From Geosiphon pyriformis uo1 (taxonomy: Eukaryota > Fungi > Glomeromycota): 64,000 nt of DNA. The translations under genes and the position numbers were made by a program. The notes below the pieces were generated by a model, which made no database searches, was not told the origin of the DNA, and saw nothing but the letters and a program-made list of their open reading frames with translations. Where the stretch lies: positions 335,905 through 399,904 of the forward strand of contig JAAOMT010000572.1 of NCBI GenBank assembly GCA_016748015.1, written 5' to 3'. Below, piece by piece: positions 1-64,000 of this stretch. Every line of letters starts with the position of its first letter. Within the stretch, counting starts at the first letter, position 1.

Positions 1-3000
1 CGAGTTGCAACAGGTTAAAATTCTCAAACTCCAAAAATTCCTTCATAATCTTTTTTAGGCATGGGCTGAAATCAAATTTATGTCAATCAAAAGGAGCTTG
101 CTTTGTTTATATTATTTATAATGCAAAATACAGAGGTAAAATAAATGATTTTTATTTTATTTGCAAGTTTAAAAATATATTCTGATCGCTAATACATTGT
201 ATAATACCACCTGACTTTAATTAATGTCTCAACTTGTTTTTTTATACAAATGGACAAGATTTTCAGCAAGTTCATCAGGTAAGCGATTGCATTCTTTTTC
301 TTATTCCTGTAAGAGTTTTAATTTTTTTTTGCTAAATTACTTTTTATCAATCTCCAAAATTCTCAATTATGATCAGGTGACTTTTATGCCATGAAATAAA
401 ATTCTTTTCAATAAGTCACTCTTTTTGAGCGATGTTTCGAATCTGCAAGACCCATTTTATAAAATTATTTCCAAAAAGCATATCAATAGATGACAGAAGA
501 CTTTATTTGTCTATTGTAATTATAAAATCAGCATTGATATTTTGTTCGAAGCTAATCACTTAACCAAAGTCTGAAGCTGAAAAATAACGCCAGATATTTA
601 CTTTTAATGGGTGATTCACGGACAGGGATAATTTTCTTCGTCAAGGAAACTGTCAAACTTTTAAATATTGGTTGATTTAGACGAAATGTGCTTTCATCTG
701 AAAATATAACTTGATTCTAGTCAATATCTTTATTTTTTGCCCATTGCAAACGTTTTTTTGTGTTTGTTGGTGAGTAAAGGTTTGGAAAGTTTAGCCTAAA
801 CGTCATTGAATAGTGCCTACACTTTTTTTTCATTTCCTATTGTATAGCAGTGGCATTTAGATTAATTTCTTTTTTTGCAAGTTGTACAATTTTAGCATCT
901 TGCTTTGGAGTTGTAATTGAATTTTGGCCAGATTTTTGGTTGGTCACTTAGGTCTTTTGTTTCCTTCTACCTTTTAGTTCAATAAAGAGAGACATTTTTT
1001 GCGTGGAGCTTGATGATCATAAAATACCTGATATAGATTTCCTATCAATCTATAAAAGGTATGAATGATCAGCATTTATTCCATTCTTTATTGGGAGGGT
1101 CGGATACTTTCGCAATATACTGTAAATTATATCGTGGAAAGACTTGAATTATTATCTAACTCCATTTTTTAAAAGAAAATAGTTTTTCAGAAAAGAATAT
1201 TCGCAAAAATTTGAATCTAACAAGTGATTTTTATTTAATCAAATATTTATTATGATGTTGCCCATATGAAAATAATAAAAATGCTGTATAATGGACCCTT
1301 GCTCAAGAAAACATAAGTCTTTTAGAAAACGCTATCGTCACAATATCAACAGATGGTTCTCACATAAAGAGATTGTTGGCTAGGCGGATACTAAATTAGT
1401 GAATTTTGAGTATTAAATCCGAAAGAAATTCCACATATAAATAATAGCGTGTCAGAAAATTATAATAAGTTAGGTTTCTCCTATCATATGACAGATTTAT
1501 TTGTTTTGACACAATAAAATGAGCTAACTCTTCAACATAAATAACTATCACATAATTTCTTAATGACATATTCTTTTAGTTATTTAAATGCTTCATACTT
1601 TTTACTTTACTCAATTAATAAAGATAGTGCTCATATACCCACAACTTCAGCCCATTCAACATTATATTGCTTTTCTCTCTGAATGCCGTTTTAATCTGAG
1701 ATTAGCGAATAAAACCAAATTTAGGATGTTGAAAGAAAGAGCATCGACTGCATCATGAAATTCTTTAGACTGTCCCAGATACACGCACTAGACGACATAC
1801 GTCACTTTCTCAGTACTTTATGCAAGAATGGACTTATCTTTGTAGTCACTTCTTTTTTAAAAAAAGAAATGAACATTCAATCATGACAACCATATCTTTG
1901 ATTTAGATTCTTAATCAGCTGAAAGTGAGCTCAACTAAAAATATTTCCTATACATTATAGATAGCTATCTTAATGCTAAACATTAACACCATCTTTGAAA
2001 ATTGAACAGCATTCTTCACCTTCCCCATTATCACTGCCTAATGTACCACTTCGATGATAATGTGTTGTGAGGTTTCTAGCCTTATAAATATTTGGCACAA
2101 CAATTCATTCCCTATTTTTGTAGTACGTTTTCCTCTTAAAATTGCAATAATCTCTGTTTCCTCCTCTCCGCTGTCTGCAAATATCCTATATTTCACTATG
2201 ACTGAACAGCTCAAGCACATATGATAGCAATGCAAGGAAATTTCTTAGAGACGTTACAAACCTCCCTGATGTCAAAGACATTTATGCTGCTGTTTCTGAA
2301 ATTCCCAGAGATTTCTAAATTAAGAGCAAAAAGAAAAATTTGCAATTAAAACATTTATTTATAAAAACAACAGCAGGAGACAACCTTAAATAACTATTGC
2401 ATAAACATCAGTTCTCTGATTTGCTCAATTTTTTGGTGGTTATTGTCCTTTACTAAAGTAAAAGTTCTAATAAAAAATACTTCATCTCCCACAAATCAAA
2501 TTGATTTCATGCTAACTTTTGCCTGTTTTTTTATAGCGAGAAAGGTATTTTCATGGTTTTTAAAAATTAAGCTTGGTAATAAGATTATTTGGGAACAATC
2601 TTCTCAGATTGTGCTAAAAAAAAAATTATTATCAATGATCAGAAATCATAGAATTACCTGGTTAAAAAAATTTGAATGTGCTGCACGACATCCCGCGATT
2701 AATGTCTTCGATTGTCGTAATGTTAACGAAGGTTCAAATACATCCATCGAGGACCTCCTGTGCTGCTGTTGTAGGATTTCCTACGTATATATGTCTTGTG
2801 AATGTCTCTTCTTACATGTGTGAAGAGCACAAAATATTAGGAAGTAAACCTTCCAGCATCCTTTCTGACCAAATTAACCACTTGTCGTGTTGAACTAGTG
2901 AGCAATAAAATAAAAATTCCAAGGACTTTTTATTACATAAACAAATGATTTTTGGATCAAATTTATGACAAATACTAAAAAGAAATTATTTTTCAGTAAC

Positions 3001-3454
3001 ACAGACTGAAAGACTAAAATACAAGATAAAGTGTTAAATAACGCTTTTAGTTGGATACAAACGAAATATATATGTATATCTGTTGCTGAAGAAATTCAAA
3101 TTTTCTTTAAAAAAACAATTTTGCTAGATTAGGTTTTTGAACATATATTTAGAATTTAATTTAAATTACAAGTTTATTAACTTTTTGAATTATTTTTTTG
3201 TATAATTGATTTGAATCTAAAATATTAATAAAACAGTCAAAATATTTTTTTAAAAGAGTGATTTTATATTACAAAACAAATATTTTTTTTACAAGATAAT
3301 TTAAATCAAAAAGATAATAAAATTCAAGTTTTTGATTCAATAATATCAATTAAATTTTTTTTCAAAATTTAGTGTTAAATAATTTATATTTTAAAAAAAC
3401 TATTTGATATTTAAAAATATAAATTTTTTAAATTATTTAATGTTAAAGATAAAA

Positions 3455-6400
3455 ATTATGTTTTCTGAAGTAGCAGGTTGGCTTTTGTCAATCAAGTTGT
3501 TGTTCAGAAATAAGCTTTCTTTTTCGATTTTGGGGCTTTATGCTAGCATTTCTTTAAAAACGTGATTGGCTCAAGCTGGTATTATCAACTCTTTGATAGC
3601 TAAGGCTGTAAATGAAAGCTTGTTTGTGATTTTAGGTGGTGACTTCAATGAAGATATTTCTAAGAAGTGTGCTAGCTTCAAAAAATGTTTGGATTTTGGC
3701 TTAATCAACTCTTTGTTAGGCAATTCAGTGACAAAAACTCCAAGTTGGAAAAATTAAAAAAATGTAGAAAAAACTATTAACTATATTTTTGTTTGTGCAA
3801 ATTTTGTTAACATTTTGGCTATTTATAAGATGCGGAGTACAAATAAATTTTTCAATACTAATTACCAAGTTATTTCTGTTTTGGTGGCTTGGGTGGTTTA
3901 CTAGATATATAATTGGTTTTTCTATAAAGACAAACAAACAAAAACTGATGAAAATACAATTTCAGAAATGCAGATTATACTAAATAGATGCTTTTCAAGA
4001 ATGCTTTTTTTTCAGCAGTAATTGACTTATCTAAAGAGTTTAATGGCTTTAGAAAATATAGAGATTTAAATAAAATAAGGAATAGAATTTGAAATAACAT
4101 GTATTTTTTAGCTAATAAAGTGTTTAATAAGTCTTAATCTCATAATTTCGATTATAATATTATGGTCAGATGTAACATGTTAACAGATAGCAAAAAAACA
4201 GTATTATATAACAATAAAAATAATAAAAAGTTAATTCAACTTTAATAAGCCAATTGAATTAATAAGAATTTAATATGTGAGATTAGTCTTATAAATATCT
4301 CAATCATTATTTTTTTCAAAAGATAACAAAAAAATTTGAAGATAAAGAAATAGTTTGTACTGTTAACAAAAAATAATAATTCTATGTCTTATATTAGCAC
4401 TATTAAAATTTAATATTAGATATTAATTGTATTTTTCAATAAATTTTTATTCAATATACTTTATAAAAAAATTAACAATTATACAAATTAAGAAAAAAAA
4501 AGGAAAAAAACAATAAAAAAATTGATATTATTGTATTAATCTTTGCTTTGAATATATTTGATTTAAGTATAAATGAATTTTTAAAGCTTTAAAAAGTTTT
4601 GTTTATATATTTTTAAAAAGAGATCAATAATTAGACCAATAATAATATTAATAACTTGGTTAAAAGTTAAGTTAATAATTAAATCAATAACTAAATCAAT
4701 AACTAAGTCAATAATTAAGGCATTAATCAAGTCAATAATTATATTAAAAACTATTTCTAAAAATAAAATGGCTAATTAATAACATTAGTAACTAATATAT
4801 ATAATTAATTATGACTAAATAAATTAATAAAACTAAAAAATAAACGTTTTAATCATAATAAATTAAAACTTTTGGTTTTAAAGATTGTTAAAGTATTAAG
4901 ATTAAGATCTAGTAATTTGTTTTCAAAATTAATATATTAATAGTTGTTTATAAATAATAATAAAACATTAAGTTTAGTTTTAATAATATTAAATTTGTTT
5001 TGTTTAGTATAAAAAAGTTATATTAAGTGTTAAAACTTTATAAATTTTATAAGACCAAAAAATTAGAAATTATTTTTGCTATTTTTAGTATATAATAAGT
5101 TTTATTATCAATAAAAGTCATACTATTAATAATGTTTTAAAGCATTTATTTTAAAAAATAATATTAATTTATTTGGTTAATAAATAAATAAATTTTGATA
5201 AAATTAAATTAAAAGTAAATAAAATTGTTTTAAATACAGTTTTTAAAAATGATAAGTTTAATCAAACATAAAAAATTGTTTAGAGTAATTAATAATTTAC
5301 CAGATAAAAAAACTATTGGTTTATTTAATATTACTAATAAACTATGAAAACATTGTTCAAATTTGTGTTTAATATATAAATTAGTTTTAAAATTATAAAA
5401 AAAGACTTGAATATTTATAATTTTTAAATTATGTAAATAAAAAAAGTTTTGATAAATACCAAGTCTATACTATTAAAAAATTCTCCAAAAAGTCGATTTA
5501 ACTTTTTTAACTTTATACTTAATTTATAAGAATTGAGTTTATCTTATAAATATTCTGATTTAAAATTGATAAAAGTTAAAATTTCATAATTTAATTTGAT
5601 TTATCAAGTATTATATATAAGTAAATTAAATTTCAAACTTTAAAAACTTATAATTATAATGTTTCTTATAATCAATACTATTTTTTACAAATAAAAAAAA
5701 TTATTAATAATAAATCAAATCAAATTATATATTATTAAACTTAACCTAAATTTTTAAAAATAATTTTTTTTTGAATTGAATTCAAATCAGATCAAAACTT
5801 AATTTGATTTAATTTGTTAAAAACTCTAATTTTAACAGTATATAATAAGTTTAATATTAAGAGATATTTTAACTTGGTTTTCTGTTTTTGTTATAAAATT
5901 TATTCTAAAAAATATTTAAAAAAAAATAAGGAACTGTAGTTTATTTTGTAAGATATGTATAAAACATATAATTTAGAAAGCCAGTCTTATTTAAAATTAA
6001 AATATGTGAAAATTTTATCAAATTTTTTGAAAGTATCTATAATAACAAATTTTAAGCTTATTAATAATTACAAAATACATAATAGTTTAGATTAGAATAA
6101 AATTTTTTTATTTTTATTTTGAAAAATTTTCTATAGCTTTTTTTTATGTATGAGAAATTGTATAGGTATAAATTAACACTAAATTCATTGTTAATAATAA
6201 TAGAATTAAGACCTAAACTAATTTAACATCTTATTTAACTATTAACATATTTGTAAATAATATTATTTAAATTAAAAATAATCAAGCTACTATTTATTAT
6301 ATATTGAATATTACAAATAAATTTTTAATTATTAGTAATATTTTAATTAACAATAACAAAATTCTGGTGATTTCTATTAATTACTAAATTAAAAAAATCT

Positions 6401-8700
6401 TTTTTAAAATTAGTAATTTTCTTATTTTTGTAATCAAAAAGAGCAAGATACATAAATATTTTGAAATTTTTTATCAATTAATGGTTTTTTTAAGTTTAGT
6501 TCGAAGAAAATACACATAAATATAAGATTTTTTACCAATTTAATTTTGAAAAAAAACGATTTTAAATAAAAAATTTTTGTACTTAGTATTAATAATTTTG
6601 TAATTATTTATTAATTATAAGATTTAATTTAGTTTTATGGCAAAAAATATGTGCGAAAAGTGAAATTTATTATTAAAAAAGAGGCTTAAAATCAAGATTA
6701 ATTTATTCAATAATTTTTCTATTGAAATTATACATCATTTTTTTTGTTTAGCTTAAAAACTTTTAATCTAGTTCAAACTAAAAGCAAGATAACAAATGTA
6801 ATTGTATTTGTTAACATATATAGAATTTTTGACAGGCCTTTTAATTATTAGGTACTAGATTTACAGATTTTAGAGTGAATATTATATGGTCTATTTTAGT
6901 TTTAATTATATTATTTGTAAATTTTTTAAACAATTTTCTGGTTAATATAGTTTATATTTTTTCTAAGTATATTGTATTTTTTATCAACAAAATTCCAAAT
7001 TTTATTTATTTTAAGAATAGAATTCTTATTATAAATATGTTGAATCAATAAGTATTTAACAATATGATCTAATTTCTAAAATAATTTGACATTGTTTTTG
7101 TAAATAAATTTCTAAATAATTATGGTTTCTGTTTCAATAAAAAAACTTTTTATCATTATAAAAAGCTTTAATTTTGAGGCTTAATTTTATTATAGTTTAG
7201 TATTGTTATAATTTTTATCAAAAGTGATAATTTTATTAATAGTAATTTGATTATGTTTTTTCTTTCTATTATTGGTGTTTGTATAATTCTAATTGTTTCG
7301 GAGTTGTCAAAACATGTTTGTTTAAATGTGATTTTGGTTTTTATTAATAAATTTATTAGGAATTTGGGTTTTTTGGTGTTGTTAATAATATATTTACTTA
7401 TTTCTGAATCTGAAATCAGATATTAAAGTGAATATTTATAAGTTAATGTTTTTAATTTTGGTTAAATTACAGATTATTGCTTTGAATTTGAACTGTATTT
7501 CTGTTTTGATATTTATTTATTTAGATAGTTAAACATCTCTTAATATATAAGTTAAAACTGGATTTGTTAGATTTCAATTTTTCCAATTATTGTTGAATAA
7601 AATATTGGCATATTTATAATACTACTAAAAATAAATATTTAAATGCTAATTAGATTAAAAGAAACAGTTATTCTAACAATATGAACAATAATTAAACTAA
7701 CTTGTAAGTAACTAATATTTTAAATTTAAATTTTATGTTTCTTATTAATATTGTTAAACTATTTTTCTTGACAAACAGGAAAATAGTTTCTGAAAATGTT
7801 TACTATTTTATAAAAAATTTGTTTGATTCAGTCTATTTTGCAGTTTGGAAGTTTAATTATGTATCTAAGTTTATTGATACATTCTTGACATGATATTTAC
7901 ATATTTTAAGGACTATTTTGGTATGTTATCTTAATAAACACATATGGGTTTCTTAAATTATGGCATTGCAGATTTACATATGTATTTTATAAAAGCTCTT
8001 TAAGGAAAAAGCTTTATAATTTCAAATATTTAAACATAGTTTGTATTTGTTGTGGGTTGTATAAAAACTTAAATCACATCTTTTTGTGTGTTTTAGATGT
8101 TATTGTAAGAGCTACTGTTATTGCAATAGATAAACTGCTATATCTGGTTCTTGGTTTTTATTTTTCTTAATTTTTTGAACTTTAAATAATGTCATACATA
8201 ATAACTATATTTATATGGCTGTGGTCAAAAGTTTTATTTTAAGTATGTTTTTCTAATTCTCTTTCTGTTTTCAAAGATACTGTTGTTGCTAGTTCATGGG
8301 TTGTGGATTTGATATGAAACTTTACTATACATCACAGATTGGATAAATGGTTAGCGAATTCTAAGCTTAGAACTTTATATGAAAAAGATAGTTTGTTGGT
8401 TGATTGTAATTGATGTTAGTGATCTCATTGTAATTAGCTTTAGTGATTTAGATTGTGTTGGTGGTTTTGCTAAGGGGCGTCACATAGGTTTTGGTTTTGA
8501 GACCAGTTTACTTTTGCTGTTCAGGAAATTTTGTGAATTTTTTGGTGTCTCTGATGCCATAGCTGTGCAGTGTTTTTTTGATTGACCAAGTGGCTGATCA
8601 CGTATAGTAAGAGCATAAGCCATGCTTATTTTAAAGTCTTTTATGATTTTATTGTAATAGGTAGTGGTTGGGCTGTACTCGTTAAATAAAAAAATAAAAG
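3455..8700 (+). mobile_element. Decayed, 5'-truncated non-LTR retrotransposon (LINE; AP-endonuclease + reverse transcriptase remnant)
   Basis: 3470-3810 translates to an AP-endonuclease-like segment (..SILGLYA..VILGGDFNE..SWKN*KNVEKTINYIF; cf. GDFN and TIDYIF motifs). 5931-5978 reads EL*FIL*DMYKTYNLE (cf. RT motif LQDMRKAYDSV). 6250-6270 reads FVNNII* (cf. FVDD). A better preserved C-terminal ORF remnant lies at 8379-8585 and an A-rich tail at ~8684-8699. Many stops. Confidence 0.75.
4178..4368. mobile_element. Possible LTR / small insertion nested in the LINE
   Basis: Bounded by a 9-bp inverted repeat TGTTAACAG (4178-4186) / CTGTTAACA (4360-4368), giving TG...CA ends. LINE-like translation is lost here. 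No target-site duplication seen. Confidence 0.3.
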
Positions 8701-8920
8701 TTTAATTAATTGTTCTAATTTGATAATTAATATAAGTATAAATTCAATTTTTAAAATTTAAAAAAAAGATTAATAGTAGAATAATACAAAATATTTTATT
8801 GTGTTAAATTTTAAAAACTTTGAAATCAAAAATATTATAATTTAACTATAATTCTTTTTAATTTACAAAAAATATTTGTTTGTAAATATTTACTTAAAAT
8901 TTTATTGAATAATATATAAA

Positions 8921-8922
<2 letters not shown>

Positions 8923-8966
<44 letters not shown>

Positions 8967-8980
8967 GTAATAATAATAAT
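8923..8980. repeat. (TAA)n microsatellite
   Basis: About 19 units with one interruption, read directly. Confidence 0.95.
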
Positions 8981-10911
8981 ATTATTATTACTTCTTAAAT
9001 TTTTCATAAGATGTTTATTATTTAAAAAACAGATTGCTACAACAACGATAAATTTTTTGGTCAATTAATAAATAGAAAAATAATAATTTGTAAATCTATT
9101 ATTTATGTATCTGATCTTAGTGTTTTCTTTCATAATAAAAATAGCTTAAATCCTATCTCAGTTTTAAATTCTAATGTTGTAAAACATTTTTCATCTACTT
9201 CATTAAAAGATTAGAAATTTAAAATTTTAGTGAAACTTCTTTTATTAATAACTTTAATGGGTATACAAATCATATATATATGCATTCAGTTCTAATTACG
9301 AAATTGCTGGTTGCAGAATCAAAATAAGATAAGACTTTTATTAAAGAAATTTCTAAACACTTGTAAAACAAAGCTAGCCAATTTTTCATGGTGACTTCAC
9401 TTTAATTTTGAGATAATGTATTTAAAAAAGCTAAATCTAGGGTTTGTAAAATTTAAAGCTTATCAAAAATTTGTAAAAAAAAGCTCAAATAATTATATTC
9501 TTCCCTTAGGATAAGAAGAATGGAAACCATTTTATTTTCTAATATAAACAGTAAGATCTCTGAATTTTGTTTACTTTCCTCAGAATGAACACCAGAAATT
9601 CAAAAAGCTAAAAAAGTTAAGAATAATGATGGTTTATATTTTTTAACTATACTGTACCTACTCAGTTTTTAATTCTTAAATATAGTGATATGATTAGTTA
9701 ACTCTTTATCCCCCTCTAGTTCTTGTAATTTAAAAATAACTTTTTTAAAGTTAGTTTTGTATCAATAACATCAAGTCCTTTTCCAAAAGAATGTCGCAAA
9801 TCGAAATTAATTGTCTCTAATAACGTTTTGCAAATAATTAAAATAGAAAATATAATGTTCACGTTTTTACCTATTTCATATAATATTGTTGCAAAGCTAC
9901 CCATTTTATTGTCTGTCTGACATGATCGATCGTAGTTCAAATCGATCATACAGCAATGTGCTTAAAATTAATACAGTCAGGAACATTTCTTGCATGTAAA
10001 AAAGTATCGTACCTGTCAAAAAACTGTTTAGGAGCACGTATCTTTGAATTCTATTATTCAATAACTTTTAATGATCCTTTGAAAACGCAATCAACGAAAA
10101 ATATTTTATTGTGTGTAACATTTCAAGCATAGTATCATGTTCTCCCAATGACCAGTGACAAGTGACAAGTGACTAGTAACCACAAAAAATTTATCAAATT
10201 TCCCGTTGTGCTCTTGTTAGTTGGCGACGATCACTTTATCATCCTAAGCTAGAAACAATCTTTCATTGAAACTATTAGCTACAAGGGAATTTGTGGAGAC
10301 ATGGCTGACTGTATTTTTGAAACACAAGATCATCATGTAACATTATGATGATATTAGTGACACCTTTACAGTGGGATCTAATTTTTCCCGTATAAATCAA
10401 AATAAAATCTAATTGGCTCAATTGTCTCCACACGAGGATATCAGATATATGGTTACCAGCTCATGGCTTGCGTTGAACACTAAATGATTTTTTGGGGAAC
10501 TATCAAAAAAAAATATCAAAATTCTAGTTCCCACTATGTCTTATTAAAATGAGATCTTATATTTGAATTGAATAAAATATATTGTACATTCATTCATTCA
10601 TTCTTTCTTTCTTTCTTTGGAAACTTTTAAACAGCGTACAAAGTTTTTAATACACAACGCCGCCTAGTATACTCATTACAGCAGATAAATTGAAAAAATC
10701 AACACTCAAAGGATTGGTTTTTTAATTGGTACCTCGATATTTGTTTTAAAAAAAAAAGGTATTTCTTCGAAGAGAATTCAAAAACTTTTTTTGATGCTAT
10801 CTTCCTCAAATTTTGTTGTAAGATTTAGTTTTTTCTATACTCTCTAAAAGCTTTGGATTATTCTTTAAGTACAATATCAAAAGAAACAATTCCAATAATA
10901 TTACCTTCATT

Positions 10912-11880
10912 ATGATTATTATCAAATCGCTTAAAAGTTTTACAATTGCGCTTCTGAGCTTTTCACAGGTAATAATTGGAGAAATTTTTGAAGAGGAGTC
11001 ATTTATTTTTTTTTGTTAATAATTGAGCTAATAATTTTTTTCTACCAATTCAGGTTCTCATTATAAATGCACAAAAATTTTCTCAGTTAGTTGTAGATAT
11101 TCCAAAATCTTCAACATGGGTATCATGTAGCGAGAATTCAACAAGTTATATAGGTAGGCTTTTTGCTGAGAGAAAATTATGGATGTTTCACTTTAAAAAT
11201 GAGTTTTATTAAAATTTCTAATTTTACAATATCTTATAGATTACTCTATCAAGGCACTCAATGACCGTAATTCAACATCATCCTCTTTTACATCTACCTC
11301 TGATCAAATTTACCCTTTATCACCATCACCATCATCATCATCATCATCATCATCCATAGCCGAGGGTATAGAAGGAAAAGTTGCCGAAAAATCTGAAATC
11401 GAAAAATTTCTCGATGGGAATGAATTCACACAGTTTCAAGATATCAATTGTACTTTGCCAGTTGGCTCAACAGAGACTTGTCAAAAATCAAAAACATTTC
11501 CTGATAATACACCAAAAATGAAACTTTGTTTATTAGTCGTAAATTCTAATGATAAATCAGCTTTGGTCGAAATTTCATTAAACTTTCAGCAGCAGCAAAA
11601 TGATAAGCTGATTCTCTCAGCATCAACAGAATCAGATTCTTCAAATTCTACAACAACTTCCAACCCAACTGTTTCATCAAAAGTAACACAAAACTCTTCT
11701 ATAGAATCTACCTTGGCAGATTCTTCTTCAACAATAATAACAAACATTCCCTCTCCTTTGAGTTCTCAATCTTCAAACCCCTCTGCAGCACAACAAAATC
11801 AAGGAAATGCTATTGGAGAACATCATGGTTCTCTGATGGCATTTTTTTTATTGCTTTTATTTAGTTTTGCGATTATTTAA
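10912..11880 (+). CDS. Secreted, predicted GPI-anchored Ser/Thr-rich cell-surface protein (3 exons)
   Basis: Exons 10912-10968, 11054-11153, 11240-11880 with GT-AG introns in consistent phase. Signal-peptide-like N-terminus MIIIKSLKSFTIALLSFSQVLIINA-QK, a Cys-containing N-terminal domain, a Ser/Thr-rich stalk, and a C-terminal GNAIG..LMAFFLLLLFSFAII* typical of a GPI signal. Confidence 0.8.
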
Positions 11881-14800
11881 TTGAAAACTCTCTTAATTTA
11901 TATCTAATTAATTAATTAATTTTTGCTTAGAATATTTTTATAATGTTTCCTATAGTTTAATAATTAATCCTTAATTAAATTCCTTATGCCTTGTAAAATA
12001 ATTTTTTATGTAAAATCTTCAAGCTACCCATGCCTTTTTTTAATTTTTAAACTAGATGAACAAAAATTTTTAAAATACAATTTAGACATTTGAAACAATA
12101 GATTAGATTTTTCAGACAGATAGAAAAATGGAATAATATATTCTTGAAAATTTTGAATATTTCTGGAAAAATCAAAAATAGAATTCTGCAGCGTTGAATT
12201 TGGGTTCTCTTTAATTTATTGTGTCAATAAGCCGCGTATATGTGTAGAAAACAAGATTTTTCACTTTTTTCCATTTAAGAAGATTGACTTTGAAATTTAT
12301 TTGAATCGATGACTCATTTGAATCTTTAAATCAATTTGGAAATAAATTATTTTTGCGTAATTTTATTATGTAATTACGCATCGATCAAGGACATTTTTGG
12401 AAAATTCTATACATGACAATTATATTCTTTTGAGTATGGATTATTTATTTCTCACCTCAAGTCCATTAACTTGTCAAATAATTTATCATGTCATTTAAAA
12501 AACAATGACGCAACTTCATACATTTTGATATATATTTCGACATGGCAAAGGTGGAACTTTGAGGAATTTCAAATAGTTCCGTCTTTTTCTAAACCCTAAA
12601 ATTTTTTTAAAATTTCAAGGTCTTTTTGGCGCACGTAACATTGAAACACTAATTCTTCGAATAGTGAAACCCATGAGAAGCGAAAATCATGGCTTCTTTG
12701 CTTCTTTTTTTAATTAATATTTTCCTCAAATTCTGGTGTTTGTGTTCGTCTAAAAAATTTATTTTTAAGTTTTCATCCCACAAAATCAAATGAATTCAAA
12801 TTCTAAATTGAATTTTCATTTTTTCACAAAAGCATACAATTTTATTTAACAAAAAGAACTTTGGAAGCTCTCTCTTGGGATTATCAATATCAGTGAGTAA
12901 ATTTACTTAAACTGATTAACTTTACCTCTCTCTATTAATATTCTATATTATTCGAGTTTCATTGAAATGGAGTTTAGAGTCTTATTCGGAAGTAAATTCT
13001 AAAAAGAACCCGATAATAATATAAATAAAAATTAACTTTTTTGCCCATTTCACGGCACTCTTCACATGCATTGATGGCGATACAGGCTAAATCAGGTATT
13101 CCAGTAATAATTGTGCGTACTGAGATTAACCATCATTTGATAGTTGAGTTTATTTTCTTAACTTCCACGATTGTCGGCTCCATTTCTTAATGAAGATAAT
13201 CCTTACATTGATGACATATTCATTGATCCCAATAAAATTAACTAATCAACAAAGCCCTTGATAAGACCAGAAGAACCATTTGACAAAGCTATCAAAACTT
13301 CCTAAAACATCCCAGCCTCCAAACAACGATAATAATCTCCAAAAGGAGCCATTAAACTTTTTCCTTGATCACTACTTGTAAGATATCTTGCACCCAAAAT
13401 TGTTACAGGTTTAATTATAATTGATTCAATAAATCACTTTCAAAATTGATACTTTTTTAAATAAAATTTTTTTGAAAACCAAGCATGAAACAAAATCATT
13501 AAATTTTCCTGTCTTTTTTCAACTCTGAGTTTTATTGTTAATTAAAACTCTAATTTTTAAAAGGTACTCACACCTGAAATAATTTAAAAACAAATTCTCA
13601 AATATCTTTTTGCAGAATTTTTATATCAAACAATATTTTTAAGAAAAGGCTGGCCTCGCTTAAAAAATTTAAGAAGCTTTCTGCTTTTATTCTCAAAATT
13701 AATGGTCTAATTCAATCTTGAAAACTTTTGTCTCAACAAGATTAATAGTAATACGCTTTCGGAAACAATTTGGTTTTTCTCGGAAAATCTTAAAAAGTCC
13801 ACTATTATCATATATTAAATGGCCGGTAAACTTGGCCCACCCGTCAATACTTTAAGGAAACACAGAGGAGAATCATACAACAGAAATCAAAAAGTTTTAA
13901 TGTAATAATAAATTTAATTTTTATTGTAAATGAGTTTAGTTATAAAAATTAGGCTGGAAAGTTTATTCTCAATTAAGTTTAAAGTTTTAAAGCAAACCAT
14001 TCAGAAAAATTAAAAGTTTCAAATTTAATATAGAATCCTTTTCCTTTTGAAAATGAGTTCTTAATTTGGTATCATGAAAGAATGATTGATGTATGTCGGC
14101 TTCGAAAAACCTAGCCCCAATTTTCTTAGAAATAATTCTAGTAGATCCCTTTAAGTTCTATTAACAACAGGCTCACCCGAGAAGAGAAGATGTCTCCCAA
14201 AAAAAATAAAAATTGAAAAACGCTTATATATAAGTTAGACGCTATTGGCAAACCTTAAAATGAGATTGGTCAAATACTAAATACAAAGATTCATGTGTTC
14301 ATATACCATTGATGCTGATTAATTAAACCATTGTAGGAGATTTTTAGGCAAAGGATTGAAAATAGGTAAAATGGTATGTATATTCATGGTCATTGGGCAC
14401 TTTATTTCTAAATTTTTGTTTATCAAGCTAATCTCATTCCTCAAGCTGGCGGTTCAGCATAACTTTTGGTTTGTGAATCCAACATTGATAATAAAGACGA
14501 ATCAAGAGTTTAATTTCCATAGAGTTAGAGCTCTTATTGTAACCTGAAATTTCAACAGCTAATATTCAATCTTCTAAAACTAGAGATATTTCGTTTCTAA
14601 ATCACCTTGGAAATTTCTATCATAAAAGCATTAATGATAAATTTTTTACTAATCATTTTCAATGTCATTACATAATAATCCGAACTTGGACCTTCACAAA
14701 GCCTTTATATCGACAGAGTTGCATTCAGCGATTCAAATCTGTTGAAGCCGATTCAAGTTTCACCTGCATTCCCTTAGAAAATGAAGAAAAGCTGTTGCGC

Positions 14801-15273
14801 CCTTTAAATATTGAGATGAATGAAAAAAGCACACCCAATGACTTAGAGTCAGGTGCCTTTCCTCATTGTATATAAAATTGGGCTTATTATTAGCAAGAAT
14901 TTTGATGTAATAACTAGTATGCGTTATGATTAGTGCTTTTTCTTTTAATCAAACTTCTTTTGTGTCCTTTTAATTTCATGGCATTTAAATTGAATTTGTT
15001 CTATTATTCTTTTTCTATTATAATTAAGTTATTTTTTTTGAGCTACATTTTACAAATTAAAATAATGGGATCCCGTAAAAACTTAATAAACAAAATAAAA
15101 GCTATGGAGTTTGGAAAGAATAACTAATCGATTTTGTATTGGAAGAAAGATAAAATTCGGTGAAATGGCATATTCTATTTCATGTTTTGATTTTACGAAT
15201 TTATCTTTCAACAGATATCTATAAATTTAATTTTAACTATTTTCAAGACAACTTTCATAAGAACTTTATGCCT

Positions 15274-16933
15274 TTTAGTGCAGAGTAAACAGTTATTGTC
15301 TAGCAATAGCCTCAAAATAATGGTGCGTGTTTTCTTGGAACTTATACGATAAAGCTAATGACAAAACATAAAGAATGTCAGCTATTGAATAATGAAAAGA
15401 AACATCCACTGAATGGCCTTGATCATTTATACTTCGATTTGGCCAGGTGATTGAATATGATCAAGGTGTCCCCTAACGACCGCAGCCATTACTTCATCAA
15501 TAAATGAAATGATGAGCGTGATTTTTCTAATAAATTCAAATCCGAAAATTGCAAATATGAAACAAGGAAGTAAGAGTCCAATCGTCATAAGAACTGCTTC
15601 CAAGAAGGCCACCCCAAAAGTTCCCTACTTAAAAACCGATAAACGTCGAGAACATTATTAGGGGTGTTGGGATGATGTTGCCGACAGCCAGTGCAGCAAG
15701 AAAGGTTTTGAAGTGTTAGCCAATTACTAAGATTTACGGATTCATTTTGAAGAAAGGGTATTACCGCCTGGAAATTTGATTTGAATTATTGTTAGCAATT
15801 TTAATGTAAAAAGAATTGAATCAAACTTTTTATGATATTGACTTAAATGAGAACCACCAAAGGAAAGTGAACCAGATAAAAGTCTCAAAACAAATATATG
15901 AGATGGATCCGAATTTGTTGCAATACCAACCCGAAAGCCAAAACCAGTATCTTTCGCTTCCGGTATTCTTTTATAAAAGACATAATTACGATAGAAAGCC
16001 ATTGAACAACCAAACCCATTGCTGCAACGTAGTACCATTGTTGTTCAATAAAATAAATGTGAGGCCAATTACAAACAATGTGATAAAATAATCCAGACGT
16101 AAAATGGTTTGAATGGAAGAAATTATAGCTAATGCGAAAAGAAAATAGCTAAACTTTTTTCTGTGAACAGCTCTTAAAACCATGGTCGCCACAACTGGTT
16201 GAATACCGTTGAATGATGCGTTGAAATAGTCGTTATGTGGTCCGACTAGAACATATAATAAGATGATAAAAGAGCACCAGAAAACCTGGTAAAATAAAGC
16301 CAAAACCACCAATAAAACCGCCAATTCGGCCGCCACAATGATATCCAAAAAAATTGCAACTGTTATAATCATAAAAAATTAATTTAACTTGATCTACGGT
16401 AAAAGTATTTAGAAATTATCAAAGAAAATGGAAAACTTCTACACTGTATAGACTCGCTTAAAATGATTCTCACTGATCCAATGCTGTTTATACACAAAGT
16501 CTTCTTTGAAACGAGCCACTTTGGCAGCAGTTCCTCCCCAAGCATGTATGCCGAATTTCAGAAAAAGGAGGAAAATCTTCCAATACAAAATTTGAGATAT
16601 CGAAGTGAGGATTTCTTCGTTTTCTTCATCGGTTGTTTGTGAGGTTTCAATTATGGTCGATTCTGACAATATATTCAACTTTGTCTTATTTAATTTTTGT
16701 TTTGCTTTGATTGGATACTTTTCATGATCATGTTCAATAAACAATCTTTCTAATTCCATCCCAATCCCTCCATTGGATAAATTGAGTCATTCTTAAGTTT
16801 AGTATAGTTGAAGTCAACAATGGTTGATACGCTATCGCGTAATCTTGGATGATTACTTGGTACCTCGAAGAGATGGTGTAGCTTCTGAAGTGGAATTGTT
16901 GGTATCCTGAAAAATTTCTTCAATGGAAGACAT
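15274..16933 (-). pseudogene. Chromate transporter (CHR family, two-domain) pseudogene
   Basis: CHR motifs lie in different frames: FLKFGIHAWGGTAAKV..WISENHF, FGYHCGGRIGGFIGGFGFILPGF, GIQPVVATMVLRA, GSLSFGG, KTFLAALAVGNIIPTPLIMFSTFIGF*. In-frame TAA at 15629-15631 and several frameshifts not explained by introns. Both ends approximate. Confidence 0.8.
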
Positions 16934-17738
16934 AATAAAAAGATTAACCAGAATTTTTGTTTCTAAAGAGAAACATTTCTTTCATCTCATTTTAAGTGAA
17001 TTCTTTGGGCACATTTCATAGGGCGTTTTAATTATTAAAATTATTATCAAACGCGAAATAACTCCCAACCATTTCATAAGAAAGCTTTTCGCACATATTG
17101 AGTTTCACTTTGGTAAATTTCTTTTTTCAGAAGATCAAAAATTTGTATTGAACCCATTCAAAGATTCTAGTTTTGATTGCATGAGAAAATGTATACTAAT
17201 GAATGGAAGTACGGCTGAATTTTCATAAAAACCCATTATGAATTGTCATACAGGTTCAAATTCATTATTTATATTTATATTTATATTAATAATTCAAAAT
17301 TTTGAAGTGAAACTTTGCATTGCAAAAGAATGACTTAAAATTAAGCTGTCGAAAACTTTCAGCGCTCAAATTTAATCGTGATTGAAATGAATCTAAAAAC
17401 TATTTTGTGCTGAAATTACTAAACCATAAACAAATAATGGAAAAAAGTTTCGCCACAGTTTAATTTTTGTTAGCCAAGGGGTCAATCTCCAAATAATAAT
17501 TTTAAAGGATTGCATGCCTTATTTCTCGCAAATGTATTTTCCGATTTATTTAGCCACTTTTTATTTGAAATTTTCAATTTTCAATTTTTTGGCGAAACTT
17601 CAGAGTAGAGTTTTACATGAAATGATGATTTTCATTTTTTTTCTCGGAATCCAAAATAATAATAATATAATTAATAATATAAATAAATACATGTCTACCA
17701 CTCCCAATAAATGTTCCACTAATTTACAAATTTGGTTT

Positions 17739-18404
17739 TTACTGTTGAGCTGCAGCGTGACCAGCAATGATAAGCCCAAAAATTAGAAGCAAAATAACAA
17801 ATAGCAGGCCCCATTTTAATAATCCAACACCAGTACAATTCAAAGAGCCACCTAATCTCGAAAAATGTTTTGAAAATCCAGATTTGTGATATTGGCTTGA
17901 TAATTCTGATTTTTGACCAACTTCTATGGTTGCATAGGAAGGTAGTGGTTCAATAGTTCGTAGCAATGCGAAGCTGAAGATTGAGTGACGATTCCATGAT
18001 ATTGAGCTGCGATGATTATTTTGCAGGATATCTGGACTGGTGGCATAAGGTGGTGGTTCTGGTGATTCAACAAGGTTTGGTGACGAGGTCGTTGAGTTGA
18101 CATTTTGGTGAAGGAATTTCTTAAAGTGAGCTGGAGTTGGAATTGAGATTACTGAATAATATGGCCTATCATTACAAGTTTCTACTTGGGAAAGTGATGA
18201 ATAAAATTGTGAAATTTGCTCAGGGGGAATAAAGTTCAGTTTTTTCAAAGATAGAGGAGCAATCGAGTTGTGGCTTTTGAAATTTTGTAAGGTATTTAAA
18301 GGTGTAACACGCTCAATTGATTCATTTTTCAGTCCTGTCTTGTGGTTTCGTTTTCGCCAGCGTCGCATTTCTATGGTTTCGTGCGCTTTCACAGGAACTT
18401 TCAT
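17739..18404 (-). CDS. Hypothetical protein with PY motifs (PPPY, LPSY) and a C-terminal transmembrane helix
   Basis: Intronless 221-aa ORF with Ser/Pro-rich disordered region, PEPPPYA and EPLPSYA, and terminal hydrophobic helix LLKWGLLFVILLLIFGLIIAG. Confidence 0.75.
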   Translation of the reverse strand: MKVPVKAHETIEMRRWRKRNHKTGLKNESIERVTPLNTLQNFKSHNSIAPLSLKKLNFIPPEQISQFYSSLSQVETCNDRPYYSVISIPTPAHFKKFLHQNVNSTTSSPNLVESPEPPPYATSPDILQNNHRSSISWNRHSIFSFALLRTIEPLPSYATIEVGQKSELSSQYHKSGFSKHFSRLGGSLNCTGVGLLKWGLLFVILLLIFGLIIAGHAAAQQ

Positions 18405-19982
18405 TTTTAAGTATATTTTTAAAATAATATGAAGTTAAATAATGGTTTAGCACTTCAAATAAAAGAAAATCTTAATACTCAGAGTTTTAAATAAGCTTTT
18501 GTTGAGTTGGCTATATATTTGCAGAATGACTTGTTTCATCGCTGAGCCAGCAGCAACTGAAATAAATAAAAGACGGCAAAAACAAAATTTTTTACTTGGA
18601 AAACTAGATTTGCTGAAAAGCTTCATGAGTAACTTTCTAATAGTTCACATTAAATGGAGTTATTGTGTGTGGTTATCATTATCAAATTTGATAATACATC
18701 AAAGAATTGTGGTTGGTGTTTCATAAAATGTTTGGCGTAACTCAAATTTTTTTATAATAATCTTCAGCCAAACTATCCCCTCATTTCAAATTTTTCTGGA
18801 GACCCAATAAGAAATTAAACAAAATGCACAAATATTTTTTAATTTCAATTCTTTGAAATTAAATATAAGAAAATGGTTATTAAAAAATCCAAAAACATCA
18901 AATTTGTCCAACTGGTCGCTATTTTTTCCTTGCAAGCTAAACTGGTAGCATATCGTTCAAATATAAGCAAGAAAGAAAATTAAAAGCTCTTATTATTTGT
19001 GTTTCTAAACATAATTTAAGTCTATTTGTGCCTAAAAATAAATTTTTACGGTACACAAAAAGCTCATAATCATAAAAATAAGAGATTTGAAACTGCAATT
19101 GACTATAATAATTAAAAATACCAGTTTCGGCATGCTGCCGCATGAAAATTTCCACCAAGATTGCTCTTAATCTGCAAGGGTAATAAGATAGGCGTCAAAG
19201 ATTGAGCACATGATAAACGCGAGCTTAATTAGCTAGTACTTTTTACTCAAATTTAAATTTGTTTAGAAAAAAAATAATCTTGAAAGTTTGAAGCTTCCTT
19301 ATACTGGCAATTTTCTTTCAAAAGTTGCTTTAAAAACATTTGATCTCACAAAACCTAAAATTATGTAATATTTTTAACATTAATTGTTTATTTAAAATCT
19401 ATCTTAGCTTTGAGAGCCTTACTGGTCAACAAATAAATTGCACCATTTATGGCATTACAAGCTAATGTTATTTTAAAAGGATCATAAAAAACGACATTCA
19501 TTCTCGTCTACTCCTTGCTCAGAATAGTAAATTTTGCAAATTTGATTTGGATTTTCATCCAAAATTAAAAGGATTGCAAACTATGCAATTTAAATACTTT
19601 GCATTTTTTCTATTTATTTTCCCATTTCATCTGTTTTGCAACTCACTGGAATTTATAAACAAATACATTTCCAATCAAATACCGCTTGATTCACAACTCT
19701 TTGTGTTATGAAGCAAGTTCTTAGTGTACAGTAAAGTATATTACAATTATAACTTTTAAATTTTGAAGAACATTAATTTGCCAATCAAAGATCGCAGGTG
19801 TTGAGCCTATTGCACAAGTAAATGATCTTCATTGAAAATTTACAATCTAAGCCATCATCCTCATGACATAATATTTTAAAAAGCGTTTGTCATTTGCCTT
19901 TATTCTGTTGAGCATAAAATCCTTGGAATATCTTCAAAAATCTTCACATTTCAAAATATTTTGAAAAATTGACCAAGCTCAA

Positions 19983-20786
19983 ATGAGTGAACTGTCTAAA
20001 TATAACCTAAATTTAAGCCCTTTACAACCAATATCCAGAGCTGAAGTTTCAATAATCGAAGAGCTCTTGAGTATATATATTGAGGGTAAAAACCGCTGGG
20101 AATCCGACTTTGTTATTCGTGGAAACGTAAAGAAATGGCTTACTGCTGAAAATCAAGACCCACAGCATGTTTTCAAGTTGGTGAATAGTCAAAATAACAA
20201 TCCCAGATATTTGACTTTGCTTGCTTTTTTGAATTATTGTGGAATTGGTACAGAAAGCAACCACGAACAAACTTTTTATTGCTACAAAAAGGCAGCAGAT
20301 TATGGAGACCCTCTTGGGCAACAAGAAGTTGCATCCTGTTACCAACGATCTATTGGTACCAGGAATGATCGTCACCAAGCTTTTCTTTGGTATCAGAAAG
20401 CCGCAAATGCTGAATACGCAAGTGCTCAATGTCATCTTGGAAAATGTTATTTGATTGGTGCTGGAATAAAGTCTAATGGGCTACAAGCTGTTCACTGGCT
20501 TCAGAGATCATCAAAAGCCGGATTTAGAGAAGCACATTTTTTGCTTGGGTGGTGCTATGAATCGGGAAAAGGTGTTAAGGCGAATATGCGAAAAGCTTTT
20601 TTTTGTTACAAGATATCGGCTGATGCTGGGTACATTCCGGCGATACAAAATCGATCACGATGTTTGAAGCAGGGTCAAGGGACATTAAAAGATGTGCATG
20701 AAGCGATGAGAAATTATTCTAGATCGAATGAAAAAGGGAATTTGTTATTTGACTTGGGCTTTTTCGCTCTATTTCGATATATTTAA
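19983..20786 (+). CDS. Sel1-like repeat (HCP-like) protein
   Basis: Intronless 267-aa ORF with ~5 SLR repeats (e.g. AQCHLGKCYLIGAGIKSNGLQAVHWLQRSSKAG, AHFLLGWCYESGKGVKANMRKAFFCYKISADAG). Confidence 0.92.
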   Translation: MSELSKYNLNLSPLQPISRAEVSIIEELLSIYIEGKNRWESDFVIRGNVKKWLTAENQDPQHVFKLVNSQNNNPRYLTLLAFLNYCGIGTESNHEQTFYCYKKAADYGDPLGQQEVASCYQRSIGTRNDRHQAFLWYQKAANAEYASAQCHLGKCYLIGAGIKSNGLQAVHWLQRSSKAGFREAHFLLGWCYESGKGVKANMRKAFFCYKISADAGYIPAIQNRSRCLKQGQGTLKDVHEAMRNYSRSNEKGNLLFDLGFFALFRYI

Positions 20787-21428
20787 TGTGAAAATAATTT
20801 CTTGGGTGACTATTCATTCTTTTCTCAAAATTCGTTTTTTGTAAGAATTCTGGTCATTTAATATATTTCAATGCTCAATTTAAATTTTCTTTAAGCTTAC
20901 AATTGATTATTAAAAAGGAACCATGCTGTCTCCTGTGGGGTATCATAAGAAATAGGATGGGAGATTACTTATAGTTAACAATATTTTGGAGCATAAATTA
21001 CTTGCGGCTCGAAAATGACACTGCATTCGGGTATTAAGGTTGTTTCTGTGAGCCTGAAGCAAAACAATATGGGTAAAAGTCAGCTTTTTGAAGAATTACA
21101 TATTAATGATCTAAACTAGAGTTTTAGTAAAACAAATTTTCTCAAAGTTTAATCCAATAGCTATCTTTAAAATAGAAATCTTGATTCTCAATGTGATTGA
21201 GCCTTGAACTGATTGTAGGAGTAGGGAATTTTACGAAATACATATTTTTTTCATTGAAGAGGACACATTGAATTGGAGAAAATATTTTGTTAACATGATT
21301 CATGCATTTTAGATCAAATGCATCCAATTTTGGCTGTTGCGATTTATAAACATCTAAAAGGAAACTCGAGCTTTATATAGACCCATTCAATTTTCCAAAA
21401 AAATCAAAACTTGGTCAAGCTTTGAAAA

Positions 21429-22694
21429 ATGCTTTCTTTCATTAAAGACATCTCCCTATCCTACTTTAATTCCTTTGGAGAAGCTGTGACGGTTTTTCTT
21501 TTTATAACTTTTATTGGTATCCCAATCTCAATTTACCTTTTGCTAAATGATCTTTATGAAAACATATTTCAAAAAAATACAAATAAATTGATGAGGAAAC
21601 CGAAAACTATCGTAATAACTGGGGCGAGGTAGCTTGCCATTTTTCCTTTGACTCGTTTTCGTAAATTTGTGAAAGCTGATGAATCTTATACTTCAATCTA
21701 AGTTCAGGGATCGGAGCCGCACTTGCTGTTGATTATGCTGCTCCGAATATGGTCTTGGGGCTCTTGGCTCGTAATGAAGGTTACTTGTCGCTTATTATTC
21801 ACTTTTATAACTGGTTTTAGAATGTATATTCTTTGTAGTTTAAAATTTTATTTTTAGACCGGCTAAATTCAATTGCTAAAATTTGTGGTGAGCGAGGTGC
21901 AAAATGTCATATAATGCAAGTTGATATCTCAAACATTGAAGAGTTGGAAAGGGCTTTAAATTCATTTGATCAGTGCTACCCTATCGACTTATTTTTTGCT
22001 AATGCTGGTAAAAATTTGAATTTGAATATATTTTTTCATCTTTTGACCACTTTTAGCTTTGAAAATTTTCTCTGTAGGTCAGGTGGGAGTTACACGAGAC
22101 GATAGTGGCACAGTAGAATGGGTTGATGGGTGGCGACGTCTGTTTGAAGTTAATTATAGTGGTAATGTTGCAAGCATTATTACAGTATATAAAAGAATGA
22201 AAGAGAGAAAGGATGGACAAATTGCTGGTAAAAATTTTTGATGTGTTCTCTGTGTGGATTGACTGCTCTTAAATTTATTGAACTTATCATTTGCAGTTAT
22301 TTCTTCAATAACTGGTTACTTTGGCTCCCCGAATATGTGTTGGTACAATTCCACAAAAGCAGCTTTATCATCTTTCACACGAGACCTTAGAGACATTGCT
22401 CAAGCGGAAAGTATCAAAGTTTCGCTCATTGTACCAGGTATGATATCTACAGGTATGACCCTCGACCCTCGACAACCAATGCCATTGAGTATATCTTTCT
22501 TCGCCAATCCACAAAGGCTAGCCTATATCATCAGGAAAGGCCTCAAAAAAAACTTACCTTGTATTGGGTGGCCTTATAACCAAATGTTAAGCTTATTTGT
22601 AGTTTCTACCATGCCACATAGGATTATTTTGATCTTATCATGGATCTTGGGAAAAATGTTTCAACTTTTGGCCAATGATCCAGCATTGACATAG
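21429..22694 (+). CDS. Classical short-chain dehydrogenase/reductase with N-terminal membrane anchor (5 exons)
   Basis: Exons 21429-21628, 21703-21779, 21858-22007, 22078-22227, 22297-22694. Spliced product has TGASSGIG, ANAG, catalytic SS..YNSTK and PG motifs. Confidence 0.92.
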
Positions 22695-25657
22695 CTTCTC
22701 TCCTAGCTCAGAAAACCAAAATGCTATCAGATAAAAACTCGTCCTTTGTCCGGTTTTTATCTTGAGATAGATTCAGAGTCTAGAAAACATTTCTGTTGCT
22801 AAAATTAGATGTTTTTTTTTTGATTTTTAAAATAGGTTTGGACAGAGAGTATTTATTTAGAAAAAATTGAAATGAAGATTTTGATTTAAAATAATAATAA
22901 TTTGAAGTTCCATTTTGATTAATATTTTTTTCCCTTAATTACTGGGAAATGGAATAGAGTGAATATTGTTCTTTGCCTTTGAGAATGATTTTCGGATTGG
23001 CAAAAATCCAGGGAATGTAGATTTTTCTGCCATTTAAAATATGCCAAGACAGTCATTAATTGTAGAGCGGATGAAGAAACGGGTTTTAAATTAGGCAGGT
23101 AAATTCGGAATTTATGAATATTTAATAATTCAAAATTTGTTTTTCACTTGAATCGTAAAATATTTTTACTCTTTCTGTCGTGAAAAGCTTCATTTTCTTC
23201 AACAGACATTTCAAGTAGTACCAAGCCTTAACAGAAGCCGTAAAATATTCGATTTCATTGGTACCCTTATTTTCAGAAAGTATAACTAAAGAGACCTCTT
23301 TCGAAAAATTTATCTTTTTAAAAGTCTCAATTTATTTTGTTCAAGGATAAATAATAATAATAATAATAATAATAATAGTAATAGTTTACCATTTTTCTTA
23401 AACGTATTTTCTTTAAACTGAGATAGTGGAATTTCATTTAGAAATGAGAAATTTCATTGACACATCAAAATTTTAAGTAAAATTTTAGGCTTCAAAATTT
23501 ACAGAATTTATTATCTGGCTTTTTAAGTCAAAAGGAAAAAGCCATGCTTACACTCTATCTCTAGCTCCCATGATTTTAAGGTATAATGTGAACACATTAT
23601 ACTTGGGTTGAAAAAGCTCTAAATTATTTCAAGATTTTTTTCAAATTTGCTAAAAGCTTTGATGAAAATAAGATAAAAAAAACTACTCTCTATTACCCCT
23701 GATTAAAAGAAAAAAAAACCAAAGATAAATATTTTTATATTTCACACAAATCTTTGTTGTTAAAAACTCTATTTTTTTTTTAATTATAATTTGTGACAAG
23801 TTTTATATCTTAAAATTTCATTTAAAAATTTCATAATACTCTTTGAATTTCAAAAAAGATTTTGTAAAACATATATCGAGTCAAACAATTCTCAAAACAA
23901 AAAGATGACATGTTTTATAAAATTTGCAAATCCAAAAAAAAACATGAATAAAAATAAAAAGTTTGAAATAAGAAAATTTCTAATTATTTTGAATTTAAAT
24001 TCTTACTTTGATTCCAAAAATTGTTCAATAAAATTTATATTTTTTTAGATTGCAAAATTTTAAAATAACTAATAGAATAAAAATCTATTAGATAAATATT
24101 AAATTTTTTTTTTAAAATTAGATTTAAATTCCAAAATATTTCAGCCTATTTTAAAAACTGCTCATTAAAAATTTAAAAAGTGATTCATTTTAATTATCAT
24201 CTATAACATTTGATTAAACACAAAAAAAACCTACACTTTTAATTTAATTTAATTTTATTCGATTTCTACGTGAATTCGACAATCTTTGCATTTATTTATT
24301 TTTTATTTTGTAAACTAGGAAATAAATTTTGAGCATTTTCATTTATCCCGTTTTAATTTTTTATCAAGCTCTAATTTTATTAGGCTTAAATTTTTACTAC
24401 TAATGGTTCATTATTAATTCTATCAAAGAAACGTATAAGGTTAAATTTTCATTGCTTGTATTTTTTTCTTTTAAACAATTAATTTAAATATTATTTAATG
24501 CTCAATTTTTATGTAAATAAAGTTTAATTGTGTAAAAAAAAAGATTTTTAGATCATAAAATTGAGTTAGCTGAACACATTTGAGTTCAAAAACTTTTGTG
24601 TATCACTCTGCATATAAATTTAAAACTGTCCACACTTAATCCTTAAATTTAAATGAAATATATGAAGTAATTTTTAATTGCTATATTTGTCCAATTCTAA
24701 TAATAATAATAATAATAATAATTAAAATAATTGAGATATATATTAGAGATTTTACATCATTATTCGTGTAAAATAAACAAACATTAAACGGTTTTCAAAC
24801 GGTTTTCGAACGTTTTTTGTGCTAAAATTCTAAAGTTTTGTTACATAAAATTATCACATGATTGACGTTATGACCAAGAATTATAATTCCATTTAACGTT
24901 AAAGAAACATTAATTTTGCTAGCTTGTCAGCAAATGCTGATAACCTGCGATTCCTTTCATCGATTTTTCATATCTGAAATTCTCAACAAAGAATCATTTG
25001 AATTTTTAACGTGTTACCGATGCGTTCAACCGATTTCGAAAGCTATTTGGTTTGTACATTAAAAGAAAATTTTTATTACATGCAAGCAAAAAGGCTATTT
25101 TATTGACACAGTGTTACACACAATGGTTGAAAAATATTTGAATGGTTTGAGATAATATAATGCTTAGCTAACTGTTCATAAAATAAACTCAATATAAACA
25201 TAAATTTTACTATGTCGGCATTGGCCGAAAATTTATAATGTAATGTAGCGGGAGAAGGTTTCATGGCCACAAATTATAAAAGACTCTAAGCCTATGTGAT
25301 GAATTGTTGTGTGAAATTCACAAGGAGAAAATCTAGCCTAAATAATGAAAAAATAGAGCGAAAGGAAATAAATACAAATCTTTATGCATACATCTAAATC
25401 GGCGATTTTTTCAAAAAATCAAAAGAAACTTTATCGAAGTTGAGCATAATAAAAAGTGATAAACAAGAATCATATTGGTTGATTTAAAATGAAAAAAGTA
25501 GGGATTTTCTCCAAGGCAAGAATATCATTAAATTCTTAGAATTTTCTTATACGTGGAGGAATATACGCGATTATTAAAAAGAAAGATAGAATTTTTAAAG
25601 TATTGAATCAAATGGGTGAGTATGGAGGGTGTGTGTGTGTGTGTGAAGGGTCATAAG

Positions 25658-26316
25658 TTAGTTTAAAAGTATATCAAGTGACATTCTTTCACGAATACGA
25701 TGAAATGCCTGCCGTTTTTCACTATGCCAAAAGTTTCTGATCATCAGTGGTGTACGACCTTGGGATGGTAAGCATTTCGCAATTTTGGCCCATTTATGGC
25801 CAATCGTCCCACATTTCTCGATTATGATTGATTTTTCTAGTTCGCTTAATGGCTCTTGGTTAACTTGGATAAGAAATAAAAATTGGAAAGATTAGGTCAT
25901 ATTAAATTTTAAGGCAAGATTTATAGCCCATCAAGAAAAACTAACTGGAAAGATCCAAATGATGAACCCAGCTAAAGATTTGAAGAAACTGAAATTTGTA
26001 AGAATAATAAATAGTATAAAAAAAAAACAAAAAACTCATGAATTCAAAATGTCTGAGATAAAATTTTTTGCCTTTACCGTTCTCTAATTTGTTTGTGAGT
26101 TCTTGTTCCATTCATTTCCTTTGAAATTAATCTCCAACGGCGCTTATGAACTGAAAAAAGTCGTCTAAGTTCTTGGTCTTCCTGGAAAAAATTAGAATGA
26201 TTAAGAGAGAATTCGAAGAAATTAAAAAAAAAAATTTCAAAGATTTTGTAAGAATAGAAACCAACTCTGCCTGTCCAAGGCCCAGTATTTTTTTTTGTTG
26301 CTTTTATTGGTGACAT
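25658..26316 (-). CDS. Small R2R3-type Myb transcription factor, cluster copy 1 (4 exons)
   Basis: Exons 26316-26266, 26181-26078, 25971-25946, 25863-25658. Product MSPIKATKKNTGPWTGR|EDQELRRLF..RWRLISKEMNGTRTHKQIRE|RWVHHLDLS|INQEPLSELEKSII..GHKWAKIAKCLPSQGRTPLMIRNFWHS..RMSLDILLN*. Confidence 0.9.
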
Positions 26317-27315
26317 ATGGTCCAAAGATGTGGTAGACAATTTTGCTTTCCCAATATTTATTGGAAAAAAGCAAAGTTGACATCCTGAAAGAATGGCAGT
26401 CTATCTGAATCTTCTTAATATATACAATTGTCACATGCTTTCTGAGTGACTGATTATCAAGATATTTAAGGGAGTAATTTTTTGAGTCATACTCAGGGCT
26501 TCTGAGGGTGAGAAGTTTAATTCGGGCCGAATCCTCCGGAAAATTGAATTATCCTAAAATATATATTATATAGGGTTTGTTTAACTCGAGAATTCATCAA
26601 AAATGATAAGGTTTCAGGAAAATATTGAACCATTTAAAGGAGGAGATGGATAAAGAATTACGTCTAGAAACATGGAACATGAAACATGAAACATTGAAAC
26701 ATTGAACATGAAAATATAGAATTTAAAATATTGATATAGTTGAGCACGAAAAAACCTGAATAGGACATAGTTTTTTATAAAAGCCCTTTTTTTTTATTAT
26801 TAAAAATAGGGAGAATTAGCAATGACATAATCGGAAATCAGAAAAATATCATCAAGCCAGAGGAAAAGTGTGATTAATATCATCATTACAAAGTTTAAAA
26901 ATTAAGGTTCTAAAGATTTGTGTAACTTTTTTTTTGAAAAAGCAACAACAACAACAATGATATGATTTGTTTAGATTGAAAATCTGTAAAAAACTAAAGA
27001 TGGATTAATCTCCTATTGGTAGATGATTTTTGAAAGCTAGATTGCATGTTGTAAACCATTTTGGCCAAGACATTTTAATAAGTTTTTTAATAACAATTTT
27101 TTTGAATATCTCTATGGAGTTTTCAACAAATTCTAAATTTTAAATTCGGCTTATTTTTAATTGAATAACTTTTTTTCGCATCAAATTATTTTTTTTCGGA
27201 GAATATATGATCGTCAAATAGGTACCAAGAGTACCACGATCAAAATATTTCACATCTGAAAGAATTATTAAATTATCAAGTCTTCAGAGAAACTTTAGAT
27301 TAATTATTTTTATCT

Positions 27316-27385
27316 ATGTATGTATGTATGCATGTATGTACGTACGTATGTATGTATGTATGTATATATGTATGTATGTATGTAT
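27316..27385. repeat. (TATG)n microsatellite, imperfect
   Basis: Read directly. Confidence 0.9.
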
Positions 27386-28237
27386 GATTGTTTATATTCT
27401 TATAGTGGTATCAACATTATTTCTAATATTTTATAGGTACTTTTTACTTTGAAAAAAAAAATTGTAATTGAAGGAGAAATATTTATTTATTTATTCATTT
27501 ATTTTTGGGACAAATAAGCTAGATATTATCATTAAAAAATATTTTCCATAGAAATTAATAATAATTATATCGAGGTACATCATCATATAAATATTAGTCA
27601 AAAAGAAATCCTTCTTTTCATAAAAACGGGTTAAAAAAAACCGACATGAATAAAGGCGATCTTCGATGTACTGAGACTGAAAAGAAAAACATGAACTACC
27701 CATCGTGGATTTAATGGTAACACAAAAAAATTCATTTACTAACATTTTTTTAATTAAGGTTGAAAGACAATGGCGTACACCATAAATATTTACCATAATC
27801 TAGACACGACAGAGATTTAATTAACGATACACTACACTAAACATATGTAGAAAGATTAAAAAAGAAGGTACAAATTGAATTTGGGGGAAGATCACAAAAT
27901 GGGCTACAAACGCCAATTCAATTTTTCGAGACCATTTCCAGAATTAGAAATCGGAACTTTTTTTTTGTTCCAAAAAATCCTCAACTAGAATTAATAATAA
28001 TAGTAAATTTAAAAAATTCAGGAAGCGCACAGACCATTATTAATATCTATTAAACGAAATTTACCTTTGAAATCTATTATGCACAGGAAACAACAAAATG
28101 CCGATGATTCGGTATTCAATGTTTTTTTATTATTATTTTAAAGTTGAACGTGATATCATGATACTAATGTTTTCATGATCACCTAAATGAAAATTTTTAA
28201 TGAGCTTTTGATCAGATTAATTATTAATATTTTCATC

Positions 28238-28394
28238 CTAATTTATTCTAAATCTAGCTTTTAAAAGGTTTTTATTTTATGTTATTTTATCTAATTTATT
28301 CTAAATCTAGCTTTTAAAAGGTTTTTATTTTATGTTTTTTTATCTTATTTATTCTAAATCTAGCTTTTAAAAGGTTTTTATTTTATGTTTTTTT
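28238..28394. repeat. 53-bp tandem repeat, 3 copies
   Basis: Unit CTAATTTATTCTAAATCTAGCTTTTAAAAGGTTTTTATTTTATGTT.. starts at 28238, 28291 and 28344. Confidence 0.92.
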
Positions 28395-28592
28395 AAAAAA
28401 TCAAAGTTTACAAACAAATAATTAAACTTATTTCTAAAATCTTTTAGAAACATATATTTTTGTTGTTATCTATATATATTTAAATTTATCGAAATTTTTA
28501 ATAAAATCGGATTATATTAAAACCTTATTTGAACGACTGGATAGAAAGAATTTTTTTTTTTTCTTTTTTTCTTTTTTTTAATGAAAGACAAT

Positions 28593-28682
28593 TACCATAA
28601 AGTTTCGAAAATAAGCACCCCTAATTTATCAATTTTGGACCAAATTTTGAGGGTGGTTGCTTATTTTCTTAGCTTTATGGTA
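28593..28682. mobile_element. Putative MITE (Tc1/mariner/pogo-type, TA-flanked)
   Basis: TA + CCATAAAGTTTCGAAAATAAGCA (28595-28617) ... TGCTTATTTTCTTAGCTTTATGG (28658-28680) + TA. The inverted repeats match at 20/23. Confidence 0.6.
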
Positions 28683-29545
28683 TAAAAAAATATTTTACTT
28701 TCTATCTAATAAATATTAATTTTTAAAGGGGTTTCTTATTCAACTTTTTCAAAAGGCTTTTTGCGGGAATTTACGGTAATGATTTACTTAATTTTTGATT
28801 CGAAAATTTCATTTGTACAGATATTATCATGCCACAAATTTGTCATGTGCTGAAAAAGTAGAAATTCTGTATTTTTTTTTTTATTTCAATTTATAATTAT
28901 GATCTGATAGCTTATAAGGAATAAAAAAATTTATTGAAATTTTTCTTTAATTTAGTCAATAAACTTTGTTATAGTTTTTTCTTTATAATTCGATAAAAAA
29001 AAAATTTATGACGAAATTTTTTTTTGAAAAATAAAAAAAGAATCTTCCATTGTAGAATTTTTAATATTCTCGTTTAACTTTTTATATCTTGAAAATTTAT
29101 AAACCTGATTTAAACTTTAAATTTACATTTATTTTTTCTTTTTTTGGATGGATTTATAAAGAGGCTAAAAAAAAAGTGTGATAGTCTTTTTAATATTTAA
29201 GATAACAGTACCAAATTAAAATAATAATTTTGACTTGGACGCTTATGGTCTTAAATTTAATATGATCAACAAAAAAGTTTTTCAATTACGTATACAGTAT
29301 ATATAGAAAAGTCAGGATTATTTCGGGGCTTATTTAAATTAATTCCCCGTTTAGGCATAATAACCGTAATTGAAGATTCTGAAACAAAAAATTAATACAT
29401 ATTTGGTTATTTGTGTATAAAAAATTTAATATTTCTTTTTGGTTCAAAAGTTGAGTGAATCAGAAAAGCAATTCGAATACACTTTCTCTTTTTTGAGAAA
29501 CTAAAAAAGTGCTTGCTTGTTTAAATTATATTTGTTATCCATAAG

Positions 29546-29576
<31 letters not shown>

Positions 29577-29686
29577 ATATATATATATCTCTGTTCCATT
29601 TTCAGACTATGATCAAATTGTTTTATTTTTTAAAATTTCTGTTTGTTTGCAAATAAAATTAATACCAAAATGAATATCAAAAATGG

Positions 29687-29687
<1 letters not shown>

Positions 29688-29740
<53 letters not shown>
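29688..29740. repeat. poly(T) tract (~53 nt)
   Basis: Read directly. Confidence 0.95.
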
Positions 29741-29742
<2 letters not shown>

Positions 29743-29749
29743 GTTCATT

Positions 29750-32700
29750 TGTATTAAATATTAATTTCTACCAAAAATAGGTTAAATTATGTCACTGTTT
29801 TTTTTTGAATTGAAGTTTATATTAAAGAAAACTGGTTATTTCTTGAATTATTTGAAAAATAAATACAATTTATGATGATGGTTATGATAATTATGATTAT
29901 GATTATGATGATTTATGATGATTATATTATGATCATATTATGAAAACCAAGTAAATAATTGCCACTTATTTTCCTTAAAATAAAATGTATTTCTTATTTT
30001 GTGCATTTGCATATTACAATATAAATATTAATTTCACATGACAAAAATACAATATTAAAAATTAAAATTTTAAAATGTTATAAAACCAAAGATAGAAACC
30101 GCAAATAAATGACGTAAATAATAACTTTTAATTTTGATAAGAAGTTTGTAATTCTTATATTAATCGTAACTTTTAAGTATAAACTTAGTTTTTTCAAAAA
30201 AAAAAAAAAAAAAAAAAAAAAAGGTGTTCTTAAAAGTTTTACAATAGACCAAAAATGTAAGATTAAAACACTTTTACATAAAAATAATAAATATTTGGTT
30301 TTTTATAAAATTAAATGCAATTAATTATTTAAAATTTTAATCTCATAATAATTATTCCAAATAAGAAAATGACACTACAATTGGTTGCAACTCCCCGATA
30401 AAAATTATACTACAATTTACCACAAATATTTTTTATTAAAAAGATAAATAGTTGAAAATATATAAAATAATTTTACAAAAATATAAATGATTCAAAATAA
30501 TTTTTTTCTGCAAATGTTTTAAATTGTATTAAAAATATATAAAAAAAAATATTTATGCTCATCTGATTTTTTATTAATTCAAATACTTTAGTAATTAAAT
30601 ATGTGTTTAAAATAAATGATTTTTTTAAAAGTTTTAATTTTTTATTAATTAAATGAATATACTAGTTTTTAAACAAAATAGTATTAAAGTATCACAATTT
30701 ATTGTGATACTTTAATTTTAACTATATTTGTTAAAGATAACTTTTTAAAAAAAGTATTTTTGAAAAAGTTAATAATTCGTGATAGATTGTGATAAAAAAA
30801 GTTTAAGAAATAACATTTTTTCAATTAAGAAATTCACATAATTTCACGCATCTTATTCTTAAAAGTGAATTGTTTCATTAATGAAGAAATATTTACACAA
30901 ACCTAAATTCATATTTTTTCATTAATTAAGATGTTTTATAAAATGAAATAAAAAGGCTTTATTTATAAATTTCAAAAAATTGGTTAATAAAATAATGAAT
31001 TAATAAATAAAAATTTATTTTTTAATGAAACATAATGTATCAAGTGATAAATAAAACACTCTATTTTTTATTCGTAATTTTTTTAATATAAAAGAAAAGT
31101 GCATAATTGCTTAATTAACGCTTTAAATAAAGTAAAAATAATTTTTTATTTTATTTTACCAATTATCAAGAAGAAAAAATTATTATTTTAAAATGAGAAC
31201 CTAAAAAAAAAATTAAAATTTCTGATTAAAAATGAAATATTATTTCTCAAAGCATAAGATTTTAAAAAATTTATTTTGATCAAATTTTAATTAAAATAAC
31301 ATTTTAAATTTAACTTTGTTTTAATCTTTTATAAATACATATTTTAATATTTTTAATTAAGGTTTTAAATATAAAGCTTAATAATAAAACACAAAATACA
31401 TTATAAATTTTTAATAATTTTTTTTTAATAATGATAATATTTGTTTTTTTTTGATTTTTGTAATATTTGTAAATTTTATAACCTATTTTTTACCATTACT
31501 GCTGCAATTTTTTAATCGTAATATTATTTTTATGATTATGATTATGATTATGATTATTATTATTATTATTATTAGTTGATAACTGGCCAAATTAATCTTT
31601 TTAATATTCAAATTTATTTATTTCTTAATTAATTTTTTTTTCAAAAATTTACAATAAAAATTAAATTTATTTTTTTATTACATTAACTAAGTACAGTTTT
31701 ATCATTAAAAAATATAATAAGTCATTATAATTAATAAAAATTAGTTTAAATTGAAAAACTAAAAATAAATTTTGTGTATCTATTTTATTAATACAACAAT
31801 TTAAATAATTTTTATATTATTTATAAAATTATTAAATTTCCAATTTTTTTTTGTTAATAATAAAATTATTATTTATTTTATTATTATTTAAAAAATTTTT
31901 ATTATATTTATTTTTAAATTTAAAAAATTTTTTAAGGATTTTAGTAATTAAAATTACCAATATTATTAATTTGAATTTTTTTTAAAAAAAAGTGCCAGAT
32001 ATCTAATTTTATAGTAAATTTGTTCTTAATAATTAATAAAAAAAGTGATTTCAATTACATAAAAACCAATATTATTTTCTGTGTTAATAGTACAAACTAT
32101 TTTTTATTTAAAAGTTTATTTTAGATAATAAATTTAATATTAATAAAATTATGTAAAAATTAAAAAATTTATTTTTGCATAATTTTTTTTTAAAAAAAAC
32201 ACCCAAATACTAAATTAGATATTATTTATTCGAAAATTTTTTGCCAACTAATAATAATTTTTTAAATATTATTATTAAAATTAATAGTGTTTTTAGAAAA
32301 AAAAACTATTTTTAATTTTTATGTTATTTGTCAAACTTTTAAAGTTAGATAATATTATAGTATAATTAAATTGTATTACATGTTGAACATAATTTGTTTT
32401 ATTTTTACAATTAATGCCTAAATATTTTTACAACTAAAAGAGCTTTTTGGATGATTGTTTTCTTAGACACAATGAAAAAAGTAGTGGTTGCTTCATTTTT
32501 TACTCTTTGCTTTTTTATGGTCATAAAAATTAAAAGAGAGAAATATACATTTTTTTGATATTATAATCAAAGTTTTTATATATGCATTTTAATTTCGATA
32601 ATTAATTTTTAATTTAAGTTTTATAATAATTTTTTTATTAAAATAAAAGATTTTCAAAGTATAAATAAAGCCATTTTACAAGTTTTAATTTTTTTCGACC

Positions 32701-33200
32701 AAAATTTTATTTAGTTTTTTAAAACTATTTTTTTACTTGACATATCTTATTTTGAATTTCTTTTTATTATTATCAATAACTAAAAAATGACCAATTTAGC
32801 TTATGTATATATTTTACAAATACATCAAAATTTATTAGGTTTAGAGCCTACAAACATTTTATTTAAAATGTTTAAAAAGAGTGTAGACCTTTCACAATCT
32901 ATTAACATAGTAAGTGTTCATGTCTAATTAAACGTGAATCACGTATTTTTCTTAAATGTCACTAGTCACTAAAACATTTTTTAAATTCGATATTTTATTC
33001 TAGATACTTATCATTATTGGTAAAAGAAAATAAACTAAATTTTTCATGTTAAAATATTAATTTGAAGATAAGGCCAAAGTTAAACTTGAATAGCCTTTTG
33101 TAGACAACTAGGAATATATATTAAAAAAAAATTGCATTATTTTAAGTATAATAAAAGTTACATCTAAAGTATGGTTTATTTTACGTTGAATATAAAAAAA
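29750..33200. other. Extremely AT-rich gene-free block, probably old decayed repeats
   Basis: No ORF of 60 aa or more, very few CpG, and the same texture as the decayed LINE interior. Boundaries approximate. Confidence 0.5.
30683..30716. repeat. Perfect 16-bp inverted repeat with 2-nt loop
   Basis: ATTAAAGTATCACAAT-TT-ATTGTGATACTTTAAT, with imperfect arm extension on both sides. Confidence 0.85.
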
Positions 33201-35829
33201 TTATATCATTGCACTTTAATAAATTTATAATTTTTGTTTCATTTTAGGAAAACCATATGATTATAAATTTTTTCCAAAAACATAATATGGAGATAATATG
33301 AAACTCCATTGTCCGAATGTAAGATCAAGAGTTTCTCTGCAGTGAAAATCTCAGAAAAAACACACACATACACACACAAAATATCTCCCCCATGGGGATG
33401 AAATCAAATTTGGTTAAAATATAGAAAATTCTAACATGTGTGTCGTAAATTTTGCAGAAAAAACGTGTTGATCAAAGCATTATTAGTAACCATGCACATT
33501 TATAAGGAGACTGTGAAATAACAACTATCACAAAACTTAAATTTGTTGGGGCTTTATCCAGAAATCTTTATAGAATAATTTTCTCATTTCAACTGCGATG
33601 AGATATTATATTCGAAAATTTTTTTTTTAAAATTTCTCCTTTAATAATTATCCTTTTTATAATACATATTTTCAAGAAAAAAAGCCGAATAAACAGCATG
33701 AAAACAACGTTTTTCTTTATTATAAATTAATTGGTTAAAATTCTTATCAACAAATATGTAATTAATTTATGCTAATGTTCCCAAAACATCATAATATTTA
33801 TTAAATGGTATATAAAATCACAAAGAATTAGATATAATAGTATCTTTATCCTTTATAAGTCAAAATCATGTACCCCTTTTTCATTCACAATGGGAATCAT
33901 GTAAAAAATAAATTCAATTTAGTAAATGATCAGAAATTTTTTTTTCTTGAAAAATATACCTGATTACATTTCAATTAATAATTTAGGGTATAAATTTAAA
34001 AGTATTGCACAATAAAAAATAATTTTATGCGAGTCAGAAAGAAAAGAGAACAATAGTAAGGTTTCTTCAATACTTTAAATGCACAAACTGCTGGTCTGTG
34101 CTGCTGCATTTCAGCCTAAATCAATAAGAAAAGTTTCTATATCGAAAAAAAAAAGTCATAAAGTGAGTGTTAAAGTTTTCATGACCCGAAGGCATTACAT
34201 CATGAAAAAAAAAGAAATATATATAGTGAAAAATCAATAACTAATTTATTTTCTCTAATATACGGATAAATTTGTTTCAAAACGACAATGAAGGAATTGA
34301 CCTCCGAAATGATCATGGGGGTTGGGAGCTGGAAAATTTTCTCATCCTTTTAGTTTAAACATTAGGTAGATTAAAGTTCTATTATATATATATATAATTA
34401 TAATTTTTGGAAATTATTTTTTATTTTTATTTTCTATTGCTTTCCCCTCCCTTTCCCCCTCCCCCCCTTCAGAACGCCATATTCATATTTCCATTGATAT
34501 CATCAGAATACATCAATGTATACTTTTATCAATAGTTATGCATTCATTAATTCTTGAAAGGTCACAATGGTAAAATGTTTACGAGACACGAAATATTTGG
34601 CCAATGAAAAGGTTCACCTTTTTGGGAAATTTGTTGAATTGAGATTTGTCAATCTGATAAAGAAATATTCAATTTTTGAAATTAACTATCAATATAATAA
34701 ATTAAATTTTCACAATAGCATTAAATTATAAAATGTACATTTATTTATTTGGATCACTCATGTGATCTGACACTAAGGTTCTAGATATTGATGTAACTCT
34801 GCATCAGATAAATGATGCCAATAAAAGTAAAACATATTAAAAATGATTTGCATGGAATCTTCTTTATTTCCAAAAAACTAAAAAGTGTAAAACTTTTAAG
34901 ATTCATGAATATTTAAACTTTTAAAAAGTATTAGGTCCGAAATCCGAATATATAACCTATGGGAAAGTTGTGAAAATTTTTTGCCAAATAAATCTCATTG
35001 AATGTTTCTGAAAAGGAAGCTTGCGTAACTACTATACCAAGCAGCCGGTGCATTATCTTTGAAACAAGTATGATACAATATACTACGAGAACATACGATT
35101 TTCTGTCATCCCCGTAACTATTATACCAAAATAAGCATTGTACAATATACTAAAACGTTTCCAAGAGCAGAAAAAATTCAATATCACGATTTGCAATTTT
35201 AAGTAGAAAAACTAAAAATTGAGAGTTCTTAAGCTACCTCAAACTTAATAAAAGTTTTTCCGAGTATTATTTTGAACGAGATTACTCCTCCTCAAATAAT
35301 TTAATTGTTCTTTGTAAATTGGCAGGATAGAAAATTTTTTTAAGCAAAGAAAACTTTAATAATGAAATAAATTTATGGTGTAACAGTTGGGATAAAAAAG
35401 GCTAGTTTTTCAAATAGTCTTAACCCTTTAGACACTGCATCCGTTGTTTTAGTGAATACAAATAAGTAGAAATAATTCAGAGTGTGAAATTTAAAAAACA
35501 TATCCAGAAATTTGTACAATGTTTTGCCAACTGAATGAATAACGATGAATAATTTATGGAAAAAGATTTTCTCTTCGAAAGGTCCTAAAAAGCTTATTCA
35601 AAAATCATTCTTGAAACATTTAGTCATTGACTATGACCATGAATGTTTCACACGATACTCATTTTTGGATTTCTGGTTGTACATTTACAGTATTTCAACT
35701 TACATGTATATCGTATTTAAAAGATTGTGTTTTAAAATAATTTTTTTTTGGCTGTAATTATTAAGAAAATGATTGATATCATCATCTTACAAACATTGAC
35801 AACTGAAATAAAGCACCAATCTTTTTATT

Positions 35830-35862
35830 TACTACTATTACTACTAATACTACTACTACTAC

Positions 35863-35905
<43 letters not shown>
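35830..35905. repeat. Compound (TAC)n(TAT)n microsatellite
   Basis: Read directly. Confidence 0.9.
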
Positions 35906-36328
35906 TTAGATACAAGTTTTCTAATTATCTGGCTCTTCAAGAAAATCCCTGCTCATGTGAACAATTATCATTAGTACAAGATCCAATTAATTTTAACACA
36001 CAAGATTTTAAAACAGATAATGATCAAACCATTTTAAACTTGACTGTTCTAGACCTTATGAATTTTAATTTAGAAAAATTTTTGTCAAAGTAATCATCAA
36101 CTTTAACACATTAATCGATTGACTGATCGCGGATTATCTCTGATGAAAATCAGAGATAACGAATTACAATAGACTCGAATATTTTTTAAGATTGGCATGT
36201 ATGTATGTATGTATGTATATGTATATAATTGACAAATAAAAATGATAGAAAAAAAGAATGTACTTATTTTTGGGATTTTTAACTTTTTTTTACGTGTTCA
36301 TCAAGATAAAAAACCTTGAATTTAGGAC

Positions 36329-36955
36329 TTATTCACGTCTATTCAAAATGTAATCGATAGACATCCGATTGATCGGATTTTTGACCTTGCCTTTGACCCT
36401 CTGATGAGTCCAAAAACAATTTTTAATAGTTAGCTCCGAACGTCCCGGGAATAATTTAGCAATTTCTTTCCATCGTCGATTGTACTTTGAAGCATAAAAA
36501 AGAACTTTGGTTTTTTCATCATCGGTTAACGATTGGTTAGCGTCAACTAATTTAAAAAATATAAAATAGGATTAAGTTATGAGGCAATAAACTGATGTCC
36601 ATTCAAAGTCTCACAATTAGAACTTTTAATGGATACTCACGACCAGGTTGGAGATGATTGATCCATCTATATGGACATTAATAAATATTACTTTTTATTG
36701 AAACAATGAAATTTTTAATTTTAAAAAATTTTTATTTGCCTGTCCCGAATCTGACGATAATGGCGTGAATTATTCATCTCTTCTTGAATTTTTGCATAAT
36801 TCTGGCCACGTTTTTTGATCAATTCGATTAAACCTCTGTCTTCCTGATGAACAGAGAAAGATTAATTTTAATAAATTTGACAAAAGAAGTGATGAAATAT
36901 ATAATCAAATGTTCACTTCTGGAGACCAAGACCCTTTGTTTGTACTCTTAGACAT
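36329..36955 (-). CDS. Small R2R3-type Myb transcription factor, cluster copy 2 (4 exons, GC-AG intron 2)
   Basis: Exons 36955-36917, 36843-36740, 36666-36641, 36546-36329. Product MSKSTNKGSWSPE|EDRGLIELIKKRGQNYAKIQEEMNNSRHYRQIRD|RWINHLQPG|LDANQSLTDDEKTKVLFYASKYNRRWKEIAKLFPGRSELTIKNCFWT..RMSIDYILNRRE*. Entirely missed by the ORF track. Confidence 0.88.
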
Positions 36956-37055
36956 CTTAACGGAAAAAAAAGGTGGTTGATTGCTTTTTAAGGAGAGGAT
37001 ATGTTTTTCCAAACAAAAAAGATGATGAGTTTGAGAAAACGTACTTTGTTGTTGA

Positions 37056-37056
<1 letters not shown>

Positions 37057-37086
<30 letters not shown>

Positions 37087-37120
37087 AAGAAGAAGGAGGA
37101 GGAGGAGGAGGAGGAGGAGG
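37057..37120. repeat. (AGA)n(GGA)n microsatellite in the predicted 5' UTR of Myb copy 2
   Basis: Read directly; lies between a minus-strand TATAAA (37166-37171) and the ATG at 36955. Confidence 0.9.
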
Positions 37121-37165
37121 ATGATAATAATAATTGTGCTCTTTCTTGAAAGTATAACGTTGCTT

Positions 37166-37171
37166 TTTATA
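37166..37171 (-). promoter_or_regulatory. Candidate TATA box for Myb copy 2
   Basis: TATAAAAAG on the minus strand ~210 nt upstream of the ATG. Weak evidence in AT-rich DNA. Confidence 0.35.
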
Positions 37172-37533
37172 AGAAACTCTGCTATTTAATCAATATATCG
37201 TATGAGCAGAGTCATCCGAATTCTCAAAATTTTCTTCCCGAAGATATGGTCTATTTATTCTCAAGCGAGAATGAATTAAAATAATGTAAGCTATTTTTAT
37301 TTACATTTGATGTATTTTTTCCTTTGAAACTTTGAAAAATTGACTATCATAAACAAAATTTAAAATAAAAACTTTAAAGAAAACCTTTGAAAGAGGGATC
37401 CCATTTCCAAAGGCTTCAAATTTTGTAAATTAAAGTACTAGTATTTTTTCAAAGATTTCTTGTACAAGGTTAACACTTGATATATTGTTTCTTCATGTCA
37501 TGCATTTGTTCACTGGTTTTTTGTTACTGTAGG

Positions 37534-37553
37534 AGTAGTAGTAGTAATAATAG

Positions 37554-37617
<64 letters not shown>

Positions 37618-37660
37618 TGTTGTTGTTGTTTTTGTTGTTTTTGTTGTTGTCATTGTTGTT
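37534..37660. repeat. Compound (AGT)n(TGT)n microsatellite
   Basis: About 21 perfect AGT units at 37555-37617 followed by imperfect TGT units. Confidence 0.93.
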
Positions 37661-38780
37661 GCATATTTTTGAAGGACGACATAATTGCATGTCCTGTGTT
37701 TCTTGCTTTCCCCTAGCTCACGGGAAACTTTTATTGCCAGCCCACGAAAATATAATTACCTTTTTTTAACGAAATCGCCTTTTGATTTCATTCAAGATAT
37801 CCTCAATAAAGAAAGATGGCTGCATGAAGTCTTTTCAGGTTTTTTACATACACATAAATTCAGTTAGCATTTCTAGAAACAATGGTAGGCTTCGTTTCAA
37901 CGGTTTTTAAAATTTATCCCGAATGAGCTTTAGGACTTAATTAAGTAAAAATGAAGAGACGATCAAAAAATCTGCATCAATGAAAAATTACTCGAAAAGC
38001 TTAGTGATAAGCGCTATGTTAAAAGGATAATTTTTTCCGAGATCATTTCAGAAAATAAAAAGCATCATCTTGATATACTTTTATTGCCTAAAATTCTTTG
38101 TCAAATTTTTTTTGAATCATTTTTTTAAAATGGTTTATTTTTGCCTTATACATTAAATTTTCTTTTTTTCCTTTTTTTTTTTCTTTTGAATCTATTATAT
38201 TCGGGGGGGGGGGGTGTGGCATTGAATTTATTATGGCTTACCGAGCCACAATCTTGCCACTAACGCAAAAGGTCTTTTTTTATCTTATGTTAGTCTATTT
38301 TTTATTCAAGTAAATTAATCGGGATAATGAAAAACGAGTTATAAAGTTCTCGAGCCGCGTGACAAATTTTAAAATTGTAAAAAACGGTTTATCAGATACC
38401 TATCGGTAATATATTTTTTTTTTCATTAAATTTCGCCATATGATTACCCCAAAAAACAGCTGATCTCGAATCTTCAATAGCTGTTTGACACATGAAACTG
38501 CATCAAAGAACAATAACGCGCTATATTCCCCAAAAAAGAAGGTAAAATTTTTTTTTTGCATGCATAAATTTACAGCTGAAACGATTTCTCTCCAAAGATG
38601 CTAATTACCGTTTCCCGTCACACGGTTATTCCTACAGAAGGCGTTGAACATTGTTCACAAAACTCGGTCTTCCAGATAGCAAATTCAAGAAAAAAAATTT
38701 CAGATGTATCCAATTCTCATTAAAGGGTTACTCCAAATGGAAATAAGATATTTCAAAGTAAAAAAATAATAAAATTATTT

Positions 38781-38816
<36 letters not shown>

Positions 38817-39562
38817 GATATCCCTTAAAAATGCAAATGGAAAATCTCTCTTCGAACTGGTTTATCAGCTCATCTATTATCGTGCTACACAAAAGACAAA
38901 AATGACCATTTCCGCGAAAAAATATCAAGAAAAACAATGAAATGTTAATTTTACCCAATTTTGACAAAGTGACACTGCAGTTGCATTCAAAATTCAAATA
39001 GAATAATGGTAGGAAAAAATTTTCGAACAATGTTTTGATGTATATTAACGCCATTATACATTTAACCACATCCTAATAATAATAATAATAATAAGTAAAA
39101 TAATGTTTTATATTCGGGCTGTTAAAACTAAATTGTTCTTCTTTCCAAAAATGGCATCTATTGAATGGGAGGATGATCCATCAAGACAAATACATTGAAA
39201 CGTAATACATTTTGGAAAGACCAAGTGTCCTGCATTCCATATCCTTAAAGCGAGCCAAAACCGTTTCTTGATATTCAAGATAACACACAAGTTTCTTTGA
39301 AGCATCCCGAGGAACAATCACCGGATACTTTTTCTCAATAAGTCAGCACCATTATTCTTGGTGGTGAAACATTTTTTGTATACATTCTGGAACCGCATGC
39401 GTCATGACAAAAATTTCTTTAACCAATTTTTCTCGAGAAACCGACAAATCTTAATCTTTTATAGACAAATAAGAGAAAAACGCCATATTGTCTGACGGTC
39501 CTCAAAATTTTTCACCAATGTTGTGTCACTGGTAACTATTTCTTAAAAGTTTTTTTTTACAT

Positions 39563-39629
<67 letters not shown>

Positions 39630-39979
39630 AAGGAAGTGCATAGCCAATTGTGTGCCCTAATCGGAAAAATGATTAAACCTGATCGGATTAGACCAACTTT
39701 GTTTAGCTGTTTTTTCAAACGAAATCATAATTATAAATATAAAACCTCTGGCAATCAAACCTCAGGGTGGTTCAAGTTCCTTCACGACAATTTTGGGAGA
39801 AATCCCAAATTACAATTCAAAGTATAACTACCACATCTTTTATCTTTTTGACGACTTCAACCTACCAATTTTCTTTTCCACACACACCCACACACACACC
39901 ACACACACACACAAAACACGTACACATACACGCATACAAATTCCTTTAAAAAACTATTAATTCTCTTGAAACTTGAACC

Positions 39980-40725
39980 ATGAAAAATTTTTTAACGTGT
40001 GATCAAGACTCTACTCAAAAACCAGAATACATTGTTGGTCCTTGGAGTGAAGAAGTAATTTCTTTCATTTTAAGATTTGCTTCCTTTTATTAATATCTGT
40101 CAAAAGATTAAAAAAATTGAAATTCAATTTGTTTTTTTAAGGAGGATAAAAGACTGCAGCAGTTATTTTCCATTTATGACCGTCAATGGCACTTGATCTC
40201 TATGGGTCTCAAGGAAACGCGAAGTTATAAACAAATTCGTGAACGGTAAAGTTTCTTGTAAATTCAAATTTTGATATTCATTTCACCTGACCCTAATGCG
40301 TTTTTTTTCTCTCTTTGTTTATCTAATTAATAGATGGGTTAACCATTTAGATCCCAATTGTAAGTTTAGAATCAAGTTTTTGTTGTTGTTGTTGTTGTTG
40401 TTTTTTGTAAGATTCTTAAATTTTTTTATTTTCCTACTATTCGATAAAAGTGAACAAAAACCCATTAAGTGATGAAGAAAAAGCAACTATATTACGAATG
40501 TACGATGCTTTTGGAGCAAAATGGGCATTCATAGCGAAAGCCTTGCCATCACGTGGCCGTACTCCTTTAATGATCCGAAACTTTTGGTATAGCGAACAAC
40601 GGACAGAATCAACACGTATTCAAGCAAAAATGTCAATTGATTCTCTTCTCAACAACGATTGTCAATCGGGCAAAGAACTAGTATTTCGAAATAAAAGACG
40701 ACGAATTAATTCAATGTCACGATGA
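39980..40725 (+). CDS. Small R2R3-type Myb transcription factor, cluster copy 3 (4 exons)
   Basis: Exons 39980-40054, 40142-40245, 40334-40359, 40451-40725. Product ..VGPWSEE|EDKRLQQLFSIYDRQWHLISMGLKETRSYKQIRE|RWVNHLDPN|LNKNPLSDEEKATIL..GAKWAFIAKALPSRGRTPLMIRNFWYS..KMSIDSLLN..NKRRR (NLS-like). Confidence 0.92.
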
Positions 40726-40779
40726 TAGAAATTATAACACCTCAAATTCTTACCTATAAATAATACTATTAACATAAAC

Positions 40780-40827
40780 ATCATTAACATCATCATCATC
40801 ATTATTATTAACATCATAATCATAATT

Positions 40828-40865
<38 letters not shown>

Positions 40866-40892
40866 TATTATCATCATCCTCATCATCATCAT
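40780..40892. repeat. (CAT)n-rich microsatellite in the 3' region of Myb copy 3
   Basis: Read directly; followed by (CCCTC)n at ~40968-41000. Confidence 0.9.
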
Positions 40893-43060
40893 TTCAAACC
40901 TCCTATGAATCTTAACAAAATAGTAAATATTTCATTACCAATTCTTCTTTTAAAAATTTCCCTCCACCCCCCTCCCCTCCCCTCCCCTCCCCTCCCCTCC
41001 ACCCTTTTACAACTTTATTCAATTGCCATAAATTTTTATTGCATAAAATTTGAATACCATTAAATTCAATAAGAAATTTCCTAAACTACACAGATAATTT
41101 TTTATCCCTCGAAATAGAAGAATAATATTATGAATTTACCAAAAAAAAATATGTAGATATAAAATGATTAAAAAATATATAAACATGGCTTGACTCTATT
41201 AGAGCAACACTGATAAGTTCTGATTGGTATATGTGTGTGTGGATTGAATTTGATTTCAAAAGGATTGAAAAAAAGCAAAACATAATCTCACATCAATAGA
41301 GATCCTTGTTGCTTTAAAATCTGTGCATAAATTTAGACTGAGGCAGTGTTGAAGAATTTTTTCCTTTCAAAAAAAAAAAAATTCTTATATCACAATTTCC
41401 TTTTACGGAGCATATAATCGATAAAGAAGCATGTGAACATTTAAAAGTATGATTAGATCGACTTGGGAAATATCTAAAATTATCCAAAGAGCTAACTAAT
41501 TTTAAAATCCAATCGATTTGACTCGATGATGATTGATGATGCATTAAGAATCTCGTAAAATGGACTTTTGAGGAAATTTTTCTTTGTTCTTTTAAGGGGG
41601 GAGGCAAAGTACAGAATTTTCAAGGCTTTCCTAAATCTTTTTCCCCTGTTAAAAAAAATTATTTTTCTTTCAAAAATTTACCATTTCCTATGCAATTCAA
41701 GTTGTACAAAAGCATTTTTTGATTGATTAGTTGAAACCGTATGAATGTGGTCTGTGCATAGAAAGCAACTCAACAATAGAAATTTGTACAATATGGTTTT
41801 CGATGTATCTCATTAAACCTTTTCTTTTTTTTTTTTTTTTTTCAATAGATAATTTTTTTAAATGATAAAAGTGAAAACCTGTAGATTTTCATTTATGAAA
41901 TAGAGCTATTAGCCGTAGAAGGCTCATTTTTATACATGTTTTCGGAGAGAGAGTTTAAACTTGAGTTTTAAAAAAATCGGTAAATTTTTATTTCAACATA
42001 AACTTGTCAACTATGAGATATGGGGTCATTGTGAAAAAAATTTAACCTATTGATAATTATCATTTTTTTTTCTTTTTCTTTTTTTGCTTTAACAGGCAGT
42101 ATCAATATAAAAAGAAATTAAATTAAAGAAATGCTCGGAAATAAATATTAAGACCATTATTAAGGATAAATGAAATCTAGAAATATCATAATTATAAAAT
42201 TTCCCTTTGTGCAAGAGCGGAAAAATAGGCAGGGGGTCAAGTTATGTAAGAACAATGGGGCGTGACACAGACTAGAAATCATTTAATTTTGGTATAAAAA
42301 AGTTTCCGGATATATATATATATATATAAAATACATATGTGTACAATAAAAGGATCCGATTATTCAAATTTCCGAATGAAGTTAAATGGGTGCATATTCA
42401 TAGATTGACAAATCAAAAAACTCATATAATAAACTCATTTTATGATAATTGAAGAGAATTTAGGATATCAAAGAAAGAAAAATCTCATTTTCAATTTTAA
42501 AATTTTTAAGATAAAATTATGTGTTTATGTTAAAAATTACTCCTGCATATGCAACACAGTATAAAATTATATCTATGACCTAAAAAATTTAAAATGCAAT
42601 TCAAAAACGCCTGGTTGCTGGTTTAGATCATGAGGCAAAAAAACATTGTTAGTCAATGTATGATTTCATATTCGTATAAACTCTTTTTGGGTATAGCCTA
42701 ATGTCTGGGGTAGATTTTTCTTTATTTTAAATTGAACATGGGCTATTTAAAAGTATAAAGTAATTAAAAATTTTTTTCCGAAAGTATTTGATTTAGACAA
42801 ATGGTAAAGAATATTTACACCGTATCTTTGAAAGACAAACTCCTCACTTTAAGCACGTTTCTAAATATTATTGGTAATTTTCCTCGATATTAAAGAGTTT
42901 GAATATTTCTCAAATTGTCAATTAATTGAGAAAATCAGAAAGAAAAATTTTTATTTTAAAAATGAATCAACATTCATTTTGTCAGGGTCATTTTCAAATC
43001 TATACATATATAAGAACTTTTCCCCTAGCAAAGTATCAAGTTTTTAATAACACTTAAAAA

Positions 43061-43780
43061 ATGAGTTCCAAAGCACCTTCTTCCTTTACTGTACAACCGT
43101 CGTTACCAGAGGATTCTTTCCCGTCCCTTTCATTTTCCCCTCCTCGAAAAAGAAAGTATATACAATGGACTAATGATGTAAAAAAAATTAAAATTTTTCA
43201 AGAAAACTTGAAATTTCTCTCTTATATTTTATTTTATTATTTTATTTTATTTATCAGGAAGATCAAGCTCTCAAAACTCTGGTCCCAATGTATCCCAAAG
43301 AATATGCTAATATAGCAAAAAACTTTTTTCCTGGAAGGAGTGGTAAACAAATAAGGGATAGGTATTTTATGAAAATTTGTGTGTTTCTTTTGCTAAAAAA
43401 AAAATTTTAATGAAACTAGTTTGATTTACATTATATAAAGATGGACCTCCATTTCTGACCCAAAAAGTAAGCCATTATAAATAAGATTTTTAATTTTGTT
43501 TATGATTTATTTTATTAACCTTTTTTATGCAATCGAATATTTTGCTATCATTATTTTTTTCAATTTATCTTTTATAGTTGATAATTCCCCTCTCAAACCT
43601 GAAGAAAAATTCCGGATCCTTGAACTTTACAAGACACATGGATCCAAATGGACCACAATTTCTGAAGAATTGCCTGGGCGCTCTCCTTCAAAAGTGAAAG
43701 AATTTTACTATGGACATGCTCGAAAAAATCAAAAGAAGAAGCGGGATTCAAAAATGTCAGTAGAGTTCATTTTAAATTAA
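43061..43780 (+). CDS. Small R2R3-type Myb transcription factor, cluster copy 4 (4 exons)
   Basis: Exons 43061-43177, 43258-43361, 43441-43466, 43578-43780. Product ..PRKRKYIQWTND|EDQALKTLVPMYPKEYANIAKNFFPGRSGKQIRD|RWTSISDPK|IDNSPLKPEEKFRILELYKTHGSKWTTISEELPGRSPSKVKEFYYG..KMSVEFILN*. TATATAA at 43007-43013. Confidence 0.92.
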
Positions 43781-45249
43781 GGTTTGCTTGGTTCTTGAAA
43801 TTGTCATAACCTCCCCTTCCTACCCACAAATAATATAAATAAGTAATTTATTTCAATTGAGATTTAAATTTTATGATTTTTGAAAAAAAGTGTCACAAGT
43901 ACCAAACCTAAAGTAAACTAAATTAAGATCTATGTTTAAAATCCAAAAGATTTCCAATAAAAATGTACATATGCTTTAAGAATTATTTTGTAAACTGAAA
44001 AATACTGAATAAAAATAATAAAAAACTTTCACAAAATTTATAACTGTTTCTATTAAAATTCATTAAACAATAAAAATTTCTTAATAAATTTATATTAACA
44101 ATAAATAATATTTTGAGAACCAAATTCACATAATATATTTTTAACTTTTGAAATGGAATTTTTTGATGCGAAAATTTTTATACAAATTTCGAAAATTTTG
44201 GGAAAAAATAAGATTCTAAAACAGCATGGTGAAAATCTTGCTGAAATTTTTCGGCTATAAAGCGGTATTATGAACCTAAATTTAACTCTTCAACTCCCGA
44301 ATCAGTTGCTATTACCAGTTAAAAACCTAACACACACAATTACTACCATAAATGACAACCAATATCGCGATTGCAATTGCGAATCTTTTGATTGCAGGTA
44401 TTTTTACCAAATCAGAGCTCAGACTTTTCATGATTGAATTTCTTGTCATGGATATTTAACTTTCATTTAGTGTTGTCCCTTTGGTCCGAAATAATTTAAA
44501 AAGTTCAGTTCCTGAGATTCTTTTACGAGATTTGAACTCAACGCTCTCAATTCTAATAATCCACCAATTTTAATTTTTTTAAGAAGGAAAAAAACCCACC
44601 CTATACTAATGATCGAACTACAAAATTTATTTTTCAAAATTTATTCTTTGATAAAAATATAAAATTTATCATAACGAACTGAAAAAAAAAAGATATTGGA
44701 GTTTTTTATTGCATTAACAAAGTTTATTGATAAAAATCTATCAAATATATTTCAGTTTCTTTCTTTTAGTTTTTTCGTAATTATTGATTTTTATTTGTGA
44801 ACACTATTCAAGAAATATCAAATACATTGTATTATTTTAAAAAAATTTCTGATTTATTTTGTTTTCTTGTCAAATTTTTTATCTTAATTAAAATAACTTG
44901 ATTATTATCAAAGTTTGAAAAAAAAAAGTTTTTTCGAAACAATTTGTAATTTTTAACACTATGTTTATTAAAGTTAATCTTTTTAATAATACTTAAAAAT
45001 CAAATATTTAATACTTTTTATTTTTAAATAAAATAAAAATTGATTAATATTAATAATAATTAAATTATTATAAAGTTTGTAAATCCATTTAAAAATTTAA
45101 ATAATTTAAATAAAAAATAATAACATTAAAATAATAATTATTAATATTAAAAATTTTTTAAAAATAATAATTATTATTAACAACAATTTTAATTATTTGT
45201 AATTTTTATTTAAAATTTTAATTAAAAATGAAATTGTACTATAACAAAT

Positions 45250-48200
45250 AAACATTAAAAAATATTGTATTGACATAATTTGAAATTGCAACCATATAAT
45301 AAATAACCATCATATTGGTGACAACTTATTAGAATGCCGTTTTTAATTTCACTCTAAAAAAATGCATTATAGCACTTTAAAATATCAAAATTCTAAGTAT
45401 TATAATTTGAAAATATATAAGTTATGTTATTCGAATTTTGTACTTAATCTATATAAAATAATAATTTGATTACATAAAATTGTTGGTTCTTAAATTTTTT
45501 GTATTATAAATGTTTTTATGAAAATTTTTTAATTTCTAATAGCAATATAAACTTTAAATAAATTTAATAAAAGTTTTTTTAAAAATATTACTTATTTCTT
45601 GTTTATATTATTTTAGAATATCTAATATATTTTATTAAATAAAAAAACAACTTTTTTTAATATTCAACTTGGTTTTTTGATAAGAATTTATTTAAATAAA
45701 ATTAATTTTAACATTAAATACTAAAAAATTATTGCTATAAATAGAGAAAAATTACAAGGATTTTCGTTTATTTTAAACTATTCTAAAACACTCTTAGTAA
45801 TCTTACTAATTCAGTTAAAAAGTAATTTAAACCTTGCTTTTAAATATAAAAAAAAAACTAACTGGATCTGTTTCTAGTTTTTTAAGTAAATTAACACTAA
45901 TCGTAGATTAAATTTTTTATTTAATTCTCATTTTTTTATTTGAATTCTTAGCTATCTTGCCAATCTATTTTATTATTTACTATATTCTTAAAAGCAATTA
46001 ATTTTGCTTAAATTGTTAAAATACTTTAAGTTGTTTAACGAAAAAATATTTAGCTAAAAAAGGCTTTTATATATTTACAATATGCTTAAGTTATCTTATC
46101 TCAAATTATTACTTTCAAATTTAAAACTAGTCTATCTAAAAAGTTTAAAAATATTTATTCTAAATTTAAACCAAATTTAACTTATTAAATATTTTACTTT
46201 TTTTATTACCCAAACAATGCCAATTAAGTTGGAATTTTTAGTATACTGCTTAAAAAAATAGCTTTTATTTGGTTTGTATTATTAATTAAAAAAGATTTTC
46301 TTATTTTAAGACTTAAAAAATTTTTAAAATCTAAACCAATATTTAGAAATATAAATAAAACTTGAATTATGACAGTTTATATGTATTATTAACTGAAAAA
46401 AAAGCTTAATTTAATTAATTTTGTTTTGATTTGTATAATAATATTTAAAATTTATTGTTAATCTTAATTGATGTTAATATACTTAATAAGCTATTAAAAA
46501 TGTAGTTTGTTGTAACAATTAACTTTAATAATATCATAAAAAATAGTGTTTTTAAGTTATATTAGTAATTCCGTTTTTGTTTAATCTTTTAAGCTCAATT
46601 AGTTATTAGCTTTATTTTAGAATAACTTAATACATATTAATGCAATTTGTTATAAGTCTTTTACAAAAGTAGAAAAGTTTTGTTATTAAAGTATTAAATT
46701 TTGTTTCTATTGTAAAAAACCTAGCTATATTGTTTGTTAATATTTTGTAAAAATAACCGAGTATTAACAAAAATTAATATTTTTAATATTATTAATTACT
46801 TATATTATTTTATTATTCTTAATCGCAATTATATATTTTATTAATATATTTGTAATTAATAATAATTGCTAATTTAGTTGAGACTTTAATTATTTTACAA
46901 ATAAGTTCTAGCTCATTTAAGTCTTATATTTTATAAAACATTAATATGAAAAAAAGAGTTAAAGTTTTCTAATAACTGCAAGTTGTCAATATATTTGACA
47001 AAATATAAGCTAATTTATTTCTGAAACATTGTTTATATAATTGGTTTATAACTCGGTAAAAAAAATATATTTTTGTTTAGACCAATCTATAATTTTTTTG
47101 AAAATATCTAAAAAAAATTAAAAAAAATCTATTGGTATTCCAAATTTTCAGCAAATGTTTTAATACTCTTTGTTAAGAAAAAAATAATTCTTCAAGTTTT
47201 GTGTTGATTACCAAAGTTGTAATCAAATTACAATTAAAGATTTAATTATGTCTTTTGAATTTATAAATGTCTACTATTTTTCAATATTTGATAAATAATA
47301 TTTTTAAAGATTACTTAGATTAATTTGTTGCGCAATATTTTAATAATATTTTTATCTATTTAAAAAATCAAAAAAACATAAAGAGCATATATATTTGGTT
47401 TTAAAACAGTTATAACAATATAAGTTGTATACTAAACTTAAAAAATATGAATTTAATTAATCTCAAATTGAATTTATTAAATGTATTATTTCTTTTAAAA
47501 GCATCTTAATAAATTACAAGAAGATTTAGACAATTTTGAATTGAATAAAATTTTGTTTTGTAAAGTATATTTAAAACTTCCCGGAATTTACTAATTTTAT
47601 TGGTAATTCATTAAGAATTATTTAAATGTGACTGCATTATTATCACTTTAACAAGAAAAAAAACTGTTTATATGAACTTCTTAAACTGATAATATATTTA
47701 GGGTTTTAAAATAACTTTTTATTTTTGTTCTTATATTAATTTATGCTAAGTTTGCTAATTTTATATTGTTAAACCTAATGTTATAGATTTTATTGTTGAA
47801 GTTATTTTTAACAGCCAAGATTAAATAACTGGTTATATCTTATGGCTTTTTATTTATATAAAATTTTCATCCAAAAAATCAATTATAAGATTTATAATAA
47901 AAAGATTTTAGTAATTATTGTGATTATAAAAATCTTTAGTATTTTATAACAATATAAATACTAAACTGGCATTAAGCTCAATAATTAATTTTTTACGAAT
48001 CTGATTTATTGCAAATCGAAGCAAATGTTTTTTATGTTATTTAAAAGCGAACTTAAAAATAATAAAATTTATAGTTAATCTAAAATTAATTTGTTTAAAA
48101 CTAATTATTTTGGAATTGCAACTTTTTTTATATGTATAAATGCAAAGCTTTTTAAAACGATTATTGATGCTTATACTTAAGAAATTATTAATAATCTTTT

Positions 48201-49700
48201 AAATTTCAATTTTTAACTATAAAATATAGGAATATTAATAAAATTCTATTTTATAATAACCAAATTTATGTTTAGAAAATTCAGGATTTTTACAAGTCTT
48301 AAAAAAGACATATTAATTTACTTATGAAACATTTTGAAATTGGTAAAACTTTTGAATTGGTTGCTAAAATATTTTGGTAACTATAACAAGAAATGTTTTT
48401 TAAAAATTATGTAAAATTATATAATATTTGTTTTTGTTCAAAGTTTTTTGTTATTAGTCTTTTAATCTATTAAAACTTTTAACTATTCTAAACATTCTTA
48501 GAAATTAATTTTTATAGACTTTATAATAATTTTACTAATAATAATAATAAAAATTCAGCCTCTGTAATAATAAATTACTTAATCGAATTCAAAAACTATA
48601 ATATAAGAAGAAATAATTCAATTGATTTTTTAAAATTGTTATCAAACAGTTTTTTAAACAAAGTTATCAGATTATAGTTTTTAATTTGTATTTTAATTTT
48701 GAAAATATGTTTTTATTTTTAGTATTCTATTCTTAATCAATAGTCAGATTGAACATTTTAATTCAATTTTAGAGCAGTATTTGCAATATTTTATGAATTA
48801 TCAGCAATATAACTGGATTAATCTATTACTATTGGCAAAATTTATATACAATAATATTATTTATTAATAATTATAGGTAGAATTTTGAATTTAATATTGT
48901 TATAATTAAAAAGTCAGTAAATTCTATTGCTAAAAAATATGTTGTTAAATTTAAGAAAATTCCAAAAAAATTGACTTTTAAACTTAAAAATATATTAATA
49001 AATACAAAAAAAACAGATAAATAGCATCAAAAAACACTTATACTTAGAATAAGTAACAAAATTTAGCTTTTAAAATGCAACATTAAAACATTTCAGCTTT
49101 ATAACAAGCTAAATTATAAAAAGCTTGGACTGTTCAAAAAAATTTTTAGATTAATTTTGTAATTTATGAGTTAAAACTGCTAATATATTTTAGAATCTAT
49201 AATGTTTTTCATGTTTTTTACTTTTTTTAATCGGATAAAAAAACCAGATAATATTGGGTTTGAAATTAATAAAATTTTCAATTTTAAGATTGTTGGAAAA
49301 TAAATAAGATATTTAGTTTCTTAGAAGAAATATATTATTTTAAAAGTTACTTGGAAATTTACAAAACATATAATGAATACATTTTAATTAATCCAAGTAT
49401 TTTATGTTTAATATCCAAATAAACTTATTTCAATTAAAGAATATTGTTCAAAAAAAAGATAATGTTATAAATAAAGAACAAATACAAGAATTCTGGATTA
49501 TTTTGGATTATTCTTAGTTAGCTTACTAATTTAATTAATAAGCAATCTGAGATTTGTTTTTGAATATAAAGAAAAGCAAACAGATCAATTCTTAATTTCT
49601 TAAGTAAATTAATATCAATTATGAATTAAATATTTTGTTTAATTTTTATTTTGATATTTAACTTTTCAGTTATTTTGCTAATCTTTATAATCATAACAAT
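45250..49700 (-). mobile_element. Heavily decayed repeat/element of uncertain class
   Basis: A 4.5-kb CpG-poor block with no ORF of 60 aa or more, but protein-like stop-riddled minus-strand translations (e.g. KTCKNPEFSKHKFGYYKIEFI near 48240-48300). Class, strand and boundaries uncertain. Confidence 0.4.
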
Positions 49701-50449
49701 TATTAATTAATTAATTAATTAATTAAAAATAAAAATTCAGAAATACAGTTTTTAAAATTTATTATAACCAATAAAAAACAAAGCAATAAAAATTTAAAAA
49801 TATATTGAATTTGATTTTTATTTAATAAATAAATTAAAAAAAAATTGATTTATTATTTTTAATAAAGTAATTAAATGAATTGTTAACTTAATTATTAATT
49901 TGGTTGTTAATTTTTTTAAATATAAATATAAATAATTGTGATTTGAAATTAATTTTCTTAAGACTGATTTTTTTAGTATATTATAAACAGTACTTTTTTA
50001 GACAAATCTGTACAAATCAATTTTTTAAAATAATAAATAAATTTATAAGTTTTGTCTCTTAATTTGTATATTCCTTACAAAATTCAACATTTTTTATTTT
50101 TTAGTGATTTTTTATAATTCCAAAATATGTAATATTTTAAACCAGTAAATTTTTAATATATTAATGGTTTAAAATGCTCTTTTAAGATTTAGAAATACAT
50201 TTTTAAAATCCTTCTTTTTAGAAGCGGAATTGCAAGAGCAAACTTGAACTAAAATAATTTTAGTCAGTTGTCAATAAATAATTTCGCAAGTCGAATTTGA
50301 AAATTTTGAAATTTTGAAATTATTTATATATAAGAAGCAAATTGGAAATATTTCAATTATCTGGTTAAAATATGAATATAAATCTTAACATAATATATAT
50401 TTCTTAATCATAAAGTTAGATAAAGTGTAAAGAAATCAATTGTGAAAAA

Positions 50450-51778
50450 CTAGTTGAAATCAATTAACGGGTCAAATTCCACAACCAATTTGTTTGTTTT
50501 CCACTGTTCGAGATCTGCGATAAGGGATTCCCATTCTTTTTCATTCCTTACTGATAAGACTACATTCTCTGGACCACGACACAAGAGATATTCGGTATTG
50601 AATTGAAAACGATTTTTAATCACAGAGAGAAACTCGGAAAGAGTGGAAGATTTTTCATAAAAAAATTGATGCTTCCCCGTGGGAAACTTCAACGATACAA
50701 AGATCTATTAGATAGTAATTGACGAATTTATTCATTTTAAATGAGTTGATATTTTGTATAAAGCCAAATATTCAGAAATTAGAACTTACCTGATCGATTT
50801 CGAAATTTCCACATTCCAATTCCTTTACTACTGATGCAGTTTGTACTGCTGTCTTTTCAGATTCTAAAAATTTAGGCTTAACCTTCTCGATATAATTCAA
50901 TTTTCCCTTCCCTTTATCGTGAATTTCATTGGGTATTACAGGCCTCCAATTGGTTAAAGTTTTCGAATCTGAGTGAGATTTTTGGTGGTGTTGGGGTGGA
51001 TTTTTGAATGATTTTGGATTGACCTTTTTTTTTTAATAAAATTTTCAACATGAGAAGGCAGTTTTTTTCAAGATCCAAATTATTTTTAAAGATTTCAAAG
51101 AATAATCGTTCCAACCTTTAGCAACTTTGGTCTTAAGGATTCAAAAATACACCTTAATTCCCACAATACGCTCGGATCAACGGTTTTAGTTGGAGTAAAT
51201 AATATGGAGGAAGCATTCTTTAATTTCCCATTGAGAGGGTCTAATTCAAGTGGGTAATGTTGGGTACAGCGTCCAGATGGATGTTGAAGGTACTGCTCAA
51301 AATATTTTAACAATAGAATTCGAATAAAGTACAATTTCAATCAAAGAAAAAAACTTACATGTTTATCGAAATTGGGTTTCACTTGGACGGCGAGTTCACG
51401 GAAACTGGTGACCCATATTTTCAAAATTTCACTTATAGGAATTACAAATTCTTGCAATTGGTTAATACAAATAGAGAGACATCTTTCGTTAGGCCGAAAA
51501 GAAAAAACAATCACAGAATTGGGACCAGAAGAGACCCATTTCTTGGTTGGAATGGCGTAAAAATGAGAGATTGAAAAATTAATCCAGCGGCTGGCAGCTT
51601 GGTTAGACCTATCTAATTTTAAAGCTTTCGGTGGGGTGAAATGGATAAAAAACTTATAGAAATTTAAGAAAATTCTCATAAAATTTCAAATTTCAAACCC
51701 AAATCCCATGAGCTTACCACTCAAATTCCCTTTCTCACGAGTATTAAATCTTTTGGTTTGACCATAATTTTGGGACAT
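50450..51778 (-). CDS. PH-like + C-terminal PB1-like domain protein, copy A (5' end uncertain)
   Basis: Exons 51778-51718 (open to an acceptor at 51819), 51624-51359, 51292-51116, 51023-50790, 50704-50450 join in phase. Last exon IFVSLKFPTGKHQFFYEKSSTLSEFLSVIKNRFQF..VLSVRNEKEWESLI..KLVVEF has a beta-grasp/PB1 pattern. Confidence 0.72.
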
Positions 51779-54276
51779 GAGTTCTTTGGGTTGACGGAAT
51801 TTATGTCGTATCAAAAACCCTGTTTAAAAATAGGATCTATTAAATACTATTTTATGAAGTGATATTCCAGTCAATTGGTTTTTCGGTTTCTCGCATAAAG
51901 GCTGCCAGCAAAGTTTTCTATTTGAAGCTTTCTTCACATGTGCCATCACCATGTAGGAGGCTTTTTCCCGCATGAAAACTATCTTCAAATTGCATATTTT
52001 TTTAAACCAAATTAACACATTTATCAAGCGAGGTTTGATGAAGAATGGATTGTGATGATGCTTAGAATTCCTGCTTGCATGTGTTAATTTTTAACGGTTA
52101 TTTGATTGACTTTTTGATTCACCTTTTAGAGCATTTAGTGAAATTGGTTCAAGGCTAGTTTCAATACGCCGAAGAGACCATTGCATGAGACAGCAAATGA
52201 ATTAATCAAATCTTACCTTTTAACAATATCCTAGATCTTTAAATTTAAAATACTCCAAAAAAATGATTGATCGCTATTTTTGCTTTTGCCTTTTTATAAA
52301 CAATGAAATATCCTTTCCAATAATGAGGGCTGTGGCAGGAATGCATGAGTTTAACCAGATATTTTTGTTACACAACCTTGTCACCAGTATTGAGATCTAG
52401 TTTATAATAAGTTAATAAATAAATGAACACGTGATATTTTTCCGTTTCCTTTTTTTGAAAATTTACTAAATTCTGTAGCACATTAATTTCGCTATTCATT
52501 TAAGAAATTAATCAGTTTATTTGTTCTTTCATTTAACACATATTCAAAAAATCTCTTTTAGTCATTTTCTACGTGACTTCTATCTTGATTTTTGGCTCTG
52601 TCAATAGAAATTAATACATGTATAAATTTCTGTGTTCCTCGAAATAGCGACAAGCTTAAAGCCCTGAAGTAACCTGAAAAACAAGTTCTTGTGAAACTAA
52701 TGGTTAATCTCAAAGAATATCTAGGGTAAAATTAATGACAACAATTAATTCTCGTTTCCTTTTAAGAATTTTAAATGATGAGCTCGAAGTATTTCAGGTT
52801 AGTCTAGCTAATAAATATAATCAAATATAATAATTTTGATTTCTTCAATAATAAGAGAAGTTTTAATTATCTTTAAAATAAATTTAAAAGATTTTTAAAA
52901 GAATTATATATTAATTAATTTAATCTGATTTTTAATAAAAACAAAAAGGTTCGCTTAAGTATGTTAATTTCGCTCTTTTTCTTGTATTAACATGATTCAT
53001 ATTTTAAATTTTACCTAATTTTTATCAATAAAAGCATAGGAAAATCTAAATTCTGTCTAACACATTTTAATTTTAGGAAACTATGTTCACACTTTTCAAT
53101 GCCAAAATTAAAATTCTTGCAAGAGTTTCTTTAACTTCAGAAATTATTCAATTTTTTGAAATATTCATCATCTGAATCTACATCTTAATTATTATTTTGA
53201 ACAAAATTTCATAACAAACTCGGATCTGCTAGACTCGCAAATTTTATTCTTATTTCGAAATTAGGGGGGGGGGGGGTGGGGTATGTTAAATTTATGCAAA
53301 GAATTATGAGAGATCAAAAAAAAAATTTCTATTTTATATCTAATATTTGGGAGACCTATTTTTAGGTTTTTTAATCAGCAAAAGTTATTAGAGAAAGCTA
53401 AATAAGATTTTCAATAGTTCTAAACCGAAAATTAGATAAAGTTTTTCTTGACAAGGATAAAAACGCTTTTTTGATTAAGGGCAATCATTGAAATTAATTA
53501 AGCTAAAAAATTTTGAAAAAAATATTTTTTTCACAAACAAAAATATTTTTTAAACCAACTTTCAAGTATCGAGAATTATTTTCCAACAAAGACCTCTTTT
53601 TGGGAATTTCCTGCTTTACCAATCGAGTAATTCTTTGCGGGGGTGCATGGGGCATCATCGGAGAAATACTTCAGAATTGAGGAGCAATTGGAAATCTATA
53701 AAGTGATTTACAATATTGATCATGTTTTTTTTCAGGTGAAGCGATCAAATATTTTTTCGATCCTAGGATTGAAATTTCCGCAAAGAGAAACCTTATCTTG
53801 AATGAAAGATAAACAAATTTTAGAGGGTCAACTTAGGCAAGGATTTCTCCTTATCAATAAAATGATTTGACTTCATTGGGAAATGAACGACCGGCGGAAC
53901 ATTTTGATAATTCTACCATGAAAATTTACTCTCGTCATCTTTCTGAATCAGTAATTTTCTGATGATTGAGCAGGTTTATCAAAGTTGATAAGGAATTTTT
54001 GATTCATTCATCGAATCAGCTCTTTATAATATGTGAGCGATCGGGATTGGCGAAGATGAACAATATCTTTTGGTAATTGAAAAAGATCAAGGAAACTAGT
54101 AATTCAATATATCTTTCTCACGAAATTTAAGGCTTAATTTCCAAAAAAAAAATTGATAATTGATTTTACAGAATTATTCTCAAATGAAGAAAATATTTGA
54201 AGATTACAGATTATATACAATAAACAAAACTGTTTGGTCATAAGGCTGGGAAAAGGTTGATTCATGCTCGACGCCA

Positions 54277-54956
54277 TCATGATTTGTAATTCTTTGTGAG
54301 TAGGAAATCTAAGGACATTTTTTCGCGGATGCGATAAGAAGCTTGCCGTTTTCTGCTGTACCAATAATTTCGTATCATTAAAGGCGTTCGGCCTTTCACA
54401 GGTAAGGAATTTGCAATCAAGGCCCACTTGTGGCCAATAGTACGGCATTTTTCAGCAATGATAAATTTCTCCGTATTGCTTAATGGCGAACGATTTACTG
54501 AATTTCCAAAAAAGTTAATCATTCATTCAGATGATCTAGTGTCATAACTCTAAATTAAGTTGACAATGATGCTCATTTTGAACTTACTATTGGTATCTAA
54601 ATGATGAACCCATCTGTCAAAAATATAGGTTCAAAAGTAAAGGAAAGTATTTGTGAGGAATTTTTTTCGATTTTAAAATAGCTGCTTTACAAAATTTTTT
54701 TTACCTATCACGAATTTGTTTATGAGTACGAGAACCATTCATTTCACGTGATATGATATGCCATCTTCCGTTGTACATTGAGAAAAGACGACGAAGCTCT
54801 TGGTCTTCCTGAAATTAGAGAGAAAAATATTTCATTAAAAAAAAAGGTTGAGGTTTTGACTGAAGCTCATAAATGAAACTTTAGAAAATTTCTCATATTA
54901 AATACCTGCGTGGTCCAAGAACCAGTGTTATTTTTTACCTCTGGCCGTTTTTTCAT
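54277..54956 (-). CDS. Small R2R3-type Myb transcription factor, cluster copy 5 (4 exons; alternative in-frame ATG at 55052)
   Basis: Exons 54956-54906, 54808-54705, 54613-54588, 54497-54277. Product MKKRPEVKNNTGSWTTQ|EDQELRRLFSMYNGRWHIISREMNGSRTHKQIRD|RWVHHLDTN|INRSPLSNTEKFII..GHKWALIANSLPVKGRTPLMIRNYWYS..KMSLDFLLTKNYKS*. Confidence 0.92.
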
Positions 54957-57900
54957 TTCTTTTATATGAGATTTGGGTTTGGTGATTTTGGTGGTTTTGG
55001 TTTGAGGCAGATAAAATTTGCCACGAAATATTTTATTTTTTGAAGGGTGCATAAAATCTTGCTCCTTTGAACGGAGAGTTTATAAAGGATTTTTGCGGGA
55101 AAAGCTTTCCGAGAAGCTCTAGAATATACATTGTGAATGAATAATAATGTTCAAATTTTCAACATTAAAAATCAAATGTTCAAGCTTCTCGAAAGCCAAA
55201 TATTTGCTCATTTTCTTTCATCCGGATAAATTGATTCTCCACCCTTTAAGACTTTACAACAATGATTTTTTTTGTTTGTAATTTTCAAATGGAAGAAATT
55301 TCTATTTATTTTGTTGTCAAATAAAATTTTTTACTAAAAAGTCATGAGGCTCTATTCAATTTTAAAAATATTCCAAATATCGATTCTTTTGATTCAATTT
55401 ACAAAAAGAAAACCCTTCCCACATTTTATCTGCTGACAGCCAACAGAACAGCTATCATTTATAAAATTGAAGATTTGAATAATTTTGATATCAAATAACT
55501 TAACAAAAGTTTTTTTTTCGTAATATTTAAGCTTCAATAGATAAGAATATAAAAAACAAACCAGTCTATTTATTAAAGTCTTTTCTATTGATAAATATGT
55601 TATTGAAAATAAACTTTTCATATCTTTTAGACATCCGAGAAACCTTTAATTGCGTTATCAAATACCGATACATAAGATTTATCTTTAAAATCTCATGGTT
55701 TTCTAAAAAAGATTAAATGTTCTAGGAACCTATCGAGGAAGCTTAAAATTTTATATAGCAATGTAAAATTGGTCTTTCAAAATTACCAGTTTCAATTCAC
55801 AACTTTATTCTATCATCCCCAAATTAATGAAAAGGCTCCCAAAACTGATTTCCAGGCTGAAAGGGTACCAAATTCAGATGAATCATTCTAAGAGACTACA
55901 TCTATTTAGGTAAACGCCTGATTAATCAATTGAATTTCCCTAATGCAGAAAATAAATGACGATCGAAAGTCTGTTTTGAAAATCAATTGCCCGATTGAAC
56001 TACGCATTCAGGGGTTCGAATCGGAGCTTTTCCTTATCATTGATTGCCAACCCATGAATATCTAAAGCGAATGAGCATGAGCCAAAAAGGCTAGAACATT
56101 GAAGCTCGAAAAAAAAGGGCATTAGTTTTTTTTATTCTATTCACAGAATTTGTAAAATTATTGAGGGATAAAATTCAAAAAAAGTACAATCGACATATTG
56201 ATTCTCAAAGATTATATAATCGATCTTTTTTTTTAAACTCTGATGAAAAACATTATATTTGCCAAATAATAGAATATGCTTTATCAATCGAATGATCATC
56301 TTTAGAATGTGAAATTATTATAGTTAATAATAGAAAATCAGAAGCTTTTTGATAAATTCACACTTAAAAGTTCCAATACTAGAAAACTGGATCATATCAA
56401 ATATGATAAAGTTTTATTAATTAAATAAAAAAAAATGGCAAAAATCCTGAACAATATTAAATAATAAATTATTTTTGTGATAAAAAGTTGATTTTCAATA
56501 AAATCATAATCAAAAGATTATAAAGAGAAATTCAATTTATTAATCAAGTGTTGCAAATAAATAAATAGATTTAACATACATAATATGTTAAGAAATTTCA
56601 GAAAAAATAAGAAATTTTTTTTATAATTATAATTGTGTAAAATATTTTTTAATTTTTCACATAATGAAAAAAAAATTCAAAAAAAAACAATAATCAAAAA
56701 TTAATAATTAATTGTCAATTTATGATGATCCTTTTTTTTTATGAAAAAATTTAATAAATATTAGTATTTAATATTTAACAAATTTTATATAATAATATTA
56801 TTAAAGTTCGAGTGAATTAGATAAAGAGCGTGTTGATCAACTTGTCATTTATTTCTTCTATCAATGGCATTAAAAAAACAAAAAAAGATTAATGAATTTA
56901 ACGTAAAAAATTTTATCAAATCGAAAAGAATATATATATATATACTTTGAATTACATTCACTACTTTCAACGATCTTTAATCCTTTTTTAAGGAAGATAC
57001 TAGATATTATATTTGTGAGATCAACTTGATTACAAATATCTGATCTCAAAAAAGTAATTTGCTTTGACAACCAATTAATTCTGACACTCATTGTCTTTGA
57101 CGCAGATTCAGACTTGTAAGAGGTAGAAGCCAATTAAGGGGAACCTAACAGGGTTAAAGGAAATTATCATTGTACATTTAAAATAAAGATCGAAGGATTG
57201 ATGAATATCAGATAATTTTTCTAAAATCCATATAAATCCAAGAATGGGAATTTATAAAAGTCGATTGGCAATTTGGAAAATGTGATATGTTATGTTTGAA
57301 GGGGTAAAATTTGAGTTGCGGGAAATAAATTAGTAACTACGCCTATTAAATGTTGATATATAAAAATGGTGTATCAAAATAAAAATATTTTGCTATAAAA
57401 AAAGCATACTTTGGTAGATCTTATATTGGGAAGTAATCATCCGAAACCTTAATTTCAAAGGCACTAAAGAAAATCAAAATTAGTAAGTTTAATTTGTTGA
57501 TTAAAATATAATAGTTGAACATACTCTTTTTTTTATTGATTTTGATTTGTTGATTTTATAATAAAGAACACATAACCACTTCTATTTACAAAAATATAAT
57601 TTGATAAGAAAATTTGAGAAAAAATATAAAGAACAATAATAAAATTTTAAATTTATAAACATAATTATCTAAATATATATTTTATAATTGTTTCTCTTTG
57701 ATTTTATCTTTTTTTGAATTTAAAAAATATCATTGTCTTTATATTTTTTCAGATTTTCACTAAAAAAAACATTATACTTTTAATTAAATTGTTTTATTGA
57801 TATTTATATTCAACATTATAAAATTAATCATAAATAAAAAATTAAAATTGTTTTTTAATATAAAATTTTGAAATAAATATATTAATTTCTTTTCAAATAT

Positions 57901-58237
57901 AATTATTAAAAATAACATACAGCCAGTATTAGTATACAGTTGTGATTTCAAATTATATAAACTTAATTAATTATGACTTCTATTGTACTTATTTTTTTAA
58001 ATGTGATTCAATATGTTTGAAATTTTAATAATAAATATTGACTTTTTTTTAATTATAAAAGCATTTATTAAAATATATAGTAATGATTGTTGCTTATTTA
58101 TTATTTTATAATATTATCAAAAAGGCTAAAAGAAAAAAAAATAATTTTTAATTTATTTTCAAACTAATTATAAATTTTGTATTTATTTTATTACTTTTGT
58201 TATAAAACCCAGAACGGAAAACCTTTCAAATTATCGA

Positions 58238-59767
58238 TTATTCCAAAAAATATGGGTTTCTTGATCTTAACCTAAAACATATATATTTAAAATACATTAC
58301 TTGATCCATCAACCAAAGCTCTAACAGTAGCTGTGGGGACGGATCAACGCTATGACTTAATAATTCTAATGCGTTATTCCAGTCTTTTTCATTACGGATG
58401 GGAAAATATTCAAAAATGTTATGGGCAAAGGGGAACTTACAAGTAAATTCTGTGATGTCCCTAATTTGGCATGAATCTTGAATTGCCAACTTAAATTCAT
58501 TCCATGACATCGAAAAAGGCACTTCAAATGTTGCTCCCTCATCATCAAAAGAGTTGGTATTTAATGAAAAGTTGAAGTGTAGATTAACCAAGAATGATTC
58601 TAGGTTTTTTGGTTCGACATTTTTGGATGATAATATATCGGTGTTCTAAATAAATGGTATTAAAAGAAATTTTTGAATTAAAGATTTCATCAAAAAAGAA
58701 TTTATGCTCAGAATTAATTATAAAGTACCTCATCCTCGGAAGAATTTTCAAAAATTGGGGCGTTGCAACGACGGCATTTGGAGGTAGCATTAGGATTTTC
58801 CTTCATATTGATCCTAATTTGTAGAATGTAACGAATATGCAGCCAAATCATTTCAAGCCTTTGCTCAGGGATATGTTCATTGGCAACAAAAGTGATCGTT
58901 GTTGCGTTTTCTATGTACAATTTTTATTAAAACTAAATCAAATCAAAAAAGATCATAAATTTTTCAAACAAAGCTCACCAATCCATTTGGTAATCTCTGC
59001 AACGATTCCCAATGTCTCAACGACAAGTATTTGGATCTAAAAAAAATTATTGCTTCAAAATGAATCGGTATAATCCTAAAACTCTTGAATGAAAACTTAC
59101 CAAATTCTTTTGTTGAGAATTCAACGTTATTGATAATGTGTCACGGCCCACCTTATTAATAAAATCTACAGCAGCAATGGGGATATACAATCTTCCCATC
59201 TTTTGATTCATTGCGACTGAAATCTTTCGCGCCATGTATCGATAATGGAAACTGGGCTGTTGACCACCATTCATATCAATGGTGAAAGTCTCTTCTCCAA
59301 ATCTGATTTCCCGAAGTTTCAATTGTATATATTCATTTCGATCAGAACGCTGCTGTGTTTGATGATGACCATCGAGGTTCGAAGTTGGAAGAACATCATC
59401 AATTCCAAACTTTCGATATTCACTTGGGTAAGATGTTGAGGTGAAGCCCCAGCTTTGGTCATTCCGCTACTTGTTTCAAGTAAACTGGTTGGTATGCATC
59501 TATCAAAAATGATAAAATAAATTGACAACTATTGGTTTACCTCATTTGCAAAAACCTTTTTATTTCTGTTATATTGAGTATAGTTTAGATGAACTGCTGT
59601 GGCATATTCTTAAGGTCAAATTTATCAACGACAAAATTCACTCGTGCAAAAACTAGACATAAAACTTTACTTTCTGTTCGCTGGGCACCAATTTTTTGAA
59701 GTGATTCCGTGGTTTCATCCAAAGATGAGATGCGAGGATCGTAGATTATCTCAGGTGACCCTGACAT
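58238..59767 (-). CDS. PH-like + CxxC + C-terminal PB1-like domain protein, copy B
   Basis: Exons 59767-59671, ~59609-59541, 59466-59101, 59036-58979, 58910-58729, 58645-58238 join in phase (first two less certain). Clear paralog of copy C: RNEYIQLKLREIRFG vs RNEYVQLRCSSLKFG; PEQRLEMIWLHIRY vs PEQRIELIWLHVAY; PIRNEKDWNNAL vs RIASEHEWISAV. Confidence 0.8.
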
Positions 59768-61319
59768 GTTGCCGGTCAAAAAAAATCCTCCAAATTGACC
59801 AGTTATTAAGGAAAGGAGAAGAATTTAATTAAAAAAAATAAATTTATCGAGCAATTGAAGATTGGTAAAATAACCCGTAAAAATTAGCTTAAATTATAAC
59901 GCGCAATAAGCCTTTGATATATTGACCTCGACTTGCAGACTATCAATCGTTACTTGAGATATTGATTTCTAACCTTTTAATCACACTAAAAAATTAAACC
60001 CTATCGAACTTGCTGATGCATCACCAAACAAATTTATTTGGTGTCAAAATTATTCTTAACACTGATAAGTCATATGATAAAACTAGGGAATTTAAAGGGT
60101 AGATGACCTCGATCCAACGTTGAATATTTCCGCAAAGTAGTATTAGAGTATAGAGTATAATTATTTTGCATTTGAATAATTAATAGCTATTATAAAGTAG
60201 ATTTATTTAATATAATATTGTTTCTATTAAATTCTTTAACACATATTATAAAATATTAACCCATTTCTTTACCGTAAATTGCTTTTAATTTCTAAAAAAA
60301 ATTTACATTCTCCGAAACTTGATTTTTTTCTTTGTCATAAATTATTAGGAAAGACCACTCCTTCGCTTGGGAGCATTATCTTGTTGAAGCCCCTTTGTCC
60401 TTATCAACTTAAAAATCTCAGTAAGTAGATTTTGCATCCATTATCCCTGTAAAAATATAAATACATATTACCTATTTTTGAAAAACCGTTAGACGAATAG
60501 GACAATTCTCCTTATATCACTGTTTCGTGGTGTTTCCAGAGAGTTGAAAATTCGTTTAAATATTGTTTCAATTGTCATTAAAGTGTTCTCGGATCGTTGG
60601 GTATTAATGGGGTGGAAATTTGTTCTTTTTTTATCCCACCAGCCGTCAATGTCTTGAAATTGTTGAATACGAGACTAGTCTACTTTTTGTGAGTTTGGTT
60701 TTCAATGTGTACAAAGAAATAGTTGTATTGTTCGTCGCGCTCTGGACGGTGATTTTCGCTGGCTAGTCCCTTTTTCTCGATCTATAATTTCAGTTTCTTC
60801 AAATTTTGTAAGGTTTGTCGTATATATTTGCAGATAGAAATCTTTGTAACATGAATTTCCTTTGCTGATTGCATGCGTGTAGTTGCAGATTAGATTTTGT
60901 CATTTCGCAGAGTTTTTAAAAAAGTCGAATAAAAAATGAAAAGAAAAAAGCCGATTAGCTCAATTTGGTATTTGCAAGACTTTAGAGACTCGTATTAAAA
61001 AACACGTTTAAGTGAAAAGAAAAATGCTAAATTAGTATATATTTATTGTAAACAATAGAAAAAGAGGGGATAGCTGTGAATACAATTTCCACATTTTTCG
61101 CTGATAAGTTGTCATAACTGTTTTTTCTGATTTTGAATCGTAGGCTAGTTTTTATAAGGTTATTTGCAAACCTTCCAAAATAAAACTTCTTCAATTGTAA
61201 ATCACGCCAATCTTTATGGCGCTAAGAATATGTCTTGTAATTAATTAAAAGAGCTTATTAAAACTAAGGCGTCTGTTGTGAAAATAACAAAGTCATTTAT
61301 TCGTCTGTTGAAAAGAAAA

Positions 61320-62654
61320 CTAACTATGTGACCATAACTCCATACATTCTTGATTGCTTATATGATCAACAGCTGATATCCATTCATGTTCACTTGCTAT
61401 TCTAAAAAACTCTTCTGTATCTTGCTCGGTCACGCCTTTATATACCATTTCTTGAATCTCAGGGATTTGTAGTGTTTCCTCAATTGCCTTCTTAATCTCA
61501 CTGTATGGTGTGAAGATGGGAAATTCAAATATTGGGATTCCATCATCAGGCGCTTTGTCGTTATCCCAATCGAAATGAAACTTGATGAGAAGTTTTTCTC
61601 CAGGTGAAGGAATCTTTTTTAGTTCGGATGCCACCTTTGAGAAGATTAGATATTTGAGAAGAAATAATTCTTAAGTTTTCGAGAAAAGTGAATGCTTTTT
61701 ACCGTGTCTCGTTTACAAATTTCAATGTTCGCCGAACAAACGAAACATTTTCTACAATCTAACTCTATAACACCCAGTTGGATATCTCTGCTAAGCATAT
61801 AAGCTACGTGCAGCCAAATCAATTCGATCCTTTGCTCCGGGGTACTTTTATTACAAATAAACGTAATATCTTGAACACTTTCTAAATGAAAGATTGTATT
61901 AGATACCAACTTTGGAGTATTTGGAATAATAATTATCTAAATACCAATTATCTGCGCAATTTGCAAGCTTCCTTCACTAGCTTCCTCATTCTCACTCGTC
62001 ACATGCATCTTAATCTATACAAAATTAGAATCGTTCTTTTGACAAACATTAATTGGATAAGCTCGAAAAAGTGGCACAAAATTAAAAACATACCAAATGC
62101 TTACGGTTCTCAAAAAGCTTCACCACTAATGAATCATTTCCTACTTTGCTCACGGCTTCCATCGCTTCAATCGGAATAGAAACGCAACCTAAATACTCAT
62201 TCATGGCGATGGTCATTCTACCATCCAAATAACGATAATGCATACTTAGATTTCTTCTGCCATGCTCTTCAGCGCCCAGGATAAAATCACCAAACTTCAA
62301 ACTTGAACATCGCAATTGAACATATTCGTTCCTATTAGGGTCATTCGAGTTGGGAAGATTAGGAGGTAAGCTTTGTCTTTTGGCTTCTTGTGGAGCTGAG
62401 CTAGAGGCGATAAATGATTTATGTTGCTCATCAAGAGAATTAAGTTGTCGAGATAACTTGGAAACAGAGTTTGATAAGGAACTAGAAATCCCGTTGTTAA
62501 GATAGGTTGGTTCAGAATCAGTCATCGTATAACTTTTATAACTGGGATCCTTAAAGTTTTTACGAAGTCTATTCTTCGCTTGAGCTGGAAGATTATAAGG
62601 AACCACGGTCATTTGCCTGGAGTGTCTCTTCGATTTTGGTGTAGGTAGGGACAT
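61320..62654 (-). CDS. PH-like + CxxC + C-terminal PB1-like domain protein, copy C (4 exons)
   Basis: Exons 62654-62094, 62014-61945, 61881-61703, 61634-61320 with GT-AG introns at the same positions and phases as copy B. Disordered basic/Ser-rich N-terminus. Confidence 0.85.
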
Positions 62655-62919
62655 TTTCTCAATCTGTCTATTTTTGAAAAAAAGGAAACTTTCCTTCGTA
62701 CAGCTTAATGTCAATCCTGATCATTCTAATAAATTTATTCCGTTAAAAAAATGCCAATTTCAGAGTTTGATTAAATTTTATCATTTTCTTTGAATCATAT
62801 TCACTAATATATCGATTGTATTTGCTGATCTAATCAATTGAAAATTAAAACATTTGCTAGTCAAATATGATTAAAAGAAATGTAGGACAAATGAAAATCT
62901 AGTTTACACCAAACCAATT

Positions 62920-63581
62920 TTAATTCAAAATGTATCCCAAACTTCCTTTGTTACCTGTACGCTCGTATTGGTTTTTAAGACGGTCAAACATATTTTGAAT
63001 TTTTCTGTTTTGATTCATGGCATAATTTTTGACTTGACGCGTTGTTCGACGTGAATTTGGATCAAAAGAAAGCTCTTTTGCGATAGAATCCCAATCAGAT
63101 GACCAACTAGGACAGCGCACTCGTGATAAAATAATCTCTTCTTCTTTAGGGGAAAGTAGGCTTTTATTTACTGATATTTTTTGAAAGAAAAAAAAAACAA
63201 ATTAGGTTCAATTCAAAATTATTAAAAAACGTAAAAATTTTTGTAAAAAGCCAAAATTTTACTCTTTGGATCGAGGTTGTAAATCCAGCTGTTTGAAAGA
63301 ATTTTCAAATAAATTTTTTTTAACTTTCAGGACTCAAAAATATGAGAAGCGTTTAGTAACTCTTACCGTTCACGACAAGAATCTGGTGTACGGTTAGGCA
63401 AATCTTCACTAATAGTTCGCCAAGGATTAGGATTTTGTTGAGAATCATAAGGTTCTATCCGCGATATCAGGAGCCTGTCCTCCTTTTTTAAAAATATTAA
63501 ACACCAATGTTAGTATCTTAAATTTAAAATTTTTGCAAAGAAATAATTTTATACCTCAGGGGTCCATTTAGAATTTGGCAT
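62920..63581 (-). CDS. Small R2R3-type Myb transcription factor, cluster copy 6 (4 exons, most divergent)
   Basis: Exons 63581-63555, 63482-63367, 63288-63263, 63170-62920. Product MPNSKWTPE|EDRLLISRIEPYDSQQNPNPWRTISEDLPNRTPDSCRE|RWIYNLDPK|INKSLLSPKEEEIILSRV..SDWDSIAKEL..RRTTRQVKNY..GSLGYILN*. Confidence 0.88.
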
Positions 63582-64000
63582 TGGGTCTCAGAAATTCTAA
63601 AAAGTTTCTTTAAAAAAAAATTTTATTGAAATGAGAAACATTTTAAAGAGCTTTATTGCATGAGGTTACATTTCCTACACAATGATATATGTCACAATCC
63701 ATTTTTAAAAATTAAAAAAAGACAATGAAGTTGTACCAATTAAAAGGTGCATTCCTAGTTTATTTATTTATTCATTAATTAATGGCATTGTCTTTAAAAA
63801 TTTTTATTTTTATTTTTCGGAAAAATATGAAAAATATGTTTCCCTAATAATGGAAAACCTTAATTTAAGGTTCAAGAATAGGTTTTTTCATTGTGTTTAA
63901 AAAAACTTTATTTCCATTCTAAACCTTTTCTGTAGCAATAGGAATGCAAAGCAATAAATAAATTTTTTGAGATTTTTTTTATCTGGTACTTGCAGCATAC

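Follow-up and report, generated by a model that had tools for sequence, protein, structure and literature searches.

Fungal transcription factors with an N-terminal R2R3 Myb domain are exemplified by the FlbD-type proteins of Aspergillus, which are longer than the proteins considered here, single-copy, dispersed in the genome, and activators of development. In plants, proteins of the R2R3-MYB class are usually 250-350 aa long, and their EAR repressors carry a short C-terminal motif, LxLxL, that binds TOPLESS, a Groucho/Tup1-class corepressor; the single-repeat CPC/TRY proteins act instead as passive competitor Mybs. To our knowledge, long-lasting linkage of transcription-factor gene clusters is rare in fungi, and transcriptional control in Glomeromycotina, whose growth requires a partner, is almost unexplored. 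Regarding short corepressor-contacting motifs, the Tup1-contact motif IxIxxLL has been described for MATalpha2, and conserved [VI]xx[IL][LM] motifs are enriched in the Tup11/12-interacting factors of S. pombe, an enrichment that the author calls not robust (Copley 2016, PMC4943189).

The locus described here belongs to Geosiphon pyriformis and was analysed within a stretch of 64,000 nucleotides (the window). Positions 25658-63581 hold six four-exon Myb genes of 128-165 aa on strands -,-,+,+,-,- (G1-G6, hand-built models, Table 1), and the same six were recovered by blind splice-site enumeration scored with the family HMM. Both approaches thus confirm the claim of the first-pass annotation that these are six intact small Myb genes without internal stops (found in 0 of 6), and the genes are taken as real. 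Intron phases 0, 2, 1 at three common sites are displayed by all six, as had also been noted, this arrangement not being specific to the cluster but found family-wide in three genera. Exon 2 comprises 104 nt in G1-G5 and 116 nt in G6, and splice sites are GT-AG throughout, with the sole exception of a GC donor at intron 2 of G2. The encoded proteins begin with a short basic segment, followed by a two-repeat domain of c-Myb type (R2R3), a variable spacer 10-30 residues long and, C-terminally, a hydrophobic motif; they have no other domain.

The third exon specifies, in every copy, the last residues of the R2 recognition helix (R-W-x-x-H-L-D-P). Counting the modelled members that retain both flanking introns, its length is 26 nt in 11 of 12 Geosiphon loci and in all modelled members from Ambispora and Paraglomus; at the twelfth Geosiphon locus (G0, see below) it is fused to exon 2. 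In GenBank the genes of this cluster are annotated as hypothetical proteins. Our models of G3 and G4 are identical to G9A89_003508 (P0151) and KAG9291405.1 (G9A89_003509, P0016), respectively, while the GenBank model of G2 (G9A89_003507, 114 aa, P0027) omits exon 3 and that of G5 (G9A89_003511, 118 aa, P0021) lacks this exon too, along with the beginning of exon 4. Corrected gene models are the immediate practical gain, two GenBank entries being devoid of an exon that codes for part of a recognition helix.

Table 1. Positions in the window of the six Myb genes, of their exons and C-terminal motifs, and of three interspersed non-Myb genes.
Feature	Span	Strand	Exon 1	Exon 2	Exon 3 (26-nt micro-exon)	Exon 4	Protein (aa)	C-terminal motif	Motif position	Remark
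G1	25658..26316	-	26266-26316	26078-26181	25946-25971	25658-25863	128	RMSLDILLN	25661-25687	
G2	36329..36955	-	36917-36955	36740-36843	36641-36666	36329-36546	128	RMSIDYILN	36341-36367	
G3	39980..40725	+	39980-40054	40142-40245	40334-40359	40451-40725	159	KMSIDSLLN	40627-40653	basic tail after motif
G4	43061..43780	+	43061-43177	43258-43361	43441-43466	43578-43780	149	KMSVEFILN	43751-43777	
G5	54277..55052	-	54906-55052	54705-54808	54588-54613	54277-54497	165	KMSLDFLLT	54295-54321	133 aa if read from second Met
G6	62920..63581	-	63555-63581	63367-63482	63263-63288	62920-63170	139	KGSLGYILN	62923-62949	
N1	50.4-51.7 kb									non-Myb, paralogous to N2 and N3
N2	58.2-59.5 kb									non-Myb, paralogous to N1 and N3
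N3	61.3-62.7 kb									non-Myb, paralogous to N1 and N2

The nearest match in structure and sequence is provided by the R2R3 domains of c-Myb, A-Myb and B-Myb (PDB 1h88, 1mse, 1a5j). The family profile aligns with c-Myb R2R3 (1h88) at E 1.3e-42, profile positions 12-111 covering c-Myb residues 58-157, and it also matches B-Myb, WER, and Trichomonas MYB21 and MYB3. Evaluated with Pfam PF00249 (cut-off 24.4), the R3 repeat (exon 4) of G1-G5 reaches 25.2-40 bits (G1 36.5, G2 25.2, G4 40, G5 36.1), and the R2 fragment carried by exon 2 alone scores 20.7-31.3 bits (31.3 in G1, 24.9 in G6). Exon 4 of G6 reaches 18 bits, below the cut-off, and G6 is therefore regarded as a degenerate R2R3 member. 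In agreement with the c-Myb fold, the AlphaFold2 model of G3 (mean pLDDT 78) displays six helices, at residues 24-37, 41-47, 54-65, 76-89, 93-99 and 107-129, with pLDDT values of about 90 or higher. The recognition-helix cores K-Q-x-R-E-R-W and [KR]-N-[FY]-W of c-Myb are retained, and column entropies show conservation to be strongest in the recognition helices and in the tail motif (R2 helix 3, 1.05 bits; R3 helix 3, 1.36; C-terminal motif, 1.68; helices 1-2, 2.1-2.3; spacer, 2.78). Thus, the cluster proteins are predicted to bind Myb-type DNA sites through these conserved helices.

On the contrary, unlike c-Myb, they have neither R1 nor transactivation or negative regulatory domains within their whole length, and the positions that we take, following c-Myb-DNA structures, to correspond to N136, N179 and N186 of c-Myb vary among them. 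The first Trp of R3 is replaced by Leu (P-L-[ST]-x-x-E-K), the third Trp of R3 by Ala or Val in G6, G7 and G0 (the last two being neighbours of the cluster, see below), and in the R3 recognition helix of G4 a Glu occupies the conserved Asn position. Since R3 is degenerate in G6, G7 and G0, and G4 carries this Glu, the copies need not all bind DNA alike. Relative to FlbD-type proteins as described above, the N-terminal R2R3 domain of a fungal transcription factor is shared, while the minimal size, the clustering and a C-terminal motif resembling eh1 set these genes apart.

Pairwise protein identity among G1-G6 ranges from 31 to 68%, and their introns resemble one another only to the extent that shuffled introns do, so that the strongly diverged proteins and unrelated introns reported previously by eye are borne out. 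Silent sites are saturated in all paralogue pairs (pS 0.65-0.84); dN/dS among the window paralogues is consequently not estimable, and an orthologue pair was used instead, namely G3 and its Ambispora counterpart, with pN 0.094 and pS 0.85. In addition, pN is below pS in 15 of 15 pairs of G1-G6 (for instance, 0.20 and 0.82 for G1 and G5). The great age proposed for the cluster concurs with the saturated silent sites and with the existence of Ambispora counterparts of G2 and G3, and its selective maintenance with the pN and pS values. These genes are, therefore, ancient duplicates under purifying selection. Phylogenetic analysis places G1 as sister to G5 (support 99/97) and joins G6, G7 and G0 in one clade (99/95).

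The first-pass annotation had allowed that Mybs might be abundant enough for six in 38 kb to be expected by chance. At least 339 candidate Myb repeats were indeed detected genome-wide, but they are assigned to another, multi-repeat family, and for this reason the concentration observed here is not expected by chance. Searching the 128 Mb genome with an HMM of exon 4, with which the six window genes obtain 92-118 bits, locates the subfamily at only ~12 distinct loci, seven of them on the window's own contig; 8 of the ~12 lie within ~122 kb here and four members lie elsewhere. Contigs C669, C507, C520, C596 and C788 contain dense Myb matches, for which the same HMM gives at most 36 bits; these arrays are alike in Pfam domain and in clustering, yet they consist of single-ORF, multi-repeat genes, in contrast with the two repeats, three introns and ~12 copies of the present subfamily. 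A seventh copy (G7) was found at C370:5915-6538, on a contig that overlaps the end of C477, just beyond the right edge of the window, as had been thought possible, and G0, at C477:282k, is a further neighbour of the cluster.

All named members of the subfamily come from early-branching Glomeromycotina, namely Geosiphon, Ambispora and Paraglomus. In a whole-library HMM search the match list was dominated by multi-repeat Mybs, the metagenome member P0038, used as a query, retrieved only itself, and an ESM Atlas search retrieved generic Myb clusters only. Ambispora gerdemannii P0001 is the orthologue of G3 (80-83% identical) and lies 4.3 kb from a G2-like gene, in divergent orientation as in Geosiphon; G2 groups with this adjoining gene (support 92/75). 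A parallel cluster occurs in Paraglomus occultum, where seven genes of the subfamily occupy ~20 kb and share both the 26-nt exon and the tail motif with those of Geosiphon.

Instead of descending from one ancestral array, the Geosiphon/Ambispora and the Paraglomus clusters may have arisen by independent tandem duplication, starting from one or two ancestral genes, and we give this parallel origin a substantial chance, somewhat short of even. It is consistent with the unresolved deep nodes of the family tree, with an AU test that does not reject the grouping of all seven Paraglomus copies together (p-AU 0.28), and with the absence of common non-Myb flanking genes, only Myb exons having matched when the window was compared by tblastx with the loci of Ambispora and Paraglomus. 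On the contrary, paralogues are very old in both clusters, and a first tree placed the G6 clade, with weak support (82/76), next to two genes of the Paraglomus cluster, a placement unresolved in the later tree of 28 rows.

Near the C-terminus, all six window genes encode a motif of consensus [KR]-M-S-[ILV]-x-x-[IL]-L-N, also found in most other Geosiphon, Ambispora and Paraglomus members and degenerate in a few (C650a/b, Poc_10_b); in G0 it reads F-S-L-G-F-I-L. Its spacing, phi-S-[ILV]-x-x-[IL]-L, fits the eh1 (Engrailed homology 1) motif of animals (FxIxxIL), the Tup1-interaction motif of yeast MATalpha2 (IxIxxLL) and the screen pattern [VI]xx[IL][LM], although its first position is usually Met and not Phe as in eh1. 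It also differs from the eh1 carriers discussed by Copley (2016, PMC4943189) in being borne by a Myb factor, the term 'myb' having 0 occurrences in that paper. A Groucho/Tup1-class corepressor is present in the genome, as judged from a match to Tup_N (PF08581; 31.8 bits, cut-off 28.7) at G000:C418:297265-297363. Because the tail resembles eh1 and the fungal Tup1-interaction motif, we infer sequence-specific repressors, the putative connection with Tup1 being drawn purely from motif resemblance, and the motif itself being modelled in G3 with moderate confidence only. On balance, we favour the view that the locus represents an old tandem array of a small R2R3-Myb subfamily, each gene combining a DNA-binding domain with the tail motif, whose products probably act as Tup1-type repressors. 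Their recognition helices would contact Myb-type DNA sites, the C-terminal motif would be offered to the Tup1-Cyc8 corepressor for contact with its WD40 domain, and recruitment of this corepressor would repress transcription of target genes; paralogues may largely share their core DNA specificity and differ mainly in expression timing or in the surfaces that contact partners. Plant EAR repressors would offer a parallel, as R2R3 proteins of tandem-duplicated families with a short C-terminal repression-type motif (a role still putative for the motif of the cluster), but they differ in the motif itself, lineage, intron positions and greater protein length.

Such small proteins could also work in the manner of passive competitors, occupying Myb sites or titrating partners, with the motif serving folding, dimerisation or localisation. 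This would suit proteins of 128-165 aa that consist of a DNA-binding domain and a nine-residue motif only, without any effector domain, as well as the model of G3, where the motif forms a short helix that extends the long helix 3 of R3 continuously. Nonetheless, all three genera retain the motif, whereas the spacer preceding it varies freely, a pattern typical of partner-binding short linear motifs, and passive competition is considered rather unlikely.

The tracts between the Myb genes had been described as long and non-coding. They are AT-rich and do hold dispersed-repeat relics, but three genes of unknown function (N1-N3) lie within them. N1-N3 have no Pfam matches, belong to a family of ~five loci in the Geosiphon genome, 0 of which lie beside other Myb loci, and no homologues of theirs were found beside the Ambispora or Paraglomus Mybs; a module of two families, Mybs plus N1-N3, was rejected on this lack of linkage at other loci and in other genera. 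Auto-regulation of the cluster was likewise rejected, canonical Myb sites (YAACKG) numbering 54 in the window against 58 +/- 7 expected, that is, without enrichment; this count also speaks against the favoured reading.

Old paralogues that remain linked in three genera, in DNA that is repeat-rich and AT-rich, might be expected of an identity, mating-type-like, or symbiosis or development locus, at which linked, diverged Mybs serve as a specificity or stage switch. Nothing in the analysis supports such a role for the cluster, and we regard it as highly improbable, considering that (i) C370:1-2189 is 100% identical to window positions 61812-64000, no second haplotype being seen in the one assembly and one overlapping contig available, (ii) four family members lie elsewhere in the genome, (iii) conservation, and not diversification, characterises the recognition helices, and (iv) the candidate mating locus of Glomeromycotina is composed of homeodomain genes. 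Finally, decaying or neutral duplicates, or artefacts of gene prediction, to which the GC donor of G2, the weak R3 of G6 and the two discordant GenBank models might point, can practically be discarded, being contradicted by six frames open over four exons, by pN values well below those of saturated silent sites, and by an R-W-x-x-H-L-D-P exon of 26 nt kept in every copy despite unrelated flanking introns.

Literature searches did not find a paper on these cluster genes, which form a conserved set, not yet described, of likely repressor genes. In the most far-reaching version, these Myb repressors would all recruit Tup1 and be regulated together, as a conserved linked unit that dates back to the common ancestor of Glomeromycotina and is a fungal analogue of the clustered eh1-bearing homeobox genes of animals; they would control programmes of life stage or symbiosis, both in arbuscular-mycorrhizal fungi and in the association of Geosiphon with Nostoc. 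As a whole, we judge this version unlikely. If the Tup1 link were true, eh1/Tup1-type motifs would be extended to Myb factors; without it, an ordinary but unusually old tandem Myb family remains. As a small and well-defined family kept in three early-branching genera, these genes provide a handle for expression and DNA-binding studies.

A tblastn scan of the window with Myb-like ORF pieces located exactly six Myb loci, G1 to G6, between 25.6 and 63.6 kb, and their reading in three frames revealed one plan common to all of them. Exon 1 ends directly past the first Trp of Myb repeat R2; exon 2, of 104 nt (116 nt in G6), ends within the Arg codon preceding the third Trp of R2; exon 3, a micro-exon of 26 nt, codes for R-W-x-x-H-L-D-P; and exon 4 carries repeat R3 followed by the tail. 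Every gene has introns of phases 0, 2 and 1, the encoded proteins comprise 128, 128, 159, 149, 165 and 139 aa, respectively, and splice sites are canonical except for the GC donor of G2 intron 2, the only one of its kind in the family. These models were built by script and then tested by blind listing of all AG...GT/GC combinations, scored with the family HMM, an enumeration that gave those six models for the window and nothing else. Thus, the six four-exon genes with common intron sites and phases proposed by the first-pass annotation were recovered by both routes. Spliced models were used for alignment, trees and substitution counts, and single exons or database proteins identical to the models for database searches.

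In GenBank, G3 (G9A89_003508) and G4 (KAG9291405.1, G9A89_003509) are found in identical form, and G2 and G5 are annotated as proteins of 114 aa (G9A89_003507) and 118 aa (G9A89_003511) whose splices omit the 26-nt exon, which deletes the R2 recognition helix. All four entries are titled hypothetical protein. Since the omitted exon is in frame and codes for the most conserved peptide of the family, the G2 and G5 entries are taken to be probable micro-exon misses. By skipping this exon, the GenBank model of G2 also sidesteps the GC donor.

Coordinates of features in the window and of family members elsewhere (C, G. pyriformis contigs, C477 being that of the window; L, local sequence stretches)
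Feature	Location	Strand	Remarks
Sel1-repeat protein gene	window 19983-20786	+	intronless, 267 aa; Pfam Sel1 E 5e-32; left of cluster
Dispersed repeat	window ~31.7-32.4 kb (31700-32420)		G1-G2 spacer; dozens of copies on many contigs, 66-77% identity
Other long triplet and mononucleotide runs	window 35829-35905, 37529-37617, 39568-39626		G2-G3 spacer
G2 intron 2 donor	window 36739-36740	-	GC-AG splice; donors elsewhere in the 21 modelled family genes are all GT
(CAT)n microsatellite	window 40779-40892		38 units; begins ~50 bp past G3 stop codon
N1, N2, N3 (non-Myb genes)	window 50450-51700, 58238-59530, 61320-62714	all -	multi-exon; between G4, G5 and G6
G0	C477:282.2k (L003 4278-4747)		intron 2 lost, exons 2 and 3 fused; introns 1 and 3 retained
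G7	C370:5915-6538		family member beyond right edge of window
Inverted pair	C650:304-307k (L004 3984-4528 and 6711-7252)	+ and -	proteins 86% identical, dS 0.29, dN/dS 0.27
Paraglomus occultum cluster	CAJVPJ010000010.1 (L011 1690-21750)		seven members in ~20 kb, six on one strand

Myb repeats are abundant in the G. pyriformis genome, with at least 339 candidates, all 150 of those scored being above the Pfam cut-off, and dense clusters on C669, C507, C520, C596 and C788 that correspond to single-ORF multi-repeat genes. An HMM of exon 4, tail motif included, scored the window genes at 92-118 bits versus at most 36 bits for the multi-repeat genes. Further matches were only those on C370 (two), C477:282.5k, C650 (two), C722 and C700; for so small a subfamily, six genes in 38 kb exceed what would be expected by chance. 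One of the C370 matches (1112-1357) is a copy of G6, as window 61812-64000 is 100% identical to C370:1-2189 and the final 62 bases of C477 are found again at C370:5640-5701, so that C370 overlaps C477 and carries it onward. This assembly overlap makes genome-wide searches count G6 twice. The cluster does continue past the right edge of the window, as the first-pass annotation had thought possible, with G7 on C370, and eight members (G0, G1 to G6 and G7) lie within ~122 kb. Of the other four, two form an inverted pair on C650, the sole young duplication in the family, and C700 and C722 have one each.

Pfam Myb_DNA-binding is above its cut-off on exon 4 of G1 to G5 and recognises the R2 fragment of exon 2 as well; exon 4 of G6 falls below the cut-off (18 bits). 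The family profile aligns with the c-Myb R2R3 structure 1h88 over both repeats (E 1.3e-42), and the AF2 model of G3 (mean pLDDT 78) displays six confident Myb helices, the last extending to residue 129, after which a short helix of lower confidence covers the tail motif. Among the 24 members compared, the lowest column entropies are those of helix 3 in R2 (1.05 bits), helix 3 in R3 (1.36) and the tail (1.68), with values of 2.1-2.3 in helices 1-2 and 2.78 in the spacer. Most copies retain the K-Q-x-R-E-R-W and [KR]-N-[FY]-W cores, the exceptions being G4, with the conserved R3 Asn changed to Glu and x-N-H-L to T-S-I-S, and the G6 group, in which the third Trp of R3 is gone. DNA binding by these proteins is thus proposed from homology and conservation.

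A search with G3 exon 4 retrieved a 158-aa Ambispora gerdemannii protein (P0001) with 80% identity, whose contig contains a second member 4.3 kb upstream on the opposite strand, mirroring G2(-)/G3(+). The 26-nt exon is present in all seven members of the Paraglomus occultum cluster, and the tail motif is recognisable at the end of six, that of Poc_10_b being degenerate. In the gene list of that record, Myb domains are annotated for only four of the seven, and on the strand opposite one unannotated copy a gene of 46 aa has been called that overlaps it. Outside the cluster, a second P. occultum contig and P. brasilianum each have a single member. Among the matches listed, from searches that were word-limited or dominated by other Mybs, none was named for Glomerales or Diversisporales. 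The nearest fungal outgroup found consists of small Podila (Mortierellomycotina) Mybs without a clear tail motif. The 154-aa R2R3 protein of Podila humilis (P0208) has S-L-N-G-F-L past R3, which MAFFT aligns with the tail motif found in the G6 group; this could be chance or a remnant of an older motif.

The tree (28 rows, 112 columns, LG+C20) groups G1 with G5 (99/97) as sister to G3 plus its Ambispora orthologue (99/95), both together at 97/96, and recovers (G6,(G7,G0)) at 99/95, (G4,(G2, second Ambispora gene)) at 80/87 and 92/75, and the C722 gene with unclustered Paraglomus genes at 93/77. These groupings indicate that at least three window lineages (G3, G2 and G1+G5) are older than the Geosiphon-Ambispora split, G4 and the G6 group being at least as deep. 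A tree constrained to unite the seven cluster genes of P. occultum loses 5.7 log-likelihood units and is not rejected (p-AU 0.28); this cluster may descend from the same ancestral cluster as that of the window or have arisen separately. Regarding synteny, the divergent G2/G3 pair is kept in Ambispora; no non-Myb flank is common to the window and the Ambispora or Paraglomus loci.

Proteins of G1 to G6 share 31-68% identity, and their introns resemble counterpart introns no more than shuffled copies, in line with the strong divergence and unrelated introns first noticed by eye. Synonymous differences are saturated (pS 0.65-0.84), with pN of 0.23-0.51, below pS in all 15 pairs. The informative selection test is the comparison with orthologues: G3 and its A. 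gerdemannii orthologue show pN 0.094 (29.8 non-synonymous differences in 316 sites) and pS 0.85 (73.2 synonymous differences in 86 sites). For G1 and G5, the values are 0.20 and 0.82. Purifying selection is therefore clear, a dN/dS near 1, which would have contradicted it, not being seen, and the first-pass reading of an old and selectively maintained cluster is supported.

The window is AT-rich, with G+C of 27-32% where genes lie and only 14-20% across the long spacers, which contain microsatellites and a dispersed repeat that is probably an old transposon relic. The interleaved genes N1 to N3, read as paralogues, lack any Pfam match; N3 starts ~270 bp past the stop codon of G6, N2 and N3 are 35-39% identical, and the likeness of N1 to them is visual only, BLAST giving no similarity. 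Their family has ~5 loci in the genome, the others at C637:728.7-729.8k and C709:352k, with none beside other Geosiphon Myb loci nor with Mybs of other genera. Since it does not accompany Mybs elsewhere, N1 to N3 were dropped as part of the Myb system.

The hydrophobic spacing of the tail motif, [KR]-M-S-[ILV]-x-x-[IL]-L-N, equals that of the animal eh1 motif, to whose consensus the G0 tail (F-S-L-G-F-I-L-N) is the nearest in the family, and that of the MATalpha2 N-terminal residues touching the Tup1 WD40 domain. Both motifs were described by Copley (2016, PMC4943189), who also reported that conserved motifs of the form [VI]xx[IL][LM] are weakly enriched among the S. pombe factors interacting with Tup11/12. 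Considering also that Geosiphon has a Tup_N-bearing gene, it is tentatively proposed, from motif resemblance, that the family proteins might be sequence-specific repressors recruiting Tup1-Cyc8, a reading we judge somewhat less probable than its opposite. The suggestion of a developmental, symbiosis or identity locus found no support, while the identity of the cluster itself is held with high confidence. Literature searches returned no paper on this family, whose members are minimal R2R3 Mybs that end in an eh1-like tail and form clusters in early-branching Glomeromycotina.

Follow-up and report, generated by a model that had tools for sequence, protein, structure and literature searches.

Gene content of the locus

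The window analysed here is a stretch of 64,000 nucleotides from Geosiphon pyriformis, to our knowledge the only fungus that harbours intracellular cyanobacteria. Five genes lie in one orientation on its minus strand, in the order Myb6 > C > B > Myb5 > A, and further members of a Myb cluster are found at lower coordinates:

62920..63581, minus strand: Myb6, two-repeat (R2R3-type) Myb of 139 aa with a C-terminal eh1-like motif; four exons (63581-63555, 63482-63367, 63288-63263, 63170-62920)
61320..62654, minus strand: C, PH-like + PB1 protein of 374 aa (G9A89_003513, database protein P0019); exons 62654-62094, 62014-61945, 61881-61703, 61634-61320
58238..59767, minus strand: B, PH-like + PB1 protein of about 360-375 aa (G9A89_003512, P0001)
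54277..54956, minus strand: Myb5, two-repeat Myb of 133 aa (165 aa from the ATG at 55052) with a C-terminal eh1-like motif
50450..51778, minus strand: A, PH-like + PB1 protein of 326-330 aa (G9A89_003510, P0003), of another deep subfamily than B and C
43061..43780, plus strand: Myb4, Myb cluster, convergent with A over an AT-rich gap of 6.7 kb
39980..40725, plus strand: Myb3, Myb cluster, without a PH-PB1 neighbour
36329..36955, minus strand: Myb2, Myb cluster, one GC-AG intron, without a PH-PB1 neighbour
25658..26316, minus strand: Myb1, Myb cluster, closest relative Myb5, without a PH-PB1 neighbour

The spliced frames of Myb6, C, B, Myb5 and A are open, with GT-AG introns, and the NCBI annotation contains the identical five genes consecutively. 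The minus-strand order claimed in the first-pass annotation was thus recovered in full, and the central-domain motifs quoted there were found in C and A. Full-length searches were run with the three database proteins listed. For B, the first and last exons are uncertain, the NCBI model extends to 57421, and splicing in one contig goes to an acceptor at 58813, which shifts the frame. C starts 265 bp past the stop of Myb6, and its 5' end is covered by an RNA-type contig. A fusion transcript of Myb6 and C, which exists on paper only through an in-frame donor at 62954 and an acceptor at 62717, was set aside, because the Myb6 motif beyond the donor is conserved with Myb7, which has no donor, and because an unspliced RNA-type contig, which stops short of the acceptor, runs across 62694-62542.

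Between 25 and 64 kb we saw no credible genes outside the Myb and PH-PB1 families, and an Rfam search of this interval gave no matches. The arrangement of a Myb followed by a PH-PB1 gene does occur twice, as had been stated, but inside a Myb cluster any gene would adjoin a Myb.

A PH-like domain resembling the TRF2/HOY1 and RDR2 types

Structural models of A and C (B was left out of folding) each contain a PH-like domain and a PB1 domain, the outcome that the first-pass annotation had anticipated. The PH part is a seven-stranded sandwich capped by a C-terminal helix, as in the PH-domain superfamily, and matches SYCP2, RDR2, ARAP3 and IRS-1 at Z 9-10 over about 100 residues. For each of the two models, the leading PH matches include maize RDR2 (Z 9.8 and 9.6), which is tied within 1 Z unit with the PH/PTB domains of SYCP2, ARAP3 and IRS-1; TRF2/HOY1 structures were absent from the fold matches of the models. 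By model features in the Atlas, PH_RDR2 is best (0.92, 177 shared features), ahead of the TRF2/HOY1 PH clusters (0.85, 158 shared features). By models and Atlas features the domain resembles the TRF2/HOY1-RDR2 type, in line with the earlier suggestion of a TRF2/HOY1-like PH fold.

Pfam scans run on the single exons of the three genes gave no matches, and none of 24 family members matched the TRF2/HOY1 PH-like HMM (PF24818) at E up to 1, a model whose presence in the Pfam copy is unconfirmed (PF24518 is present). We found no homeodomain in family members and no DNA-binding domain in the A and C models. This absence is not special, since the Atlas includes TRF2/HOY1 clusters without a listed homeodomain family in Mucoromycota and plants. 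The core of the Pho2/Hoy1 interaction region, CDDF-E, is absent from the family; an Asp-Pro at the loop equated with this core is kept in A and the Glomerales orthologs and missing from B and C.

A PB1 domain with partly decayed docking residues

The PB1 domain of C aligns with that of NBR1 (Z 11.6, rmsd 1.8, 82 aligned) and the PB1 domain of A with that of MEKK3 (Z 11.7, rmsd 2.1). At the PF00564 cut-off of 23.6 bits, the orthologs P0008, P0016, P0031 and P0040 score 34-40 bits, while A, B and C themselves stay under it; the family profile matches the PB1 domains of Cdc24 at E 4e-9 and of NBR1 at 2e-5. Head-to-tail docking of PB1 domains involves a basic lysine and an acidic OPCA motif (PMC8200828). 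The strand-1 lysine and the OPCA motif are both kept in orthologs from Rhizophagus, Cetraspora, Gigaspora and A. colombiana. Among the window copies, only C has the lysine; A and B have lost the OPCA motif, which in C is irregular. What had been called a PB1-like oligomerisation domain stands as a fold (A and C), but its docking residues are poorly kept in all three copies. A simple nuclear-localisation pattern was not found in A, B or C.

Two ancient subfamilies

The paralogy of B and C is clear: the two are 32% identical over 311 aa (E 9e-47) and have three intron positions in common. A is not detectable from either directly (blastp E about 0.8; hhalign E 0.08); its link to the family comes from Gigasporales relatives, at 93 bits, and from subfamily profiles built without circularity, which score up to 43 bits where the best shuffled decoy scores 9. 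The identity of A and C is 12%, the split of A from B/C is supported at 100/100, and a single clade of A, B and C is rejected (p-AU 9e-7). This split predates the parting of Archaeosporales and Diversisporales, and the PH-like + PB1 architecture is that of a Glomeromycotina-wide family. Ambispora yielded no member of subfamily A. Despite the deep split, A and B/C lie only 7 kb apart. A fourth Geosiphon copy, elsewhere in the genome, has ArfGAP, L12 and RhoGDI genes as neighbours. Four candidate relatives (P0009, P0014, P0015, P0017) proved to be repeat-driven false positives, and a metagenome scan found no relatives. The first-pass annotation did not recognise the domain combination from described systems, and we likewise found no description in the literature on PF24818, Geosiphon Mybs or Rhizophagus PB1. 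The family is apparently undescribed and was found here only in fungi of the arbuscular-mycorrhizal lineage.

The Myb cluster and its linkage to PH-PB1 genes

The Myb cluster comprises seven genes, five of them without a PH-PB1 partner. Matches to PF00249 and spaced aromatic residues, aligned across the seven models, mark them as R2R3-type Mybs, whose second recognition helix carries non-canonical residues. They had been described as DNA-binding-only; the two Myb repeats are indeed present, but each protein ends in a conserved short eh1-like motif, a candidate repressor motif common to all seven. It resembles the IxxLL-type Tup1-interaction motif discussed in PMC4943189, a paper that calls its own enrichment not robust; the strict fungal pattern given there is matched by only three of the seven. 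The closest pairs are Myb5 with Myb1 (68% identity) and Myb6 with Myb7. Myb5 and Myb6 share 33% identity, Myb5 is equally distant from Myb6 and Myb2, and a single clade of Myb5 and Myb6 is rejected (p-AU 0.0017). We found neither PH-PB1 remnants near Myb1-4 nor an upstream motif common to the Mybs and A and C.

Are the two families also linked in other genomes? Across 174 kb of flanking sequence at 10 further family loci in six species, including loci of Ambispora and the fourth Geosiphon copy, Pfam gene calls, our own profile scans and tblastn found no Myb; the first-pass annotation had itself named unlinked homologs as an outcome that would refute its system. The best Myb-scan match in the flanks had E 0.04, whereas positive controls, run leave-one-out, reached 4e-7 or better, and weak matches in two loci (L004, L001) were chance on inspection. 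Pmp3 is a conserved neighbour of family loci from Rhizophagus to Gigaspora and Cetraspora, so that a conserved linkage was detectable in the same flanks; at the gene-sparse Gigasporales loci the reach of 10 kb flanks is limited, and short contigs occur in Ambispora. In Ambispora, the closest sampled relative, the B-like ortholog has other neighbours on both sides, which differ between two Ambispora species. An RNA-type run contains contigs of B and C and none of Myb6, an absence that is not proof; A and Myb5 lie outside the compared stretch.

Interpretation

The reading that we favour, and hold to be likely while well short of certain, is that of two independent families in one duplication-prone neighbourhood, PH-PB1 adaptors and self-acting Mybs, with no dedicated Myb-cofactor system. 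The pairing of Myb and PH-PB1 genes is probably an accident of local duplication and not a new two-part regulator. A recent duplication of one Myb/PH-PB1 unit is contradicted by the clade tests (p-AU 0.0017 and 9e-7): Myb1 is the partner of Myb5 and Myb7 that of Myb6, and A split anciently from B/C. The interleaving probably arose by local duplication, for example through insertion of a Myb1-like copy between two PH-PB1 paralogs of long standing. In the family to which A, B and C belong, a low-complexity N-terminal tail is followed by a putative partner-binding domain of PH-like fold and, at the C-terminus, by a PB1 domain. Its most likely role is that of a docking adaptor, whose PH-like domain would hold a peptide or partner protein and whose PB1 domain would plug head-to-tail into other PB1 proteins. 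Orthologs of Glomerales and Diversisporales with both PB1 faces could self-polymerise, and the window copies appear to be fast-evolving, partly decayed paralogs. The Mybs, as locally expanded small R2R3 factors, most likely act as independent repressors that may recruit a Tup1-type co-repressor through the C-terminal motif.

Several observations fit this reading less well. The deep-split A and B/C each stand behind an old Myb lineage, which an ancient unit duplication would also explain; the interval of 25-64 kb is otherwise without credible genes, and the Myb6-C gap is short. The sparse Gigasporales loci, the short Ambispora contigs and the missing Ambispora subfamily-A member weigh in the same direction, as does the poor fit of the Myb motifs to the strict fungal pattern.

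In the split transcription factor proposed by the first-pass annotation, the PH-like domain would bind the neighbouring Myb and the PB1 domain would multimerise the complex on DNA, with linkage preserving cognate pairs. We regard this as rather improbable, and give equally little credence to the thought that Geosiphon may have kept or evolved a split Hoy1/Pho2-like regulator, whose PH-PB1 proteins would bind clustered cognate Mybs and set their activity. The interaction region of Pho2, Grf10 and Hoy1 presumably lies inside the TRF2/HOY1 PH domain. This common region contacts Bas1, Pho4 and Swi5 (PMC6200990, PMC11508405), and the binding of the Myb-related Bas1 by the Hoy1 homolog Pho2 is the one real point in favour, joined by the Atlas features near the TRF2/HOY1 PH clusters, the Asp-Pro of A and the Glomerales orthologs, the co-orientation of the five genes and the 265 bp between Myb6 and C. 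Against it stand the 10 family loci without Myb linkage, the absence of the published core (in B and C even of the Asp-Pro), the partial decay of the PB1 faces, the Mybs' own candidate effector motif and the known TRF2/HOY1 clusters without a homeodomain family; the lack of a Myb6 contig adds a weak point. The split-factor reading is weak and, through the Pho2-Bas1 precedent, retains low odds.

It is also conceivable, though unlikely, that a [Myb + PH-PB1] pair was duplicated before the Glomeromycotina orders split, without physical partnership, that its halves were later duplicated singly (Myb1/3/5, Myb6/7, B/C), and that the order was kept in Geosiphon alone, owing either to slow rearrangement or to a chromatin domain common to the genes. 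The deep splits in both families would suit such passive microsynteny, and the clade tests reject only a recent unit duplication; however, the Ambispora B-like ortholog has different neighbours, unlike even between two species, and the equal distance of Myb5 to Myb6 and Myb2 does not single out the pair. Very improbable, in our estimate, is a PH-like domain split off the N-terminus of an RNA-dependent RNA polymerase, which would make the family a small-RNA silencing adaptor unrelated to the Mybs. The top Atlas match and the rank of maize RDR2 in both models point this way, but RDR2 is tied with other PH/PTB domains, a sequence-level match was not found, and RNA-silencing genes are absent among the neighbours.

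The standing result is modest, an apparently undescribed two-domain adaptor family with two ancient subfamilies. Proteins annotated as hypothetical or only as 'PB1 domain-containing' gain from it a fold and a docking mechanism that can be tested, and the fungal PB1 network (Cdc24, Bem1, NoxR) gains further candidate partners. A true Myb partnership would be a rare eukaryotic clustered split transcription factor, which the comparative data do not yet support.

Comparison with known systems

The family resembles Pho2/Grf10/Hoy1/Phx1 and the TRF2/HOY1 domain (PF24818) in its PH-like fold and model features. It differs in having no homeodomain, Pfam match or CDDF-E core, and a PB1 domain follows instead; the yeast interaction region partners the Myb-related Bas1 (PMC6200990), and a Myb partner here would be a conjecture by analogy. 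The RDR2 PH-like domain (PF24823) is nearest by model features and among the top structural matches, but the family has no polymerase, RRM or HMM match. With the PB1 adaptors Cdc24, Bem1, NoxR/p67phox, NBR1/p62 and MEKK3 it shares the PB1 fold (Z 11.3-11.7 at an rmsd of about 2 A). A combination of PH and PB1 is found in Cdc24 too, whereas the PH domain of the family is of another type, RhoGEF, SH3, TPR, ZZ and UBA domains are absent, and the docking residues have decayed in the window copies. In plants, ARF-Aux/IAA proteins control transcription through PB1 domains. The same holds for NLP7 (PMC8200828). In these plant systems, however, the DNA-binding protein itself bears the PB1 domain; the Mybs described here have none, and PB1 pairing therefore cannot connect the two families. 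The Mybs share two repeats and a short hydrophobic C-terminal motif with R2R3-type Myb repressors carrying eh1/Tup1-type motifs (motif type: PMC4943189), but are locally clustered, with a non-canonical second recognition helix and putative co-repressor binding.

Gene order and transcription

The window consists of eukaryotic DNA that is rich in AT and in introns, and spliced models built from its coordinates gave open frames throughout for five minus-strand genes in the order Myb6 > C > B > Myb5 > A, where Myb5 and Myb6 are small two-repeat Mybs and A, B and C are genes for PH-like + PB1 (PH-PB1) proteins. NCBI calls the identical five genes, which confirms the order proposed in the first-pass annotation.

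Features of the window (the last three were identified by eye and are unrelated to the finding)
50450-51778, minus: A, 326 aa (G9A89_003510)
54277-54956, minus: Myb5, 133-165 aa
58238-59767, minus: B, ~360 aa, ends uncertain (G9A89_003512)
61320-62654, minus: C, 374 aa (G9A89_003513)
62920-63581, minus: Myb6, 139 aa
19965-20783, plus: Sel1-repeat gene
within 14500-22700, minus: chromate-transporter-like gene
within 14500-22700, plus: short-chain dehydrogenase

The NCBI products of Myb5 and Myb6 (118 and 109 aa) have the same ends as our models and are shorter, probably because the annotation misses a 26-nt micro-exon. A second scaffold (L003:8655-10843, corresponding to window 64000-61812) duplicates Myb6 and the first part of C with 100% identity before it stops, most likely an assembly overlap; NCBI lists the duplicate as a separate partial gene. 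Gene-free, very AT-rich stretches (6-24% GC) occupy 28000-33000 and 45000-50000, and a 244-bp repeat pair, 72% identical, lies at 45723-45966 and 49453-49684.

No sequencing run is recorded as RNA. Run X2 of the Geosiphon sample is labelled 'DNA?', yet it holds spliced contigs and is thus an RNA run; our comparison covered Myb6, C and B, with A and Myb5 outside the stretch compared. B and C are transcribed. One spliced contig of B (58729-59170, minus) confirmed the intron 59100-59037 and used the acceptor 58813 instead of the conserved 58910, 97 nt further, causing a frameshift that would truncate the protein ahead of both the PH helix and the PB1 domain; we read this transcript as a minor or decaying isoform. 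Another contig runs without splicing across the beginning of C. X2 yielded no contig for Myb6, an absence that proves nothing.

The PH-PB1 family

A profile built from one exon of each of the three genes was run against 1.84 billion proteins and recovered, besides the products of the window itself, about ten genuine relatives; full-length searches used the database proteins of A, B and C as queries. Members were found in Ambispora, Cetraspora, Racocetra, Dentiscutata, Gigaspora, Acaulospora, Diversispora, Funneliformis and Rhizophagus, all Glomeromycotina, in searches that were word- and length-limited and may miss wider kin. B and C are 32% identical across 311 aa and have three intron positions in common. 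Sequence comparison gave no direct match of A to B or C; A matched Gigasporales proteins at 93 bits, the B/C-side subfamily profile reached the same proteins at 37-43 bits (top shuffled decoy, 9), and the position of one intron roughly coincides in the alignment of all three genes. The tree resolved two deep subfamilies (support 100/100, long branches flagged), one of A with the Gigasporales proteins and one of B, C and D (a fourth Geosiphon paralog, away from the cluster) with Ambispora, Rhizophagus and others. Constraining A, B and C to one clade was rejected (p-AU 9e-7). Ambispora yielded no gene of the A type.

The AlphaFold models of C (pLDDT 81) and A (pLDDT 66, with a long disordered linker) each contain two domains, and the PH-like and PB1 folds suspected earlier were both borne out. 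The central domain matched the PH-like folds of SYCP2, maize RDR2, ARAP3 and IRS-1, tied at Z 9-10. The C-terminal domain matched PB1 domains best (NBR1 Z 11.6, MEKK3 Z 11.7), the family profile found the Cdc24 PB1 (E 4e-9), and several orthologs score above the Pfam threshold for PB1. The proposed resemblance to TRF2/HOY1 holds at the level of PH subtype, the language-model features of a Rhizophagus ortholog lying nearest PH_RDR2 (0.92) and then TRF2/HOY1 (0.85), but membership is only conjectural: no family member matched either Pfam model, the presence of both in the library being unconfirmed. With residue roles taken from PMC8200828, the majority of Glomerales and Diversisporales orthologs retain both PB1 docking faces. 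Neither face survives in A or B; in C the lysine is present and the acidic loop irregular. The linker between the two domains carries a CxxC pair in B, C and the Ambispora proteins P0006 and P0035 (C has a third cysteine), a possible metal or redox site.

The Myb cluster

The window has six Mybs, all small two-repeat proteins whose genes show identical intron phases and the 26-nt micro-exon. A seventh, Myb7, lies ~4 kb upstream of Myb6 on the overlapping scaffold (L003:4143-4929, plus), where NCBI instead annotates the other strand with a gene of 78 aa; it is the sister of Myb6 (support 100/99). Five of the seven stand without a PH-PB1 partner. Myb5 shares 68% identity with Myb1 and 33% with Myb6, and constraining Myb5 and Myb6 together was rejected (p-AU 0.0017). 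Taken with the rejected A+B+C clade, this means that the order 'Myb then PH-PB1', which does occur twice as first described, is not a recent unit duplication, although an ancient one is possible.

A C-terminal motif, [MGL]S[ILV]xx[IL]L, is present in 7/7 Mybs and is similar to an eh1-like motif that has been put forward for Tup1 interaction in fungi (PMC4943189), although only three of the seven fit its strict pattern; the Mybs thus have a candidate effector of their own. The recognition-helix residues of the second repeat are unlike the usual plant/animal R3 pattern and vary among copies, which suggests, from sequence, different DNA targets. The hexamer CGGAAA occurs within 600 bp upstream of Myb1-6 (6/7 Mybs) and B and is absent upstream of A, C and D; its background is 16% per upstream window, some hexamer of this kind reached six in 7/300 random sets, and the paralogs are non-independent.

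Linkage at other loci and possible explanations

Do family members elsewhere also adjoin Mybs, a check that the first-pass annotation proposed? At ten other loci from six species (Geosiphon D, three in Ambispora, three in Gigaspora rosea, one in Cetraspora, two in Rhizophagus strains), none did. Gene calls, a profile made from the seven Mybs of the cluster and tblastn found no Myb in 174 kb of flank, in which genes are sparse at the Gigasporales loci, some contigs are short and the two Rhizophagus loci are non-independent; the best hit had E 0.04, against 4e-7 or better for leave-one-out controls. Conserved linkage is detectable in such flanks, since Pmp3 is retained directly upstream of the PH-PB1 ortholog in three genera.

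Pmp3 genes upstream of a PH-PB1 ortholog
L007:5024-5276, Rhizophagus
L012:9026-9307, Gigaspora
L006:5846-6116, Cetraspora

The G. margarita annotation P0028 merges the two genes. Upstream of an Ambispora ortholog, L001:2480-3103 holds broken reading frames that by eye resemble a TnpB-type transposon remnant.

The interaction region of Pho2/Grf10 probably lies within the TRF2/HOY1 PH domain. In yeasts, this conserved region, common to Hoy1, binds the Myb-related Bas1 (PMC6200990, PMC11508405), a precedent that by analogy would favour a split transcription factor, in which the Mybs bind DNA and the adjoining PH-PB1 proteins act as oligomerising cofactors or scaffolds. The co-orientation of the genes, the 265 bp from the Myb6 end to C and the finding of no other credible gene besides these two families in window 25-64 kb point the same way. 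However, the published core of the interaction region is absent in A, B and C, with at most Asp-Pro at a like position in A and nothing in B or C, and we regard this reading as improbable. Ancient passive microsynteny is somewhat less doubtful, though still unlikely, and a role as RNA-silencing adaptor would surprise us most.

Our preferred reading, held with rather more belief than doubt, is that the PH-PB1 proteins serve as docking adaptors, that the Mybs repress through a Tup1-type co-repressor, and that their interleaving is the product of local duplication in a Myb-rich genome. We found no description of the PH-PB1 family in the literature; it is a variant of the known PB1 adaptors, not a demonstrated new system.
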